IMG/VR virus record: IMGVR_UViG_3300032829_000002
Location: 1-64,000 of that record
Origin: an uncultured virus (IMG/VR IMGVR_UViG_3300032829_000002)
Taxonomy: Duplodnaviria; Heunggongvirae; Uroviricota; Caudoviricetes
Direction: 5' to 3' (one strand)
DNA: 64,000 nt
Every line of letters starts with the position of its first letter. The first letter of the stretch is position 1. Positions 1 to 64,000 of this stretch are shown here, one piece after another. The translations under genes were made by a program, and so were the position numbers. The notes beneath the pieces are model-generated. The model was not told where the DNA came from and searched no databases. It was given only the letters and a program-made list of their open reading frames with translations.

Positions 1-1
1 C

Positions 2-1552
2 CTACGTCGCAACTTGGACTTCTTCTTGGAGTCCTTCCGCGGCAGCAACTGCATTCGGTTCGATCCGACGATCTGGGTGACTTCGAACCCGATCATCCCC
101 GTGCCTCGGTTGTGGGGAGAGTACAACTACCTCGACAACCGTCCGACGATCGAAGCGAACTTCGGCATCCCCGTCGAGTTCACGCTGGATGACCTCGCGC
201 AGCTTCCGACGAGCATCGACTACCTCTCCGCCGTCCGCGGAATCTGGTACGCGTTCCTCAACGGACCGACGATGTTCAACCTGCGGGCAGGTACCCAGAT
301 TCTTCTGGGGCTGCCGTTCGCAGAAGTGGCCGGTACGATCACCGAGATCCGTACGGACTTCTCTCCGACGCAGGGGCGCATCTTGGTGCAGGACACCGAC
401 CCGCCCAACCTCGTACGCTCCTATCACTACCCGGCGGTTCTCGCGCTCGAGACCAACCCGTCGACCGGTGTGGCGTACGCCGTCGGTGACACCGTTCAGC
501 CCTTCGCGCCTCTTGTGAAGGGCGCCGATGTCATCGACTACGTCAAGCAGCCGAACTGGTTCCAGGGGTGGATGAACCAGGGCACGTTCTACGAAATCGA
601 GAAGTTCTTCCGTTTCATCGTTCGAGTCGACAGCGCTGCGTTCACGCTGCCCTCGTTGATGTTCGTGCAGAACTTCATCAAGCGCGTCAAGCCCACGTAC
701 ACCTTCCCGACGTTCATCGTCGAAGCTCGAGTCGCAGACGCGGAAGTCACGACGACAGATCTCTACGAGCAGCAGGGCATTCTCGATCTTCAAGACGGTG
801 CGATGTTCTCCGTGCCTGGCACGGTGACCGCGTTCGATGTTCCCGATCCTTCTCCTGGCGTGCTCGCGGCGCCTGGCGGTCCGATCAACATGCTGACCGG
901 CAACGCCACGGGTGCGTACCAGAACGCGTACGACACCGACACGGCGAGCATGCAGGGAAACACGCTGCCGACGAGCCCGACACCCGACGCGGCGACGTCG
1001 TTCGGTTTTGATCGACCGATGACGGCAGACCAGCAGATGGTCGGCATCGCAACAGAGACGTGGGGAGGCGGCACGCCCACCGTCGACAGCGTCTTCCGTT
1101 TCGACATCCCTGCCATCGACGACAAGGGAATCACGTTCGGTCGCAAGCACGTCACTTCCGTTCCATCGGCAGGACTCGCGCTCGAGGACCCGGTGACGAT
1201 GGGCGCGGGAGCGACCTACAACGTTCTCGTGCTCATCTACAACGGCGATCCCGGAGCGACGAGTGACGCATTCCGCCTGCGCATCTTCAAGAATGCCGTG
1301 CAGGTCATCGACGTGGCTTTTACGCTCGCGGCGCCTGGCGGAGTGCTACCCTGGGCGACCTTCTTGCCGACGGTGATTCCTGCGATTACGGTGATCGCCG
1401 GCGACGTCATCACGGCGTCCCTCGTTCCGGACGGCGGTGGAAATCGCCGTCCTTACTTGCACGATCTGGTCGTGGCCCTCTGCCACGGTACCGTGTTTCA
1501 GGTCGACACCATCCTGCCGGCGGGCAACTACTACACGCACAAGTCCCTATGA
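2..1552 (+). CDS. Putative baseplate wedge / tail-associated structural protein, 5'-truncated by the window edge
   Basis: The frame is open from the window start. It contains 'FVQNFIKRVKPTYT', resembling the xxxxKPAHT motif of P2 gpI-like baseplate wedge proteins, followed by a beta-rich C-terminus, and lies among tail genes. Confidence 0.55.
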   Translation, partial: LRRNLDFFLESFRGSNCIRFDPTIWVTSNPIIPVPRLWGEYNYLDNRPTIEANFGIPVEFTLDDLAQLPTSIDYLSAVRGIWYAFLNGPTMFNLRAGTQILLGLPFAEVAGTITEIRTDFSPTQGRILVQDTDPPNLVRSYHYPAVLALETNPSTGVAYAVGDTVQPFAPLVKGADVIDYVKQPNWFQGWMNQGTFYEIEKFFRFIVRVDSAAFTLPSLMFVQNFIKRVKPTYTFPTFIVEARVADAEVTTTDLYEQQGILDLQDGAMFSVPGTVTAFDVPDPSPGVLAAPGGPINMLTGNATGAYQNAYDTDTASMQGNTLPTSPTPDAATSFGFDRPMTADQQMVGIATETWGGGTPTVDSVFRFDIPAIDDKGITFGRKHVTSVPSAGLALEDPVTMGAGATYNVLVLIYNGDPGATSDAFRLRIFKNAVQVIDVAFTLAAPGGVLPWATFLPTVIPAITVIAGDVITASLVPDGGGNRRPYLHDLVVALCHGTVFQVDTILPAGNYYTHKSL

Positions 1553-2049
1553 GCGAACAAGAAGCCCCGAAGAAGGAGTTCAAGCTGCAAGGTCACACGA
1601 CCTTTCAGGGACTTCCGATCGCTATCGAGAATCGTAAGGGGTCTGTCCGTAGCGGGGTCGACAAGACCACGGGGAAAGAATGGCGTACGGTCATGAAGAA
1701 CCCGTACGGCTACGTGAAGGGGTCGAAGGGCGCTGACGGAGAAGGCGTCGATGTCTTCCTCGGGCCGCACAAGGACGCGACAGAAGCGCACGTCGTGCAC
1801 CAGCACAAGCCTTCGGGCAAGGGGTACGACGAGGACAAGGTGATGCTCGGGTTCAAGAACCGGGAGCACGCCATCAAGTCGTACCTGGCGCACTACGACA
1901 GTCCGAAGTTCTTGGGGCCGGTGAAGTCGGTGCCGATGGAGCGGCTGAAGCAGCTTCTTTCGTCGGGCAAGAAGCTCGTGAAGATCTCCTCTGCGACATG
2001 GTTGGGGTTCCTCGACGAGTTCGGTAAGATTCAAGAGGCGCGAGGCTGA
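1549..2049 (+). CDS. Phage inorganic-pyrophosphatase-like (InPase) domain protein
   Basis: 'FQGLPIAIENRKGSVRSG...W...M..PYGYVKG..GADGEGVDVFLGP...YDEDKVMLGF' matches the InPase domain of phage polyvalent proteins. ATGA overlap with the upstream gene. Confidence 0.8.
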   Translation: MSEQEAPKKEFKLQGHTTFQGLPIAIENRKGSVRSGVDKTTGKEWRTVMKNPYGYVKGSKGADGEGVDVFLGPHKDATEAHVVHQHKPSGKGYDEDKVMLGFKNREHAIKSYLAHYDSPKFLGPVKSVPMERLKQLLSSGKKLVKISSATWLGFLDEFGKIQEARG

Positions 2050-2050
2050 C

Positions 2051-2710
2051 ATGCGGCTTTCCGAAATCATCGAGGCGAAGTCCAACCTGCACATCACCGT
2101 GCGAGAGCGCGGGAAGATCGTTCGCCGGCACAAGGGCCACAACATCTGGGTCAACCTCGGTCGTGGCTATCTTCCGCAGCTCATCGCGTACCAGTCGCTC
2201 CCTGCATCTGGCGTCGTTTCGCCGGTCGTCGCGCAGGAAGATCGTCGTGTTCGCTACCTCGGGTTCGGCATCGGCGGCACGCGACAGCTTCAGCTCACGA
2301 TCGCGAACAATCCGCCGTACTCGAACTACTACCCCGGTACGAACACGCAGACGGACACGGACGCGACGGTCGTGCAGCTCGAGCGCCCAGTGCGCTTCTC
2401 GAGCCCGATTCCTGGCTCTCCGGCGCTTCCGCCGTACGACGCAGGCGACGTGTGGCTCGGGCAGGTTGCTGCGCCGGCGGTGCACAACACGGCGACGTCG
2501 GTCACCTTTCAGCGCATTGTTTCGGAGTCGGAGATCAGCTACGGGCCGTTTCTCTCCGTGCCTCTCTCGGAGATCGGTCTGTTCCTGCACTCGACCAATC
2601 CGAACTACATCAACGTCTACAACAACACGTTCATCGCATACGACACCTTCGACACGATCTCGAAGACGAGCGCATTCGCCCTCGAGGTTCTGTGGACGAT
2701 CCGGTTCTAG
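2051..2710 (+). CDS. Tail/baseplate-associated structural protein (paralog of 7489-7980)
   Basis: HNIWVNLGR...GIGG...SEIGLF...FDTISKT...LEVLWTIRF pattern, typical of small tail-fibre-proximal proteins. Confidence 0.55.
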   Translation: MRLSEIIEAKSNLHITVRERGKIVRRHKGHNIWVNLGRGYLPQLIAYQSLPASGVVSPVVAQEDRRVRYLGFGIGGTRQLQLTIANNPPYSNYYPGTNTQTDTDATVVQLERPVRFSSPIPGSPALPPYDAGDVWLGQVAAPAVHNTATSVTFQRIVSESEISYGPFLSVPLSEIGLFLHSTNPNYINVYNNTFIAYDTFDTISKTSAFALEVLWTIRF

Positions 2711-2719
2711 GAGCGCGGC

Positions 2720-4675
2720 ATGACGACCTTCCATCGCCTCACCGTCCCCACGTACTACGGCGGCCTTCCTGGTGGGTACGACTACATCAACAACGCGATC
2801 TCCGGAACGCCTGCGGCGGCCGATGGTGCGAAAGTCGGTGGTCCCAACGCCGGTACGTACTTCGTCGCCTTCGGTGAAGACGCGACGAGCGCCGACATCA
2901 ATCGTCCGAACAGCGCGCTCGCGCAGAACACCGACCACCTCGACGACTTGATGCATCGAGACATCGCGTCGTTGACGCGGACAGCGGATGTCACTCCAGG
3001 CTCTCCCGTTGCGAGTGTCACGATCACCGGTCCCGGCATCTTCGTTGGCGGTATCGGAGACACTCTGCTCGACCTCTTCCACGTCACTGATGCGAACGAC
3101 GACGACATCGATGTCTCTGGCACCAAGATCGTGGTGTCCTCGATCGGACCCGATGCGCTCGGCGCGGGCTTCTCCGTCGGCAACCTCACCGTGACGTTCA
3201 ACGTCTCGATCCCGACGGGTCAGACATACCGCATCTACTACGGGCAGCGCGCGAACCTCGCGACGCTTCCAGCAGACGCCTTCATGAACATGCGCGTTCG
3301 TGGCGCCGTCGCTGTCGATGCCCAGGTCGAAGAGCTCTTCCGTCAGCTCCATGGAAACGGAGAGGCGTGGAATGCGGCGTGGGACAACACGATCTACGGC
3401 CTCAACCAAGGCGTGATCGCAAACGCAGCGGACATCACCACGATCAAGTCTCAGCTCGCGGCTCTCCACGGCAACGCCGAGGCGTGGAACGCTCCGTGGG
3501 ACAACACCATCTACACGCTGGATCAAGCCGTCAGTACGATCGAGACGCTCCTCGTGTCGCTGCACGGCAATGGAGCCTCGTGGCCGCTCTCGTCGTGGAA
3601 CAACACCGTCTACGACATGAACCTTGCGCAGATGGAGCTCCCGCCGCTGAACTTCGGTTCGGCGGTCAGCACGGCCGCGTTGAACATCAAGCGTGGGTAC
3701 TTCTACGCGGTGGACCAGCAGTGGTTCGCAGTCGGTGACGGCGGCAACGACTACCTCGTGACGTCCCCCGACTTCGGCAAGTCGTGGATCAGCCTCGTCG
3801 GTCTTCTCGGTGCTTCGCTGCCCTTGATCGACGTGTCTGCACAGACGACGGGCAACGTTCTCTCCATCCTTTGCAGCGGCACTCGTACGGTCTACTCCGG
3901 AGCGCGTTCGGCGTACCACACGTACACGTTCGCTTCACACGTGAACGCCGTCAGTCACAGCGTGTCGGATGGACGACTCGCGTGGGAGAACACCGCGGCG
4001 TTGTTCATCGCAGCGTACCGCTCGGGCGCCTCCGGCATCTACGTCGACACCTCTCCGGACAGCGTGACGTGGACGGCGCGCGCAGTGCCCGCAGCGTGGA
4101 GCGGGTACACGGGAACGGCGGCCACTCCGCAGATGAAAGCGATTCCCGGACGCGTCATCGCAGCCTTCCTCGATGACACCGCGGCGCCGACGGCGAAGAT
4201 CAACATCATGTACTCGACCAACGGCGGCGTGGGTTGGACGAACGTCCAAGTCAACCTCGACGTCGCGATGTCGGGAGCTACCTCGCACGTCGCGCACCCG
4301 ACGTACGATCGCTCGACTGGGTACTGGTACGTCCTCGTCTACGACACGATGGCGCAGGTCTCGATGATCTTGCGATCGACCGACGGCGGCGTGTCTTGGT
4401 CGAATCTCGTGACGACTCCGACGATCACGGGGTACCTCACGTCGATCGCGGCGCTTCCCGGCTGCCGCGTCTTCCTTTCGAACGACCACCGCGTCATCGT
4501 GACGAGCGACGACACGCACTACTACTTGGTCGGACAGAACGTCGAGACCAACACGGTCATCCTCGACTTGCGCGAGGGTGGCGGTGGCCTGATGGTTTGG
4601 AACCCCGCGGACAAGACTTCGTGGGCGTCCAGTCGTCTCGGCAACAACTCGAGCTCGTGGGGCGTCATCATCTAG
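2720..4675 (+). CDS. Tail fibre / receptor-binding protein with internal repeats and a C-terminal Asp-box (BNR) beta-propeller
   Basis: Asp-boxes SPDFGKSW, SPDSVTW, STNGGVGW and STDGGVSW; three LHGN..W...W(D/N)NT(I/V)Y repeats; GGAG RBS. Confidence 0.65.
   Translation: MTTFHRLTVPTYYGGLPGGYDYINNAISGTPAAADGAKVGGPNAGTYFVAFGEDATSADINRPNSALAQNTDHLDDLMHRDIASLTRTADVTPGSPVASVTITGPGIFVGGIGDTLLDLFHVTDANDDDIDVSGTKIVVSSIGPDALGAGFSVGNLTVTFNVSIPTGQTYRIYYGQRANLATLPADAFMNMRVRGAVAVDAQVEELFRQLHGNGEAWNAAWDNTIYGLNQGVIANAADITTIKSQLAALHGNAEAWNAPWDNTIYTLDQAVSTIETLLVSLHGNGASWPLSSWNNTVYDMNLAQMELPPLNFGSAVSTAALNIKRGYFYAVDQQWFAVGDGGNDYLVTSPDFGKSWISLVGLLGASLPLIDVSAQTTGNVLSILCSGTRTVYSGARSAYHTYTFASHVNAVSHSVSDGRLAWENTAALFIAAYRSGASGIYVDTSPDSVTWTARAVPAAWSGYTGTAATPQMKAIPGRVIAAFLDDTAAPTAKINIMYSTNGGVGWTNVQVNLDVAMSGATSHVAHPTYDRSTGYWYVLVYDTMAQVSMILRSTDGGVSWSNLVTTPTITGYLTSIAALPGCRVFLSNDHRVIVTSDDTHYYLVGQNVETNTVILDLREGGGGLMVWNPADKTSWASSRLGNNSSSWGVII
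3347..3620 (+). repeat. Three intragenic repeats LHGNxxxWxxxW(D/N)NT(I/V)Y
   Basis: Copies start at about 3347, 3464 and 3560 (39- and 32-codon spacing). Confidence 0.85.
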
Positions 4676-4684
4676 CGAGGGGCC

Positions 4685-5428
4685 ATGGGCTTCACGATTC
4701 CCGATCGCGTTGATCAATCGATGACGGGGTCGCAGTTTGTGGCCTCGATCTACCAGAACATGGGGCAGGTGCGAGAAGACGCGATTCTTCAGCAGCTCGC
4801 GCTTGGCAATGTCCCGAGCTTCATGCGGATGCCCTTTCAGGTGAGCTTGACCTCGGGCAGTCACTGCGTCGTGCTCGACGTGCTGCCCGACTACTTCTGC
4901 ATCGGAACGGATGACGACTTCATCCGAATGCCGATGTGGCCACGAACGGCCCAGCTCATCGCGGACAGCTTCGACGCGACGTTGCCCACGCGCAGGGTCG
5001 TCGATCAAATCTGGAGGCTGGCCGAGATTCAGGTCACTCCGCGTCCGCTGGCGCCCACCACGCAGATGGTCAGCACCGACGCCTTTCAGCGGCACAACGT
5101 CATCATCGAGCAGCAGCGCGCGGGGCGCGCGGGCATGCTTGCGGGGCACAAGAAGGACATCGTCCTCACTCCGCAGCTCGTTCAGCATCCGAAGCACGTC
5201 GCCATTTACGGGTGGCACGAGCTCACCGGGCACCCGATTCAGCCGCTGAATCCCGTCAGCCATTCCGACACCTACGTCGACTACAGCCACGGCGTTCGGC
5301 TGATCGCTCGAGACGTTTTGCTCGATGGACAGCCCGCGCGGTTCGAGACCATCCTGCAAAGCCCTGATTTGTGCGACTTGGTCAGCGATGAGGGGATATC
5401 GACATTTCTGCGGTATCCTACAGCCTAG
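4685..5428 (+). CDS. Conserved hypothetical protein, candidate cell-envelope hydrolase
   Basis: Enzyme-like motifs 'GHKKD', 'VAIYGWH', 'IQPL', 'H..TYVDYSHGVRL'; GAGG RBS. The function is inferred from context only. Confidence 0.45.
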   Translation: MGFTIPDRVDQSMTGSQFVASIYQNMGQVREDAILQQLALGNVPSFMRMPFQVSLTSGSHCVVLDVLPDYFCIGTDDDFIRMPMWPRTAQLIADSFDATLPTRRVVDQIWRLAEIQVTPRPLAPTTQMVSTDAFQRHNVIIEQQRAGRAGMLAGHKKDIVLTPQLVQHPKHVAIYGWHELTGHPIQPLNPVSHSDTYVDYSHGVRLIARDVLLDGQPARFETILQSPDLCDLVSDEGISTFLRYPTA

Positions 5429-5430
5429 CC

Positions 5431-5697
5431 ATGCCGCAGATGAGTGCGTACGAGGCGGGGTTGACCCCTGAAGAACGCGAGGAGCTCTACGCGCGCCGCG
5501 CGGAGCTGCCCGTTCGACGCTCGATCCTCGGCAACCCCTACACCGTTCGCGGTGCTCAGGCCGGCATGGCGCGGCAGCACCCCTTGGCAGCCATCTTCTT
5601 GTCGACGCTTCTAGGTCAGCCGAAGTATGCTACCGCGTTGGCGACAGGATTCGGGTCGGAGCTTGCTCGTATCGTCGCCTCGAAGGGAGACCGATGA
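5431..5697 (+). CDS. Hypothetical protein (88 aa)
   Basis: Fills the gap between neighbours; ATGA overlap with the next gene. Confidence 0.55.
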   Translation: MPQMSAYEAGLTPEEREELYARRAELPVRRSILGNPYTVRGAQAGMARQHPLAAIFLSTLLGQPKYATALATGFGSELARIVASKGDR

Positions 5698-7502
5698 GCG
5701 CTGCTTTTTCCGTACAGTCGAACGCACGAGAGGCGAACAGCCGTGCAAAGTGGGACCAGCTCTGGAGCGAGGAAGGTCGCTCGAGCTGGCGCGGTCAGGC
5801 GTTGGCGGACGTCTACAACCGTATCGTGGAGCTCACGCCAACCGGGTCGTCCGTGCTCGATGTCGGTGGCGGAGTCGGCATCCTTGCCAGCCTGTTGAAG
5901 GAGCAGGGCTGCGCGGTGTCCGTTGCAGATCACAGCGCGGCCGCGCTCGCGCAGGCGCGAGAGGCAGGACTGCCGACGTGGCCCGTCGATCTCGAATCCG
6001 AAGATCTTCTGCTGCCGATCACCTCCGTCTTCATCGCAACGGAGGTCATCGAGCATCTCTCCGAGCAAGCGCGAGAGCGACTCTTTCGCCACGCCGCCAA
6101 GAGCCAGTACTGCTTCTTCTCAGTTCCGAACGATCGTCTCGGTCCGGACGAAGAAGAGCAGCACACGATCAAGTACACCGCGAAGAGCTTCCTCGAAGAC
6201 TTGAAGAAGCACTTCGAGTTCGTGCGCGTCGAATGCATGGGGCCTGTGCAACCGGACACGCGGGCGCCCGCCTTCCTGCTCGGTGTCTGCGGCTTCCCGA
6301 AGAACTTCAAGATGAGCGTGACGCTCCCCGTCCGTGACGAAGAGGCAGACCTCGCGCTCACCTTGGCGTCTTTCCGTGGCGTGGCCGACGAGATGGTCGT
6401 CGGTGTCGATCCGCGCACGGTCGACAAGACGTGGGACATCGCCGAGAAGTACGCGGACGTCGTCTTCTTCCTCGAGAGCCCGGAGGGCAAAGGGGAGGAG
6501 AAGGTGAAGGCGACCAACGGCGTTCACTTCGGCAACATCCGCAACCAGTGCATGGACCGATGCACCGGGGATTGGATCTTCATGACGGAGGGGCACGAGT
6601 ACCTTCTGTCCGGAGTCAACGAGCTCTTGTCGCTCGATCGTCTTCCGCAAGAAGTGAAGGTCGTCAGTGTTCTGCGCACGGGCGGTCCGGCGGGCAATCG
6701 TCAGCGATGGGGCTTCCCGTGGCTTTGCCGCAACGATCCGAAGATTCGCTACAAGCGCTCGACGCACAACATCCTGTCGTACCCCGAGGGGTACCGTGAC
6801 GACGTCGGTCTTCCGAACGTGCAGACACTCCACGAGCGTGTTCACGAGCGTGAGGTGTCCCGTGCTGTGCAGCGCCGCGCGCAGAACCGCATCACGCTCA
6901 TGGACGACTGGCTTCACAACCAGAACGAGCAGTCGCTCTACTACTTGGCCATCGAGTGGCGCGAGCATCACCCGGAGCGCGCGATGGACCGCCTGCGGGA
7001 GTTCCTCTCCCTCAAGCGCAACAACGGCCCGATGCGCTACAACGCGCGTCTCGTTCTGGCGAAGATGCTCGCGCAGCAGGCCAAGACCTTCAAGGAAAGC
7101 GAGCCGGCGAAGTACCTCGAGCTGATGCTCGAGGCACGGCAGACGCTTCTCGAGTGCGTGTCGGACGACTGGACGCGCACCGATCATTGGGTCTGGCTCG
7201 GTGACTTGGCCTTCGAGCTCGATCGCTTCGAAGAAGCCCTTCAGTTCTACCGCTACGCGTCCCTCGGAATCGGACGTCCGCCTTTCACGATGTGGTGGAT
7301 CGACCTGTCGTACTACTCGTACATCCCGGCGATTCGTCTCGCGATGACGTACGGAGCGCTCCACATGGACCAGGAGGCGCTCTTCTGGGCTCGCAAGGTC
7401 TTGGAGATCTACCTCGAAGAAGGGGACATCCCTCAAGAGATGATCGATGAAGCCAAGCAAAACATCACCCTTCTGGAGGAGTCAGGTCATGGACAGCAGT
7501 GA
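5694..7502 (+). CDS. Class I SAM methyltransferase - GT2 glycosyltransferase - TPR fusion protein
   Basis: N-terminal 'VLDVGGGVG' SAM motif and 'EVIEHL...SVPN'. Central GT-A fold 'SVTLPVRDEEADL...ADEMVVGVD...DKT...FGNIRNQCMDRCTGDWIF'. Helical TPR-like C-terminus 'WVWLGDLAFELDRFEEALQFYR'. Confidence 0.8.
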   Translation: MSAAFSVQSNAREANSRAKWDQLWSEEGRSSWRGQALADVYNRIVELTPTGSSVLDVGGGVGILASLLKEQGCAVSVADHSAAALAQAREAGLPTWPVDLESEDLLLPITSVFIATEVIEHLSEQARERLFRHAAKSQYCFFSVPNDRLGPDEEEQHTIKYTAKSFLEDLKKHFEFVRVECMGPVQPDTRAPAFLLGVCGFPKNFKMSVTLPVRDEEADLALTLASFRGVADEMVVGVDPRTVDKTWDIAEKYADVVFFLESPEGKGEEKVKATNGVHFGNIRNQCMDRCTGDWIFMTEGHEYLLSGVNELLSLDRLPQEVKVVSVLRTGGPAGNRQRWGFPWLCRNDPKIRYKRSTHNILSYPEGYRDDVGLPNVQTLHERVHEREVSRAVQRRAQNRITLMDDWLHNQNEQSLYYLAIEWREHHPERAMDRLREFLSLKRNNGPMRYNARLVLAKMLAQQAKTFKESEPAKYLELMLEARQTLLECVSDDWTRTDHWVWLGDLAFELDRFEEALQFYRYASLGIGRPPFTMWWIDLSYYSYIPAIRLAMTYGALHMDQEALFWARKVLEIYLEEGDIPQEMIDEAKQNITLLEESGHGQQ

Positions 7503-7980
7503 TATCAACGACAACGTCGAGCTTCTCGGTGGGTACGTCGACATCGAAGTGATCCGCGACGGCCACAACGGCCCCGAGGTCATCGATCGACGTCGCACCC
7601 ACAACCTCATCGTCAACACCGGCAAGCGACAGCTCTGGCGCCAGGCGACGGGATTGAACGCCAAGGTGTTCCAGTTCCTCCGCATCGGCACCTCGAGCCA
7701 GGCGGCGAACTCGGGTCAGACGAACGTCACGAGCCCGGTGACCGGAACGCTCAAGACATGCGACTCGAAGACGTTGCTCTCCGGCACGCGCACCATGCAG
7801 TGGGTCATCAGCTACCCGAGCGGTGGCGGTACCAAGAGCGCGACCAACATCCAGGAAGTGGCGCTGTTCAACCAGCACACCTCGCCGGGCGGCTCGGCGC
7901 TGATGCGCGCGACGTTCACGTCGGTCAACAAGACGACGCACGACAAGCTCCGCATCACCTACAGCGCTCGCATCTCGTAA
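7489..7980 (+). CDS. Tail-associated structural protein (paralog of 2051-2710)
   Basis: ATG at 7489 after a GGAGGAG RBS; HNLIVNTGK...IGT...QEVALF...FTSVNKT...LRITY. Confidence 0.6.
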   Translation: MDSSDINDNVELLGGYVDIEVIRDGHNGPEVIDRRRTHNLIVNTGKRQLWRQATGLNAKVFQFLRIGTSSQAANSGQTNVTSPVTGTLKTCDSKTLLSGTRTMQWVISYPSGGGTKSATNIQEVALFNQHTSPGGSALMRATFTSVNKTTHDKLRITYSARIS

Positions 7981-8159
7981 TGGCCGACGACAACGTCGCT
8001 GCCACCGATCAAACGGTCGTGGGGTTGGCGCCGGCAGTGCCCGCGCGCCACCCCTGCGAACGTTGCGGCAGAGAGACCAAAGAGCACACGAAGGACGAGG
8101 AGGGACGGCCGCGTCGCATCTGTGCGATGCCTCTTTGCCGGCACGTGCGGCTAGCATAG
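7980..8159 (+). CDS. Small Cys-containing (zinc-ribbon-like) protein, 59 aa
   Basis: TAATG stop/start overlap; CERC...CAMPLC. Confidence 0.5.
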   Translation: MADDNVAATDQTVVGLAPAVPARHPCERCGRETKEHTKDEEGRPRRICAMPLCRHVRLA

Positions 8160-8169
8160 GAGAGCGGTC

Positions 8170-10134
8170 GTGGCGCTTCACACCAAGACAGTCGAGTACG
8201 CGTTCACCGGTTCGGTCGGTCCGCAAACGGGTGGGTCGCAGCTTACCTTCTCGACGCTCACGGTGACCATCCCGGAGACCTCGAGTCGAACCTTCAAGAG
8301 CGTGATCCTCGTGATCATGTACAAGGGTTCGATCACGGCGTTGACGAGCAACACGACTGCGCCGACAGCAAGTTTGCAGCTCGGTGCCGCGTCTGCTTCG
8401 AACTACACCGTTGGCATCGACACGTCGGGCGGTGCCACGTACCTCGACATGGGGACGGAGCAGCACTGGATCGACGTCACGACGAACTTCACGACGAACT
8501 TCGGCGGCGGCACGACTCAGACCGCGGTCCTCAAGTTCCAGTGCCCGGTGGCGACGGGGAACATCTGCGCGAAGCTGATCATCACCTACGAGTGCGACGA
8601 CACAAACGACACTCGATGCAAGACGGTGCGCATTCCACTCGAAGGTGGAACGGGCGCGCTCACGGGAAGCCTCACGCAGGTCGGGGGCAGCGCCGAGATT
8701 CCGAACCTTTCGACGTTCCTCCCGGAGTCGAGCGTCACGGTGACGGACATCTTCTTCGAGGTGAACATCGCGCTGCGCAATCCGAACGCGAACAGTACGA
8801 CGTCGCTTGCGCTCGACTCAGAATCGGCCTTCACGCTCGACATTGTCCATAGCGGTGGAAGCAGTTCGAGCGATCAGGGAGTCGAGCGCTGGCTTTGGAA
8901 GCGCACGGACATGACGACGAACGCGACGCATGCGTTCAAAGCGTCGTGCAACCAGACGAACGCGAACTACGACATCTCAGTCGTGTTGCACGTGACGTAT
9001 ACGTACACGCACTCTACGAGTACGACGATCTTGAACTCGGTGATGATCCCGTTCGACATCTTGTCGTGGGGGGAGCAAGACATCACTTCTGTTACAAAGT
9101 TGATTGCGTACCCGTGCGAGTTCTGGATCGAAGAACCCGGCAGCATCACGATGGTGCAGTCGGCAATCCAAGTTAGGTGCGGGTACCAGATCGAAAGCAA
9201 CGCGGGAGACGCTCTCGAGCTGAAGGCCGGTGCCCAGGCAGGGTACACCGCGTACGCATCTCCAGACACCGCCGGATTCGTGAAGACGTGGGCGGCCGGA
9301 ACGCACGTTACACTTCAGCTTCGCTGTGACCCCAGTGCTACTGGTGGCGCAGCGTTTACGATCGCTCGAGGAAAGAACTCGACGTACTTCCAGCTCTATG
9401 CCAATGGCACGTTCAACAGCACGTATAACGTGATCAGTTGCACGTACGCCGTGCTCTACTTGAACTACACGAGCGGCAAGCACACCAACGGCGACGGTGT
9501 TCACAACAAGACAGTGTTCTGGGCTGGCTTCAACGACGTGTACAACGTCGGAGCTACGAACGACGTGTCGGTGACCGGGTTCGCGCTGAGCGAGTCGACG
9601 TCGTGGTGGAACAACGGGTTCGTGCCGCTCTACAAGACGACGCAGCACGACGGCTTCAACTTCACCTTTCAGTATCAAGGCGGTGAACTCCTTGGCAACG
9701 GATGGGGAACGGCAGCGGCGTGGGTGAACCCGAACTTCACGACGTTCCACGACCCTGGCTACGGTGCGAATCGCAAGCAGTGGGATCGTTTCTACAACGA
9801 CCCGGATACGACGCGAGCAAACCCCCTCGTGACGCGCACATGGAGAACAGTAGGCTCAGTGCCCGGAGGTTCTTCGACTGCGCTCATGTTCTACATGACG
9901 TACCACTCGATCGTGTACACGATTCAAGGCATCGTCCGTGGGTACACGGGAGCGGGGTCTGGCATCACTGTGAACGCCCACCGCTCGGACACCGGAGAGC
10001 TGATCGCTACGACCACGACAGCGAGCGGCGGCTCCTTCTCGATGTCGTGGTATGACAACACCATCCCGGTCTACACCGAGGCGTATCAAGACGCGACGCA
10101 CCTCGGAAGATCTGCCAACGCGACGGCGGTCTGA
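8170..10134 (+). CDS. Virion structural / tail appendage protein, beta-rich, with a short C-terminal Ig/transthyretin-like domain
   Basis: Thr/Ser/Gly-rich beta composition; C-terminal 'IQGIVRGY..AG..VNAHRSDTGELIATTTT...GSFS'; GGAG RBS before GTG. Confidence 0.55.
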   Translation: MALHTKTVEYAFTGSVGPQTGGSQLTFSTLTVTIPETSSRTFKSVILVIMYKGSITALTSNTTAPTASLQLGAASASNYTVGIDTSGGATYLDMGTEQHWIDVTTNFTTNFGGGTTQTAVLKFQCPVATGNICAKLIITYECDDTNDTRCKTVRIPLEGGTGALTGSLTQVGGSAEIPNLSTFLPESSVTVTDIFFEVNIALRNPNANSTTSLALDSESAFTLDIVHSGGSSSSDQGVERWLWKRTDMTTNATHAFKASCNQTNANYDISVVLHVTYTYTHSTSTTILNSVMIPFDILSWGEQDITSVTKLIAYPCEFWIEEPGSITMVQSAIQVRCGYQIESNAGDALELKAGAQAGYTAYASPDTAGFVKTWAAGTHVTLQLRCDPSATGGAAFTIARGKNSTYFQLYANGTFNSTYNVISCTYAVLYLNYTSGKHTNGDGVHNKTVFWAGFNDVYNVGATNDVSVTGFALSESTSWWNNGFVPLYKTTQHDGFNFTFQYQGGELLGNGWGTAAAWVNPNFTTFHDPGYGANRKQWDRFYNDPDTTRANPLVTRTWRTVGSVPGGSSTALMFYMTYHSIVYTIQGIVRGYTGAGSGITVNAHRSDTGELIATTTTASGGSFSMSWYDNTIPVYTEAYQDATHLGRSANATAV

Positions 10135-10514
10135 TGCTCTCTCCGATCTCTCCCGGTCTTCAGATTCCTGACAGCGTTCTTCACGACACGCTGCAAAGCG
10201 GCGACATCTTGAAAGAGGTGTCGACTGTCGACGGCCGTCATCTGTTGACGATCTTCCGAGAGAAGACGGGCAAGGGAAGACTCTGGTTGATGGTGCGCGA
10301 TCGAGAAGATACGAGGCAGCACCAGAACTCCGTCATGCTCGACGTGGAGCGTGCCTCGGTTGCCGTTCGTCACATTCGAGAGGCCGTCGGCTCGTTGAAG
10401 GTGGGGCACTCGGTGGCACTCATGCCGCAGCAGTTCAAGTTCAACGTTCGCGAGGCCAACGAGATTTGGCAGACGATCTCGAAGTGGATCGAAGAAGAGC
10501 TCACGAGGGAGTGA
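10134..10514 (+). CDS. Hypothetical protein (126 aa)
   Basis: TGATG overlap with the upstream gene; protein-like composition. Confidence 0.6.
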   Translation: MLSPISPGLQIPDSVLHDTLQSGDILKEVSTVDGRHLLTIFREKTGKGRLWLMVRDREDTRQHQNSVMLDVERASVAVRHIREAVGSLKVGHSVALMPQQFKFNVREANEIWQTISKWIEEELTRE

Positions 10515-10517
10515 CCC

Positions 10518-11333
10518 ATGGCTGGCTTCACCGGATACGACGATCTCATCAACCAAATTACGACCAACGGTCAGTACGACGATGGGCAAGGCTTCAAGGT
10601 CGGCTCTGCGATGCAGGGAGCTGGCTCGTGGCATCGTCTGTGGATCGCTGCTGGTCTTCCTGCGGCTGGAGCGGAGCCGGCGACAACGCCCGGTACGTCG
10701 TACTCGGGGTCGACCACCGCGATCACTTTTGCGAACGTCAGCACGAAGCAGCGATACCTTCTGTCCTTCGGCGCGTGCGCCACGCAGAACACGATGCTGA
10801 TGGTCTACGATCGCCTCGTAGGCGTCAGCGGTATCTCGACAGCTTCGACAGGAAACAAGACGGTCAACAGCACCACCCTGCCGCGGTACACGAGTGGCAC
10901 GAACGTGCAGTGCTGGCTCGAGGTCACGACCGCTTCTACGACCACCATCGCGACCGTCAACTTGAGCTCGTACACGGGTGACGTGAACGGCGCGAGCCAA
11001 GTGGGAGGCAACATCAGCTTCCCCGCGGCTGCTACGGTGAAGGACTGCGCCATTGGCCCCTTGCCGATCGCTGCCGGCGACAAGGGCGTCAAGAGCGTGC
11101 AGGTCGGGCTCAACGTCGGCACCGCGAACACCGCGGGCGTCGTGAACGTGGTGCTCATTCGTCCGTTGGCGTACTTGCCGTTGATTGCCAACCAGTGGAA
11201 CGAGCGAGATCTTGTTCTTCAGATCGCGGCGCTTCCGCAGATCTTCGATGGAGCGTCTCTTTCGTTTTACGCTTTGGCTACTGCGACGACCGCGACGAAC
11301 TTCTGGATGAACCTGCGTACTGCGTACAACTGA
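10518..11333 (+). CDS. Putative virion structural protein
   Basis: Gly/Ala/Thr-rich all-beta composition; GGAG RBS; tail cluster context. Confidence 0.55.
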   Translation: MAGFTGYDDLINQITTNGQYDDGQGFKVGSAMQGAGSWHRLWIAAGLPAAGAEPATTPGTSYSGSTTAITFANVSTKQRYLLSFGACATQNTMLMVYDRLVGVSGISTASTGNKTVNSTTLPRYTSGTNVQCWLEVTTASTTTIATVNLSSYTGDVNGASQVGGNISFPAAATVKDCAIGPLPIAAGDKGVKSVQVGLNVGTANTAGVVNVVLIRPLAYLPLIANQWNERDLVLQIAALPQIFDGASLSFYALATATTATNFWMNLRTAYN

Positions 11334-11344
11334 CGTGGTGAAGC

Positions 11345-14300
11345 GTGGCTGGTCAAAACTTCTTCGGAGGCGTTCGAGGTAACTTCACCGGCACGGACGG
11401 TGGCTGGTACCTCGCGTTCAAGAAGTTCTCTCCGAGTCAGCCCGATACTGTCGCTACGAACACAGGTCACTGGTATCGCGAACCGAACACGCACTCGGCG
11501 TCGATTCGTGACTCATTTCCTTTCAAGCGTGCATTCTACGATCGTCCGCTAGCAACAGGTGTCGACGCTGGACTCCTGTCCACGCTGTCCATCACGGACA
11601 AGCTTGTTCTCAGCAGTGTGCCGCTTGGGTTCAAGGACACCCTTGCGGTTGTCGACGTTCTTGTCGTTGAAGACATCCGCTTCACGATCACCTTCTCGAG
11701 CGGGAACAGCGCTTCTCTCTTCGATGTTTCGTTTCCGATCAATCGGTTCGTCACGGCAGACACTGCGTCGGTCACGGACTCGGTGGCTGTCGATCGACAA
11801 GAGTTCCGCTCGAGCACGGACACTGCTTCGGTCACGGACTCAGTCACTGCGACGAAGATCAGCTCGGGTACCACCTACGATCGAGCGGCAACGGACACTG
11901 CGAGCGTCACCGATTCGGTAGCGCGCGACAAGCAAGCCTTCCGTACTGTCTCGGACACTGCGGCGGTCACGGACTCGGTAGCGCGAGATCGACAAGTCTT
12001 TCGCGCAGTCTCGGATTCGGTTTCATCTTCGGACACGGCGGCGCGGGACAAGCAGGCGTTTCGTGCAGTCTCGGACACGGCGGCGGTCACCGACTCCGCT
12101 GCTCGAGACAAGCAAGCCTTTCGCGCCATCTCCGATACCGCGGCGGTCACCGACACGGTTGCGCGCGACAAGCAAGCGTTTCGAACAGTCAGCGACACTG
12201 CGGCAGTCACCGACTCCGTCGCGCGCGACAAGCAGGCGTTCCGCGCGGTCACGGACACCGCCTCCGTAGCGGACACACTTGCGAAGACCGCGCAGTGGAA
12301 TCGCGTGCCTTCGGACACGGCGTCGGTCACCGACACTGTCGCGAGGGACAAGCAGGCGTTTCGCGCGGTGTCCGACACCGCATCGGTCACCGATACGATC
12401 GCCAGGGACAAGCAGGCGTTCCGCGCGGTCACCGACACGGCAGCCATCACCGACGCGGCTGCGCGCGACAAGCAGGCATTCCGAGCCGTAACGGATACGG
12501 CTGCTGTAACGGATGCTCTCTCGAAGAACGCGCAGTGGAACCGAGTACCTTCAGACACGGCGACGTCGACAGACACGCTGGCGCGGGATGTCCAGTACGC
12601 ACGATCAAGTAATGACACTGCGGGCGTCACCGACTCGGCTTCTGTTGCGCTCATTCGTCAGATCACCGTCACGGTCAGCGACACCGCGAGCGTCACCGAC
12701 TCTCTCGTTCGGAACGTCCAGTACATTCGAACGGCGTCGGATACTGCGGCGTCTTCTGATTCGGTCGCGCGTGACAAGCAGGCATTTCGAGCGATCACGG
12801 ACACCGCGACCGTCTCGGACACGGCTGCTCGAGATAAGCAAGCGTTCCGCACCGCGGCTGACACGGCGACTGTCTCTGACACGACGAAGAAGGACGCTCA
12901 GTTCTTGCGCCTCTTGTCGGATGCGCCGACGACTTCGGACTCGGTCGCGCGTGACAAGCAAGCCTTTCGCTCGGCGAGCGATACCGCGTCTGTCACCGAC
13001 ACGCTGCTTCGCAGCACGCAGACGAACCGAGTCGTCACCGACACGCTCGCAACAACCGACTCAGTTGCACGGGACGCTCAGAAGTTCCGTACGATCTCCG
13101 ACACCGCGAGCGTTTCAGACTCCGTCGTTCGGCTGAAGTACGGCTTCTATTCCATCTCCTTGAGTGACACCGCGACGGTGACGGACACCGTTGCGAGAGA
13201 CAAGCAAGCGTTCCGTGCTGCTTCGGATGCGCTCTCGGTCACTGACTCGATCACACGAGATCGACAAGTCTTCCGTGCGGTCACTGATACCGCTGCGCTC
13301 ACGGATACGTTGCTTCGCAACGTCCAGTACATCCGTACGATCACCGACACAGCCAGCGCAGCAGACGCAGTCGTCGTTAGCAAGGCTGGCGTCATCCTCA
13401 TCAGCGCGAACGACACGGTCACTACGAGTGACGGCGTCGTAAGAAGCACCCAGTCCATCCGAGCAACGTCGGATAGCGCCTCCGTCACGGACGCTGTCTC
13501 GGCATCGGTCCTGCGGCAGATCGATCGCACTGTCAGCGATACAGCGTCTGTTTCCGACTCCGTTCTTCGCGGAGTCGAGTACTACCGCCCGCGCACGGAC
13601 TCGGTTTCTTCTACTGACGCCGCCTCCACCAGTGCGACGTACAACAAGACGTCGACGGATTCGATTGCGGCGTCGGATACGGCAACGGCACTTCTTGCCA
13701 AGACGTACCTTCGCACCGCTTCCGATACAGCCGTGGTTCTCGACAGTGTCTCGAAGACGGTCGAGTACAACAAGCCCGTCACCGACGCTGCTTCGACGTC
13801 AGATGCGCTTACGACGGCGCGCGTCGTCAACAAGATCGTCTCCGATTCGGCGTCCACGACGGACGCAGTTAGCGCGCAGAGCGCGGGCTTCTTCAACATC
13901 GTCGTTTCGGACACGGCGTCCGTTTCGGACACGCTCAACAAGGATGTGCAGTACCGCCGTTCGTCGACGGATACTGCGGCGGTCACCGATTCGACGGCGA
14001 GAGACAAGCAGGCATTCCGAACGGTCACCGACACTGCGGCAGTCACCGACTCGGTGAAGAGAGATCGTCAGGTCTTCCGTTCCTTGTCGGACGTTGCGAC
14101 GGTCACCGACACTTCAAAGCGCGATGCGCAGTACGCACGCGCCGCTTCCGATTCTTCTAGTGTCACCGACGCGACGGCTACATCGAAGACGGCGTACCGC
14201 GCGGCAAGCGACACGGCGTCTGTCACGGACCAGGCGAGAGTCATCGTCGATCGATTCCCGCACGATGCGGTCGCGGTGGTCGACACGATTGCACGTCGTG

Positions 14301-15166
14301 TCGACTTCTATCGTCCGCTCACTGATGCAGTCGGCATCACCGAGTCGATTCAAGCGGGAACGAGCAAGAGCGAAGACATCTCTCTTTCAGACTCGATCGC
14401 TGTCTCGGATGTAACGAGTCGCTCGAGCTCCAAGAACATCAGTCGATCGGACGCGGTCTCGGCGACGGACTCGCTGAAGAAAGATGCGCAGTACCTCCGC
14501 AGTAAGACGGACGCGGTCTCGGCGACGGATGCAGCCCTTCGTAGTACGCAGACGTCGAGGTCGACGTCAGATGCCCTTGCAACGAGTGACACGCTCGTTG
14601 TTCAGCCCTTCCGTTTCTTCACTGTATCGATCGCAGACGCTGCCTCGGTGACGGACTCGTTGGCCGAGACGGAGGTGAAGGACGTCTCTCTATCGGACAG
14701 CATCACGACCTCAGACGTCTTGCTGCGCAAGGTCGAGTACGTGCGCGCAGCCGTCGAAGCTGCAACCGTCAGCGACTTTACGAAGACGGATGCCTACCGG
14801 CTGCTTCTCGTCTCCCTCTCCGACAGCGTGGCTGCTTCCGATGCGATCGCGTCAGGTCGAGAGCTCTTCCGTAAGGCTTCGGATGCTGCGGCGGTGGCCG
14901 ATACGCTTGCCCTCGCTGGCCTCTTCGAGCGCCCGCTGAGCGACGTTCTCGGCATCCACGACCTCGTAGGTGAGCTGCCGGGATTCGTGCCTCCACACGC
15001 CACGGGGAAGCCCGGACCGACCGTGGGCGCCCCCTACCTCGCAGGAGGTATTCGATCTGGGGTGGAGTCGGCTGAGCAGTTGGCGGACCCTCGCGCAAAT
15101 CGCGCTCTTCCGCCTGCGATGCAGCCGCAAAATCGCGTCAGAGCCACGAAACCATCAGGAACGTAG
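11345..15166 (+). CDS. Long Ser/Thr/Ala/Asp-rich 20-aa-repeat fibre/whisker protein (1273 aa)
   Basis: About 50 tandem units of consensus DTA(A/S)VTDSVARDKQAFRAVS. Confidence 0.7.
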   Translation: MAGQNFFGGVRGNFTGTDGGWYLAFKKFSPSQPDTVATNTGHWYREPNTHSASIRDSFPFKRAFYDRPLATGVDAGLLSTLSITDKLVLSSVPLGFKDTLAVVDVLVVEDIRFTITFSSGNSASLFDVSFPINRFVTADTASVTDSVAVDRQEFRSSTDTASVTDSVTATKISSGTTYDRAATDTASVTDSVARDKQAFRTVSDTAAVTDSVARDRQVFRAVSDSVSSSDTAARDKQAFRAVSDTAAVTDSAARDKQAFRAISDTAAVTDTVARDKQAFRTVSDTAAVTDSVARDKQAFRAVTDTASVADTLAKTAQWNRVPSDTASVTDTVARDKQAFRAVSDTASVTDTIARDKQAFRAVTDTAAITDAAARDKQAFRAVTDTAAVTDALSKNAQWNRVPSDTATSTDTLARDVQYARSSNDTAGVTDSASVALIRQITVTVSDTASVTDSLVRNVQYIRTASDTAASSDSVARDKQAFRAITDTATVSDTAARDKQAFRTAADTATVSDTTKKDAQFLRLLSDAPTTSDSVARDKQAFRSASDTASVTDTLLRSTQTNRVVTDTLATTDSVARDAQKFRTISDTASVSDSVVRLKYGFYSISLSDTATVTDTVARDKQAFRAASDALSVTDSITRDRQVFRAVTDTAALTDTLLRNVQYIRTITDTASAADAVVVSKAGVILISANDTVTTSDGVVRSTQSIRATSDSASVTDAVSASVLRQIDRTVSDTASVSDSVLRGVEYYRPRTDSVSSTDAASTSATYNKTSTDSIAASDTATALLAKTYLRTASDTAVVLDSVSKTVEYNKPVTDAASTSDALTTARVVNKIVSDSASTTDAVSAQSAGFFNIVVSDTASVSDTLNKDVQYRRSSTDTAAVTDSTARDKQAFRTVTDTAAVTDSVKRDRQVFRSLSDVATVTDTSKRDAQYARAASDSSSVTDATATSKTAYRAASDTASVTDQARVIVDRFPHDAVAVVDTIARRVDFYRPLTDAVGITESIQAGTSKSEDISLSDSIAVSDVTSRSSSKNISRSDAVSATDSLKKDAQYLRSKTDAVSATDAALRSTQTSRSTSDALATSDTLVVQPFRFFTVSIADAASVTDSLAETEVKDVSLSDSITTSDVLLRKVEYVRAAVEAATVSDFTKTDAYRLLLVSLSDSVAASDAIASGRELFRKASDAAAVADTLALAGLFERPLSDVLGIHDLVGELPGFVPPHATGKPGPTVGAPYLAGGIRSGVESAEQLADPRANRALPPAMQPQNRVRATKPSGT
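11760..14950 (+). repeat. Intragenic tandem repeat of about 60 bp (20 aa), degenerate toward both ends
   Basis: Recurring 'gacaagcaggcgtt(c/t)cg' and 'gcggcggtcaccgac' at 60-nt periodicity, clearest at 11900-12500. Confidence 0.9.
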
Positions 15167-15173
15167 GCGCCGG

Positions 15174-15203
15174 GGGCTAAAAAGAAGGGGGTCACCCCTT
15201 CTT
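15174..15203 (-). terminator. Intrinsic terminator at a convergent gene junction (possibly bidirectional)
   Basis: Stem aagaagggg/ccccttctt (15182-15203) with a 4-nt loop, followed on the minus strand by TTTAGCCC. Confidence 0.7.
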
Positions 15204-15788
15204 CGGCACGAACCAGCCCTCGGGGAGCTCGACCGTAAGCAGCTTGGTCTGCTCATCGCTCTTCCAGTACGGCGCGCAGAGCGCGAGCAAGTTGCTGCCG
15301 CAAATCATGAGGAGGTCGTCTCGTCCTCCTTCGCGCATGAAGAACGCAGGCGCTTGGTAGACCTTCGCCAGGGGTTCTTGCCATCCGGCCAACGTTCGCG
15401 CGAGTACGGGCACCGTGTAGTAGCTGTCCCCGATGCAGACGTTCGGTTGCTCCTTTTCCCAGATGGCCTCGACCTCCTCCTTGGTCCACGTAGGCTCCCC
15501 CACGATCTCTTTCAAAAGCAGCGCGTCGAGAACTCCGACTTCTTTGCTCTGCTCTTGGGCAGCACGTACGACCTCGAGAATCTTCTGAAACGGCTCGGTC
15601 GTGCTCGCTGTCTCGAACGTGTGCGCGCTTTCGATTCCGGGAAGAGAATGAGCCACCACGATCGAGCACAAGTCCGTGCCGAAGGTGTAGACGTCTCCGT
15701 CACTCATCAGAACGGAGAGCGGCTCACGAGGTGCTTTGGTGCCGTCGTTGTAGCGGCACAGGTTCTTGAACCATTCGAGTGTGTCCAT
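15192..15788 (-). CDS. Hypothetical protein
   Basis: ATG at 15788 preceded by GGAGG. Confidence 0.65.
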   Translation of the reverse strand: MDTLEWFKNLCRYNDGTKAPREPLSVLMSDGDVYTFGTDLCSIVVAHSLPGIESAHTFETASTTEPFQKILEVVRAAQEQSKEVGVLDALLLKEIVGEPTWTKEEVEAIWEKEQPNVCIGDSYYTVPVLARTLAGWQEPLAKVYQAPAFFMREGGRDDLLMICGSNLLALCAPYWKSDEQTKLLTVELPEGWFVPKKG

Positions 15789-15797
15789 TCGCCTCCA

Positions 15798-15831
15798 AAG
15801 AAGAAGGCCAGGTACCTCGCGGTACCTGGCC
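15798..15831 (-). terminator. Intrinsic terminator with GNRA tetraloop
   Basis: Perfect 11-bp stem ggccaggtacc-GCGA-ggtacctggcc followed by TTCTTCTTT on the minus strand. Confidence 0.75.
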
Positions 15832-15889
15832 ACCCTTCATCCGAAGTCATCGGGGCGCGGCCACCGGGCACCAGGCCACGGCGGAACGC

Positions 15890-16612
15890 TCACCCCTTCT
15901 TCTTGGCTTTTCCCATGGCCACCAGGGCGTCCTGAATGCCAGGAGCCTCCTCGAGCGCAGCGGCGAGCAAGTCCTGCGTCGACGCTTCGATGTTCTGCTG
16001 GAGCCCGACGACGACCAGCCCCATGCAGACGGCGACCTGGTTGCGGAGGAACTCGAGCTCGTCCAAGATCTCCCGCTTGTCGTCCTTGGCGGACTTGGCG
16101 ACCTTGGCCTCGAGGTTGCCGATGGCCGTCAGCACGGGCGTCAGGTCGACGCTCGCGGCAACCGTCGGGACAGGGGCTGCGGGTTGAGGAGCCGGGGCCG
16201 GAGCGGCCGCGGCGGGTGCCCCGTTGTTCTGCGGCGTGCGACGAAGCTGGCGCTTGCCTTCGGACGGAGCTGCTGCCGTCGGGGCCGGAGCGGCTGCCGC
16301 GGGCACCATTGCTGCCGGCATCATCGGGGCAGTGGCGCCGTTGACGTGCGCCGGAGGCGTGAACGTCGGCTGGGGCGCGGCCGCGGGTGCCTCGGGAGTG
16401 CCACCGGCACGGTCGAAGTTCTGGAGCGCCTTGAGAATCTCCTCGGCCTGCTTCTCCGTCGGCATTCCCATGAAGGCGACGTTCTGGTCGTCGCTGTTCG
16501 TCAAGCCGAGGGCGCGTGCGAGGTTGCGCAGAGCGAAGCGGCCGGCGCGCGTGAGAAGCACGACGTCACGGGGAGCGTTCTGCGGGGTCAGCGAAGCGAT
16601 GGGGCTGGTCAT
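15890..16612 (-). CDS. Hypothetical protein with a Pro/Ala-rich linker and C-terminal coiled coil
   Basis: ATG at 16612 with GAGG RBS; ATGA overlap with the upstream gene. Confidence 0.65.
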   Translation of the reverse strand: MTSPIASLTPQNAPRDVVLLTRAGRFALRNLARALGLTNSDDQNVAFMGMPTEKQAEEILKALQNFDRAGGTPEAPAAAPQPTFTPPAHVNGATAPMMPAAMVPAAAAPAPTAAAPSEGKRQLRRTPQNNGAPAAAAPAPAPQPAAPVPTVAASVDLTPVLTAIGNLEAKVAKSAKDDKREILDELEFLRNQVAVCMGLVVVGLQQNIEASTQDLLAAALEEAPGIQDALVAMGKAKKKG

Positions 16613-16989
16613 GTCGTTTTCTTCCTCTTGAGTTCGATCAACTGCTTTTTGATGAATGGTTGCATCTGCTCGTTCTCGACCAGACACGCATAGACTTGTG
16701 CGTCCACGCACCCGTAGCAGGCACGTGGGTCACCCGTCTTTGCGGGGCAGACGAGCTGACTTCGAAGCCTTGCCCAGTACTCGATGACGAACGCCATGAT
16801 GGCGTCTCGCCACATGTTGACGATGAAGTCGTTGAACTGGTCTTGCTGGGGCTCCTCGAGTCCTTCGAGTAGAGCGATGAGCTGCTCCTTCGAGTACGTC
16901 GGCACGACAGGAATACCTGCTCGCTGGCACACCTGGAGCAGCTCGGTGTGGTTGCACTTCTCCCAGCTAGAGGGCGAGTAGTTCTCCAA
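16609..16989 (-). CDS. Hypothetical Cys-containing protein with a possible N-terminal SAP/HeH-like motif
   Basis: 'ELLQVCQRAGIPV...SKEQLIALL' and CP...CYGC...C. Confidence 0.55.
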   Translation of the reverse strand: MENYSPSSWEKCNHTELLQVCQRAGIPVVPTYSKEQLIALLEGLEEPQQDQFNDFIVNMWRDAIMAFVIEYWARLRSQLVCPAKTGDPRACYGCVDAQVYACLVENEQMQPFIKKQLIELKRKKTT

Positions 16990-17401
16990 TCGGTGGTACC
17001 TCCTCTTGCGTGTTCCAGAGGAACACCTCGGTCAAAGGCGGACCCTGTCGCTTCTCGACGATGACGATCATGTGCTGCGAATCGTCGATGCCACAGGCAT
17101 CCTTCACGCAGTCCTCCAGCAGCTTGATGCGGTTGCTGGCGTCGAGAGTCTTGTACCTGTTTTTCGTCTTCTTTGGCCAGTCCTTCGTTTCGAGACGGTC
17201 GAAGTGCAGACGGAAGTACACCACGTACGGTTCGTTTTGTCGGACCTTGGCGATCATGAGCGGGTAGCTGCGTGCTATGTACGAGACCGTTTCGTTCTTG
17301 TACTTCTGTCCCTCCTTCGTTAGGGACCGCCCGCCGCCCGCTCGATTGAAGTACGCGTGGTTGGCAGATGGGGGCAGCCCCGGAATCCTCATGTGGATCA
17401 T
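16967..17401 (-). CDS. rusA: RusA-like Holliday junction resolvase
   Basis: 'PPSANH' N-terminus and 'DASNRIKLLEDCVKDACGIDDSQ' (DxxNxxKxxxD...DD). Confidence 0.75.
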   Translation of the reverse strand: MIHMRIPGLPPSANHAYFNRAGGGRSLTKEGQKYKNETVSYIARSYPLMIAKVRQNEPYVVYFRLHFDRLETKDWPKKTKNRYKTLDASNRIKLLEDCVKDACGIDDSQHMIVIVEKRQGPPLTEVFLWNTQEEVPPIGELLAL

Positions 17402-17403
17402 GC

Positions 17404-18033
17404 TTACCTCGTGATTGGCTGAAACCGTCGGCCGCGCCGGGGCATGTTGTTTTCGTGCACGCCTCCTTCGATCTCTTGCCGGCGGATCTCCACTTGTCGT
17501 GAGATGACTGTCATGTTCCTGTCAGCGATCTCGAGCATCGCTTTCAAGCGCATCTTGTATTGGGTCATCCGCTGCACCTGGAGAAGTGCTTCTTGGTACG
17601 ATGGATGAACGAGAACCTTGTTCTTCAGCTCGTCGCTGGTGAGCTTCTCGGCCTTCGACAGGAGCTTGTTCTCTTCGTAGAGACCGTCCTTGATGGCGGC
17701 CTCGGTGAGATCGAACGTGTTCTTCGCCTCGAGGAGAGCTACCTCGACGCTTGCGAAGATGGGCGTCAGGTAGTTGAACCACGCAAGCTGCTTGGCGTAC
17801 AGGTCCGTGTACTCCTTGCTGTTCGTCGTGGTCAGGTTCTCCCGCGTGATGACGGGGAGCTCGAAGTTGGGTTTGGGCTGGTCCGTGACTCCCATCTTGA
17901 CGAGCTCCTCTTCGATTGCGGTCTGCGTGGCGAAGGTGTCCGCGATCTTGTCGAGCTTCGACTGCGGTGCGCCCACGCCGAGGGTGATCTGAAGACCACC
18001 CCCGTTGTTCACCGGCGTTCGCTCCTGCGTCAT
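17404..18033 (-). CDS. Coiled-coil protein, possible UvsY-like recombination mediator
   Basis: Helical; C-terminal 'TSDELKNKVLVHPSYQEA...ISRQVEIRRQE' is reminiscent of UvsY; lies in the recA cluster. Confidence 0.4.
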   Translation of the reverse strand: MTQERTPVNNGGGLQITLGVGAPQSKLDKIADTFATQTAIEEELVKMGVTDQPKPNFELPVITRENLTTTNSKEYTDLYAKQLAWFNYLTPIFASVEVALLEAKNTFDLTEAAIKDGLYEENKLLSKAEKLTSDELKNKVLVHPSYQEALLQVQRMTQYKMRLKAMLEIADRNMTVISRQVEIRRQEIEGGVHENNMPRRGRRFQPITR

Positions 18034-19169
18034 CTCCTGCTCCTTTCGAGTACGAGCCCGACGAGGCTGCGCAGGTCATCGAGCGTCGCGTTGTTGTCGA
18101 TCACGGAGTAGAACTTCTCCGGAGGAATCAGGAGTTGTTCAGTCTCACTGGCGTGCTGAGCGGACGCTCCCTGAAGACCAGCACCGGGGCGGTTGATCTT
18201 CCAGACGATGCCGCCTGCTGCACGGATGGCGTCGATCTCGTTGAGGAAGCGAACGTCGGAGATGACGACGTCCGTCTTCGGCTTCACCCAGTCCAATTGC
18301 GACTCGAACTGCGACAGGAAGCGCACGCCGGACTTCGCGTCGTAGTAGAAGCCCCCGTCCTTGAGGATGCGCGCCACGCGCAAGGCGTAGTCGACCCACA
18401 CGTTCGGGTAGCAGTTCCGTCCGTACTCCGTCCCAAGTTGCTGCAAGGCGTACCTCGGTGTGAGGAACATCTCGCTGTTCAATCGGGCGAAGTCCCCGAA
18501 GACCTTTCTGGCTTCCGTATCGTAAGCCACGGCAGCCTCCTCTTCGGTATCGAAGCGCCCCAGGTTCTTCGTCTTACCGAAGGCCGTGAGCTTGGCGCTC
18601 CACTTGTTCCGATCGGTGTCGAGGCCGACCCCCTTGAAGACGGACGTCCCGCCTCGTCGTTTCTCCTCGTTCGCATGGTTCTCTGCGTGCGTGCAGTAGC
18701 GCAGGTTCTTGCGTCGGTTATCGAGCCCGTCTCCGTTGACGTGGTCGATGACCATGCCTTCTGGGGCCTCCCCCATGATCAACTGATGGAGCTTTAGCGA
18801 GTCGGTGGTTCGACGTACGTACGCCGTGCGCTTACCTTGTTCCTTGCGGTTGATGCACCACTTGTGCTCCAGCACGACGGCGAGGTCATCCTCGTCGATG
18901 AGAGTGTGCGCATCGTCGATGGGCAACCAGATCGAACGAGGAGGCGCCGTAGGGTACGTGAAGCGGTCGGAGCGCGGATACCTCTTGTCCGGCTTGTTCC
19001 TCTCCGCGCTCGGCCCCCAGAGCTGCTCGTCGGTGAAGGCGAAGACGTCCTTGCAGATCCGCTTGAGCGGGTCCGCAAGCGCGACCTTCACGAAGCTATG
19101 GTCGCGGACCAAGAAGTCCGCGACCGTGTCCTTTCCGCTGCCCGCTTGGCCGCAGAGTCCGATGATCAT
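18030..19169 (-). CDS. Deoxynucleoside monophosphate kinase with an in-frame HNH-AP2 endonuclease insertion
   Basis: P-loop 'IIGLCGQAGSGKDT', 'LADPLK', 'TPRYALQQLGTE', 'VVISDVRFLNE', 'HASE'; insert 'DHVNGDGLDNRRKNLR...N' plus AP2 'LGRFDTEEEAAVAYD'. Confidence 0.85.
   Translation of the reverse strand: MIIGLCGQAGSGKDTVADFLVRDHSFVKVALADPLKRICKDVFAFTDEQLWGPSAERNKPDKRYPRSDRFTYPTAPPRSIWLPIDDAHTLIDEDDLAVVLEHKWCINRKEQGKRTAYVRRTTDSLKLHQLIMGEAPEGMVIDHVNGDGLDNRRKNLRYCTHAENHANEEKRRGGTSVFKGVGLDTDRNKWSAKLTAFGKTKNLGRFDTEEEAAVAYDTEARKVFGDFARLNSEMFLTPRYALQQLGTEYGRNCYPNVWVDYALRVARILKDGGFYYDAKSGVRFLSQFESQLDWVKPKTDVVISDVRFLNEIDAIRAAGGIVWKINRPGAGLQGASAQHASETEQLLIPPEKFYSVIDNNATLDDLRSLVGLVLERSRR
18477..18945 (-). 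mobile_element. HNH-AP2 homing-endonuclease-like module inserted in frame in the dNMP kinase (approximate boundaries)
   Basis: A complete HNH plus AP2 architecture interrupts the kinase between 'DKRYPR' and 'FLTPRY'. Confidence 0.7.
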
Positions 19170-19627
19170 CGTCGGCCCGTGTACCCAGACGTCGACGCCG
19201 TGAACTGCTGCTTCCAGCCCCAGTCGTCTTGAACGTACTGCGCGAACTCGCTCTCGGAGATGAAGATCTCGTCTTTGGTGCACATCTCCAGCATGCGGAT
19301 CACACGATCGTAGTCCTTGGTGTGGTCCTGCGGTTCGACGAGGACGATCTGCCGACGGATCGCTTTGCCATCCCGCGCTTCTGCGAGCATGCGATCGAGC
19401 TCCTTGATGGCGTCTTCGCGGTAGCCCTTCTGAGCGTCGAGGAAGATGTTGCGATGCTCGTCGCGGTTTTTCTTCAGCACGGTGAGGAGCTCGTCCTTCT
19501 TGACCGTCACTCCTGCCATTCCATCGTTGCTCATCATCATGTTCATTCTCCGTTCGATTTGACGCCAGGCCCGTTCGTCTGCGCGGGCCTGGCGGTGAAG
19601 TACTTCGTGTAGTGCTGGGACGTTCAC
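19166..19627 (-). CDS. Hypothetical helical protein (alternative start near 19540)
   Basis: GTGA and ATGA overlaps with both neighbours. Confidence 0.6.
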   Translation of the reverse strand: MNVPALHEVLHRQARADERAWRQIERRMNMMMSNDGMAGVTVKKDELLTVLKKNRDEHRNIFLDAQKGYREDAIKELDRMLAEARDGKAIRRQIVLVEPQDHTKDYDRVIRMLEMCTKDEIFISESEFAQYVQDDWGWKQQFTASTSGYTGRR

Positions 19628-20751
19628 GACGGTAGGACTTTGCCTGCCAACCGCTGGAGCTCGAGCTTGCGCTCTTCGTCTTCCGTCTCACCCGCGAGCC
19701 ATGAGATGGCGTTCGACATGCGCCACATGGTGTTCCCCGGCGGCAGCAGCTCGACGTCCGGCTCGTTGAACTTGGAGATCGCTTTGTCGAGCTCTCCCTT
19801 GTTCATGAAGCGCTTGAGCATGTCGAGGACGCTCTTGCGACTCGCGTCGTCGAGCTTCCTCTCGTGCGCTTTGCGAACGTGCGCTTGCATCTCTTCGATG
19901 CGGGATTCGGCGAGCTGTCCGATGACCATGTCCTCGACGCCGGAGAGAACGGTCTTCATGTCGAGCTTCTGCGTGCGCACGGACCAGTCGACGTCCTCGG
20001 TGAGGCGCTTGCCGAGATGGACCTGACGCATGCTGGTCTCGCCGATCATGCCGTTGAGGCAAACGAGGCGGAGCAGGAAGAAGCTGACGTTCAGCGCCCC
20101 GTTGCCGAAGTCGCTGTTCTCGAAGGTCGCGCCGTACGCCATGATCTCCCCGGCCACCGGCTCGTAGACCTTCGGGATGAGTGCCTGGATGCTGACCTTC
20201 GTGTCGGTGACATACCCCTCGTAGGGCAACGCGCCGACCTTCGCGCAGGAGCGCGCGAACGCGTCGACCAGCGGGCGTGAGTCGAGGCGGCGGTACCGAT
20301 CCGAGAGGAAGCCCCGTGCGTCGTCGTTGACGATTCGCACGAGCGCCTTCTCGTCGACGTGCCCGAGGAGCTCGTTGAAGTTTGATGCGAGGAGCTCGAT
20401 CCCCCAGCTCCCCTTCTCCATCAGGTGGTTCACGAACACCATCGGAATCTTGGCGCGCTCGGCGGCCTGTCCGAGAGCATTGCGGTGAAGCGTGACCGCC
20501 GTGTCGTCCGGCAGGAGCATTTGCAGCCTGTCCCCGGTCTTCTTGGTCGCGAGCTCGAACTCGAGCTTGTTGACCTTCACCAGCTTGTCGACGGGCTGGA
20601 GAGTTTCGACGTACTCCATCACCTTTGCGGCGCGGCTGCGCCCACGTGTGATGATCTCCTCGAGGCGCGCGCGCCCCTTGGACGGAATGGCAGGAACCGG
20701 ACCCTGCGTGAACGCGGATGCGTCTGCTTCGAACATCGCCATCTGTTGCAT
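19624..20751 (-). CDS. DUF932-like phage protein
   Basis: 'RGFLSDRYRRLD', 'NSDFGNGALNV...RLVCLNGMI', 'TMWRMSNAIS'; GAGGAG RBS. Confidence 0.6.
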   Translation of the reverse strand: MQQMAMFEADASAFTQGPVPAIPSKGRARLEEIITRGRSRAAKVMEYVETLQPVDKLVKVNKLEFELATKKTGDRLQMLLPDDTAVTLHRNALGQAAERAKIPMVFVNHLMEKGSWGIELLASNFNELLGHVDEKALVRIVNDDARGFLSDRYRRLDSRPLVDAFARSCAKVGALPYEGYVTDTKVSIQALIPKVYEPVAGEIMAYGATFENSDFGNGALNVSFFLLRLVCLNGMIGETSMRQVHLGKRLTEDVDWSVRTQKLDMKTVLSGVEDMVIGQLAESRIEEMQAHVRKAHERKLDDASRKSVLDMLKRFMNKGELDKAISKFNEPDVELLPPGNTMWRMSNAISWLAGETEDEERKLELQRLAGKVLPS

Positions 20752-20760
20752 CTCTCCTCT

Positions 20761-21567
20761 CTATCTGCGGCCGAGAATCGGTTGCGGCCGCCTGTTCTGT
20801 CGTTGCGGTGTCACGGTTGTCGGGTTGCACGTCCAGGCGTACTTGCACCACCGGCAGTGCTGCCCTTCCTCTCTTTCGGGTAGCTCCTCCTTGTCCGCCA
20901 TCTCGAGGCACTCTTTCGCGCGCTGCTCGAGACTGCCCCACAGCCTCTCGTTGAAGCGAATGAGGAACGGAGTCACCGACGGCGTCATGTTCTGGTTGCC
21001 CTTGTTCCAGTACAAGAACCACATCAGCGGCAAGTCGAGGCACGCCATGTAGACGTGCGCCTGCTCGACATGTTTCTCCTTCGGCTTCTTGAGCTTGTCG
21101 AAGTCGTCGGGAGAAGCCGACTTGATCTCGAGCCCGACGCGAAGAATGGGGGATGCGGTGTCATCGTAGAAGGTGAAGACGCCATCGCAGCTCGACGTGA
21201 TGCAGAGCCGCTTGGCGATCTCAGTGTCGTTGACGGACACTTCTTCTTGGAAGTGCAGCTTGCCTCGACTGTGCCTCGACATCAGGTCGAAGTCCTTCTG
21301 GAGCATGCTGTGGATTGCATGACCTACGTTGAACCGCTTGCGGAAGGGCAGTGGAACTGCTCCCTTCTTCTCTGTGTTGAAGAGCGAGTAGACCACCTGC
21401 CGTTTGCACGTGCAGAGCTCGGATGCATGGATGCCTGCGGCTCGGGTGTGGCTGTCGTCCGGGTAGTTCTCGAGGAAGTCCTCGAAGATCCGTCCGAGTT
21501 GCATCGCCTGTTGTTCCATCAGAGCGACGCCAGGCTGCTGAAGATCAGCGATTTTTGTGAGTTGCAC
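20761..21567 (-). CDS. Cas4-like PD-(D/E)xK exonuclease with four Cys (Fe-S)
   Basis: 'IHASELCTCKR', 'GHAIH', 'DG...LEIKS', 'QAHVYM', 'CRWCKYAWTC'; likely GTG start at 21567. Confidence 0.8.
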   Translation of the reverse strand: MQLTKIADLQQPGVALMEQQAMQLGRIFEDFLENYPDDSHTRAAGIHASELCTCKRQVVYSLFNTEKKGAVPLPFRKRFNVGHAIHSMLQKDFDLMSRHSRGKLHFQEEVSVNDTEIAKRLCITSSCDGVFTFYDDTASPILRVGLEIKSASPDDFDKLKKPKEKHVEQAHVYMACLDLPLMWFLYWNKGNQNMTPSVTPFLIRFNERLWGSLEQRAKECLEMADKEELPEREEGQHCRWCKYAWTCNPTTVTPQRQNRRPQPILGRR

Positions 21568-22039
21568 GCCAGTCCTCGTAGGGGATGAGCACCCACTTGT
21601 CTTCTTCTCGAAGGGTGCCTCTGTTGACGAACGTGATGACGAAGGCTGGCTTCTCGCCAAGGCCACACTCGCCACGAATCTTGTCGAGCTCCCGTCGTGT
21701 GACGGTGTACTGCTTCGATCGCGTGGTCTTGGACTCGATCCTGAGCTCTCCCTTCTTTCGAACGTCTCCTTTGGCCCAGGGCAGTGCGCCGGAGTTCTTT
21801 TGTTGCTTGCCCCCGACGTCCTCCGCGATCCCCTTCTCGGTGCGGCGCGCGCGTTTCAGCATGCGTCGTGACGGTGTGCCAAGCCCCTCTTGTTCTGGTC
21901 GGGAGAGCACTGCCTGAAGAAGTTGGCTCGGGTCGTTGACGTTGAACGGTCCGATGCGGTCTTGGACGCCCTCCCCGACGACGTCCACGTAGACGCCGTC
22001 GGGTTGCTTGTCGAGCCGAACGGTCAGCGGTAGGTGCAC
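21545..22039 (-). CDS. PD-(D/E)xK Holliday-junction-resolvase-like nuclease
   Basis: 'TEKGIAEDVGGKQQKNSGA...KGDV...IESKTT'. Confidence 0.7.
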   Translation of the reverse strand: MHLPLTVRLDKQPDGVYVDVVGEGVQDRIGPFNVNDPSQLLQAVLSRPEQEGLGTPSRRMLKRARRTEKGIAEDVGGKQQKNSGALPWAKGDVRKKGELRIESKTTRSKQYTVTRRELDKIRGECGLGEKPAFVITFVNRGTLREEDKWVLIPYEDWRATHKNR

Positions 22040-23229
22040 AGGTGCCCCGCAGCCGCCAAGATCTCCTGTCGAACTGCGAGTTCGAACTCGACGTTCGACT
22101 GCAAGTCTTTGACGAAGGTATCGACGCCGGGGATCTTCTCGCGCAGGATCGCTCCATCTTCCTTGCGTACGACGGACAGCATGCCCGCCTTTTCTCGGAT
22201 GACGCCTTGCGAGACACCGGCTTGGACGATCGTGTGGTAGTCATCCAAGAGACGCTCGTAGGTGAAGTCGGCTTCTCCACGAATGCCGTCGTGCGTGCCC
22301 GCCTTGCCCTTGCTGATGTCCCACTGAAGCGTGCGTCCGAGCTGCTCGCCTTTGTTCTCGCCGCTCTTCTGGCGGAGCTTCTCACCCGGCCAGATGAGCA
22401 CACGCAGCAGCGCAGCGTGACGAATCGCCCAGGGCATCACCTCTTGGTACTGCTTGATGTACTTCTGCATCGCCGACGGCGCGTTGGCGCGGTCACGGTT
22501 GGCGCGGACTTGTCCCGTGGCCAAGATCGCGGTGTGGTTGACGCCTTCGATTCCGAGCGTCAACGGGTGGTACCGCTTGGTGAAGCGCGTGAGAACGCTC
22601 GCGCTCGCAGCCTGTTGCACGTTGTCCTCGAGGCTCTCCGTTCCGGCTTCTGCGCCGCTTTGGAAGGAGTTGATGGAGTCGATGCCGATGATGCCGAACT
22701 CCTTGGATGCGAAGCAGTCGAGGATGATGTCCAGCACCTTCTCGCCGGTGTCCCCGCGGATGATGAAGAACTCGCCGGTCTGCGACTTGAAGGACTTGAT
22801 CTCCTCCTTCGTGTAGAGAGGAAGCCCTCGACCTTCTCGGATCTCTTGCGCTTGGTCGATCATCTCGTCCGGAATGGCGATGTCGACGCCGCAGTGGCGC
22901 ATGAAGAAGTAGTCGGGGAGGAACTCGATGGGAGCGAGAGCGATCGCCGACGCGTTCCCGAAGATGCGTTGGTGCATCGCCATCGTGCGGTAGAGCAGCA
23001 TCGTTTTGCCGGCGCCGTCCGGTCCGGAGATGACGCTCATGCCGCCGGCGGGGAAGCCGCCTCCAAGATCGATGTCGAGCTGCATGCACCCCGTGGGGTA
23101 GCGAAGGATGTAGGGGTTCGGTACTTCGCTGGCGAAGCAAACGACCTTGTTCTTGGCCTTGGCGTTGATCTTGTTCACGAGCGCGTTGATGCGCTTCTTC
23201 TTCTCGAGGATGTCGTCTTTCTTGCTCAT
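22024..23229 (-). CDS. recA: RecA/UvsX recombinase
   Basis: 'PTGCMQLDIDLGGGFPAGGMSVISGPDGAGKT' Walker A; 'IIGIDSI' Walker B; 'QVR'; 'KGKAG'. Confidence 0.9.
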   Translation of the reverse strand: MSKKDDILEKKKRINALVNKINAKAKNKVVCFASEVPNPYILRYPTGCMQLDIDLGGGFPAGGMSVISGPDGAGKTMLLYRTMAMHQRIFGNASAIALAPIEFLPDYFFMRHCGVDIAIPDEMIDQAQEIREGRGLPLYTKEEIKSFKSQTGEFFIIRGDTGEKVLDIILDCFASKEFGIIGIDSINSFQSGAEAGTESLEDNVQQAASASVLTRFTKRYHPLTLGIEGVNHTAILATGQVRANRDRANAPSAMQKYIKQYQEVMPWAIRHAALLRVLIWPGEKLRQKSGENKGEQLGRTLQWDISKGKAGTHDGIRGEADFTYERLLDDYHTIVQAGVSQGVIREKAGMLSVVRKEDGAILREKIPGVDTFVKDLQSNVEFELAVRQEILAAAGHLCTYR

Positions 23230-23292
23230 GATCTTCCTTTGGGCAAAAGCGCAGCTCGACACCCCCAGGTGTAGCGGGGTGTCTGCGGCAGT

Positions 23293-23320
23293 CTTGTTCC
23301 TTCTCGCTCGAGCTACTTGC
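23293..23320 (-). promoter_or_regulatory. Putative phage promoter GCAA-N16-GGAACAAG upstream of recA
   Basis: One of four copies of this motif, each ahead of a minus-strand gene cluster. Confidence 0.55.
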
Positions 23321-23741
23321 TACCGGTGCCGGGGATGCCCTCGAAGGGCTGGGTGCCGCAGCTCGAGCAAATCAACAGGTTGCCCTGCCTCTCCACCTTG
23401 CCGCCGCACATCGGGCAACCCTGGGCAGCTCGCTTCTCGAGCTTCTCTTGGTCCTGCCCCGTGGTCTCGTCTACGCCGTACTTCTGCATGGGTCTCGCTC
23501 CGTGTTGCCCCAGGTGCTCCTGGAGGTTCTTTTTGAAGTTCTTCGAACGAGAGAAGGATACCCGCAACGCGGTGACTTCGCCCTTCATTCGAAACTTCCC
23601 GAGGGTAGGCAGATAGACGCGTTCTCCACGCAGGAGGTCGTGGACGATCAGCCTCAAGAACGTCGAGGTGATCGCCGCAACTTCCTGCGTGGAGTAGTTC
23701 GTCACGGCTGCGATGCGCTGGTCGAGTTGCTTCTTGTTCAC
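23313..23741 (-). CDS. HU/IHF-like DNA-binding protein with a C-terminal zinc ribbon
   Basis: 'MNKKQLDQRIA...LLRGERVYLPTLGKF...VSFSRSKNFK' plus CPMC...CSSC. Confidence 0.7.
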   Translation of the reverse strand: MNKKQLDQRIAAVTNYSTQEVAAITSTFLRLIVHDLLRGERVYLPTLGKFRMKGEVTALRVSFSRSKNFKKNLQEHLGQHGARPMQKYGVDETTGQDQEKLEKRAAQGCPMCGGKVERQGNLLICSSCGTQPFEGIPGTGSK

Positions 23742-25687
23742 TTCGCATCCATCCAGCTTTTGCCCTTACCGATGGAGACCTCGAGTGGAACCGCGAGCTT
23801 GGTCGGCAGCGAGTCCTCCATGATCTCCTTGATGACCTTCAGGCACTCCTCCGTCGTCTCCTCTGGACCTTCGAAGGCGAGCTCGTCGTGAACCTGAAGC
23901 AGCATGTGGAAGCCGTACTCGTCGACGAGGTTGGCTTGATCGCAGAGAATCATGGCCATCTTCACGACGTCAGCCGCAGTGCCCTGGATCGGAACGTTGG
24001 ATGCTTGCCGCTCTGCACGCCAGCGGATGTCGTTCTGCGTGGAGTTGATCTCGGGCAGGAAGCGACGACGTCCCAACAGCGTGTACGCGTACCCCGTTTG
24101 CCGTACAACGCCGATGCTGTCCGCGTAGAACTTCTTCACCGCAGGGTAGCGGTCCATGTACCTGTTGATCAGGTTGATGGCCTCTTCCTTCGTGATACGC
24201 AGGTCGTTGGCGAGCTTCTTCTCCTTCATGCCGTAGTTGAGACCGAAGCCGATGGTCTTGACGTGCTGCCTCGCCTCCAGGCACTTGCGGTAGTAGTCCG
24301 TCATCTCCGCCTCGGGCAGCTCGCCGGCTTTGACCTTCTTGTCGACCTTCTTGGCCTTCTCCAGGTCTTCGTACGGGATGTTGAACACGAGCGAGGCGTT
24401 GCCCATGTGGATGTCCCATCCCTTGAGGAAGATGTCGATCATGTCCTTCTCGAGGGCCGCGGCAGCCAGCAGACGCATCTCGAGCTGCTCGTAGTCGGCG
24501 ACGATCAGGTTGTTCCCCGGCTCTGAGATGAACGCACGGCGGATGCGGTACTTGTCCGTGTCGGGGCGCGGGATGTTCTGGCAGTTGATCTCCGAAGAGG
24601 AAAGACGACCAGTTCGCGCGACGTCTTGGTTGAACTTGTAGTGAACGCGCCCCCACTGGTCGAGGTGGTCACGGATGCCGTCGATGTACGTGCCCTTCAG
24701 CTTGCTGAGGTCACGCTGTTTGAGCATCAGCTCCGCAACCGGGTCTCGGTACTCGCCCGCTAGAAACTCGAGCGTGTCGAAGTCCGTCGACGGCTCTTTC
24801 TTTCCTGTCTTGCCCCCCTTGGTGAGCTTCAGGGGACGGTACTTCTTTTCCTCGAAGAAGTACTGGCGAAGCTGCATCGAGCTGTTGGTGTTGAAGGGCC
24901 GCCCGACCATCTTCACGATCTCTCGTTCGATTCTTTGGAGCTCCGCGGTCACGGGAACGTCGGCAGCCTTCAGGTACTCCTCGTCGATGAAGAATCCGTT
25001 GCGTTCGCACTTCCAGAGCACCCGCGTGAACGGCGACTCGATCTTGTAGAAGACGTCGTGCAGCGTGTCGTACAACTCGGGGTAGAGGCTCCAGGTGATA
25101 GCTTCCTCGAGCTCCTTCTTCAGCTTGTTGCGGATGAAGAGGGTGCCGTACGCGTCGTTCGAAGCGTATTCGGCAAGACGACCTACGTCTTCTTGTTCGA
25201 GACGCGTGAGGAACGCCTTCGGGCCTTCCTTCTTGAAGCCAGTCTTGAAGTCGTCCTTCCATGTCCACCCCAGGACTTGGCGGGCCATGTTCTCGAGCGA
25301 GTGGCTTTCCTCTTCATAGAGCAGCGCGTGCATGACCTGGGTGTCGCAGATCGTGCCCTTCAACTCGATGCCGACGTTGTACAACATGTGCGTGTCGTAC
25401 TTCGCGTTCGCGAAGACCCACTCCTTCTTCTCGTCCTTGAAGGACTCGCGGAAGAACTGCATCGTGTCGGAGCGCATGCAAATGCGACGGAAGCGGCCGG
25501 GCATGTCCGTCTCGTAGGAGATCGACCAGTACAACGGGATGTCCCGCATGTAGTTGCGGCCGGTCGTCTCGGTGTCGATCGCAACGACACTCTTCTCTTT
25601 CACCTCTTGCACGATCTGCATCAGCGCTCGTCGATCGGTCTCCGAGGTGTACCACTCGGCGTCTGGCATCGAGATGTTCCAGGCCAT
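23738..25687 (-). CDS. polA: Family A DNA polymerase (3'-5' exonuclease plus polymerase, no 5' nuclease)
   Basis: 'IDTETTG' ExoI, 'NAKYD', 'RTGRLSS', 'ADYEQLEMR' motif A, 'KTIGFGLNYG' motif B, 'QVHDEL' motif C. Confidence 0.95.
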   Translation of the reverse strand: MAWNISMPDAEWYTSETDRRALMQIVQEVKEKSVVAIDTETTGRNYMRDIPLYWSISYETDMPGRFRRICMRSDTMQFFRESFKDEKKEWVFANAKYDTHMLYNVGIELKGTICDTQVMHALLYEEESHSLENMARQVLGWTWKDDFKTGFKKEGPKAFLTRLEQEDVGRLAEYASNDAYGTLFIRNKLKKELEEAITWSLYPELYDTLHDVFYKIESPFTRVLWKCERNGFFIDEEYLKAADVPVTAELQRIEREIVKMVGRPFNTNSSMQLRQYFFEEKKYRPLKLTKGGKTGKKEPSTDFDTLEFLAGEYRDPVAELMLKQRDLSKLKGTYIDGIRDHLDQWGRVHYKFNQDVARTGRLSSSEINCQNIPRPDTDKYRIRRAFISEPGNNLIVADYEQLEMRLLAAAALEKDMIDIFLKGWDIHMGNASLVFNIPYEDLEKAKKVDKKVKAGELPEAEMTDYYRKCLEARQHVKTIGFGLNYGMKEKKLANDLRITKEEAINLINRYMDRYPAVKKFYADSIGVVRQTGYAYTLLGRRRFLPEINSTQNDIRWRAERQASNVPIQGTAADVVKMAMILCDQANLVDEYGFHMLLQVHDELAFEGPEETTEECLKVIKEIMEDSLPTKLAVPLEVSIGKGKSWMDAK

Positions 25688-25698
25688 TCATCCTCCAG

Positions 25699-25735
25699 AA
25701 AGAAAAAAGCCCGCGCCGATTCCTCAGCGCGGGCT
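25699..25735 (-). terminator. Intrinsic terminator between the putative SSB and polA
   Basis: Stem agcccgcgc/gcgcgggct followed by a T-run (TTTTTCTTT) on the minus strand. Confidence 0.75.
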
Positions 25736-25743
25736 CGTTGTGC

Positions 25744-26922
25744 TCAGTGTCCGTAGTTGGGTCCCTGCGGTCCACCGACGGGTTGTCCGCCGCCGTACGG
25801 GCGGTACCCCTGGTTCGTGACGGGTCCTGCGCCCTGCGCCTCGAAGAGACGATCCTGCACCTCGAGGGGCGTCGGAGCGTACATCTTGTCGAGAGGCAGC
25901 GGCTTTGCGATCTCCGTGAACGATGGATCGATCGGGCAGGGGTGTGACCAGTCCGTCACCATGAGCGTCGTCTGGTTGCCCCCCTCCTTCGAGTTGTTGA
26001 TGCGCTGAACGTGGATGTTGACGTCGAAGATCGAGGCACGGCGCGCATTGCCGCATGCGGTGCACTCGTACATCTCCTGCGCCATCACTCGGTTCTTGCA
26101 GGCCGGGCACTCGATTTCTCGCATCACGATCTTCGCGATGTCCGCGTCGGTCATGGTGGTGGTCGAGAGGTCGATGATCGCCTCGCCGCAGCCTTCGACG
26201 GGGCACACCCAGGCGATGGACCGGATGCTGTTCTTGGTGCCGCAGCTTGCGCACGAGTTGCCCACGAGCGGGTTGTACGCCTCGATCAGCGTGTTGAAGT
26301 GCGAGTACCCCATCGGCCAGGGGCGCACACGCCCGTGCTTCGTCTCCTTGCCGGCCTTGCACGCCGTGCAGGTTCGACCTTCGCACGGATGCCAGTCGTA
26401 GTAGGGCTCGCCACGCTCGTTCACGCGGATCTGCCCCGTGTTCTGATCGAGCGACTCCACCTTGTGGTACGGAGCCATGTGCAAGAAGTTGAAGACGAAC
26501 ATGTCGCGCTTCGACATGCGCTTCGTCGTCCCCTTCGGTGCTCCGAGGCCCTCGTAGAACATGTCGCATCCGCGGCAGTCGTCCCGCTTGCCCTTGAAGT
26601 TGTGCAGCGGACCACCCGAGCAGACGCTGGACTTGTTCGTGCGTCCGTCGAAGTGCTCGACGAACGGGAAGAACTCGAGTTGCACCTCTGCGAGGCTTTC
26701 GCCCTTCTCGTCACCGGCGATCTGCACGGTGTAGTTGCCGGGAAGCAGGCGGCCGACGTCGAGTGCGTGAGGACCCATGGGCGGCTTGTACTCGTCGCTG
26801 AAGCGACGGCCACGGGTCGTGCGCGGTCCACGCGAATGGTCCTTGAAAGCGGTAGCGCGCTGGTTGAGCGAGCCACCGAAAGCGGGCACACGGCCCAGCC
26901 TGGTGGGATCTTTTCCGAACAT
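25744..26922 (-). CDS. Cys-rich putative ssDNA-binding protein (gp32-like) with zinc ribbons
   Basis: 'FFPFVEHF...VC...CRGC...MFVFNF'; several CxxC pairs; lies between primase and polymerase. Confidence 0.5.
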   Translation of the reverse strand: MFGKDPTRLGRVPAFGGSLNQRATAFKDHSRGPRTTRGRRFSDEYKPPMGPHALDVGRLLPGNYTVQIAGDEKGESLAEVQLEFFPFVEHFDGRTNKSSVCSGGPLHNFKGKRDDCRGCDMFYEGLGAPKGTTKRMSKRDMFVFNFLHMAPYHKVESLDQNTGQIRVNERGEPYYDWHPCEGRTCTACKAGKETKHGRVRPWPMGYSHFNTLIEAYNPLVGNSCASCGTKNSIRSIAWVCPVEGCGEAIIDLSTTTMTDADIAKIVMREIECPACKNRVMAQEMYECTACGNARRASIFDVNIHVQRINNSKEGGNQTTLMVTDWSHPCPIDPSFTEIAKPLPLDKMYAPTPLEVQDRLFEAQGAGPVTNQGYRPYGGGQPVGGPQGPNYGH

Positions 26923-26924
26923 TG

Positions 26925-27905
26925 TTACCTCTCTATCGGCCCGATGTAGTCCACCGCCTTCGAGACGGCCTCTTGGACTTGTTGTGGGCTCAGGTCGGTT
27001 GGTTGACGTTCTTCGTACTGCACGACGCGCACCCGCAGGGTCCGGGCGAGCCGTCGGCTGATCTGCATGACTCCTTTCTGTCCAGCCTCGTCGTTGTCGA
27101 GAAACAAGTAGACCGCACCACCCATGCGCTCAAGTACCGCGCGCTGGTACGGGGAAAGGAAGGACCCCATCAGCGCTACGGTGTTCTTGAAGCCGGCCTG
27201 CCATGACCACATGCACGCCTTGAATCCTTCGCACACGAGAATGGCAGGTGACTTGTCGAACCAGGACTCGGGGTAGACGCGCTCCGCGTTCCAGAGAATG
27301 TGACTCTTGTCCGTGGAGATGGGCGTCAGTCCCCAAGCCTTGTATTCCTTCTCCGAGTACACTTTGTACCGCGGGTGATCGTCCATCGTCGCTCTGCCAC
27401 TGATGCCGACAAGTCGCCCGAGGATGTCCCGGATAGGAAACGTGATACGGTTGTTCTTCGTGTCGTAGCCGACGTCGAAGTGCTTCAGCGTGTCTTCGGA
27501 GAAGCCCTCCTCGAGGAGGGACAGCGGGCAATGCTCGAAGAGACCGAGACTGCTCTCCTCGAGAACACCGCTGGTCAGGCCGCTGAAGATGCGCTGAGCC
27601 TTGCGAGTCTGCCGCGCTGCACGCTCCTCGATCTGCTCGAGCAACGGCTTGTAGAACGTGTCGATCGTCTTGCCGGGAACGCCGATGTCCCGCAGGAACG
27701 TTCGAAGGTTCCCCTTCTCGTGGCAGGCGTGGCACATCCACAAGCCTGTCGTGAGCGAGATTGCGAACGACGGCGTCTTCTCCGGAAGTCCTGTTTCCGC
27801 CTTCACGTGGAAGGGGCAGATGGCCATGACGTTGTCAGGGCCGCTTCGTCGTGCGCCGTCCAGGAACTTCGAGACGACGTCGAGGACTTCGGTGTTGATG
27901 GTCAT
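26925..27905 (-). CDS. dnaG: DnaG-type DNA primase (CHC2 zinc finger plus TOPRIM)
   Basis: 'CPFH...CHAC', 'RITFPI...GR', 'VCEG', 'FLDNDEAG'. Confidence 0.9.
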   Translation of the reverse strand: MTINTEVLDVVSKFLDGARRSGPDNVMAICPFHVKAETGLPEKTPSFAISLTTGLWMCHACHEKGNLRTFLRDIGVPGKTIDTFYKPLLEQIEERAARQTRKAQRIFSGLTSGVLEESSLGLFEHCPLSLLEEGFSEDTLKHFDVGYDTKNNRITFPIRDILGRLVGISGRATMDDHPRYKVYSEKEYKAWGLTPISTDKSHILWNAERVYPESWFDKSPAILVCEGFKACMWSWQAGFKNTVALMGSFLSPYQRAVLERMGGAVYLFLDNDEAGQKGVMQISRRLARTLRVRVVQYEERQPTDLSPQQVQEAVSKAVDYIGPIER

Positions 27906-29314
27906 ACGATGTCTTTGATGTTTTCCTTGACCTCGGAGATGGTGGAGGTCGGAACGTTGTCCTTGTTCATCTTCGTCACGGGCTGCCGCGTGATCGCTTT
28001 CTTCTTCTTTTCGTCTTCGCCACCCTCAGCGTCTTTCTCAGCGGCCTTGGAGATTTCCTTCTCCGTCATCTCGCGGTTGAATGAAAAGTCGACGCAGGGG
28101 CGCGCGTTGATCTTGACTCCGTGGAGCTTGAACTCGCGGGAGCCACCGATGACCAGTGACACGGTCGGATGCTCATCCGATCGATCGTTGATGCAACGAA
28201 TAGCCACCGTTGCGTCTTGTCCGATGGCGTCGGAGTACGCGATCTCGTCGAGCTCCGCGTTGTTGTGCTTCGCCGCGTTGCGGTTGGCTTGCATCGTAGC
28301 GACGAGCGGGATGCGCGTTCCGAGGACCATGTCGCGTGCTGCTCGAGAGATCGAGGCGACACGCTCGTGGTCTTTACCGGGTTTGCCATCGGCGCTCATC
28401 AGGTACAGGCCATCGATGAAGACGATGTCTGGTTGGTACTTGTCGACCTTGCTGCGGACCCACGACATGCTGTCCTGACCCGCAGGAGCGTCACGTCCCG
28501 AGATGCAGATGATGTTGTGGCTACCCTGCGTGGCCTTCGATTGCTCTCTGACCATCATGTAGAGATCGTTGAGCTTCTGCTCGTCTTCTGGGCTCAAGCG
28601 GCCAAGACGAAGCTCGCTGTATGGCAGGCGAGCGATGAAGGCTCCGACTCGGCGGAAGAGCTGCCAAGCGGGCATCTCCTTCGTGTAGACGAGCACCTTC
28701 TTTCCCTGGTCGTATGCGCTCGCAGCCATCGCGGACAACACGAAGGACTTCATGCTCTTCGGTCGACCGTACAGAACGATGTAGTCGTCCTCTTGGATGC
28801 CGAGTGTCTGCTCGTTGAACGGTTCCCATGGCCAGAGCAGCGAGGAGTTGCCTACGCCGTCCTTGGCGTTCTTGTAGCGAAGAAGGAGCTCCTCCATCGC
28901 GTCATCGAAGTGGGAGTCGTAGTTCTTCAACCCGACGTTCTGTAGTCGTTGCAACTCGCTGACGAGGCTGTTGAGTGCCCCCATCGGGTCGACGTCGATG
29001 TCCTCCAGACGGTTGCCGATGTACTCCTTCATTTCGAGTGCGAGACGGTTCTTTCGAACTTCGGTACAAAGCGCCTCCGTCGTCATCGACGGGTCATCAC
29101 AAAATTCGAAGGTCGGGTACGCCTCCTTGATGAGAAAGGGGCCGGGGATGGCACCCTGCGTGTCGTTCGCACGCCAGTAGCCAAGGATGTTGACGAACAG
29201 CCCGCGGCCTTCCGTGGTACGGAAGTCGTTCGGGACGATACCCCAGTCGAGGGCAGCGGCGAGGGCGCCTGTTCGTACGATGCGGCTGAGTAGCTGCATC
29301 TCGATGTGAGCCAT
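27902..29314 (-). CDS. dnaB: DnaB-like replicative helicase
   Basis: 'GRPKSMKS' Walker A, 'VFIDGLYLM', 'QANR', 'IAYSDAIGQDA'; ATG at 29314 after GGAGG. Confidence 0.85.
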   Translation of the reverse strand: MAHIEMQLLSRIVRTGALAAALDWGIVPNDFRTTEGRGLFVNILGYWRANDTQGAIPGPFLIKEAYPTFEFCDDPSMTTEALCTEVRKNRLALEMKEYIGNRLEDIDVDPMGALNSLVSELQRLQNVGLKNYDSHFDDAMEELLLRYKNAKDGVGNSSLLWPWEPFNEQTLGIQEDDYIVLYGRPKSMKSFVLSAMAASAYDQGKKVLVYTKEMPAWQLFRRVGAFIARLPYSELRLGRLSPEDEQKLNDLYMMVREQSKATQGSHNIICISGRDAPAGQDSMSWVRSKVDKYQPDIVFIDGLYLMSADGKPGKDHERVASISRAARDMVLGTRIPLVATMQANRNAAKHNNAELDEIAYSDAIGQDATVAIRCINDRSDEHPTVSLVIGGSREFKLHGVKINARPCVDFSFNREMTEKEISKAAEKDAEGGEDEKKKKAITRQPVTKMNKDNVPTSTISEVKENIKDIV

Positions 29315-29349
29315 GGTGCCTCCTTGCAATAGTTGTCCTGCGCGCAGCC

Positions 29350-29376
29350 CTTATACCGGGTGGCGCGCAGAGTTGC
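29350..29376 (-). promoter_or_regulatory. Putative phage promoter GCAA-N15-GGTATAAG upstream of dnaB
   Basis: Copy of the repeated motif, located just downstream of a terminator. Confidence 0.6.
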
Positions 29377-29390
29377 GTCGGTCGTCTCGG

Positions 29391-29437
29391 GGGTAGAAAA
29401 AAGGAGAAGGGCGTACCTTGCGGCCGCCCTTCTTTTT
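29391..29437 (-). terminator. Intrinsic terminator (possibly bidirectional)
   Basis: Stem agaagggcg/cgcccttct (29405-29433) with A/T tracts on both sides. Confidence 0.7.
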
Positions 29438-29531
29438 CCGTCGTCAGTGCGTCTGGGGGTAGATCATGACGCGCGCTCCGTGGACTGCTCACGATGCTCG
29501 AGGGCATCGAAGAAGTCAACCGACGCGCGCC

Positions 29532-29882
29532 TCATGCAATCGATTCGGCGTCTTCTCCTTGACTATCCAGGTGTTCCCCGAGTCCGCCAGGCGAAACGAC
29601 GCGCGAAGAGGTGGCAGGCATCGTGATTCCGCCGGGTTCTTCGATGCCCGCCTCGAGGAAGTGGGCGGCGGCCATGTCTGCCTCCATCGCGTCCTTCAAC
29701 TCGCGAAGTTTTTGAATGGTCGACGGGGACCAGGTCTGGTGCGTCGTCCATCCGTGCGTTGCGCCCGTTTCCAGATTCACGAAGGCGGCCTTCGCCGTCA
29801 TCTTCCCCGTTGGCGGGTTGATGAAGTCGGCTTCGAGGCTTGCGATCGCGAGCGCGTTTGGCTTGAGCGTGCCTTTTCTCAT
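29532..29882 (-). CDS. Hypothetical protein
   Basis: ATG at 29882 overlaps the upstream stop (ATGA). Confidence 0.6.
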   Translation of the reverse strand: MRKGTLKPNALAIASLEADFINPPTGKMTAKAAFVNLETGATHGWTTHQTWSPSTIQKLRELKDAMEADMAAAHFLEAGIEEPGGITMPATSSRVVSPGGLGEHLDSQGEDAESIA

Positions 29883-30208
29883 CGGGGGGTGCCTGCCGGC
29901 GGAGGTGATGCAGCGATGTTCGGAAGAGGCGGCGCGAGATCGTCGAGGCTGCTTCGAGCGATCTCTTTCGCCGTGCGGTAGGCAATCTCTCCCGCTTCGA
30001 AGACGGTGGCCTCGTCCTGGTTGCACGTCAGGCGGACTGCGACGTGTACCTTCGCTTCACCGAAGCCCAGTGTCGTGCCAACGAGAACTTCGACCTGCGC
30101 CTTCTCGTCGCCGAGGAGGTCACGTACGCGGTCGTTCTTGATGGCTCCTCCTTCTCGTTTGATCTCGTTGCCGTCGAGGTCGGTGATCGATTTGCTGTAG
30201 TTCATCAT
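29879..30208 (-). CDS. Hypothetical protein
   Basis: Coupled overlaps on both sides. Confidence 0.6.
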   Translation of the reverse strand: MMNYSKSITDLDGNEIKREGGAIKNDRVRDLLGDEKAQVEVLVGTTLGFGEAKVHVAVRLTCNQDEATVFEAGEIAYRTAKEIARSSLDDLAPPLPNIAASPPPAGTPR

Positions 30209-30654
30209 GGCAGCTTGTACGTCTCCGGCTTCTTGTAGCTACGCTTCACGCCGACGCAGGTCTCTTTGACTTCCTGCGGAACGTGCCCTGCCTCGAGGTG
30301 GGAGATGAACCGCGTGCGATCGAGCTTGTACGTGGTCACCTTCTCGGTGTAGCCACCGACTTCTGCGAAGCCGTCCGGTCCGAGCTCGTCGAAGAGTTTC
30401 TCGACGTCGATGTCGACAGTCTCCGAGAGCTTGTTGAACGGTCCGCAGGAGACGCCGCTGGCACGAACGACTTTCTCGGCGGCTTGCAAGTACGTGTTGC
30501 GCTCTTCGACCAGCTCCGCGAGCTTCTTGTAGAAGTCCGGGTTGCTGTCGATGAGCTCCTGAATTTTCTTCTCGGTTTCGAGGAGCTGCTCGACCTCCGG
30601 GATCTCTTTGATGTCGACGACGGTCTTCGGAGTTCGCGCGTTACCCTTGGCCAT
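30205..30654 (-). CDS. Hypothetical protein with an N-terminal coiled coil
   Basis: GAGG RBS; in the operon. Confidence 0.65.
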   Translation of the reverse strand: MAKGNARTPKTVVDIKEIPEVEQLLETEKKIQELIDSNPDFYKKLAELVEERNTYLQAAEKVVRASGVSCGPFNKLSETVDIDVEKLFDELGPDGFAEVGGYTEKVTTYKLDRTRFISHLEAGHVPQEVKETCVGVKRSYKKPETYKLP

Positions 30655-31522
30655 ATTGATCCTCGTCCTCCTCCCGCTCGCGCAGGTTGTCGATCGTTTC
30701 CTCGATCTGCTCGTCCGTTGCGTTGCTGTTCGTCGTTACGGTGACACCGAACACCTCGACCATGTACTGCTCGTAGATGCGCACCGCTTTTCGGATGTCG
30801 GAAGCGAACTGGCGTAGCGCGCTGTTGTTGCGCTTGTCCGACAGCGATCGTAGGACGTACGCAGGGTGCAGCGTTGGAAGAAGAAGGTAGCGGACCTCGT
30901 TCGGTTCCGTCGGGGCAACAGTCTTGCCCCCGATCTTTCGAATCCAGGCACCCTTCTTCTCTGTGAGCGACGCACGATGCGACGCTCCTGGAATGGTGAT
31001 GTGTCGCTCCTTGCCCCTCTCCTGGGTGATCGCGACTGCCTTGCCGGTCAGTGCTTCAGCGGCTTTTGCTCCAAGACTGACGATCAGCACGGGGTCGACG
31101 AGATAGATCTCTTCGAGCAGCCGCGGCAAGCAAGCAGACACGGCTACGGCAGACGGCGGCTCGTCTCGGTATAGCGGCATCGGGGGGCGTTTGCCGAACG
31201 ACTTGCCGAACATCGGAGAGCCGTCTGCCGTCGTCATCGGCGTGCAAGAACGGCACGCTACGACGTTGGTCACGTAGAACTTGTCGAACCGGAATTGGCT
31301 GAGGACAGTGCGGAAGATTCCTCCCGACTCTCCAACGAACGGCCGGCCCTGGCGTTCTTCGTTCTTTCCAGGGCCTTCGCCAACGAAGAGGATGGCACGA
31401 GGCTCACCCTCTCCGAAGACCATCTCGCCGTTCACCGCCATCCGGTGCGTGCCAAGTTCACAGCGCGTGCAGTTCGACCACTCCTGGTTCAGCACGTGCA
31501 GCGACTTGCGGGCGTCCATCAC
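30641..31522 (-). CDS. Family 4 uracil-DNA glycosylase
   Basis: 'CTRC', 'VGEGPG..E..QGRPFVG.SG', 'TNVVAC', 'HPAY'. Confidence 0.9.
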   Translation of the reverse strand: MMDARKSLHVLNQEWSNCTRCELGTHRMAVNGEMVFGEGEPRAILFVGEGPGKNEERQGRPFVGESGGIFRTVLSQFRFDKFYVTNVVACRSCTPMTTADGSPMFGKSFGKRPPMPLYRDEPPSAVAVSACLPRLLEEIYLVDPVLIVSLGAKAAEALTGKAVAITQERGKERHITIPGASHRASLTEKKGAWIRKIGGKTVAPTEPNEVRYLLLPTLHPAYVLRSLSDKRNNSALRQFASDIRKAVRIYEQYMVEVFGVTVTTNSNATDEQIEETIDNLREREEDEDQYGQG

Positions 31523-32025
31523 GGTTTCGGACCCTGCCCTCGCATCATCTGCGCGAGCTGCGCCATCGACATGCCCGGCGGCATCTGCGGCATCATCAGA
31601 GGCGACCCTGCCGTTTCTTTCGAAGGACCTCCTGCTTGCCGTGCGTGCTCGATGGTCCGTGCCGCTTCTTCGATGTAGCTTTGGTGGACCTTCTTGTCGG
31701 ATTCGTCCATGTCCTCGACGAAGTAGATCGAGGCGACATCTTTCAGGTAGAGCGGTGGGCTGCCGAGCGTCGTTCCGAGCGGCGTCACGAAGCTCCTCTT
31801 CACGATGCCGCCTTCGGGCGACGGCCCGAGGGACACGGCGTACTCGTGAGCGGGCAGCGCCTTCAGGACGAGCCGGCCTTTCATGAACTGCTTCATCACC
31901 GTCTCTTTCAGAGACGTGCTCACGATCGGCTGCCCTTCCTCGTCGAACACGGAGATGATGTTCATCAGGTAGAGATCGCCGCTAGCGGCGCGTACGACTG
32001 CCCAGAGTGCGTTGTCTTCGTTCAT
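31519..32025 (-). CDS. Hypothetical protein
   Basis: ATG at 32025 overlaps the helicase stop. Confidence 0.6.
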   Translation of the reverse strand: MNEDNALWAVVRAASGDLYLMNIISVFDEEGQPIVSTSLKETVMKQFMKGRLVLKALPAHEYAVSLGPSPEGGIVKRSFVTPLGTTLGSPPLYLKDVASIYFVEDMDESDKKVHQSYIEEAARTIEHARQAGGPSKETAGSPLMMPQMPPGMSMAQLAQMMRGQGPKP

Positions 32026-33728
32026 CGTTTTCTTCCTTTGGGGTAGTTCAGTAGCTCGTACTCGTACGGACCGCCGTCGTCGATAGGCCACTGTCGAAGG
32101 TGCTTCCGCATCTTCTGGCACATGCCGATCATCGGCCCGATGTTGTCTTCTAGCACCACGACGACCGGTGCTTTCTTTCCTTCCTTGTGACGGAGAACTC
32201 GGCCCATCACCTGCTGAAGCATGTTCTTCGAGCTCATCGGCTCGAGAATGATCACGGTGTCGAGCGCGGGGTTGTCGAGGCCCTCCTTGCCGTACTTCAT
32301 GATGGCGAAGGTGACCCTCTTCTCCTTGAGCATCTTCATCCGATGCTTCGGATCGACACGGTGAATCATCAGTCCTGCGTCACTGTCCTTACGCAGGGTT
32401 CGAGCGATGTACTCACGTTGCTTTTTCCGTCGAAGGGCTTCGACTTTCTCGAACACCTCATGCGCTTTGATGGTGCTCTTGTAGATCGCGATCTCCTTCT
32501 CGAGCCCTTCGAAGACGTCCTTGTCGAGTGACGCGTCTTGCAACGCCGTCTCGAGATTGCTGATGGCCGTCAGCATCTTCGCAAGAGCGACATCGTCGAG
32601 GCGTTGCGGTTGCACGGTCTCTCCGACCTCGCTCGGATCGACACTGATGTCGGTGTAGAGCTCCGTGTTGCCATTCCAGAGCGCGAGTAGATTCACGAGC
32701 TCGTCGATGGAGTTCGAGAGCACGAGGATCTTTCGGTCTTGCGCGAGGGCGTTGCGGATCTCGTTCTGGATGAAGTCGAGGCGCGGGCGCCACTGTCCGA
32801 AGTAGACGGCGAGCTTGGACAGGTGCAGCTCACCGTTGTCCGTGCAAGTCGCGTCGACCACCGCAGGGTCTTGCATGTTCAACTCGAGTCCTGTGTACGT
32901 GAAGTAGATGCGTGGACGCATCTCCTGAACGAGGTCTCGGTAGAGAACCTTGCCGAAGTGGAACTCGTGGATGACGTGCAGGCCATCTTCTCGTTCGGGT
33001 GTCGCGGTGAGACCGTACCGGCGCCCGTAGAACAAGTCTGCGCTTCGAGAGAACGTCGGTGCGTTGACGTGATGCGCCTCGTCCCAGCCGATGATGCCGA
33101 ACCACCGACGAACTTCTTCTGGCATGTCGGCTGCGCGTCTTGCGAGGGTTTGGTATGTCGAGAGCACGACCCACTTCTTCCAGTCGAACGTCTGCTCTTG
33201 AATGAGGCCGACGCCGCCAGGAACATCCAAGAAGGTGGAGATCGCCTCCGACCACTGCTCGAGAAGCTGCGTGTTATCGACCACGATCAGTCCTGGCATG
33301 CCCGAACGAGCAATGACCTCCAGGAAGACGACTGTCTTGCCCTTACCGCAGGCAAGTTGGAGAATGCCACCGCGCGCGCTCATCAACGCATCGACCGACT
33401 TGCGTTGAACGTCGCTGCCAGTGGGAATGAGGGAGCCGTCGTTCTGCCTTTTGTGGTCCAGCGTGATGCGACTCCGAACAGGAGAGCGCGAGTAGCGCTG
33501 CGGTCGGCAATCGACGATCTCGAACGGAAGTTGGTCGCGCGGCCAGAACTCACGCGGCACGACCAGATGATCTGCCGTCTCTCGGTAGAGGGGGAGATCC
33601 GTGGGGATACGGTCCTTCCCCTCCAAGTACGAGAACGTGAGGGCGCGCTTCACGCCCTCAACGTTGAAGTGGACTTTGGGTACCCAGAGATTCGTATCCA
33701 GGTACCCTCGATCGGAGAGCTTGTTCAT
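32022..33728 (-). CDS. Superfamily 2 DEAH helicase (UvsW/Rad25-like)
   Basis: 'LACGKGKT', 'DEAHH', 'GLTATPER', 'EGLD', 'QVMGR'. Confidence 0.9.
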   Translation of the reverse strand: MNKLSDRGYLDTNLWVPKVHFNVEGVKRALTFSYLEGKDRIPTDLPLYRETADHLVVPREFWPRDQLPFEIVDCRPQRYSRSPVRSRITLDHKRQNDGSLIPTGSDVQRKSVDALMSARGGILQLACGKGKTVVFLEVIARSGMPGLIVVDNTQLLEQWSEAISTFLDVPGGVGLIQEQTFDWKKWVVLSTYQTLARRAADMPEEVRRWFGIIGWDEAHHVNAPTFSRSADLFYGRRYGLTATPEREDGLHVIHEFHFGKVLYRDLVQEMRPRIYFTYTGLELNMQDPAVVDATCTDNGELHLSKLAVYFGQWRPRLDFIQNEIRNALAQDRKILVLSNSIDELVNLLALWNGNTELYTDISVDPSEVGETVQPQRLDDVALAKMLTAISNLETALQDASLDKDVFEGLEKEIAIYKSTIKAHEVFEKVEALRRKKQREYIARTLRKDSDAGLMIHRVDPKHRMKMLKEKRVTFAIMKYGKEGLDNPALDTVIILEPMSSKNMLQQVMGRVLRHKEGKKAPVVVVLEDNIGPMIGMCQKMRKHLRQWPIDDGGPYEYELLNYPKGRKR

Positions 33729-34267
33729 TCTTCCTTCTTGCTGAACGCGTTGTGATCGAGCCAGGCTGCGAACGCATGCCCGAGAGCCTTGCCGCCTGCA
33801 CGAAGCATCTCGCGTCCAAGTGGAGCGAGGAAGTGCTCACCAGACCGCCTCTCTTCCGGAACGGTCAGGTACGCAGGGATTCCGTAGTTGGTCGGCATCA
33901 TCTGCACCGGCTGGCTGACCACGATTGGGTACGGATAGTGCGGGTTCGGGTACGCCGGCGGAGGCGCTGCTTGGGGAGTCATCTGCATCGGAGGCGGCTG
34001 CTGGAATCGTGGAGCATACGGCGCCGCCGGCTGCTGCGGACGGATCAGGCTCGAGGGGGCCACCAGCGCGCGCTGTTGCGCCTCGGTTTTCGCCAGAGCT
34101 GTTCGGATCTTGCAGGAGTCGAAGTAATCGCAGCGCGGGCGAACTTTGGCGCCGTTGGGTGCCACGAAGGTCGCGTCGTAGCCGCCGGCGCACTCGACCG
34201 CGCTTTGGTCCCAGATCTTGCCGTAGCACTCGGGCTGCTGAGTGGTCTGCACCGTCGTTTGGTTCAT
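33725..34267 (-). CDS. Hypothetical protein with an N-terminal Cys cluster and Pro/Gln-rich middle
   Basis: GGAGG RBS; first gene of the minus-strand block. Confidence 0.65.
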   Translation of the reverse strand: MNQTTVQTTQQPECYGKIWDQSAVECAGGYDATFVAPNGAKVRPRCDYFDSCKIRTALAKTEAQQRALVAPSSLIRPQQPAAPYAPRFQQPPPMQMTPQAAPPPAYPNPHYPYPIVVSQPVQMMPTNYGIPAYLTVPEERRSGEHFLAPLGREMLRAGGKALGHAFAAWLDHNAFSKKEE

Positions 34268-34305
34268 TCTTGTCCTCCTGGGTCTATGCCCGGTTGTTCG
34301 TTTCC

Positions 34306-34334
34306 CTTATTCCGCTGCGGCGGCTAACCTTTGC
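34306..34334 (-). promoter_or_regulatory. Putative phage promoter GCAA-N17-GGAATAAG
   Basis: Copy of the repeated motif in a divergent intergenic region. Confidence 0.6.
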
Positions 34335-34386
34335 GGTATTCTTGCGGTACCGGCCGTTGGCCGATTACGCTCAGACAGGGAGCGCC

Positions 34387-34920
34387 ATGGAAAAGCTCAG
34401 CGGACTTCTGCTCGACGTGTACGACGACCCCACCGGGCATCTCTTTCGAGAGATCTTCCCGAGCCGACTCGAGGTGCCGGAGCTCGTCAAGAGCGCGCAC
34501 TTGCTCAGCGAGGAAGAGCGTCGCTCGCTCCCGGACGATGTCTTCGCGCTCGTTCTCCGCGATGGTGACGTGACGCTTCGCAAGTTCGCGTGCGTCGATC
34601 CAGGCAACGTCGCGCTCTCAATGCTCTACTTTTCCAAGACCGCCGCCAAGCTGCCGAAGGAAGCGCAGAAAGCTGCTGCGCGCAACCTGCTCACCGCCGA
34701 AAGCTGGTACAAGGCAGCAGGCATCGGAGGTTCCTTGCTTGGAGCCGCCGGCAAAGGAGTCGGTGGTCTTTTGGGAAAGGGGCTGGGGTGGGCTGCCAAG
34801 AATCCGATGAGCGCGCTGAGTGGCGCGATGACGGCGTACGGCGTCGGTCAGACCGCGAAGGAGATCGGCGGCAAACTTCGCAACATCAGCGGCCAGATGG
34901 CGCCCACGATTCAAGGATGA
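34387..34920 (+). CDS. Putative head-associated protein (DUF6582-like 'ERRSLPDDVFAL...RKF' segment, K-x-A motifs)
   Basis: ATG at 34387 after GGAG; Gly/Ala-rich tail. Confidence 0.55.
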   Translation: MEKLSGLLLDVYDDPTGHLFREIFPSRLEVPELVKSAHLLSEEERRSLPDDVFALVLRDGDVTLRKFACVDPGNVALSMLYFSKTAAKLPKEAQKAAARNLLTAESWYKAAGIGGSLLGAAGKGVGGLLGKGLGWAAKNPMSALSGAMTAYGVGQTAKEIGGKLRNISGQMAPTIQG

Positions 34921-35849
34921 GCACCATGAAACAAGCAGAGCTCGCGAACACGCATACGATGCCGGCGGAGAGTACGGACACCTCGACGACGACCAAGGCG
35001 GTCGTTGCGAAGAAGACAGCGGCGATCGGACACCTGGTCAAGGGCAAGAACGGTCACCGCGGAGAGGAAGGCATCCTGCCGGAGACGAACACGGAGATCA
35101 AGGGGAAGCATCCAGGCAAGCTGCCGCAGATGCGCCTTCTTCAGCCGCACGTCGACGTTGCTGGTTTCGAGCCCCCGAAGAAGGTGCAGGAGAAGAAGGC
35201 CAGCACGTACGCGCTGGGTGCGCGCTACCCCTTGGACAGCTACGCGCAGGTCAAAGCCGCCGCGGCGTACTTCGACGAGTTCGGCAAGCGCATGGCGCCT
35301 CCCGATCGACACGAGTACTGCTGCAACCTCGTCAAGCGCGCGTCGGAGCTCGGCATCCCGGTGTCCGACGAGGTCCGCAAGTACGGTTCGGAGAAGTACG
35401 CTCCCGTCGAGGAGATCAAGGTCGCCCTCGACGCGCGTCGTTCTCTTCTCGAACCGGGCAAGTTCACGGCGGCTCTCGACAAGCTGGCGGCCGTTCGTGA
35501 GCAGCTCGAGCCGGAGATGTTCTGCCTCACGCTCAGCGAGTTCGACAAGACGGCGGGCCTCGAGTTCTGCTACGACCGCGATGTGCCCGATCCGTACTAC
35601 TCGACCTACGGCTTCGAGAAGACCGCGACCTTCAGTGAGGTCATCGGCAACATCCACGTCACCGAGGCCGACCTCGAGTACCTCGCGATGAAGCGGTTGC
35701 CCTTGGTCAAGGGGACCTTCAGCGACGACATGGCCGAAGAGTTCCGCAAGGACCCCGTCGGCATCTTCAAGTCTCTGCCGCTCGCGCAGCGCCGTATTCT
35801 GGCGAACATGGCGCGCGAACAGCACTCGGGTGCGCCTGGAAGTGGTTGA
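34917..35849 (+). CDS. Putative head-associated protein (DUF6582-like 'RYPLDSYAQVKAAAAYF', K-x-A motifs)
   Basis: ATGA overlap; multiple KTA/KLA/KQA motifs. Confidence 0.55.
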   Translation: MSTMKQAELANTHTMPAESTDTSTTTKAVVAKKTAAIGHLVKGKNGHRGEEGILPETNTEIKGKHPGKLPQMRLLQPHVDVAGFEPPKKVQEKKASTYALGARYPLDSYAQVKAAAAYFDEFGKRMAPPDRHEYCCNLVKRASELGIPVSDEVRKYGSEKYAPVEEIKVALDARRSLLEPGKFTAALDKLAAVREQLEPEMFCLTLSEFDKTAGLEFCYDRDVPDPYYSTYGFEKTATFSEVIGNIHVTEADLEYLAMKRLPLVKGTFSDDMAEEFRKDPVGIFKSLPLAQRRILANMAREQHSGAPGSG

Positions 35850-36652
35850 TGCCGTCGCTCCCCAGCTACGATGCGGAGCTTCTGAAGGTACTCCAGTCCG
35901 TCAGCCGGGCTGACGTGGAGCGCGGGCCTGCTGCGTCTTTCGACGAGTCGACTCCCGAGCTCGAAACGACGGGTGCGCCCGAAGCTACTTCGTCTCCCCC
36001 GGTTTCAGCAGTGGTTACGCGCGTGACTGCGCGTACGCTGCTGGCGCACCCCGAGACGCATCCGGTGATCGTGGATCTGGCGCTGCTTCAGAAGTACGGT
36101 CCGGAGTGGCTCGAGTGGGAACCGGAAACGGTGCAGCTTCGTGCGGGACAGGACTTCGGGACGATCAGCGACCTGAACTTCTCGAAGGCGATGGCGATGA
36201 AGACGCTTCATCTCGTCGACTCTTTCTGGGAGCAGTGGGAAGTCTTCAACTGGTGCGTGCACCCGTTCAACTCTCTCTTCCCGGACTTCGAGGTCATGCA
36301 GGCGCCGACGGTTGCTCAAGCGATGGCCGCGGTCGACGTCGCCAACCGTGTCCGTGAAGACGTCTCTTGGTCAGAAGAGGTGCGGTTGTTCCTCGGCGTT
36401 GTGCATCGCCACGAGGGCATGTTCGTTCCGCAGCCTCCCGTCGACAGGCTTGCGATCATCGATACGACCAACGTCGACATCGACCTCGATGCAGTGAAGA
36501 AGGCGTGGCCGAGTGTTCGTGTCAGCGGTAAAGCCCCCAGTGCGCAGACTTCAGAGGCGGAGCAGCTTCGGAGGATGTTGACTGCGCATGACTTCTTGAC
36601 CGAAAGTAGGAACAGGCTGAAGGCCCAGCTCTGCCTGGTGCAGACCGCATGA
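35849..36652 (+). CDS. Hypothetical protein
   Basis: TGATG overlap; Trp-rich globular domain. Confidence 0.65.
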   Translation: MPSLPSYDAELLKVLQSVSRADVERGPAASFDESTPELETTGAPEATSSPPVSAVVTRVTARTLLAHPETHPVIVDLALLQKYGPEWLEWEPETVQLRAGQDFGTISDLNFSKAMAMKTLHLVDSFWEQWEVFNWCVHPFNSLFPDFEVMQAPTVAQAMAAVDVANRVREDVSWSEEVRLFLGVVHRHEGMFVPQPPVDRLAIIDTTNVDIDLDAVKKAWPSVRVSGKAPSAQTSEAEQLRRMLTAHDFLTESRNRLKAQLCLVQTA

Positions 36653-37626
36653 CGCGCATGAACGAATCGATGATGCAGTCGTTCGCCGACGAGCTGAAGA
36701 AGCTCGCGAGGGTGAACCCGCGTGTTGGTTCGGCCGCGACGCTCGGTGTTCTGGGGGCGCTCACGGGCGGTGGTGTCAACTACCTGCGGCACCTGACGGG
36801 CGGAAATCCAGAAGAGTCTGGTACCGGTGCGGCGGCACGGGGCGCTCTCGCAGGTGGTCTCGGCGGCTTGGGAATCGGTGCCGCTCTTCCGTTGCGCGCG
36901 CGCCAGGCGGTGTCCCGCTTTGGTCTTCGCGAGCTGCACGGATTGACGGGGCACATGCCCGAGGGGGAGACGCTGCGAACCATGCACGCGGGCGCGTACC
37001 CATCCGAGGTGGCAGCGGTCAAGGCACGCCGGGCCGTTCTCAAAGCGCAGCGAAGTGGTGCTCCCGAAGCGGTCGAGCAAGCGTCCAAAGAGTGGGGGCG
37101 CGCGCAGGATGCGCTCAAGGCGACACGAAGCGCCGAAGAGTGGGGGCTTACGAATCTGCCAGGCGTCGTGAAGTCGATGAAGGCGCACGGTATCCTGCCG
37201 ACCGTCTATCGTGGAGCGCACGCGCAGATCGCAGGAGCAAGTCCCGCGAGCAAGGCGCTGATGCTTGGTCTCCCCGCCCTTGGCGTCGCGCAGGCAGCAC
37301 TCTCACCGGCTCCTGACGGAGGCAAGGGAGAGCAGCTCGGGTACACCACGGGCACCCTCGTTGGAGGTCTCGCGAGTGGCTTGATGCCCTTTGGTGCAGG
37401 GCAGGTTCTCCAAGAAGCGACGGGTCATCTTGGCCGCGCGGCGGGCAAGGGCGTCGATATCGCCGCGGGCAAGCTCTTTCACAAGAACGCACCACCGAAC
37501 TTCCGCTCGTACGGACCGCACCCCGTGGAGGCTAGCGACCTCACCAAGGGACCCGGTCAGTCGACCCCCAGTGAAACGATCATGACGGCCCGTGCTTCGG
37601 GCTATCCGCCGGAGACGCAAGTATGA
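36649..37626 (+). CDS. Gly/Ala-rich putative internal virion protein with glycine-zipper segments
   Basis: N-terminal 'SFADELKKLA'; hydrophobic stretches rich in GxxxG. Confidence 0.55.
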   Translation: MTRMNESMMQSFADELKKLARVNPRVGSAATLGVLGALTGGGVNYLRHLTGGNPEESGTGAAARGALAGGLGGLGIGAALPLRARQAVSRFGLRELHGLTGHMPEGETLRTMHAGAYPSEVAAVKARRAVLKAQRSGAPEAVEQASKEWGRAQDALKATRSAEEWGLTNLPGVVKSMKAHGILPTVYRGAHAQIAGASPASKALMLGLPALGVAQAALSPAPDGGKGEQLGYTTGTLVGGLASGLMPFGAGQVLQEATGHLGRAAGKGVDIAAGKLFHKNAPPNFRSYGPHPVEASDLTKGPGQSTPSETIMTARASGYPPETQV

Positions 37627-39674
37627 CGATGGCAGGCGGCATGGGTGTCGGCGGTCCGGCGAACGCCTTCCGCTTCTCGCAGACGCGCGGCCGCATTCAG
37701 GGCAGCCCTGTCCAGGGAGTCAACTACCCCTCGCCGTTCTTCGACGTCGCGCACACCTACTTGCCCGTCACGGTCAAGCAGATGTTCCGTTGGTGCCGGT
37801 ACTACTTCTTGACGAACCCGTTGATCAACGCGGTCGTCTTCAAGATGAGTGAGTACCCCGTCACAGACCTCATCATCGATCACGACGACGCGCGCACCAA
37901 AGATCGCTGGATGGACTTCTTCCAAGACCATCTTCAGTACCGCGCCTTTCAGGTGGAGGTCGGACTCGACTACTTCGCCTACGGCAACGCGTTCATCAGC
38001 ATCGGCTACAACTTCCACAAGTACCTGCGCTGCGCGACGTGCGGTTGGCGCGAGGTTGCGAACCGTTGCCGCAACCACTGGGTCTTCACGAACTACTCGT
38101 TCCGGCTCGCGTGCCCTGGTTGCCACACGACGGGTGATGCGATCGTCACGGACTTGTACTTGAAGAACCCGAGCGGCGTGAAGCTCATTCGCTGGAACCC
38201 GGAGGACATGGAGATCCTCTACAACGACCTCACCGGCGACTACACGTACTTCTACACGATCCCCGCGGTCATCCGGAACGACATCATCATCGGTCGCAAG
38301 GAAGTGGTCGAGACCATCCCGCAGATCTTCATCCAGGCGCTGAAGGAGCAGAAGGGACTCGTCCTCGCGAAGGACAAGGTCTTCCATCTTCGTCGTCCGT
38401 CGCTCGCTACGCAGGATCGAGGATGGGGCATCCCTCTTCTTCTGCCTGTCCTGAAGGACACGTACTACCTTCAGCTCATGAAGAAGGCGCAGGAGGCAAT
38501 CCTGCTCGAGCACATCGTGCCGCTGCGCATCCTCTTTCCGCAGCCTGCCGCCGGTACCGCCGATCCCTTCACGAGCATCAACCTTGTCGACTGGCGCGAT
38601 CATGTCGCGACCGAGATCGGTCGTTGGCGATACGACAACAACTACATCCCCATCCTGCCTTTGCCGGTGGGCAACCAGACCATCGGTGGTGACGGCAAGG
38701 CGCTCATGCTGACGCCCGAGATCCAGCAGTGGAGCGAGCAGATCGTCGTTGGCATGGGAGTGCCCCGCGAGTTCGTGTTCGGTGGCTTGTCCTACGCGGG
38801 GACGAACGTGTCGATGCGCATGCTCGAAAATGCCTTCATCGGCTACGTGTTGCGCCACAAGCATCTGTTCCGATTCGTCATGCAGGAGGTTTCCAACTTC
38901 CTCGATTGGCCGATGGCGAAGGGGCGCTTCAAGCCCTTCAAGATGGCCGACGACATCCAGCGCAAGTCGCTGATGCTCCAGTTCAACCAGCTCAACAAGA
39001 TCAGCGACTCGACGCTGCTCGCGGACTCCGACCTCTCGCAAGAGGAGGAGAACAAGCTGATGCTGAAGGAGACGAAGACGCGTCTCGAAGCAACCAAGAC
39101 GCAGCAGCTCGCGATGGCTGAGATCCAGGGCGAGTCGTCTCTCGTCATGGCCAAGTACCAAGCCAAGGCGCAGCAGGTGCAGCAGCAGGCGATGCAGCAG
39201 GGACCCGCGCCAGGAGAGCCCGGAGCTCAGGACCAGTTGGGGGCAGGAACGCCTGGTGGTCAGCAGGCCGCCGCGGCGGGCGCGCCGGCAGACCTCACCG
39301 ATCCCCAAGCCTCTCCGCTGCCGCCCGGAAGCGCACTCTTGGAAGCACCGACGCCGGATCAAGAGTTCCACAGCGCGATCTCTAGCCGTCTCGGACGCCA
39401 GCAGAACATGCAACAGAGCGGGCAGCAGAACGTCGACTTGCCTAGCATGGCGATGTCGTACGCCCAGCAGATCTCGCACCTCGACCCTGCGATGCAGCAG
39501 ATGGCCCTTCAGAATCTCCAGACCACGAGCCCCGATCTCGCCGCGCTCACGGGGCAGTATCTGAAGCAGCTCCAGAAGGACAAGGAGCAGATCATGGCCG
39601 GCTCGCAGGGGGGCGTCGACATGCGACCGCTTCCTGAGCAGCGATCGCCGCGTAGAATGACGACGCTCGTCTGA
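37623..39674 (+). CDS. Putative portal protein with a zinc-ribbon insert and Gln-rich tail
   Basis: 'YFLTNPLINAVV.KMSEYP', 'DYFAYGNAFI', 'VFHLR...WGIPLL', 'MGVPREFVFGG.SY'; size and architecture fit a portal. Confidence 0.7.
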   Translation: MTMAGGMGVGGPANAFRFSQTRGRIQGSPVQGVNYPSPFFDVAHTYLPVTVKQMFRWCRYYFLTNPLINAVVFKMSEYPVTDLIIDHDDARTKDRWMDFFQDHLQYRAFQVEVGLDYFAYGNAFISIGYNFHKYLRCATCGWREVANRCRNHWVFTNYSFRLACPGCHTTGDAIVTDLYLKNPSGVKLIRWNPEDMEILYNDLTGDYTYFYTIPAVIRNDIIIGRKEVVETIPQIFIQALKEQKGLVLAKDKVFHLRRPSLATQDRGWGIPLLLPVLKDTYYLQLMKKAQEAILLEHIVPLRILFPQPAAGTADPFTSINLVDWRDHVATEIGRWRYDNNYIPILPLPVGNQTIGGDGKALMLTPEIQQWSEQIVVGMGVPREFVFGGLSYAGTNVSMRMLENAFIGYVLRHKHLFRFVMQEVSNFLDWPMAKGRFKPFKMADDIQRKSLMLQFNQLNKISDSTLLADSDLSQEEENKLMLKETKTRLEATKTQQLAMAEIQGESSLVMAKYQAKAQQVQQQAMQQGPAPGEPGAQDQLGAGTPGGQQAAAAGAPADLTDPQASPLPPGSALLEAPTPDQEFHSAISSRLGRQQNMQQSGQQNVDLPSMAMSYAQQISHLDPAMQQMALQNLQTTSPDLAALTGQYLKQLQKDKEQIMAGSQGGVDMRPLPEQRSPRRMTTLV

Positions 39675-39708
39675 GGGCTAAAAAAGCAGGGCCAGAAGGC
39701 CCTGCTTT
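39675..39708 (-). terminator. Intrinsic terminator at a convergent junction (possibly bidirectional)
   Basis: 11-bp stem aaagcagggcc/ggccctgcttt, then TTTAGCCC on the minus strand. Confidence 0.75.
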
Positions 39709-40475
39709 CAACCAACGAGTCGCCACACTCCGTCGCTGCCGAGACGGATGTTTCCTTCTCCGGTTGCGATCTTGTACCCCCTGGATTGGTACGCGTACCG
39801 CACGCGAAGATCGAACGGCGATCGTTCTTTCACGAGCTGCGTCACGAAGTACTTTCCTTCGATGAGCCCTCCGCACCGCAGGTAGATTCGAGCCCAGGAT
39901 GCTTCGTCGAGGCTGACAGCGACGACCTGCCTCCACTTCGCTCGTCGCGCATCGAGCTTGGCAGCGATCTTGACCTCGTTTGGATAGGCTCCTCTTTTCG
40001 TGCAGGTTACAACGATCTCTCCTCTTGTGAGGAAGGGAACTGAGTAGATCTTGACGTCGTGCCCGACGTTTGGCGTCGAACGAAGCTGCCAGCGTTCGAG
40101 TACCTCCCGTGCCTTTGCAAGTACGAACGGCGAAGGGCGTAGGAAGCGTCGACCCTCGAGTGGGTCGAACACTGTCGTTCTTCGTACGTACCTCGTATTC
40201 CTAACCTCTCGAGGTTCGTTTCCTTCAAGAAGGTGCGGAATGTCGATGCGGTCCTTCAACGCGGCGAAGTAGCTACCACCGCAGAGAAGAGCGCCTACGA
40301 TCTCCAAGCAAGATGACTGTTCTATCTTCGACTGTTCCATCATGTCGACTTCGGCCGCCAGTGTCTTCAGTCGAACGCCTGGATGATCGAGAAGCGTGAC
40401 GCGATGCCCTCGAAAACGAACGGTGTGCTCTTCTCCGTTGCAGCGCACTTTGAAGAGCACCTCGTTGTTTTTCAC
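39708..40475 (-). CDS. Hypothetical basic protein
   Basis: GTGA overlap with the VWA gene stop (alternative ATG at 40502); somewhat lower GC than the flanks. Confidence 0.55.
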   Translation of the reverse strand: MKNNEVLFKVRCNGEEHTVRFRGHRVTLLDHPGVRLKTLAAEVDMMEQSKIEQSSCLEIVGALLCGGSYFAALKDRIDIPHLLEGNEPREVRNTRYVRRTTVFDPLEGRRFLRPSPFVLAKAREVLERWQLRSTPNVGHDVKIYSVPFLTRGEIVVTCTKRGAYPNEVKIAAKLDARRAKWRQVVAVSLDEASWARIYLRCGGLIEGKYFVTQLVKERSPFDLRVRYAYQSRGYKIATGEGNIRLGSDGVWRLVG

Positions 40476-41668
40476 TTCGGAACGCGAACGACGTGACCCC
40501 ATGTCGCTGGCTCCTTTACTTGTTCTCCGACCAAGCACCAGATGACTTCCATCCCGGCCGGTGCTCGATCGGGTGCGGGACCGTACCCGTCGGTCAGGTA
40601 GATGAGAATGGAAGGCTTTGGATGAAGGCGTTGAGCTCGTTCGATGGCGGGACGAAAGTCCGTTCCACCACGCCCAACGATCTCCACTTCGACGAGCTCT
40701 GAGGCGCGTACGCGACGGATGCGTTCGTCGTACATCGCGTCGGCTTGAATGAACCAGGCGTCCTCTGCGCCTGACTGCATGATGATGCCGCGCGCTTCTC
40801 GGAGGCACGGCTTGATGTGTCGGTCGATATCCATCGAACCGCTCGTGTCGAGCACGATCGCGAACTCGATCTCCTCCCCAACCAGACCAGGACGGAAGGG
40901 TCCGGGAGGCATTCCATACGAGCGACGAGAAGGGCGCGCCATCGAGTAGTCGCTGTCGCCGTACGACAACTTGCTGACGCATGCGCGGATGGTGTTCTGG
41001 AAGAAGGTCTGCCACCGGATCGTGGACGGCGCGAGAATCGCTTTTGCCCACTGAGACCAGCCACCGCGAATCGTTCCATGCGTCTTCTCGTGACGGATGA
41101 TGTCGTCGGCAACCTGCTGTTTGATCTGCTCGACTTCGGATTCCTCTCGTCCGTACAGCTCGTCGAGTTCCTTCTCGAGCTCGTCGTTGCTCGCGTTACC
41201 GGCAACGCCGCCGCATTGCCCTGCGCATGCGCTCACTTCCTCGTTCGCCGCACTCGGCGGCACCAGTGCGTAGTACTCCTCGGCAGTCAGGTCCACGGGA
41301 AGGCCGTACTTCTCGGGGAGCAATCCGTCAGGAGAGAAGTCCCACGCGGGGTCGTGCCTTCCTGTCGTGTTGATGGCGAGGTCCTCGCAGATGTTCGCGA
41401 TGCGCTGGTTGACCCCGATCAATCGTGTGAAGGAGTGCCGCAACACGTGCTGTACTTCATGCCAGAGACGCGTACCGATTCTCTTCTCCGACTCCAGCTT
41501 CCGCAGGTAGTCGGGGTTGTAGTAGAGGATCATGCCTGGCGTGACGCCGAGCGTGGGAACGCGACGCTCGGCGTGTGGAATCAGGCTGAGCACGGCCCTA
41601 CCGAAGTAGGGCGCGTGCGCCTGCACGTACACTCGACCGAGCATGAGCAGCTCGTCTTCTACGCTCAT
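40472..41668 (-). CDS. Metallopeptidase-like (HExxH) plus VWA domain protein (DUF2201-type)
   Basis: 'WHEVQH', 'LDTSGSM' MIDAS, 'GRGGTDF', 'YLTDGYG'. Confidence 0.85.
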   Translation of the reverse strand: MSVEDELLMLGRVYVQAHAPYFGRAVLSLIPHAERRVPTLGVTPGMILYYNPDYLRKLESEKRIGTRLWHEVQHVLRHSFTRLIGVNQRIANICEDLAINTTGRHDPAWDFSPDGLLPEKYGLPVDLTAEEYYALVPPSAANEEVSACAGQCGGVAGNASNDELEKELDELYGREESEVEQIKQQVADDIIRHEKTHGTIRGGWSQWAKAILAPSTIRWQTFFQNTIRACVSKLSYGDSDYSMARPSRRSYGMPPGPFRPGLVGEEIEFAIVLDTSGSMDIDRHIKPCLREARGIIMQSGAEDAWFIQADAMYDERIRRVRASELVEVEIVGRGGTDFRPAIERAQRLHPKPSILIYLTDGYGPAPDRAPAGMEVIWCLVGEQVKEPATWGHVVRVPK

Positions 41669-42879
41669 ACGGCCTCCTTGTTCTTGTTGTAGTCGTAGAT
41701 CTTCTTCGCGTTCTTCATCAGACGATCTCCGAATCGTCCGATCACCGGCTCGGATGCTTTCGCCAGTTTCTCTCCACCGAGAGAGCTCAGGTTCTTGTTC
41801 ACGAGCTCGACCGCCGCGGGGTAGACGAGATCGGCGAAGCCAGCCTCGCAGCCACGTTGGAGAATCGGCCATGCTTTCAGCACCGCGTCGACCTGCGCCT
41901 GCTTGTGCGGAAGTCCAGTGATGTACGCAGCGAGAGAGATGTACACGACGTAGTTGCGATCGAGGCGTTTGTCCGGCTCGAAGCCTTCGCTCAAGACCTG
42001 CTTCGGAGAAGGCAGCTTCAAGTCGCGGCGGTAGGCGAGGAACTCGTCACGTGCACCAGCGCCGATGCACGCTTTGAGCATGACGGACTCGAGCTGCCCG
42101 CCGATGTTCAGGATGCGGCACGTCGTTGCTGCGCGGACGGCCCATTCCATCGTGCGCGCGGTCGGGAACGCTTTGCTTCGCTCTGTAGAGCCCGCATCGG
42201 GAATGTCCTCGAGGGCCTTCGGGAACCTTTCTGCGTAGCCCACGAAGACAGGTGCAACCTCGAGCCACGCCCTCGCCCAGTTCTCTTTGATCTTCGTCTC
42301 GATGTCGTAGAGAGGCGTGACGTCTTCCTCCTCGTTCTTGACGCCGAGCACGTAGTTTCCCCATTCGCGAGCCGTCGGCTTGTCCATCTCGTAATGGATG
42401 AACCGATTGGCGAGAGGAGCTTCGAGCGGGTGGCCGCCGGCGCTGGTCTCGACAGGGTTGGCGGCTGCGATGATACGAACCTTGCCAGGAATCTCGACGT
42501 CGCCAGACCGTCGGTCCAGTACGACGCCAAGAAGTGTGGACTGAACGGCGCTGCGGGCGGTGTTGATCTCGTCGAGGAACAAGATGCCCTCGCCGATCTC
42601 CACGAGCTCACGCACCGCCATCAGGATGCGGACGTGGTTCACGCCCCCTTTGCCATCCTGCAGTGCGAGTCCCGCGAAGTCCTGGGGACGACGTCCTGCC
42701 GGCAGGACGACGCCCGCGTACGTTTGCAGAAGCGCCGCAAGCTTCTTGATGCGGGAGGACTTGCCGATGCCCGGATTCCCCCAGATGAGCAACGGCAACC
42801 CCCACATGCAGTTCGGATCGTTCGGGTCTCCGAGGGGAACGGAGATGGCAACTCGGATCACATCTTCGACGGTGTGCAT
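41665..42879 (-). CDS. MoxR-like AAA+ ATPase
   Basis: 'GNPGIGKS', 'LFLDEIN', 'IIAAANP', 'PLANRF'; paired with the VWA gene. Confidence 0.85.
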   Translation of the reverse strand: MHTVEDVIRVAISVPLGDPNDPNCMWGLPLLIWGNPGIGKSSRIKKLAALLQTYAGVVLPAGRRPQDFAGLALQDGKGGVNHVRILMAVRELVEIGEGILFLDEINTARSAVQSTLLGVVLDRRSGDVEIPGKVRIIAAANPVETSAGGHPLEAPLANRFIHYEMDKPTAREWGNYVLGVKNEEEDVTPLYDIETKIKENWARAWLEVAPVFVGYAERFPKALEDIPDAGSTERSKAFPTARTMEWAVRAATTCRILNIGGQLESVMLKACIGAGARDEFLAYRRDLKLPSPKQVLSEGFEPDKRLDRNYVVYISLAAYITGLPHKQAQVDAVLKAWPILQRGCEAGFADLVYPAAVELVNKNLSSLGGEKLAKASEPVIGRFGDRLMKNAKKIYDYNKNKEAV

Positions 42880-43175
42880 TACTTGTCCTCGTTCTTCGTG
42901 TAGACGGTGACGACGTTGCCGGCGGAGTCCACGATGGCCCACCCGTCAACGCCCATGAAGGAGATCGGAACCTTGTTCTTGCCGTCGTAGTTGACGAGCA
43001 CCGTTCCGTCTTTGAACGCCGCTGCAATCTGCTGGTTGATGTGGTTGCGCACCTCTTGCTTGTAGAGGTGACGGCTGTCGAGCCAGCGCTCCATGAAGCG
43101 CTCGACGACATGGTCCGTCACCCCGTACGGGTTCCGCGCCATCCGAGTGGCGAGGAACTTGCCCTGCCCACTCAC
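42879..43175 (-). CDS. Small protein, possible BECR/DUF4258-like ribonuclease fold
   Basis: 'TDHVVERFMER...AIVD..GNVVTVY'; GTGA overlap (alternative ATG at 43142). Confidence 0.45.
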   Translation of the reverse strand: MSGQGKFLATRMARNPYGVTDHVVERFMERWLDSRHLYKQEVRNHINQQIAAAFKDGTVLVNYDGKNKVPISFMGVDGWAIVDSAGNVVTVYTKNEDK

Positions 43176-43804
43176 GTGGGCCTCCAATGGCAGCGGCACA
43201 TGCAGCGGCCGTGTCGCCAGCACTTCGTTGCCGTGCATTCCTTGCATTCCCTTCCCTGCGCAAGGGTGTTCTCGAGATCGGAGTCTTCGATTCCTGCTGC
43301 TGAAAGGAAACGCCGAGCGCACGTCAGGCAGGCAACCCATAGGTCCCCTTCTGCGGCGAGAAACGTCGTGGTGGGGGAGCAGACGCCTTTCAGCGTCGGC
43401 GTTCTCGGAGAGAAGGCGACTTCTCCGATGTCGACGGCGATGCACCGTTCGCCCATTCGAATGCTGTCTCCGCAGTAGTCGCACTCGAGAACGCTGTGCG
43501 TCTCGACGTTCGGCGGCTCGTCTTCGAGTTGCTCTCGAATCGTTTCTTCCAGTTCTTCGTAGCAACTGAAGTCGAAGAAGACCGGTTCGACGAGAGGTTC
43601 GTCGTTGTCGTCTCGGAGGATCAAGTACTTCACCTCGCCGTCCTCTTTCGACAGCCAAGGCTCGACGAGTTGGAACAGCGCGACGTCCTCCCCGGTGACG
43701 ATGCGCTCCATGCAGTGAAGGCAGACGAGCTCGGTTGGGTGCCCTTCTTCTTCCTCCTCTTCGTCTTCTTCTTCAAAAGGTCCGTGCGTTAGATTCTCCG
43801 CCAT
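43172..43804 (-). CDS. Acidic Cys-rich zinc-finger protein
   Basis: CLHC, CDYC, CLTC, CKEC, CMC. Confidence 0.6.
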   Translation of the reverse strand: MAENLTHGPFEEEDEEEEEEGHPTELVCLHCMERIVTGEDVALFQLVEPWLSKEDGEVKYLILRDDNDEPLVEPVFFDFSCYEELEETIREQLEDEPPNVETHSVLECDYCGDSIRMGERCIAVDIGEVAFSPRTPTLKGVCSPTTTFLAAEGDLWVACLTCARRFLSAAGIEDSDLENTLAQGRECKECTATKCWRHGRCMCRCHWRPT

Positions 43805-44388
43805 TCGACTGCAATCCTTTCTACGCGTCGCCAGCGCAACTCCGCGGTCTCGACGCGGAAGTCTGGAACGCCGTTCTCGAACCACTGCTCTCCTGCGAAC
43901 AACAGGAGCTCTTCGCAATCGACTCCGGGGCTGAGGTGGATTCGCCTCGTGAGCTCGACTCCTTCAGGCAAGAGCACCGCTCCCGTTACTTCTTCCTGCA
44001 CAAGCCGCATTTCTTGCTCACGCGCGTACAGGTCGTCGGTCAGGTCATCGTCATCCATCACGAATCCGAACCAACGTTCCTTGTCGAGCGGGTCGACGTA
44101 GTCCTGCCCGAGCCATCGGCAGTACGTCCCCGGTTGACCGACTCCAAGGAGGACCTCGAGGTCACGCTGGTTGATGAACGACGCGAAGCCCTTCTGATCG
44201 GTGGCGTGCGCGCGGATGCCACCGACGAGCCTTCCGCGCACCGGCAGGTAGACGCCGTCCAGCGTCCACTGCCGGTCGGCCCGTAGCGGGTCTGTCACCT
44301 TGACGCCGACAAGGCCGAAGGTTTCCTCCAGCATCCGCCCGCCGCACGTAGTGAAGCGGCTTCTTTCCTGTTCAGGGTGTACGATCAT
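43789..44388 (-). CDS. Hypothetical protein
   Basis: GGAGAGG upstream of ATG 44388. Confidence 0.55.
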   Translation of the reverse strand: MIVHPEQERSRFTTCGGRMLEETFGLVGVKVTDPLRADRQWTLDGVYLPVRGRLVGGIRAHATDQKGFASFINQRDLEVLLGVGQPGTYCRWLGQDYVDPLDKERWFGFVMDDDDLTDDLYAREQEMRLVQEEVTGAVLLPEGVELTRRIHLSPGVDCEELLLFAGEQWFENGVPDFRVETAELRWRRVERIAVEWRRI

Positions 44389-44467
44389 GGCGCAGCCTCT
44401 CCAGCATCCAGGCCCGCAGGCCGTGAAGGAATCCGAACAAGAGCGCCCAGCCAAAAAGATGCAGCAT
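44372..44467 (-). CDS. Small hydrophobic protein (31 aa, MLHLFGWALLFGFLHGLRAW...)
   Basis: TGATG coupling and GAGGAGG RBS; below the ORF-track length cut-off. Confidence 0.45.
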   Translation of the reverse strand: MLHLFGWALLFGFLHGLRAWMLERLRHDRTP

Positions 44468-44595
44468 CAGTCCTCCTCTTGGTCTTCCTCGTCGCACTCG
44501 TCGTCCACGTCTTCATCGTTCCAAAACAGCCGGTCGATGATCTCTTCGAACCTCTTGCCGGCGTTGTCGCCGGGCTCGATCGGGCAGTTCGTCAT
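44467..44595 (-). CDS. Small, very acidic protein (42 aa)
   Basis: ATG at 44595 after GGAG; C-terminus DEDVDDECDEEDQEED. Confidence 0.45.
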   Translation of the reverse strand: MTNCPIEPGDNAGKRFEEIIDRLFWNDEDVDDECDEEDQEED

Positions 44596-44649
44596 CAAAT
44601 TCTCCAACGCTGCGTTTTTGCGGCGAACGCGATGTTTTTCGCCATAGTT

Positions 44650-44677
44650 CTTGTTCCTGCGTCTGCACTCGTCTTGC
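44650..44677 (-). promoter_or_regulatory. Putative phage promoter GCAA-N16-GGAACAAG
   Basis: Copy of the repeated motif in the divergent region before the RNAP gene. Confidence 0.55.
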
Positions 44678-44720
44678 TCGACGTTCTGCGCGTGGGGTAA
44701 CTTGCTCAAGAGCACCCGCA

Positions 44721-47700
44721 ATGGCCTACCTGAACCCCGACGAAGCATTCGAAGACCTGCGCTCCCACGTCGTCGACACCGTGAAGACGCACTTCCCGAT
44801 CCGAGGGCGCACGCTGTCGCTTCACCTCGACAACATCGACGTGGAAGACAACCTTCGCTCGAATGACATTCGCTCGCAGCACCAAGCGAAGATCGACGGC
44901 AAGACGTGGGCGGTGCCGGTCTACGCCACGATGTCGCTGCGCGACAACGACACGAACAAGGTCATCGACCAGAAACGCGTTCGTCTGATGGAGCTCCCTC
45001 GGCCGACCGAGCGCTACAGCTACATCGTCGATGGGCAGGAGTACCAGGTCGACAACCAGTGGCAGCTCAAGCCGGGTGTCTACGTTCGTCGGCAAGACAA
45101 CGGGGAACTGAACGCGAAGTTCAACGTCGTTAGTCGAAGCAGCTTTGACATCATCTTCGATCCCGCTTCGAAGCAGTTCACCGTCAAGTACAAGAAGGCC
45201 AAGCTTCCAATCTACCCGCTCCTCAAGACGATCGGGGTGAGTGACGACGACCTCGAGAAGTCGTGGGGTAAGGAGATCTTCAGCGCGAATAAGAACGCTA
45301 AGCGTACGGCAGGAACACTCGAGCAGTTCTACAAGACGACTACGGGCAAACCGGCGACGTCTCGGAAGGAAGTCGAGGAGTTACTGTTCCACACGATGCA
45401 GGAGTCCAGGCTTCTACCCGAGGTCACGGAACGCACACTCGGTCAGCGATTCGACCACGTGACGGGGGACGCTCTTCATCTTGCAACTAAGAAGCTCCTC
45501 AAGGTGCAGGCGGGCGCTCCAGAGGATGATCGCGACTCTTTGACCTTCAAGAATTTGAGGACGGTTGGCGACTATGCGCAGGACGCTCTTCGTCGCGTCG
45601 CGCGCCCGATTACTCAGAAGGTGCAGCGGCAGCTCAACAGCCAACGCGTCAGCGGCATTCGCGACGTCGTCAAATTCGACGTCTTCAACGAGCCCATTCG
45701 ACAGTTCTTTACGGGAGCCGCAGTCTCTCGAGCAGCCAGTCAGATCAACCCTCTCGAGATGGCGTCTTCAGCGATGCAGACCACGATCATGGGTCCTGGC
45801 GGCATCAAAACGGAGCGCAGTGTCAACAACGAAGCGAAGATGATCAATCCTTCGCACATCGGGTTCCTCGATCCCATCAACACTCCGGAAGGAGAGAAGA
45901 CAGGGGTAACGCTGCGCCTGCCTCTTGGCGTGAAGAAGATCGGCAACGAAGCGAGAATCCCGCTCTACAACATGAAGACTGGGCGTATCGAGGACATCGG
46001 CCCAGACACTTTTGCTGTGAGTCGTGTCGCGCTGCCGGACCAGGTCGAGTGGAAAGATGGAAAGCCCCACGCCACCTCCGGCCGCGTAAAGATGGTGGGC
46101 AAGGGCAACAAGATCGAGGAAGGCAAGCTTCAAGAAGCGGACTACGTTCTGCGGCACTCGAGCCAGCTCTTCAACCTGACGTCGAACCTCATTCCCTTCT
46201 TGGGGAACAACTCGGGCGGCCGCGCGGGAATGGCGAGCCGCCACATGGAGCAAGCGATCTCCCTCGTCAACCGCGAGGCTCCGTTGGTGCAGGTATCGTC
46301 GGGTGTCGCAGCAGAAGGCATCGACACCTTCGAGCGCGTTCTTGGGCATCAGACGTCGCAACGTTCTCCTGTCGATGGGACGGTCAAGAAGCTGCTCAAG
46401 GATGGCGTGATCGTCACGGACAAGAACGGTGTGGATCACGAGGTGCAGACGTACCACTACTACCCGCTCAACGACGCGAAGAGCGTCCTTCACTCGACGC
46501 CGACAGTCAGCGTCGGTCAGCACGTGAAGACAGGGCAAGTTCTCGCGGACACCAACTTCTCCAAGGGCGGAGCGCTTGCGCTCGGTACGAACCTGCGCGT
46601 CTCGTACGTGCCATTCAAGGGGTACAACTTCGAGGACGGCGTGGTCATCAGCCAGGCCGCGGCGGACAAGTTGTCCAGCTTGCACCTGCACAAGCACAGT
46701 CTCGACAAGATCGACAACGTCGTCTTCGATCCCAAGCAGTTCAACCAGCAGCACCCTGGCGTCTTCAACTCGAAGCAGTTCGACAAGCTCGACGACAAGG
46801 GCGTCGTTCGCGTCGGACAGAAGGTTCATCCTGGCGATCCACTGATTGTGGCGATGCGCCCCTTCGAGGTGAAAGATCGAACCGGACTCGCTGCCATGCG
46901 CAAGCACGTACTAGGACACCACACGGACAGCTCCGTTCGTTGGGATTCCGAGTTCGAAGGCGAGGTCGTCGGTGTTCACCGCGGCCCGGACAAGATCACG
47001 GTCCACGTGCGAACCACGGAGCCGATGCAGGTCGGCGACAAGTTGGCGGGGCGATACGGCAACAAGGGCATCGTCACGATGATCTTGCCGAACCACGAGA
47101 TGCCGCACGACAAGAGCGGCAAGCCCGTCGACGTGCTGCTGAACCCGTCGGGCGTTCCCGGTCGTATGAACATCGGGCAGATGCTCGAGACTGCTGCGGC
47201 GAAGATCGCCGAAAAGACCGGCAAGCCCTACGTGGTCAAGAACTTCGATGCGAAGACGCCCGACTACCTCGAGAAGGTGAAAAGCGATCTGAAGCAGCAT
47301 GGCATCAGTGATACCGAGGAGCTCTTCGACCCGATCACGAAGAAGTCTCTCGGCAAGGCCCTCACCGGTCCGCAGTACATGCTGAAGCTCGTGCATCAAG
47401 TCGAGAAGAAGCTCTCGGTCCGCTCCGGCATGAACTTGCCGGGCATGCCTGGCTCCGAGGGCTACGACATGAATCTTCAGCCCTCGAGTGGCGGTCACGC
47501 AGGTGGGCAGAGTCTTGGTGCACTCGGCTTGTACGCGATGCTGGCGCACGGAGCTCGAGCGAACATCCGCGAGATGCAGACGTGGAAGAGCGAAGGCACC
47601 GATCCCCAATCGAACGAGGCCAAGCGTTGGCCTTCACAGCACATCGACGTGTGGAAGGCGATTCAAGAAGGGACTGCGCTTCCTCCTCCGAAGCCGACGT

Positions 47701-50700
47701 TCGCCTTCCACAAGTTCACCGAGATGCTCAAGGGCGCGGGCATCAACATCGAGAAGCATGGCAGCAACCTCGTGCTGTCCCCGTTGACGGACAAGCACAT
47801 TCTGTCGATGTCGGGCGGTGAGCTGAAGGACGCTGGCAAGCTCGTTCGCGCGAAGGCGGACAAGACGGGAGAGCTCAAGCCGATGCCGGGCGGGCTCTTC
47901 GATGAGAAGGTCACGGGAGGGCACGGCGGCACGAAGTGGTCGCACATCAAGCTTGCGGAGCCTGTTCCGAACCCGGTGTTCGAGAACGCGATCAAGAGCT
48001 TGACGGGGCTGACCCAGAAGAACTTCGATGGAGTCGTCTCCGGTGAGCTCGGCGTTCATCCGACGACGTTCAAGATCGTCTCTGCGAAGGATGGAGTCGC
48101 CGGCGGCGCGGGCATCAAGATGCTACTCGATCGCATCGAGGTTCCCGGTGAACTTCAACGAGCTCGTCGAGAGCTGCGCACAGCATCTGCGTCGAAGCTC
48201 GACTCTTCGCTCAAGCGCGTGAAGTACCTCGAGGCGCTTCATCAGCTCGATCTGAAGCCGTCGGAAGCGTACATCTTGCACAACCTTCCGATCTTGCCTC
48301 CGGTCATTCGCCCATTGACGGTGATGCAGGATGGCAACGTGAAGTACGAGGACGTGAACGGGCTCTACGCTCAGTTCGCACAGGTCAACGACAAGCTGAA
48401 GGACCCGGTTCTTCAGGCCAACCTCACGGACAAGCGCAAGCAGAAGCTCCGTGACGACTACTACGATGGCATCAAGGCGCTGGTCGGCGTCGGCTCACTC
48501 AACCGTGAGCGCAAGGAGCGCGGGCTGCTCGAGCAGATCAAGGGGTCGCAGCCGAAGGAAGGGTTCTTCCAGAAGACGCTGATCACCCGTCGACAAGATC
48601 TGACCATGCGCTCGACGATCGTTCCAGAGCCGGCTCTCGGCCTCGACGAGGTCGGCGTTCCGAAGGACGCCGCTCTCACGCTCTTTCGACCGTTCGTCGT
48701 TCGTCAGCTTGTGCTTCAGGGCCTCGCGAAGAATCCGCTCGAAGCGCAGAAGCTCTTGTCCGACGTACACAAGGGCAAGGACGATCCCACGGTGTGGCAC
48801 GCGCTCGAGCACGTCATGAGCGAGCGCCCCGTCCTGCTGAAGCGCGACCCCGCGCTGCACAAGTACTCCGTCCAGGCGTTCAAGCCCCGCCTCGTTCACG
48901 GAAGTGCGATTCAGATCCACCCGCTCGTTACGGGTGGGTACAACGCGGACTTCGACGGCGACACGATGGCGATGTTCGTTCCCATCAGCAGCGAAGCTGT
49001 TCGAGAAGCAGAGAAGATGTTCCCGTCGAACAACATCTTCAACGAGGCGTCCGGCAAGGTCATGTACCAACCGACGCTAGAGAGCGCGCTCGGGCTGTAC
49101 AAGCTGTCCCTCGTCGGGAACGAGACGAAGCATCTCTTTTCTAGCCCTGCGGAGGTCGCAGACGCTCTTCGTCGTGGCGTTGTGAGCTACACCGACGTGG
49201 TGACGATGAAGGGAAAGAAGACGACGCCTGGTCGAGTTCTTCTTGCGTCGGCGCTGCCGGAGGCGATGCAGCAGAAGATGCTCACCGACTTCTCCTTCAA
49301 GATCGACAAGAAAGGGCTCGATTCTTTGCTCACGGACGTGGGCAACAACCATCGACACGAGTTCGGTCGCATCGTCAACGACATCAAGGATATCGGCAAC
49401 GGAGCGTCCTTCGGCCTCATCAAGACGGACCTGGTGAAGGACAAGTGGTTGCCGATCGGCACGCATTCGTTGTCCCTCGATGACGTGACGCCGGACAAGG
49501 CAGCGCGCGGTCGGGTCTTGGGCGAAGCGCAGAAGAAGGTTGATGCGATCCACGCGATGAACATCTCCGAGGCAGAGAAGGAGCGTCGCTCTGTCGATGC
49601 CTGGATCAAGGCGTCCGACGATATGAAGAAGGCGCACACGGACACGATGTCGGCGCACCCGTCGAATTTGTTCCTGATGCAGGCCGCCGGCGTGAAGCCG
49701 AGCTGGGACCAGTACAAGCAGATGGTCTTGGCGCCGATGATTCTCAAGGACTCGGCGGACCGCTTCATTCCGACGCCCGTGACCAAGAGCTACGCCGAAG
49801 GACTCGATCTCGCAGGCTACTGGACGCAGCTCCATGGCGCGCGTCGAGGCGCCGTCATGAAGGTGCAAGAGGTTCAAGAGCCGGGCGCCATCTCGAAGCT
49901 CCTGATGAATACCTCGATGAACATGATGGTCGAGGGGCACGACTGCGGTACCCACAACGGTGTATCGTTGTCCATCGGCGAGAAGGACGTGCACGATCGC
50001 TACCTCGCGCAGGACTTCAAGGCAGGCAACCTGCACATTCCCCGCAATACGCTGCTCACGCCGGACCTCGTCGCTCAGATTCGAGCGGCGGACAAGAACG
50101 CGCGTGTCGTTGTTCGTAGCCCGCTCAAGTGCGAGATGCCGAAGGGCCTCTGCCAGATGGACGTCGGCCCCTCGGTCAACGGCGCTCTGCATCCTCTAGG
50201 TACGAACGTCGGCGTCATGGCCGCGCAGGCAGTTGGAGAGCGCGCGGTGCAGCTCACGCTCAAGAGCTTCCACACCGGCGGCGTGCAGGAGGCTGGTGGC
50301 GGCTCGAAGATCTTGAACCAGTTCGCTCGCTTCGAACAGCTCACCAAGCTGCCGAGGAAGATTCCCAACGCCGCGACGGTGGCGATGACGAGTGGAAAGA
50401 TCGAGCGCATCGAGAAAGACCCGACCGGCGTGAAAATCTGGGTGAACGGGCAGCCGCACCACGTCGGTCGCGACGCTGGCGGCATGCCGCTCCACGAAGA
50501 CTTGCCGCATGCGGACCGTACGGCCAAGAGCTACGTCGGATGGCAGCCGCCGGAGGTTGGTCTGCACGTCGACGCAGGGCAAGTGCTCTCCGATCCGAAT
50601 CGTACGTACGTCAACCCGCACGACTTGTACCGGGCGACGAAGTCGATCGAGAAGGTGCAGAACCATCTCGCCGCCAGCATCTACGACTTGTACAAGGACG

Positions 50701-51107
50701 AGGGGCTTCGTCGTCGCGCGGTGGAGACGCTGGTCAAGTCGATGAGCAACCTCACCAAGGTCCAGGACCCTGGTGACCACCCGCACGTTCTCCGCGGCGA
50801 GTTCTACCCGACGTCGATGATCCGCAAGATCAACGACACGGAGCTCAAAGGCAAGCAGCCGATCTTGCACGAACCGGTTCTTCAGGGAGTAGACATGCTC
50901 CCGCTGTCGCTGCAAGAAGACTGGATGGCCAAGCTTCAGCACCAGCGGTTGCGCAACACGTTGATGGAAGCGGCCTCGATGGGGCTGGCTTCGCACATCC
51001 ACGGAGCTCACCCGATTCCAGGTGTTGCGTACGGCGCCGAGTTCGGCTTGGCTACTTCCACCAAGGCGCATGGAAAGACGCCTGCGGTCGCGCCGCACCA
51101 TTACTAG
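44721..51107 (+). CDS. rpoBC: Single-chain fused beta-beta' DNA-directed RNA polymerase (2128 aa)
   Basis: Beta motifs 'GPGG', 'TPEG', 'GYNFEDG', 'GDKLAGRYGNKG', 'NPSGVPGRMNIGQ', 'YMLKLVH'. Beta' motifs 'LPILPP..RP', 'RDPALH', 'NADFDGD' (48942-48962), bridge helix 'HGARRG', trigger loop 'QLTLKSFHTGG'. Confidence 0.95.
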   Translation: MAYLNPDEAFEDLRSHVVDTVKTHFPIRGRTLSLHLDNIDVEDNLRSNDIRSQHQAKIDGKTWAVPVYATMSLRDNDTNKVIDQKRVRLMELPRPTERYSYIVDGQEYQVDNQWQLKPGVYVRRQDNGELNAKFNVVSRSSFDIIFDPASKQFTVKYKKAKLPIYPLLKTIGVSDDDLEKSWGKEIFSANKNAKRTAGTLEQFYKTTTGKPATSRKEVEELLFHTMQESRLLPEVTERTLGQRFDHVTGDALHLATKKLLKVQAGAPEDDRDSLTFKNLRTVGDYAQDALRRVARPITQKVQRQLNSQRVSGIRDVVKFDVFNEPIRQFFTGAAVSRAASQINPLEMASSAMQTTIMGPGGIKTERSVNNEAKMINPSHIGFLDPINTPEGEKTGVTLRLPLGVKKIGNEARIPLYNMKTGRIEDIGPDTFAVSRVALPDQVEWKDGKPHATSGRVKMVGKGNKIEEGKLQEADYVLRHSSQLFNLTSNLIPFLGNNSGGRAGMASRHMEQAISLVNREAPLVQVSSGVAAEGIDTFERVLGHQTSQRSPVDGTVKKLLKDGVIVTDKNGVDHEVQTYHYYPLNDAKSVLHSTPTVSVGQHVKTGQVLADTNFSKGGALALGTNLRVSYVPFKGYNFEDGVVISQAAADKLSSLHLHKHSLDKIDNVVFDPKQFNQQHPGVFNSKQFDKLDDKGVVRVGQKVHPGDPLIVAMRPFEVKDRTGLAAMRKHVLGHHTDSSVRWDSEFEGEVVGVHRGPDKITVHVRTTEPMQVGDKLAGRYGNKGIVTMILPNHEMPHDKSGKPVDVLLNPSGVPGRMNIGQMLETAAAKIAEKTGKPYVVKNFDAKTPDYLEKVKSDLKQHGISDTEELFDPITKKSLGKALTGPQYMLKLVHQVEKKLSVRSGMNLPGMPGSEGYDMNLQPSSGGHAGGQSLGALGLYAMLAHGARANIREMQTWKSEGTDPQSNEAKRWPSQHIDVWKAIQEGTALPPPKPTFAFHKFTEMLKGAGINIEKHGSNLVLSPLTDKHILSMSGGELKDAGKLVRAKADKTGELKPMPGGLFDEKVTGGHGGTKWSHIKLAEPVPNPVFENAIKSLTGLTQKNFDGVVSGELGVHPTTFKIVSAKDGVAGGAGIKMLLDRIEVPGELQRARRELRTASASKLDSSLKRVKYLEALHQLDLKPSEAYILHNLPILPPVIRPLTVMQDGNVKYEDVNGLYAQFAQVNDKLKDPVLQANLTDKRKQKLRDDYYDGIKALVGVGSLNRERKERGLLEQIKGSQPKEGFFQKTLITRRQDLTMRSTIVPEPALGLDEVGVPKDAALTLFRPFVVRQLVLQGLAKNPLEAQKLLSDVHKGKDDPTVWHALEHVMSERPVLLKRDPALHKYSVQAFKPRLVHGSAIQIHPLVTGGYNADFDGDTMAMFVPISSEAVREAEKMFPSNNIFNEASGKVMYQPTLESALGLYKLSLVGNETKHLFSSPAEVADALRRGVVSYTDVVTMKGKKTTPGRVLLASALPEAMQQKMLTDFSFKIDKKGLDSLLTDVGNNHRHEFGRIVNDIKDIGNGASFGLIKTDLVKDKWLPIGTHSLSLDDVTPDKAARGRVLGEAQKKVDAIHAMNISEAEKERRSVDAWIKASDDMKKAHTDTMSAHPSNLFLMQAAGVKPSWDQYKQMVLAPMILKDSADRFIPTPVTKSYAEGLDLAGYWTQLHGARRGAVMKVQEVQEPGAISKLLMNTSMNMMVEGHDCGTHNGVSLSIGEKDVHDRYLAQDFKAGNLHIPRNTLLTPDLVAQIRAADKNARVVVRSPLKCEMPKGLCQMDVGPSVNGALHPLGTNVGVMAAQAVGERAVQLTLKSFHTGGVQEAGGGSKILNQFARFEQLTKLPRKIPNAATVAMTSGKIERIEKDPTGVKIWVNGQPHHVGRDAGGMPLHEDLPHADRTAKSYVGWQPPEVGLHVDAGQVLSDPNRTYVNPHDLYRATKSIEKVQNHLAASIYDLYKDEGLRRRAVETLVKSMSNLTKVQDPGDHPHVLRGEFYPTSMIRKINDTELKGKQPILHEPVLQGVDMLPLSLQEDWMAKLQHQRLRNTLMEAASMGLASHIHGAHPIPGVAYGAEFGLATSTKAHGKTPAVAPHHY

Positions 51108-51110
51108 CTC

Positions 51111-52436
51111 ATGGCGAAACGGTTTCGAACTACGCTGCACCACCGCGCGGGGAACGACCCCGCGGAGATCGTGCATGGTCGTGTTCTGAACGTGAACATG
51201 GTGAACTGGACGGTCGACGTCATCACGCAGTTCGACCGCAAGTACTACTTGGACGTGCAGGTTGCGGCGGCGTACCTCCATTACAACAACGGCGAGGGCA
51301 TCTACGTCATGCCTGAAGTCGGTGCCGTGGTCATGCTTTGCCTGCCGAGTGACAGCTCTCCCCCCTACGTTCAGTCGTTCGTCGCGCCGATGGAGACGGC
51401 CAACGCGACCGCGAAGATGAACGACCCGAATCAGTCCATCGTGACGACGCAGCAGGGAAGCCAAACGGCGAACCCAGACAACGTCGACGATCAAGACGCT
51501 CCTGCGGGTACGCGGTCGCGCGGTGGGACGGTTCCCTATCCGAACGTCGACGCACGCTTCGACGCAGGTCGACCGCCTGCGAAGCCCGGCGACATCTTTC
51601 TGCGAACGCGCGATGGCAACTTCATCACGTTGCATCGAGGCGGCGTGATCGAGATCGGCGCGACGGAAATTGCGAAGCGCATCTACATTCCGATCGGCAA
51701 CAAGATTCTCGATCTCTCTGGTGCCTACGAACACCAGAACGTCGGCGGTTCTGTCTCGTGGGGGATTCAAGAAGGTCCTTCAGTGCAGAATCCGCCCGCA
51801 CAGGAGATGCAGACGTACCGTCTCTACGCCAACGACAAGTACGCCGATCTTCGAATCGCGAAGGGCAAGATCTTCAATCCGGTGGGCGAAGATGCAGGCT
51901 CGAGCGGAGCGGATGCGCAGAGCAACCTTGGGTTCGATCCGATCATCGTCTACGAAGTCACGCTCGCGCAGCAGGGCTTCAAGACCGTGAGCGGAGACGT
52001 CGTCAACGGCGGCGTCGTCAAGCAGGTCTCTCTGCGCTTCTACTTCGACAAGGCTGGCAACGTCTTCCTCCGATCGAAGGGCAGCGCGTACTTCGAGTTC
52101 GGAAAGAAGGTGAAGGTCAGCATCGGAGACTCGTTCGACTTCAGCGCGAAGACGATCTCCATGACCGCGACGGATGGCGCAACGATCAACGGCGGCCCCT
52201 CGACGGAGATCAAGGGGGACATCGTTCGTCTGCAACAGGGCACGACGCCTGTCGCACGACAAGGCGACGCGATTCAAGGAGGCGTCGGACTTGGCATGCC
52301 GCCGCTGGGCGCCCCTTGTATCCTTCAAATCACGGCCGGTCCGATTCAGCCTGGTGTTCCTCTCGCGGGCTTCATCACGATCCCGACGGGAGTACAAGGC
52401 AGCATCATCAGTGGGAACCCGAATTTGCTAGGCTGA
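51111..52436 (+). CDS. Baseplate central spike (gp5/gpV/VgrG-like) with a PAAR-like C-terminus
   Basis: OB-fold 'GRVLNVN...GIYVMPEVGAVV'; beta-helical middle; 'PVARQGD...GSIISGNP'. Confidence 0.65.
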   Translation: MAKRFRTTLHHRAGNDPAEIVHGRVLNVNMVNWTVDVITQFDRKYYLDVQVAAAYLHYNNGEGIYVMPEVGAVVMLCLPSDSSPPYVQSFVAPMETANATAKMNDPNQSIVTTQQGSQTANPDNVDDQDAPAGTRSRGGTVPYPNVDARFDAGRPPAKPGDIFLRTRDGNFITLHRGGVIEIGATEIAKRIYIPIGNKILDLSGAYEHQNVGGSVSWGIQEGPSVQNPPAQEMQTYRLYANDKYADLRIAKGKIFNPVGEDAGSSGADAQSNLGFDPIIVYEVTLAQQGFKTVSGDVVNGGVVKQVSLRFYFDKAGNVFLRSKGSAYFEFGKKVKVSIGDSFDFSAKTISMTATDGATINGGPSTEIKGDIVRLQQGTTPVARQGDAIQGGVGLGMPPLGAPCILQITAGPIQPGVPLAGFITIPTGVQGSIISGNPNLLG

Positions 52437-52532
52437 TTTTTTTCAGGGTGGAGCCTTCGGCACAATCCTCGGCTACTTCAGGCTGCCGTCCAGGTCTTGA
52501 TGCGTTCTCCTGTGGTAATCTGGCAAAACTAA

Positions 52533-53147
52533 ATGTCGGCTTTCCAAAAGACCGTCGGGCCAGTCCCCCTAGGCTCCATCAACGTTGGAGCCGCTGCGTC
52601 AGCGACAGCCCTCGCGCCACTACTCGCGCAGCTCAACTTGATGCTCACCGACCCGTTCGGTATCGGTGCGCTCAAGGCAGACTTCGTCGGACAGTTCAAG
52701 GCGCAGGTGAACTTCTCCGTTCAGTTCGCTGACCCAATCGCGTTGCTCAAAGCAACGATCTCCAGCGCTCTTTCGATCGTGGCAAGCCTGTCCGCGTCTC
52801 TTGCTCTTGGACTTCCTCCGCTGAGCATTCAGATCTCTGCGTCTCTCGGACTCGCTGCTGCGCTGTCCGTGAAGATCGGTGGCATCAATGCACTCATCGA
52901 CTTGACGCTTGGCGTTCGTTTGGCGGGAGTGAACTTCCTCGCGCAGCTCAACGCTGCTATTGGAGCGGGGCCTGTCGTCGGGTACGGCTGGAGCGGCATC
53001 TCGTTGGCTACGTTGCAGGGCGAGCTCGCGAGTTACAACTTCGGCGCCGACGGCTTCCTTCCCTTCGATACGGTCTCGGGTGTTATGCTTTTGACCAAGG
53101 ACCCTGGCGCCTTCACGGGCATGCAGTTTCTGTTCGTCACCGTTTGA
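52533..53147 (+). CDS. Hydrophobic Ala/Leu/Ser-rich protein
   Basis: Long uncharged helical stretches; directly follows the spike gene. Confidence 0.6.
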   Translation: MSAFQKTVGPVPLGSINVGAAASATALAPLLAQLNLMLTDPFGIGALKADFVGQFKAQVNFSVQFADPIALLKATISSALSIVASLSASLALGLPPLSIQISASLGLAAALSVKIGGINALIDLTLGVRLAGVNFLAQLNAAIGAGPVVGYGWSGISLATLQGELASYNFGADGFLPFDTVSGVMLLTKDPGAFTGMQFLFVTV

Positions 53148-53158
53148 CGGAGAGCCTC

Positions 53159-55402
53159 ATGGAGCTGTTTCTCGACTCTCGAATCGATTTCCAGAAGACC
53201 GCCACCGCGGAGGTAATGCTTCCCGAAGACCCCGCGGAGTGGCCGACGGAGATTCTTCAGGAGCTCTACAAGCAGGTACCGTACGTCGCGGATTTCATGC
53301 CGGACGTCGTCATGGACCGCGTCGACGCAGAGCAGCGCTTCGGCTTCGGTCACATCGAAGTGAGCAACAAGACCGAGATCCAAGGCGAGCAGGGATCTCC
53401 GATGATGCAGGCGGCGGGCGTTCGCAACGTTCGCATTCCGATCATCATCAAGGAGGGCAAGCTCCAGCCCTTCGACGTTCTCATCACCGAGCAGTCGAAG
53501 ATGCTGCCGCTCACCGAGCGTCGTCTTCGCCAGTCGCTCTTCCGCCCGCAGCTCTTCGACGTGACGAGCCGCACGCCGGGCGACCAGTCGATGATCTCCC
53601 AGCTCTACCCGCCGTACCGTCAGAACTACGGCTTCGGTGGCGGCGGCGCGGTGATGACCGCCGGCATGGGCAAAGAGGGAGCTGCCAAGGAGAAGTGCGG
53701 CGGCATGAAGACCGCGGCGGAGAAGACGGCGCTCAACCCGAGTACCATCGGTTCGTACCTGAAGCAGCAGAAAGCCCCGCAGGCGCTCGCTCGTGCCTCG
53801 AAGTCGATGATGGGGCGCGGCGCTCAGCTCGTTCAGGAAGGCGGAGCCGCGGCTGCGAAGGGACAGAAGTACCTGACGGGAGCCAACATCGCTGCCCAGC
53901 GCGCGACGTCGGTGATGCCGAAAGCGGCTTCGATTCTTGCGACCATCCTGCCCACCATCAACGAGCAGGATTTCAACCGGTTCCTCTCGGAGGTCACCGA
54001 GCCGCGTACCAAAGCTGCGTTCGCGCTGAACAAGACTGCAACGCAAGCCGCGATCTCCGTTCTCGCCGGGTACGTGCCGCAAGATCTGAAGGCGCGTGGG
54101 GAGAAGCTGGCGGCAGCCATCCATCCCTCAGCGGTGCAGATCTCCAGAGCGAGCGGCGGTGGGTACACCATCAAGACGGCGAGTCACAAGATGTGGCAGC
54201 CCACGGAGCGCGCACTCGATCGCGGACAAGTCGTCGAGCTCGTTGGTCTCGACGGTGCCATGCTCATCGACAAGCACGGCTCGATCACCATGGCGGACGA
54301 GGCTGCCATCGGTTCTGACGCGCCGGAGGCCGATCGCCCGGAGCTCGTCAAGGACTACGGCATCTACCGGGTGCAGACCGACGACGGCAAGCAGCTCGTG
54401 GGCTTCTGCTTCCCGAACCTGCTCGATCTCGACGGCATGCCTCTGCCGATGACCCTCTTCACCAACGGCTCGCACTCGGTCGTGCAGGGGGAGATCGCAG
54501 GTATCCGCGTCGCCGACGGTGCCAGCCTGATGGAAGGCCGTCCTCGTGGGCACGGCGTGTTCTACCAGGTCTTGCCGAATGGTGCGGCGCAGGCGACGGT
54601 GCCTCTCACGATCACCACGAGCGTCACCTCGCCTGAAGAAGGCGCGGAGCTCATGGCCGAGACGATGGATGGTCGCCAGGTGGCGATCGTCGTCCAGCCT
54701 GGAGTGCAGCGCATCACGATGGCCGACGAAGATCACGTCGTCGTTCCGGACAGCTTCCGCTGGCTTCCTCTCGAGCAGACCGAGGCGGTGTCCTTGGCTG
54801 AGCATCCCGAGCAGTTCAGCAAAGAAGCGCACGCGTCCGCAGTGGGCAGTGTGTGGGTGCGCGCGGGCGGCAGCAACGTCTTCGACATCTCGGGCGCGCC
54901 CGTCGAGAAGATCGCTTCGGACGAACGCAGCTTCATCGACATCGATCAAGTCATGTTCGTGCTGAGCGGCCTCGGCGTCGACCCGCAGTACGCCATTCAG
55001 AAGGTCGGTGAGGCGATTCAATTCCAAGAGCCGATCGAGGTCAGCGTGAGCCGCGTCCTCGAACCGGCGGAGGAAGTGAAGGCCGCGATGTTGAAGAAGG
55101 CGCACGACGTTCTTCAGAAGCTGCCGAATCTTCGCCAGAACCTGGTGAAGGAAGCCGCGAGCATTCCGGACCCGGCAGCCGTCGACAACGTTCTCAGCCT
55201 CGGGTTCATCAACCCAGAGAACATGATGACCTTCGTCACCTATCTGCCGCAGCTCGACGAGACGCAGAACAAGCTCTGCGAGCTCTTGATCGCGGCGCGT
55301 TTGGGCATGCGTGAGTTGCCCGCGAACGCTCTCGAGCGCGCGATCCGCGGTCTCGAGAACACCATCGAGGGCCTCAACGTCGTGGCCTTCAACAAAGAGT
55401 AA
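53159..55402 (+). CDS. Large putative head-associated protein rich in K-x-A motifs
   Basis: ATG at 53159 after GGAG; more than 10 K-x-A motifs. Confidence 0.6.
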   Translation: MELFLDSRIDFQKTATAEVMLPEDPAEWPTEILQELYKQVPYVADFMPDVVMDRVDAEQRFGFGHIEVSNKTEIQGEQGSPMMQAAGVRNVRIPIIIKEGKLQPFDVLITEQSKMLPLTERRLRQSLFRPQLFDVTSRTPGDQSMISQLYPPYRQNYGFGGGGAVMTAGMGKEGAAKEKCGGMKTAAEKTALNPSTIGSYLKQQKAPQALARASKSMMGRGAQLVQEGGAAAAKGQKYLTGANIAAQRATSVMPKAASILATILPTINEQDFNRFLSEVTEPRTKAAFALNKTATQAAISVLAGYVPQDLKARGEKLAAAIHPSAVQISRASGGGYTIKTASHKMWQPTERALDRGQVVELVGLDGAMLIDKHGSITMADEAAIGSDAPEADRPELVKDYGIYRVQTDDGKQLVGFCFPNLLDLDGMPLPMTLFTNGSHSVVQGEIAGIRVADGASLMEGRPRGHGVFYQVLPNGAAQATVPLTITTSVTSPEEGAELMAETMDGRQVAIVVQPGVQRITMADEDHVVVPDSFRWLPLEQTEAVSLAEHPEQFSKEAHASAVGSVWVRAGGSNVFDISGAPVEKIASDERSFIDIDQVMFVLSGLGVDPQYAIQKVGEAIQFQEPIEVSVSRVLEPAEEVKAAMLKKAHDVLQKLPNLRQNLVKEAASIPDPAAVDNVLSLGFINPENMMTFVTYLPQLDETQNKLCELLIAARLGMRELPANALERAIRGLENTIEGLNVVAFNKE

Positions 55403-56340
55403 TGATCCGACACAGCCCTTGCGAGCGGTACATCCGCTACCTGCTCCTCGACAACCCCGAACGAGACAACGCCGAGATCCGCGGAATCCTCGAAGCTCAA
55501 GGGCTCGACTGCCTCGGCGACGCGTACCTGAATGGCCTCCGTCAGCAGTTCAATGCACTGCCGGACGGGTTCAACCCGAGGAGCAGGCGGCACTGCGACT
55601 CGTTCAACTTGGTACGAGATGCAGGCGTCCTCGAGCTCTTCCAAGGAGATCCTCGAGAGATGGCCCCGATGTACTCCATCCTCGATAACGCGCGCGCCAA
55701 GGAGTTCATCGAGGTAGCGCTCATCTTCGAAGCGCCTGCGAACGCCATCGCAGATCAGCTTCGACGCTACTACTACGTTCCCGACGCGACGCCCGCGGCG
55801 GTCGAGCGGTACCGCTGGTTCTACTGGGACGTGCGGCTCGTCGACACGACGGAGCTCCGCGGCATCATCAAGCTTCGCTACCTGCGCGCCAAGGAGAGCA
55901 GCAACAAAGAGATCGAGTTGCAGGGCAAGGCGTTGAGCTCGAGTCTTTACAGCGACCCGCGTTGGATTGCTGCCAACACGCCGCGCTCGCACTTCTCTGC
56001 GTTGCTTGGGCAGATCTCCTTGGGCATGATGCCTGCCAATATCGACATCAGCACCGCGATGTCGTACTCGCGCGCGATGATGATTCTCCGTGTCTACGAG
56101 GAATCCATCTCGCGCGTTCCGGATGCGGACCGTCGCGCGCTCAACTGGACGCACAGCATCAAGATGCTCGGTGAGCTCAACGAGCAGAAAGAGCGTCCGG
56201 AGGACAGCCTGCGAGCGCAGCTCGAGGCGATCACTCTTCGCACCGACACGCAGAAGATGCCGTACGTCTTGGCAGTCAGCAACGGAGAGCATACGGTGGA
56301 TCTTGCGTCTGTCGTGACGGAGAAAGATCCCCATGAATGA
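55402..56340 (+). CDS. Hypothetical helical protein (terminase small subunit candidate)
   Basis: TAATG overlap; lies upstream of terL. Function is by position only. Confidence 0.55.
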   Translation: MIRHSPCERYIRYLLLDNPERDNAEIRGILEAQGLDCLGDAYLNGLRQQFNALPDGFNPRSRRHCDSFNLVRDAGVLELFQGDPREMAPMYSILDNARAKEFIEVALIFEAPANAIADQLRRYYYVPDATPAAVERYRWFYWDVRLVDTTELRGIIKLRYLRAKESSNKEIELQGKALSSSLYSDPRWIAANTPRSHFSALLGQISLGMMPANIDISTAMSYSRAMMILRVYEESISRVPDADRRALNWTHSIKMLGELNEQKERPEDSLRAQLEAITLRTDTQKMPYVLAVSNGEHTVDLASVVTEKDPHE

Positions 56341-56761
56341 ATCCTACGAAGTGCAGGGAAATGACGTCCCGGACGTCATCTCGAAAGAACCGCAGCTCGG
56401 CATCGCGCCTCCGAACTTCGTGCGTATCGAGAAGTACTCGAGCTTCGTCGCCGAGGTTGCAATCATCGACGACGACTTCGTGTTCCACTTCTTTCTTCCG
56501 AAGAGCGGCGTCGCGGACTACGTCGGCTATTGGGAGGGGTCCTTCCCGGAGTGCCTGGACGAAGTCGCGCGCAACTACTTCAAGGTCAGCTACCCGCGGC
56601 TGAAGGCAGCTCACATCAAGGAGCTCGGCATCGACTCTTGGTGGATGCGTGCCTACGGCTTCGCAGGGAACACGCTCAACCCGGAAGGCTTCGTCGAGAA
56701 GTTCTACGAGAAGCTTCACGAATCCTTGTCGGATGCCTTGCGCAACCTGAAGCGAACGTAG
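56333..56761 (+). CDS. Hypothetical protein
   Basis: Overlaps the upstream stop; typical codon usage. Confidence 0.6.
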   Translation: MNESYEVQGNDVPDVISKEPQLGIAPPNFVRIEKYSSFVAEVAIIDDDFVFHFFLPKSGVADYVGYWEGSFPECLDEVARNYFKVSYPRLKAAHIKELGIDSWWMRAYGFAGNTLNPEGFVEKFYEKLHESLSDALRNLKRT

Positions 56762-57006
56762 GCGCGCTTCAGACTGATGTTTTTGACGCACCACCCAGAC
56801 TCCTTCGCGTACTCGCGCAGGTAGGTGCGAAGAGCGTCTCGGGCGGGCTTCGGAATGGAATCCGTCAACCCTACCGTGACCCGAAGTTCTTGATCTTCGG
56901 TGTCGACAAGAACATCCTGACGAAATCCCCCTCCGGCTCTTCCCAAGGAGCCGAGCACGTTCTGCAAGAGCGTGTACGGGTCGTCAGTCTTCTGCGGAGG
57001 AAACAT
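56716..57006 (-). CDS. Hypothetical protein (96 aa), opposite strand to the packaging cluster
   Basis: Only plausible ORF filling 56761-57006; globular-looking sequence; no obvious RBS. Confidence 0.4.
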   Translation of the reverse strand: MFPPQKTDDPYTLLQNVLGSLGRAGGGFRQDVLVDTEDQELRVTVGLTDSIPKPARDALRTYLREYAKESGWCVKNISLKRAYVRFRLRKASDKDS

Positions 57007-58802
57007 TGGTTGATGAGACTGTAGAGCAGTCGGAGCCGAGCGTCGACGAGGACCCGCTCGATGACAGCGCCGAGGAGGCTGCCTTCTTTGCGGAGCCTGT
57101 AGTCGTCGAAAACATCTTCGATGGACTCGAGAAGAAGGGGCCTGTCGATCGACGTCTGTCCGTCACGATTTCCCAGTTCACCGAGGCGGCCTTTCGCATG
57201 CCTCGGGAGGATGGTCTTCCCGGCTTCAAGAACTTCTCCTTCGAAGGCCGGCGTCATCTTCGAATGCCGTACGACACGTCGTCGCGACGCATCCTTCTCT
57301 GCACGGGCCGTCAGGTCGAGAAGTCCACTCTTCTTGGCAACCGCGCGATCGCGTACTGCTGCCTGGTCCCCTCTTTCAAGGTCCTCTACGTCTCCCCGAC
57401 GTCGACGCAGACCAAGACGTTCTCGACAGATCGTCTGAAGGAGCCGATCGAGACCAGCGACATTCTGCGTGGCTTCACTAACCGTGCACTCTCGCAGAAC
57501 GTCTTCGAGAAGCAGTTCAGCAACTGGTCGAAGATCACGTTGCGCAACGCCTTCCTCAACGCAGACCGCACCCGCGGTATCCCTGCATGGATGCTACTGC
57601 TCGACGAGTTCCAGGACATTCTCTCGGACAACGTTCCTGTCATCGAGCAGTGCACGGGTCACGCACCCAAGCGATGGCGGCAGTTCGTCTACGCCGGTAC
57701 TCCGAAGAGTCTCGACAACAACATCGAGTACTACCGCGCGCAGCAGTCGACACAGGGCGAGTGGATGGTTCCGTGCGATCATCACGGAGGAGAAGGTGGT
57801 CGCTACTGGAACATCCTCGGTGAACGAAACATCGGCAGGACGAGCCTCATCTGCGAGAAGTGCGGAGGCCAGATCTACGCGCAGCATCCAGATGCGGTCT
57901 GGGCGGGGCAGGTCGAGAACGCGCCGTTCGAGAGCTACCGCATTCCGCAGCTCATGGTTCCGTGGAAGCCGTGGGAAGAGATTCTTCTCGACTACGAGCG
58001 CTATCCTCGTGACAAGTTCTACAACGAGGTTCTCGGGCTCTCGTACGACTCAGGCATGCGACCGCTCACGATGGCGCAGGTGCAGGCGTGCTGCCGGTCG
58101 GACATCACGATGCATCCGGACACTCTCGAGAAGTACAAGGAGAAGGCCGTCGACAATCCAGTCTTCGCCGGTCTCGATTGGGGTACGGGCGAGAACACGT
58201 ACACCGTGCTGACACTCGGCACGTACGTAAACATGAAGTTCCGCGTCATCTACATGCATCGTTTCACGGGCGTCGAGCTCGATCCGCAGCTCCAGCTTCG
58301 TACGCTCGATGAGATCTTGAACGACTTCCGTGTGCTCATCATCGGCGCCGACTACGGTGGCGGCTTCGACCGCAACGACCACCTCACCCGCAAGTTTGGT
58401 CCGAACCGTCTTGCGAAGTTTCAGTACATGGCGCGTGCCAAGCGCAAGGTCGAGTTCGACGCGAAGTTGCGCCGCTACAAGGTCTTTCGTACCGAGGTGA
58501 TGAGCGACATCTTCAACGCGATCAAGCGCAGCAACGTCTTCGAGTTTCCTCGCTGGGAGGAGTTCAAGCAGCCGTTCGCGCAGGACATGTGCAACATCCA
58601 CTCGGAGTACAACGAGACGCTCCGAATGATCCAGTACGACCACGGCCCCGACAGGCCGGACGACTCTTTCCACTCCCTGCTCTACTGCTTCCTCGCCTCG
58701 TGCATCAAGTTCCCGCGTCCCGACATCATCGCGCCGCTGCGTGAAGATCAGAACCGCGGGCCGATGATGTCGGTCTACTCTGGCCCGGTGAATCAGGGCT
58801 AG
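57006..58802 (+). CDS. terL: Terminase large subunit (lambda GpA-like)
   Basis: 'TGRQVEKST' Walker A, 'LLLDEFQD' Walker B, 'GTPK' coupling motif, Cys insert, nuclease 'GLDWG' and 'PDDSFHSL'; GGAGG before TTG. Confidence 0.85.
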   Translation: MVDETVEQSEPSVDEDPLDDSAEEAAFFAEPVVVENIFDGLEKKGPVDRRLSVTISQFTEAAFRMPREDGLPGFKNFSFEGRRHLRMPYDTSSRRILLCTGRQVEKSTLLGNRAIAYCCLVPSFKVLYVSPTSTQTKTFSTDRLKEPIETSDILRGFTNRALSQNVFEKQFSNWSKITLRNAFLNADRTRGIPAWMLLLDEFQDILSDNVPVIEQCTGHAPKRWRQFVYAGTPKSLDNNIEYYRAQQSTQGEWMVPCDHHGGEGGRYWNILGERNIGRTSLICEKCGGQIYAQHPDAVWAGQVENAPFESYRIPQLMVPWKPWEEILLDYERYPRDKFYNEVLGLSYDSGMRPLTMAQVQACCRSDITMHPDTLEKYKEKAVDNPVFAGLDWGTGENTYTVLTLGTYVNMKFRVIYMHRFTGVELDPQLQLRTLDEILNDFRVLIIGADYGGGFDRNDHLTRKFGPNRLAKFQYMARAKRKVEFDAKLRRYKVFRTEVMSDIFNAIKRSNVFEFPRWEEFKQPFAQDMCNIHSEYNETLRMIQYDHGPDRPDDSFHSLLYCFLASCIKFPRPDIIAPLREDQNRGPMMSVYSGPVNQG

Positions 58803-59545
58803 TGCACGGCGGACTTCGGGTCCTTGCTGTCGGCAAGGTGAATCAGGCTGAGCAAGGAGCTGACGAGGTCGCCATCGACGGTCGGAAAAATCCGGTCTGC
58901 TTTTCGCGGCCCCTTGGCTTGTCGGCAGTGCAGGTAGGCGCAGTTCTCCATGAAGCGAGCAGCAGCCGCGAAGTAGTTGTAGGCGACACGCACTTCGGGC
59001 AGCGGGTACTCGGGCGCGTTCCTTCGAATGAGATTCGCGAGCTGCACAAACGGCTCCCAGGGCTCATCCGTCTCGAGGACGTGGCTCGCCAGGAAAAGGA
59101 ATCCGGTGTCGATCTCGTAGAAGAAGCGCGCCCACTCCATCACTTCGGAGGCGGTCAAGGCGTCGAAGCGAAGGTGCAAGGACTCGTGTACTTTCTCCCA
59201 CGTCTTCAGAACACGATCTTCGTTCAACGGCGGAGTGTCGTACCGCGTTCCGAAAACGAAGGCGATGTCGTTGAGACGTCGCTCGAGCCGGCTGATCCCC
59301 GCCAGAGCTCGCAGCGCATTTTGGTTGGCGGTGACGACGTTGATCCCACGCGAGAGAACGTGCGCGGCTGCGTTCACGTCGGAGAGGTAGAAGTACTGCT
59401 TGCCACGAACCTGTACGACCTCGAGAACGCCTTGAGAGACCAGGCGGCGAATGATCGCGTTCGAAACCCCGAGGTGCTCGGCTGCCTCTTTTTTGGTCAG
59501 CAGGTCGTCGTCGGTTCGTTGCCTTCCCTTGCTCGAAGAGCCCAT
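58799..59545 (-). CDS. Protein with an N-terminal excisionase/MerR-like HTH (HTH_17), putative regulator
   Basis: 'LLTKKEAAEHLGVSNAIIRRLVSQGVL'. Confidence 0.7.
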   Translation of the reverse strand: MGSSSKGRQRTDDDLLTKKEAAEHLGVSNAIIRRLVSQGVLEVVQVRGKQYFYLSDVNAAAHVLSRGINVVTANQNALRALAGISRLERRLNDIAFVFGTRYDTPPLNEDRVLKTWEKVHESLHLRFDALTASEVMEWARFFYEIDTGFLFLASHVLETDEPWEPFVQLANLIRRNAPEYPLPEVRVAYNYFAAAARFMENCAYLHCRQAKGPRKADRIFPTVDGDLVSSLLSLIHLADSKDPKSAVH

Positions 59546-59580
59546 GCTATTCCTTAGCTATCTCACGACTGGAGTGCCGG

Positions 59581-60888
59581 ATGCACGACCTTCCGTTTCA
59601 GAGCCTCCTTCAACAATCGCACGCTCGTCCGATTTCGGGAGAAGAGCTCGAAGCTTTCGGCAAGAAAGCAGCCGATCTCTACACGCGCGGCGACGGTGAC
59701 CTGACGCAAGCAGTGGTCGAGACCGTCAAGCACGCGGGGCTTTCTCCGGAGCAAGTTCGTCGCGTCGTCGAGTTCGCCAACACGACCGCGTACTTGACCG
59801 AGTTCAAGAAAGAAGGCTCGCCCCATCGCGTCATCGAGTTCCAGGGCGGCCCGGCAGATCCGGCCGCGGTCCTTCAGGACCTGAACGATGGCGGAGGTGG
59901 GTCGACTTACGACCGTGGGATGCTCGACTACGCGTCACCTCCGGCGGAGACGAAGGTCGCGTCGGCCGCAGCCGAAGAGGCATTCGCTTCGGCACTCTCT
60001 CGCCCCGAAGCGGCGATGGTGCAGCACAACCCGTTCGGGGAAGTGATCGAGCTGAAGGACAAGCTTGCGTCGCTCTACGAGCACGAGACGTCGGTCCTCA
60101 GCGGTCTCGAGGGCATGTACATGGACCTCGCGGAGCAGCTCTACGGGCACGTCAAGCAGGCGGCCATGTCGGGCACGACGCTCGGGGAGGTGGTTCAGGC
60201 GTGGGCGCCGTTCGTCGCTGACCCCCTCTATGTCAAGACGGCATTCGAGATGATCGGACCGCGCCTCGTGCAGGAGGAGGTCTTCCGCACCCTCATCGAC
60301 GTCGACGACTCGATCAGCAAGACCGCCAGCGAGCACCGGATGGTCAACGAGCAGCATCCGCTCGTCGTGACGATGACCGAGTTCTGCGAGACGCTCGACA
60401 AGCTCGCGGCGGTCCGCGAGACCCGAGAGCAGACCAAGCTCGCGTTGGACGAGACCGTGAGCTTCTTGCGCAAGGCGACGCCGGAGCGCGTTTCGGCCTT
60501 CTACGACAAGCTGGCGGAGATCGCTGGCGTGAAGGAGGCCGCACCGAAAATGCCGCGTCCTGGCCTGCTTCGAAGTGTGGTTGACACCTTCGAGGAGGGC
60601 GGAAAGCTCGTGGGAAAAGGCGGTAGGGCCGTGGGCGACCTGCTTTTCGGCCCCGGAAGCTCCGCGGCCGAGACCATGGGCAGAATCGCTGGCGGAGCGG
60701 TCACGCATATTCCGCACGCTATCGGTGGACTCGCTGCGGTCCGCGGCGCGCAGCACCTCTCTGCGCTCGGCGCTTCTCCTGTCGGCCAGACACTGAAGTC
60801 GTTCATTCCCGGCACGCCGGAGTATCAGCAAAAGAGCCAAGAGCTCGCGTACCAGTACAGCGGCTACCCCTTCCCCATGGGCTACTGA
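59581..60888 (+). CDS. Putative head-associated protein with K-x-A motifs
   Basis: GGAG RBS; 'LSPEQVRRVVEFANTTAY'; KVAS, KQAA, KTAS, KEAA. Confidence 0.6.
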   Translation: MHDLPFQSLLQQSHARPISGEELEAFGKKAADLYTRGDGDLTQAVVETVKHAGLSPEQVRRVVEFANTTAYLTEFKKEGSPHRVIEFQGGPADPAAVLQDLNDGGGGSTYDRGMLDYASPPAETKVASAAAEEAFASALSRPEAAMVQHNPFGEVIELKDKLASLYEHETSVLSGLEGMYMDLAEQLYGHVKQAAMSGTTLGEVVQAWAPFVADPLYVKTAFEMIGPRLVQEEVFRTLIDVDDSISKTASEHRMVNEQHPLVVTMTEFCETLDKLAAVRETREQTKLALDETVSFLRKATPERVSAFYDKLAEIAGVKEAAPKMPRPGLLRSVVDTFEEGGKLVGKGGRAVGDLLFGPGSSAAETMGRIAGGAVTHIPHAIGGLAAVRGAQHLSALGASPVGQTLKSFIPGTPEYQQKSQELAYQYSGYPFPMGY

Positions 60889-60894
60889 GGCAAC

Positions 60895-61485
60895 ATGAAC
60901 CCTCTCGAGAAGTACTTGGCGGAGAAGCACGGGACGAAGACGGCGGCGGGTCCGCTCGATGGTCTTCGTGGATTCGGGCAGCAGGTCGGTCGAGCGGCCG
61001 CAACCGGTGCGGGAACCGCCGTCGCCGGCGCCGCGATCGCAGGTGCTGGCGTCGCCGCTTCGAAGATTTGGGATGCAGTCACCAAGGGTCGTGACTTCCG
61101 AGCGATGATGGGATCTTCATTCAACGCGGACCTGCACGAGTTCCTGGCGACGCGCCCGAAGGAGTTCAACGAGTCCTTCAGCTCTCTGCGCACGATCAAT
61201 CCGGAGTTCACCAAGGACCCGATGATCGCGGGTACGTACATGCGCCGCATGATGATGTTGCGCCCGGACAGCGCTGGTGGCGCGCTCATCGAAGCGCTGT
61301 CGCACCGCAAGGCTCTTCCCGAGTCGGAGATCGGCGAAGCCTTTCTTCACAGCGCCGGCGGCGGCGTGATGGAGGGCACCAAGGCGCACATGCGGGAGCA
61401 GCAGCAAGCTACCCGTCGTCGCCCGGAAGGAGAGCACGGTCGTGGCGGAAGCGAGTACTTCCACGTGCCGTCCGGCCGCGAATGA
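60895..61485 (+). CDS. Putative virion protein with an N-terminal KTAA and Ala/Gly hydrophobic helix
   Basis: GAGG RBS; ATGA overlap with the next gene. Confidence 0.6.
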   Translation: MNPLEKYLAEKHGTKTAAGPLDGLRGFGQQVGRAAATGAGTAVAGAAIAGAGVAASKIWDAVTKGRDFRAMMGSSFNADLHEFLATRPKEFNESFSSLRTINPEFTKDPMIAGTYMRRMMMLRPDSAGGALIEALSHRKALPESEIGEAFLHSAGGGVMEGTKAHMREQQQATRRRPEGEHGRGGSEYFHVPSGRE

Positions 61486-63221
61486 TCAAGACGAGCTTCT
61501 TCTCGAGTCATGCGGCGTACGGGCCAGCGGCGATCCCGCTGTTCACGCGTGCCGATGAGTACCTCGAGAAGGTCGCGTCTCCTGACTTGTTGCCGGAAGT
61601 CGTTCGTTACATCCACACGCTTCGTCCACGCAGCGACGCGCAGTACGTTCTGCTGAACGCGATGGGTGCTGGCGAGTTCTGGGGCTCGAACGTCAACGGC
61701 GACTACTTCCCCGAGGCTGCGCTCATCCACGCTCCGGATGACTGGAGCGGCAATCCGCTGCTTGATCGCGAGAAGGCCAAGACGTGGGGCTACGGCTACC
61801 CGACGTTCTACTTGGCGCACCCGTACGCGCACCATCGGAACAAGGACGCGACGCGCGCCTTCGGAGAAGTCGAGCTCGCTCTCTGGAACAACCGGATGAA
61901 GCGCGTCGAATTGGTCACCCGCGTCGACAAGGACAAGTGCGACCAGTTCGGCGGTACGGGCGTCTGGGACAAACTCAAGGCCGGACACTTCCCGGACGTT
62001 TCGATGGGCTGCAAGGTTCCCTTCGATACGTGTTCGATCTGCCTCGACTGGGAGGCGTACCGAAAGGCGATGGCGACGTTCAAGAAGGATCGTCATCGTA
62101 CGCCCGGAGAGGCAATCCTCGAGGTTCACAAGCAGCTCAAGGCGAAGAACGGCAAGGGCATCCGCGGCTTGTCGATCACGCGCGCCGACTACTGCGAGCA
62201 CGCGCGCGGCTCGATGAACAAGATCTTGTCCGACGGACGAAAGGTCTTCGTCTACAACGACTACCCGAAGTTCTTCGACATCAGCTTCGTCTTCATCGGT
62301 GCCGACAAGACGGCGAAGGTGATGATGAAGATCGCCGACGGCGAGAGCAAATTGTGGTCGTTGCCCTCAGCGGAAATCGCAGAGAAGCTCGGGTACGTCG
62401 AAGAAGACGAACAAGAAGAAAAGACTGCGAGCGCTTCTGAAGAAGACGCGTTCAAGATGGCCTTCCTCGGGAAAGCCGCGAAGCTGAAGAAGAGCGAGAT
62501 CGTGAAAGACACGGTCCCCTCGCAGTTCGCTGGCAAGGCTGTTCCGCTGCTCACTCGTCACGAGCCGGATCTACCCGAGGAGGTGCTCGATGCGCTTGCG
62601 TCGCGTCCGCTTGGTGAAGCGCTCTCTACGACCACTGGGCTCGGTATGGTTCTTCGACCGAAGGAGTTCCAGCGGATCATCCTCGTTCGCGGAGGTCAAA
62701 AAGACGTCGCGGACGATCTCGAGCAACGTGGAGTCGTCTTTCCAAAGAGCGAAGAAACGGACCCCGTTTCCCTTCGTTCCGACCTCTTTCACTCCGCGCT
62801 CGCGAAGCTGCTTCTCCCGCTTCTTTCCGATCGATCTGCCTTCGGACCTGCCATCGAGAAGCGGGTTTTGGTCATCATTGGGAAGGGGTCGCCGGTAGCC
62901 CGAAAAACAGATTCTTCCCATTCGTCAGATCTGCTGCGTAAGATTGGGAGTGCGTACAACGGCTATCGCCAAGCGATTCTTCATCTCGTTCCTGAAGTGC
63001 AGGACATGATCGATCGCTCCGGTCTTTCCGACGGTAGTCTCAAGAAACTTGCACAGGCCCACGTGAACGAGCTATTCACATCCTTGTCGGCTGCCTATCT
63101 CAAGAACGCGTTCTTGGACGAGGTCGGCCACTCCAAACAGGCGAACGCCGGCGTGGAGAGGGGACTCCCCTCGAGGAACACGTGGAACTCACCAACCCTC
63201 GATGAAGGAGTCCACTCATGA
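61482..63221 (+). CDS. Putative prohead protease with a Cys/His zinc motif
   Basis: 'NVNGDYF', 'YAHH', 'DVSMGCKVPFDTCSIC', 'CEH', 'FFDISFV..GAD..A', a pattern seen in phage HK97/U35-like maturation proteases. Confidence 0.6.
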   Translation: MIKTSFFSSHAAYGPAAIPLFTRADEYLEKVASPDLLPEVVRYIHTLRPRSDAQYVLLNAMGAGEFWGSNVNGDYFPEAALIHAPDDWSGNPLLDREKAKTWGYGYPTFYLAHPYAHHRNKDATRAFGEVELALWNNRMKRVELVTRVDKDKCDQFGGTGVWDKLKAGHFPDVSMGCKVPFDTCSICLDWEAYRKAMATFKKDRHRTPGEAILEVHKQLKAKNGKGIRGLSITRADYCEHARGSMNKILSDGRKVFVYNDYPKFFDISFVFIGADKTAKVMMKIADGESKLWSLPSAEIAEKLGYVEEDEQEEKTASASEEDAFKMAFLGKAAKLKKSEIVKDTVPSQFAGKAVPLLTRHEPDLPEEVLDALASRPLGEALSTTTGLGMVLRPKEFQRIILVRGGQKDVADDLEQRGVVFPKSEETDPVSLRSDLFHSALAKLLLPLLSDRSAFGPAIEKRVLVIIGKGSPVARKTDSSHSSDLLRKIGSAYNGYRQAILHLVPEVQDMIDRSGLSDGSLKKLAQAHVNELFTSLSAAYLKNAFLDEVGHSKQANAGVERGLPSRNTWNSPTLDEGVHS

Positions 63222-64000
63222 GTGGGATGCACGAATACCTCGCGCACGCGTACGGCACGACCCAGCCTCAGCAGACCGCTGACGCCGAGAAGGTCGCTCA
63301 AGCCGAGCTCTTCGCGAAGATGGCCGCCGAGAACGGCATCGACCTGAGCACGCTGAACGACAGCCAGATCACCGAGCTCTGGAACGCCACGTTCGCCAAG
63401 ACGGCGGGCGAGGAAGAGAAGAAAGAGCACGGCCACGCGCACAAGGACAAGAAGGCTGCGCAGCACGGCCACAAGCACCACGGCGAGAAGAAGGCCGAGG
63501 CGCAGGCGATGAACGAGTGGCTCCAGACCAAGGAAGCGCAGGCGAAGTTCGCCGAGGCCGACTTCTTCGGTCGTCAGATGGCGCACGCCTACGTGGCGGA
63601 GCTCCGCAAGATCGCCTCCGAAGGCGGCTTCGACTTCCTGGGCTCGAAAGAGGCGGCGATGCCGCCGCAGCTCGCGGCCGCGCTCGGCAAGAAGGACGGC
63701 GGCGGCGAGAAGGAAGAGAAGAAGGACGAGGAGAAGAAGGAAGAGAAGAAGGAGGAGAAGAAAGCCTCCGTGAGCAAGAAGGCGTCGCCTTCGGCGCTCA
63801 CCCAAGTCTCTGCCGCCTTCGCCATCGAGAAAGCGGCCTCGGCCGGTTTCGATCGCGACGAGGCGACCGCGCGCGTGTCGGCGGTCCTCACCCTCGGCTT
63901 CAACGAGGACAACAGCAAGGTGGCCGCCGCCACCGAGTTCCCGCAGGCCAAGGAGATCCGCGCTCTCGAGCTCCTCGAGGCGGCGGGTTACCCCGTGACC
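63218..64000 (+). CDS. Scaffold-like / head core protein, 3'-truncated by the window edge (not in the ORF track)
   Basis: ATGA overlap with GAAGGAG RBS; translates MSGMHEYLAHAYG...EKVAQ...AKTAGEEEKKEHGHAH...LRKIAS...EKKEEKK, open to the window end. Confidence 0.65.
   Translation, partial: MSGMHEYLAHAYGTTQPQQTADAEKVAQAELFAKMAAENGIDLSTLNDSQITELWNATFAKTAGEEEKKEHGHAHKDKKAAQHGHKHHGEKKAEAQAMNEWLQTKEAQAKFAEADFFGRQMAHAYVAELRKIASEGGFDFLGSKEAAMPPQLAAALGKKDGGGEKEEKKDEEKKEEKKEEKKASVSKKASPSALTQVSAAFAIEKAASAGFDRDEATARVSAVLTLGFNEDNSKVAAATEFPQAKEIRALELLEAAGYPVT

Follow-up and report, generated by a model that had tools for sequence, protein, structure and literature searches.

GCAA-N16-GGnATAAG as a predicted early promoter of a phage sigma factor and fused RNA polymerase

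Four copies of a bipartite, promoter-like motif in the genome of an uncultured tailed phage raise the question of whether they form a promoter class of their own and, if so, which polymerase reads them. The window, meaning the whole 64,000-nt stretch of DNA analysed, holds these four exact copies on the minus strand, with spacers of 16, 15, 17 and 16 nt. The first (23293..23320) lies 63 nt before the next minus-strand start, that of recA (22024..23229, minus strand). The second (29350..29376) lies 35 nt before the dnaB helicase gene (27902..29314, minus strand), which is followed by primase, a 392-aa ORF and polA; immediately 5' of this copy stands a terminator-like hairpin with a U-run (29397..29433, minus strand; fold −23 kcal/mol, z −2.5). 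The third (34306..34334) is 38 nt from a 180-aa ORF that opens a helicase/UDG block, and the fourth (44650..44677), directed away from the RNA polymerase (RNAP) gene, is 54 nt from a 42-aa ORF that is a weak gene call. A preliminary description of the sequence had reported these positions, orientations and spacers, a distance of about 35-65 nt to minus-strand starts and a terminator before the dnaB copy, and all were confirmed; coding-region occurrences of CTTGTTCC at 18603, 18993 and 21001 do lack the spaced TTGC, as it had claimed. The pattern GCAAN14-18GGWAYAAG matches the window four times (100 shuffles averaged 0.02 matches and never exceeded 1), but since it was fitted to these same copies, the enrichment in the window alone is post hoc.

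Held-out sequence came from the rest of the source record (G000) and from a complete record of the same virus (G001, 99.99% identical). In G000 64001-120082 the original strict pattern matched only once (shuffle mean 0.02, maximum 1), and letting the downstream box take any base at its third position, a post hoc decision, gave five matches (shuffle mean 0.06, maximum 1). The A/T first proposed at that base gives way to N, the best form being GGGATAAG. G001 carries 18 motif copies against one in the control. A matrix trained on eight other genomes found 31 G001 sites at 15 bits or more (reversed controls, 3 + 4), of which 22 lie no more than 100 nt from a start. At 15.3-18.9 bits the four original copies rank among the weaker sites; the strongest lie in a cluster of small genes. 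Upstream enrichment, which the preliminary description had set as its own check, was found in held-out G001: of 14 matches outside the window, 11 have a same-strand start no more than 100 nt away, such zones making up 6.4% of positions. In 31 related records, several of them near-duplicates of one another, the motif matches 200 times versus 16.

The consensus extends to GCAA-N16-GGnATAAG-N5-Y/R. At 197 of 216 non-coding sites a pyrimidine-purine step, which lay outside the search pattern, follows AAG by 6-7 nt (1-29% at other offsets). As a sequence signature, this places a predicted start at a sigma-type distance and inside the interval of 5-8 nt after AAG anticipated from the four copies; transcription would begin 7 nt after the last G, giving predicted +1 positions at 23286 (a C/G step), 29343, 34299 and 44643. 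Anchoring on the −10 box and the Y/R step alone recovers the upstream GCAA in 18 of 24 G001 sites. It is extremely unlikely that the motif is no promoter at all and instead serves as an operator or arises by chance from the composition of ribosome-binding sites: purine-rich leaders do lie downstream of it and 36 of 252 pattern matches are inside coding sequence, but the fixed-distance Y/R step, the bipartite spacing, the strict orientation and a distance to the start codon that varies from 17 to 83 nt all argue against such an origin.

The motif belongs to a phage family of about 185 kb whose cultured members include Salmonella phage Arash and Vibrio phage D69. The ATAAG core is retained in genomes spanning 45-64% GC, and in the phages of Salmonella (31 vs 1) and Vibrio (22 vs 5); the class is not enriched in E. 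coli K-12 (25 vs 122 in 4.6 Mb), which substitutes here for Salmonella. Arash, whose −35 is weak and TCAA-like, has lost GCAA (1 of 30 sites), as has D69 (0 of 21). Matches to the exact pattern with GCAA do not rise above the control in Arash, G026, G027 and G028 (one each), and G013 has none; GGTATAAG, which precedes non-virion genes in Arash, does not exceed its control in D69 (9 vs 11), where the form is GTTATAAG. The motif precedes 179 of 2240 non-core genes versus 15 of 961 core genes, a contrast inflated by the more frequent operon-internal position of core genes. No account of a GCAA-N16-GGnATAAG promoter was found in the open-access literature covered.

Expectation maximization seeded with enriched 5-mers returned G or g at −7 in 6/6 genomes, unlike the T of the sigma70 TATAAT; a two-block version, degenerate for G018, was seeded by the −10 box and is not de novo. 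This position sets the motif apart from the housekeeping sigma70 class; Arash has 31 GGTATAAG versus 2 GGTATAAT. The view first put forward, that the motif is a dedicated non-sigma70 promoter class with −35/−10 geometry, is supported at the level of sequence by its enrichment before genes, by its conservation throughout the family and by the Y/R step. It had been labelled early or middle; early rather than middle timing is what we infer.

Two readers had been proposed for this class, the fused RNAP and a host alternative sigma. The sigma28 (FliA) consensus is TAAAGTTT-n11-GCCGATAA (PMC2859248), and the geometry of the phage motif resembles it in its four-base −35 ending in AA, in the 19 nt that separate this AA from the −11 A (the commonest spacer, 16 nt, plus GGn) and in the ATAA of the −10. 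Both boxes nevertheless differ: GCAA, present in 18 of the 24 G001 sites, replaces TAAA, GGn replaces GCCG, G is near-invariant at −7, and GGnATAAG shares only ATAA with the FliA −10. The core is moreover common to phages of Salmonella and of Vibrio, and persists over a range of 45-64% GC. A host sigma of the sigma28 or SigB/F kind is thus disfavoured, also by the lack of enrichment in E. coli, and is highly improbable as the reader, whereas the fused RNAP is favoured. A resemblance of the motif to SigF/SigB promoters was not used as evidence; a usable SigF/SigB consensus was sought in PMC7438776 and PMC7522486 and not obtained.

The specificity factor is likely a third player beyond these two candidates, namely a sigma encoded by the phage. 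A 248-aa protein outside the window (G000 115450-116196, plus strand) begins 19 nt past a motif copy at 115403-115430 and is a group-3-like sigma70-family factor devoid of region 1.1. Domains 2, 3 and 4 occupy about 250 aa, with Pfam matches to r3 and r4. Profile searches matched region 2.3-3 of solved sigmas and, nearly full-length, 6pfv and 8x6g; the sequence alone had no match among solved structures at E≤1e-5, and the top Foldseek matches were SigD and SigB models at a TM of only 0.34-0.35. The best models, FliA/WhiG and SigB/F/G, are all sub-threshold. FliA/WhiG being the best NCBIfam model is a further likeness to sigma28, but its 37 bits against a cut-off of 190, and the viral origin of the protein, set it apart. 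Orthologs occur in 13 of 14 near-complete records and in Arash, and of the 79 homologs that a protein search with a narrower sigma alignment retrieved, not one sits on a contig longer than 198 kb. The sigma and the fused RNAP are co-inherited, five of the six supported splits in the sigma tree being common to the RNAP tree. An SRxK-type motif is missing from the region-4 helix of the sigmas of Arash and D69, the two phages named above as having lost GCAA, and present in most others, yet G026 retains it with GCAA in only 2 of 13 sites. Covariation of the sigma with the −35 and with −12 amounts in each case to one change on the tree and is not independent evidence; a role of aromatic residues of region 2.3 in fixing T at −12 was considered but, being a single split on the tree, is not counted as evidence.

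The RNAP is a fused beta-beta' protein of 2128 aa with an NADFDGD active site (44721..51107, plus strand). Arash has orthologs of both proteins (RNAP 31%, sigma Gp10 31%), and its virion preparations contain them (PMC10585845). In that proteome beta Gp206 has the highest count, 3516 spectra, beta' Gp216 is also listed, and Gp10 appears with 24 peptides, while a second sigma, Gp196, is absent (PMC10585845). Primase, ligase and ribonucleotide reductase are among the 116 proteins listed, and the authors concede that carry-over may have occurred; promoters go unmentioned in the main text (0 matches) (PMC10585845). Arash differs from the phage analysed here in the splitting of its RNAP over two genes, the second sigma and the weak −35. 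Taken together, these data make it probable that the motif is the early promoter of a virion-delivered phage holoenzyme consisting of its own sigma and the fused RNAP. The sigma bound to the RNAP would likely read the motif, both probably being carried in the virion and acting without a phage alpha subunit. Sigma domain 4 would contact GCAA, domain 3 GG and domain 2 nATAAG, in which the invariant A would be −11. The genes that the motif heads in this family are non-virion genes.

SPO1 gp28 and T4 gp55 are phage sigmas that redirect the host core and define a private promoter class; these phages encode no core enzyme and use such promoters at middle or late times. The family studied here would likewise have a private class defined by its sigma, but it encodes a core enzyme and would use the promoters early. 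A comparable arrangement, in which the phage sigma reads the motif on host core and the phage RNAP has another or partial role, seems quite unlikely. The sigma gene itself lies behind a motif copy, 19 nt upstream in G001 and 296 nt in Arash, so that under this scheme sigma but not RNAP would be made early, and the arrangement also fits an extra sigma on host core, a route described for phages without their own RNAP (PMC7598289). Against it stand the co-inheritance of sigma and RNAP, a profile match to most cellular sigmas that begins only past the core-binding part of region 2, and the divergence of the phage clamp helices, where the RRVINRNNR stretch of bacterial beta' is replaced and variable across the family. 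Recognition of the motif by the RNAP itself or by some further, so far unrecognised protein of the phage, with the sigma serving a second, TAnnnT class of elements, is very unlikely. Enzymes of the phiKZ/AR9 type do use factors without sequence similarity to sigma, most G001 proteins have no Pfam match, and a search for a second sigma in G001 that could serve virion genes found none; but the −35/−10/+1 geometry is sigma-like, and in Arash the second sigma, absent from the virion table, would be available for the other class.

In phiKZ and AR9 a multisubunit RNAP without alpha is delivered by the virion and early genes carry a conserved upstream motif (PMC7598289, PMC7824862), as would be the case here, packaging being reported for the relative Arash with the purity caveat above. 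Those phages have two RNAP sets, multiply split subunits, a single AT-rich box of about 10 nt and no sequence-recognisable sigma (PMC7598289, PMC7824862), whereas this one has one set in one 2128-aa chain, a Pfam-detectable sigma70-family factor and a bipartite promoter. The mReC Caudovirales are likewise tailed phages with beta and beta' detectable by cellular-type models, but have capsid PF07068 and terminase PF03237, against no capsid Pfam match (phrog_2522) and terminase PF05876 here; the main text of that paper mentions neither sigma nor promoter (PMC7481178). In the reviews consulted, large phages fall into two groups, one having a multisubunit RNAP of its own and no recognisable sigma, the other a sigma and no RNAP. 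The present family combines the two, and the motif adds the promoter that was lacking, its start predicted to the base, which makes the system directly testable in cultured Arash or by two-gene co-expression in E. coli. The motif would also be a sequence marker for early genes over about 30 phage records, and the system is relevant to two questions, the assembly of a bacterial-type core in the absence of alpha and the reading of a G at −7 by a sigma.

Virion genes and the RNAP gene are preceded not by the motif but by sigma70-like elements. One, TTGCGG-N18-TACGCT (34342..34371, plus strand), diverges from the third motif copy before a virion-gene block, and its class also precedes the orthologs in relatives; another, TTGCTC-N18-TAACTT (44674..44703, plus strand), points toward the RNAP gene. 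TAnnnT lies within 45 nt of the RNAP start at 40 of 44 loci (shuffle mean 14.5, maximum 24), the search stretch entering the gene by a few codons in four of the 44. The motif precedes none of 12 RNAP genes, and the TAnnnT class 9 of 12. Such placement suits a scheme of middle timing, in which host sigma70 RNAP first transcribes the phage RNAP gene and the motif is read afterwards by newly made RNAP and sigma; recA, dnaB and the helicase block belong to the usual middle repertoire. This scheme is unlikely: units of baseplate and other virion genes, normally late, carry that element too, the small-gene cluster holds the strongest motif copies, and Arash virion preparations contain RNAP and sigma. 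With early use of the motif, the sigma70-like elements would come into play later, when host RNAP would transcribe from them the virion genes and the gene for the phage RNAP.

At 44674-44677, TTGC is both the motif GCAA on the opposite strand and the −35 of the putative RNAP-gene promoter, an overlap found at spacer 18 in 13 of 28 relatives (0-3 at other spacers). With these bases shared, transcription of the RNAP gene and use of the divergent early promoter would exclude each other. A wider proposal, somewhat short of probable, is that the family injects an alpha-free two-protein holoenzyme, orthogonal to the host at the promoter (G at −7) and at the sigma-core interface, with TTGC/GCAA as a back-to-back switch; if true, this would amount to a minimal promoter-specific polymerase of bacterial type, which could be tested in Arash and put to use for orthogonal expression.

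A sigma70 consensus scan of 15001-35000 found one site versus 2.6 expected. Genome-wide, full TTG-N17/18-TAnnnT is weakly enriched (9 and 11 matches versus 1-7 at other spacers) and stands out clearly only upstream of the RNAP gene and of one virion block. A sigma70-like element in front of the RNAP gene is also compatible with immediate expression by host RNAP.

The four minus-strand copies of the bipartite word (GCAA-N16-GGnATAAG type) lie as first noted, at 23293-23320 (recA), 29350-29376 (dnaB), 34306-34334 and 44650-44677, with spacers of 16, 15, 17 and 16 nt verified in the sequence and the next downstream start codon at 63, 35, 38 and 54 nt. Their excess over a shuffle mean of 0.02 is post hoc, the pattern having been drawn from these copies, and held-out DNA was used for testing. 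The window makes up the opening 64 kb of the 120-kb phage record G000, and record G001 (184,953 bp) represents the same virus at 99.99% identity. Across G000 64001-120082, the strict pattern gave one match (shuffle mean 0.02), and a relaxed pattern with the third base free, chosen after matches had been inspected, gave five (shuffle mean 0.06). G001 holds 18 matches, against 1-2 for a reversed-pattern control, and 11 of the 14 beyond the window fall within 100 nt of a same-strand start, a zone covering 6.4% of positions. A matrix built from eight genomes other than G001 retrieved 31 G001 sites at 15 bits or more (controls, 3 and 4); the original four copies score 15-19 bits, while the top sites (22-25 bits) lie mostly amid small accessory genes and ahead of the sigma gene.

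The pattern extends to relatives defined by the fused beta-beta' RNA polymerase (RNAP; 2128 aa, 44721-51107). Searching IMG/VR with this enzyme yielded 62 loci, itself included, with relatives at 35-66%; among cultured phages, Arash (of Salmonella) and D69/D148/D181 (of Vibrio) match it at 31%. Among 31 records, comprising 29 of the 62 loci (size-selected contigs), G001 and Arash, with some near-duplicates, the motif occurs 200 times versus 16 in controls; 30 records carry at least one match, four of them a single one. Expectation maximization seeded on enriched 5-mers placed an ATAAG element first in six of six genomes, including Arash. The ATAAG core is retained over 14 whole genomes of 45-64% GC, being degenerate in G018, and most IMG/VR genomes have GCAA or GnAA as the -35 element. 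G026 has a weak form of it, and a TCAA-like word, also weak, takes its position in Arash and D69. At G000 84499-84555, beyond the window, a divergent motif pair shares one palindrome, TTGCGCGCAA, which gives GCAA to both strands; an overlapping pair at G020 74809-74844 resembles it.

The geometry is that of a promoter. Of 216 non-coding sites in 14 genomes, four of them searched by the -10 box alone, 197 have a pyrimidine at the sixth and a purine at the seventh base past the final G, compared with 1-29% of sites at other offsets. This step was absent from the search patterns; 36 coding matches were excluded, 20 of which carry it too. The signature agrees with the start anticipated some 5-8 nt past AAG and would place nATAAG at -12 to -7, like a sigma-type -10 hexamer, with predicted starts at 23286 (recA), 29343 (dnaB), 34299 and 44643. 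When G001 sites were anchored by the -10 box and this step only, GCAA stood upstream in 18 of 24. The sigma28 consensus, TAAAGTTT-n11-GCCGATAA, has the same 19-nt gap from the -35 AA to the -11 A, but the letters of its boxes differ; the motif was therefore rejected as a sigma28 promoter and, judged from sequence, appears to work like a group-3 sigma promoter. Upstream enrichment, family-wide occurrence and the pyrimidine-purine step bear out the preliminary description's non-sigma70 class of -35/-10 type, and the motif is almost certainly a real, family-wide promoter class.

Two readers had been proposed, a host alternative sigma and the fused RNAP. GKTATAAG-N5-YR matches 31 times in Arash (control, 1) and 22 times in D69 (control, 5), versus 25 times in the 4.6 Mb of E. 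coli K-12 (control, 122); a host sigma is unlikely because this enteric chromosome lacks such a class. The fused RNAP remains the most likely polymerase, probably paired with a phage sigma not previously named: a sigma70-family gene of 248 aa at G000 115450-116196, beyond the window. Its best models are FliA/WhiG and SigB/F/G, at scores far under their cut-offs, profile and fold searches with it lead to cellular sigmas, and its predicted structure has a pLDDT of 80 and a pTM of 0.43. Of the 31 records, 20 contain it, as do 13 of the 14 near-complete virus records, and Arash and D69/D148/D181 encode it too. No second sigma or alpha subunit was matched among the 135 + 86 proteins scanned, a set without the shortest ORFs and some large proteins of virion type. 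Arash has a second sigma, gp196 (L088 20656-21693), of a type undetected in the five IMG/VR genomes compared, and G015 has a second sigma-like match of 388 aa.

Sigma, RNAP and capsid trees are concordant (rank correlations 0.88-0.93), and five of six supported sigma-tree splits recur in the RNAP tree. Arash and D69, which have lost GCAA fully, have the sigma region-4 helix departing most from SRxK; the tree counts this as a single event, and G026 fits imperfectly. The clamp helix of beta' and the early segments of sigma function in sigma-core binding. The bacterial clamp-helix stretch RRVINRNNR is replaced and variable in the phage enzymes, and most cellular sigmas align to the phage sigma profile only from position 77 on, which suggests a private interface between phage sigma and RNAP. 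At six RNAP loci (L017, L025, L027, L034, L048 and L052) the matches are 1-2.5 kb longer than in other members, suggesting introns or inteins. In Arash (L088 30093-41261) the RNAP is divided, after about 1525 aa, between two genes; the 4.8 kb separating them holds genes of opposite orientation that carry the motif. D69 has a piece about as large as an Arash split piece.

The motif precedes 179 of 2240 non-core versus 15 of 961 core genes, a contrast confounded by operon position. Those 15 are mostly DNA-metabolism or sigma genes; capsid, portal, terminase, sheath and RNAP are not among them, and the virus does encode capsid, terminase and a tail-sheath-like gene. In the motif's place, a sigma70-like TAnnnT stands ahead of virion units and of the RNAP gene. 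It precedes the RNAP gene at 40 of 44 loci (shuffle mean, 14.5; 47 of 62 loci used, 44 without duplicates, four windows overrunning into the gene), and among unit heads it marks 9 of 12 RNAP genes and all five genes directly upstream of sigma. By eye, TAAAATAC stands ahead of several Arash virion-type genes.

In Arash virion preparations, beta (Gp206) is reported as the most detected protein, beta' (Gp216) is also present and the sigma Gp10 gave 24 peptides and 467 spectra, while Gp196 is absent from the table; the list holds 116 proteins, many metabolic, and its authors allow for carry-over (PMC10585845). Taken with the division of gene classes, this argues for an RNAP that is likely synthesised late, taken into the virion and put to use early in the following infection. 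Alternatively, host RNAP could drive immediate expression of the RNAP gene from TAnnnT, giving the motif middle timing; a further point against late synthesis and virion delivery is that, in G001 and Arash, a motif copy precedes the sigma gene itself. On balance, we consider it rather probable that the phage sigma with its own RNAP reads the motif as a virion-delivered early system.

Copy 4 (44650-44677) faces away from the RNAP gene, as do motifs at 39 of 44 loci by a loose pattern and 20 by a stricter one, counts made without a control. On the plus strand, an 18-nt spacer separates its TTGC from TAACTT downstream, and TAnnnT falls at exactly spacer 18 in 13 of 28 motif-anchored loci, against 0-3 at each other spacer in the range 10 to 31; the loci are relatives of one another, with spacers that have since diverged. 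The motif and the putative RNAP-gene promoter would draw on one shared set of four base pairs, so the two may exclude each other.

Two accounts describe jumbo phages as having RNAPs without a recognisable sigma or sigmas without an RNAP (PMC7598289, PMC7824862). The main text on mReC mentions neither sigma nor promoter, and the capsid and terminase families given there are unlike those of this virus (PMC7481178). The word 'promoter' does not occur in the main text of the Arash paper (PMC10585845), and no description of this promoter was found in the literature searched.

Other features accompany the system. An inorganic pyrophosphatase domain protein (PF18823; 1549-2049) falls in one cluster with Arash Gp217, an abundant virion protein (PMC10585845) that bears a helicase annotation and whose gene adjoins that of beta'; a role in clearing pyrophosphate for the injected RNAP is possible. 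Terminator-like hairpins, at 15176-15199 (minus) and at many G001 sites, often close with a T/C run and then AGCC, several of them directly upstream of GCAA. Over 335 hairpin sites in 14 genomes the most frequent continuation is AGC (45 sites), and the pattern may be a signature of termination by the phage RNAP. Downstream of copy 4, an AAA ATPase and DUF2201 metallopeptidase/VWA pair (40472-42879) recurs in 9 of 14 genomes, and a deoxynucleotide kinase (18030-19169) bears an in-frame HNH-AP2 insert. Many translated plus-strand virion-block proteins (34387-64000 and G000 64000-73000) contain repeated KTAA/KLAA-like words, possibly maturation-protease sites.
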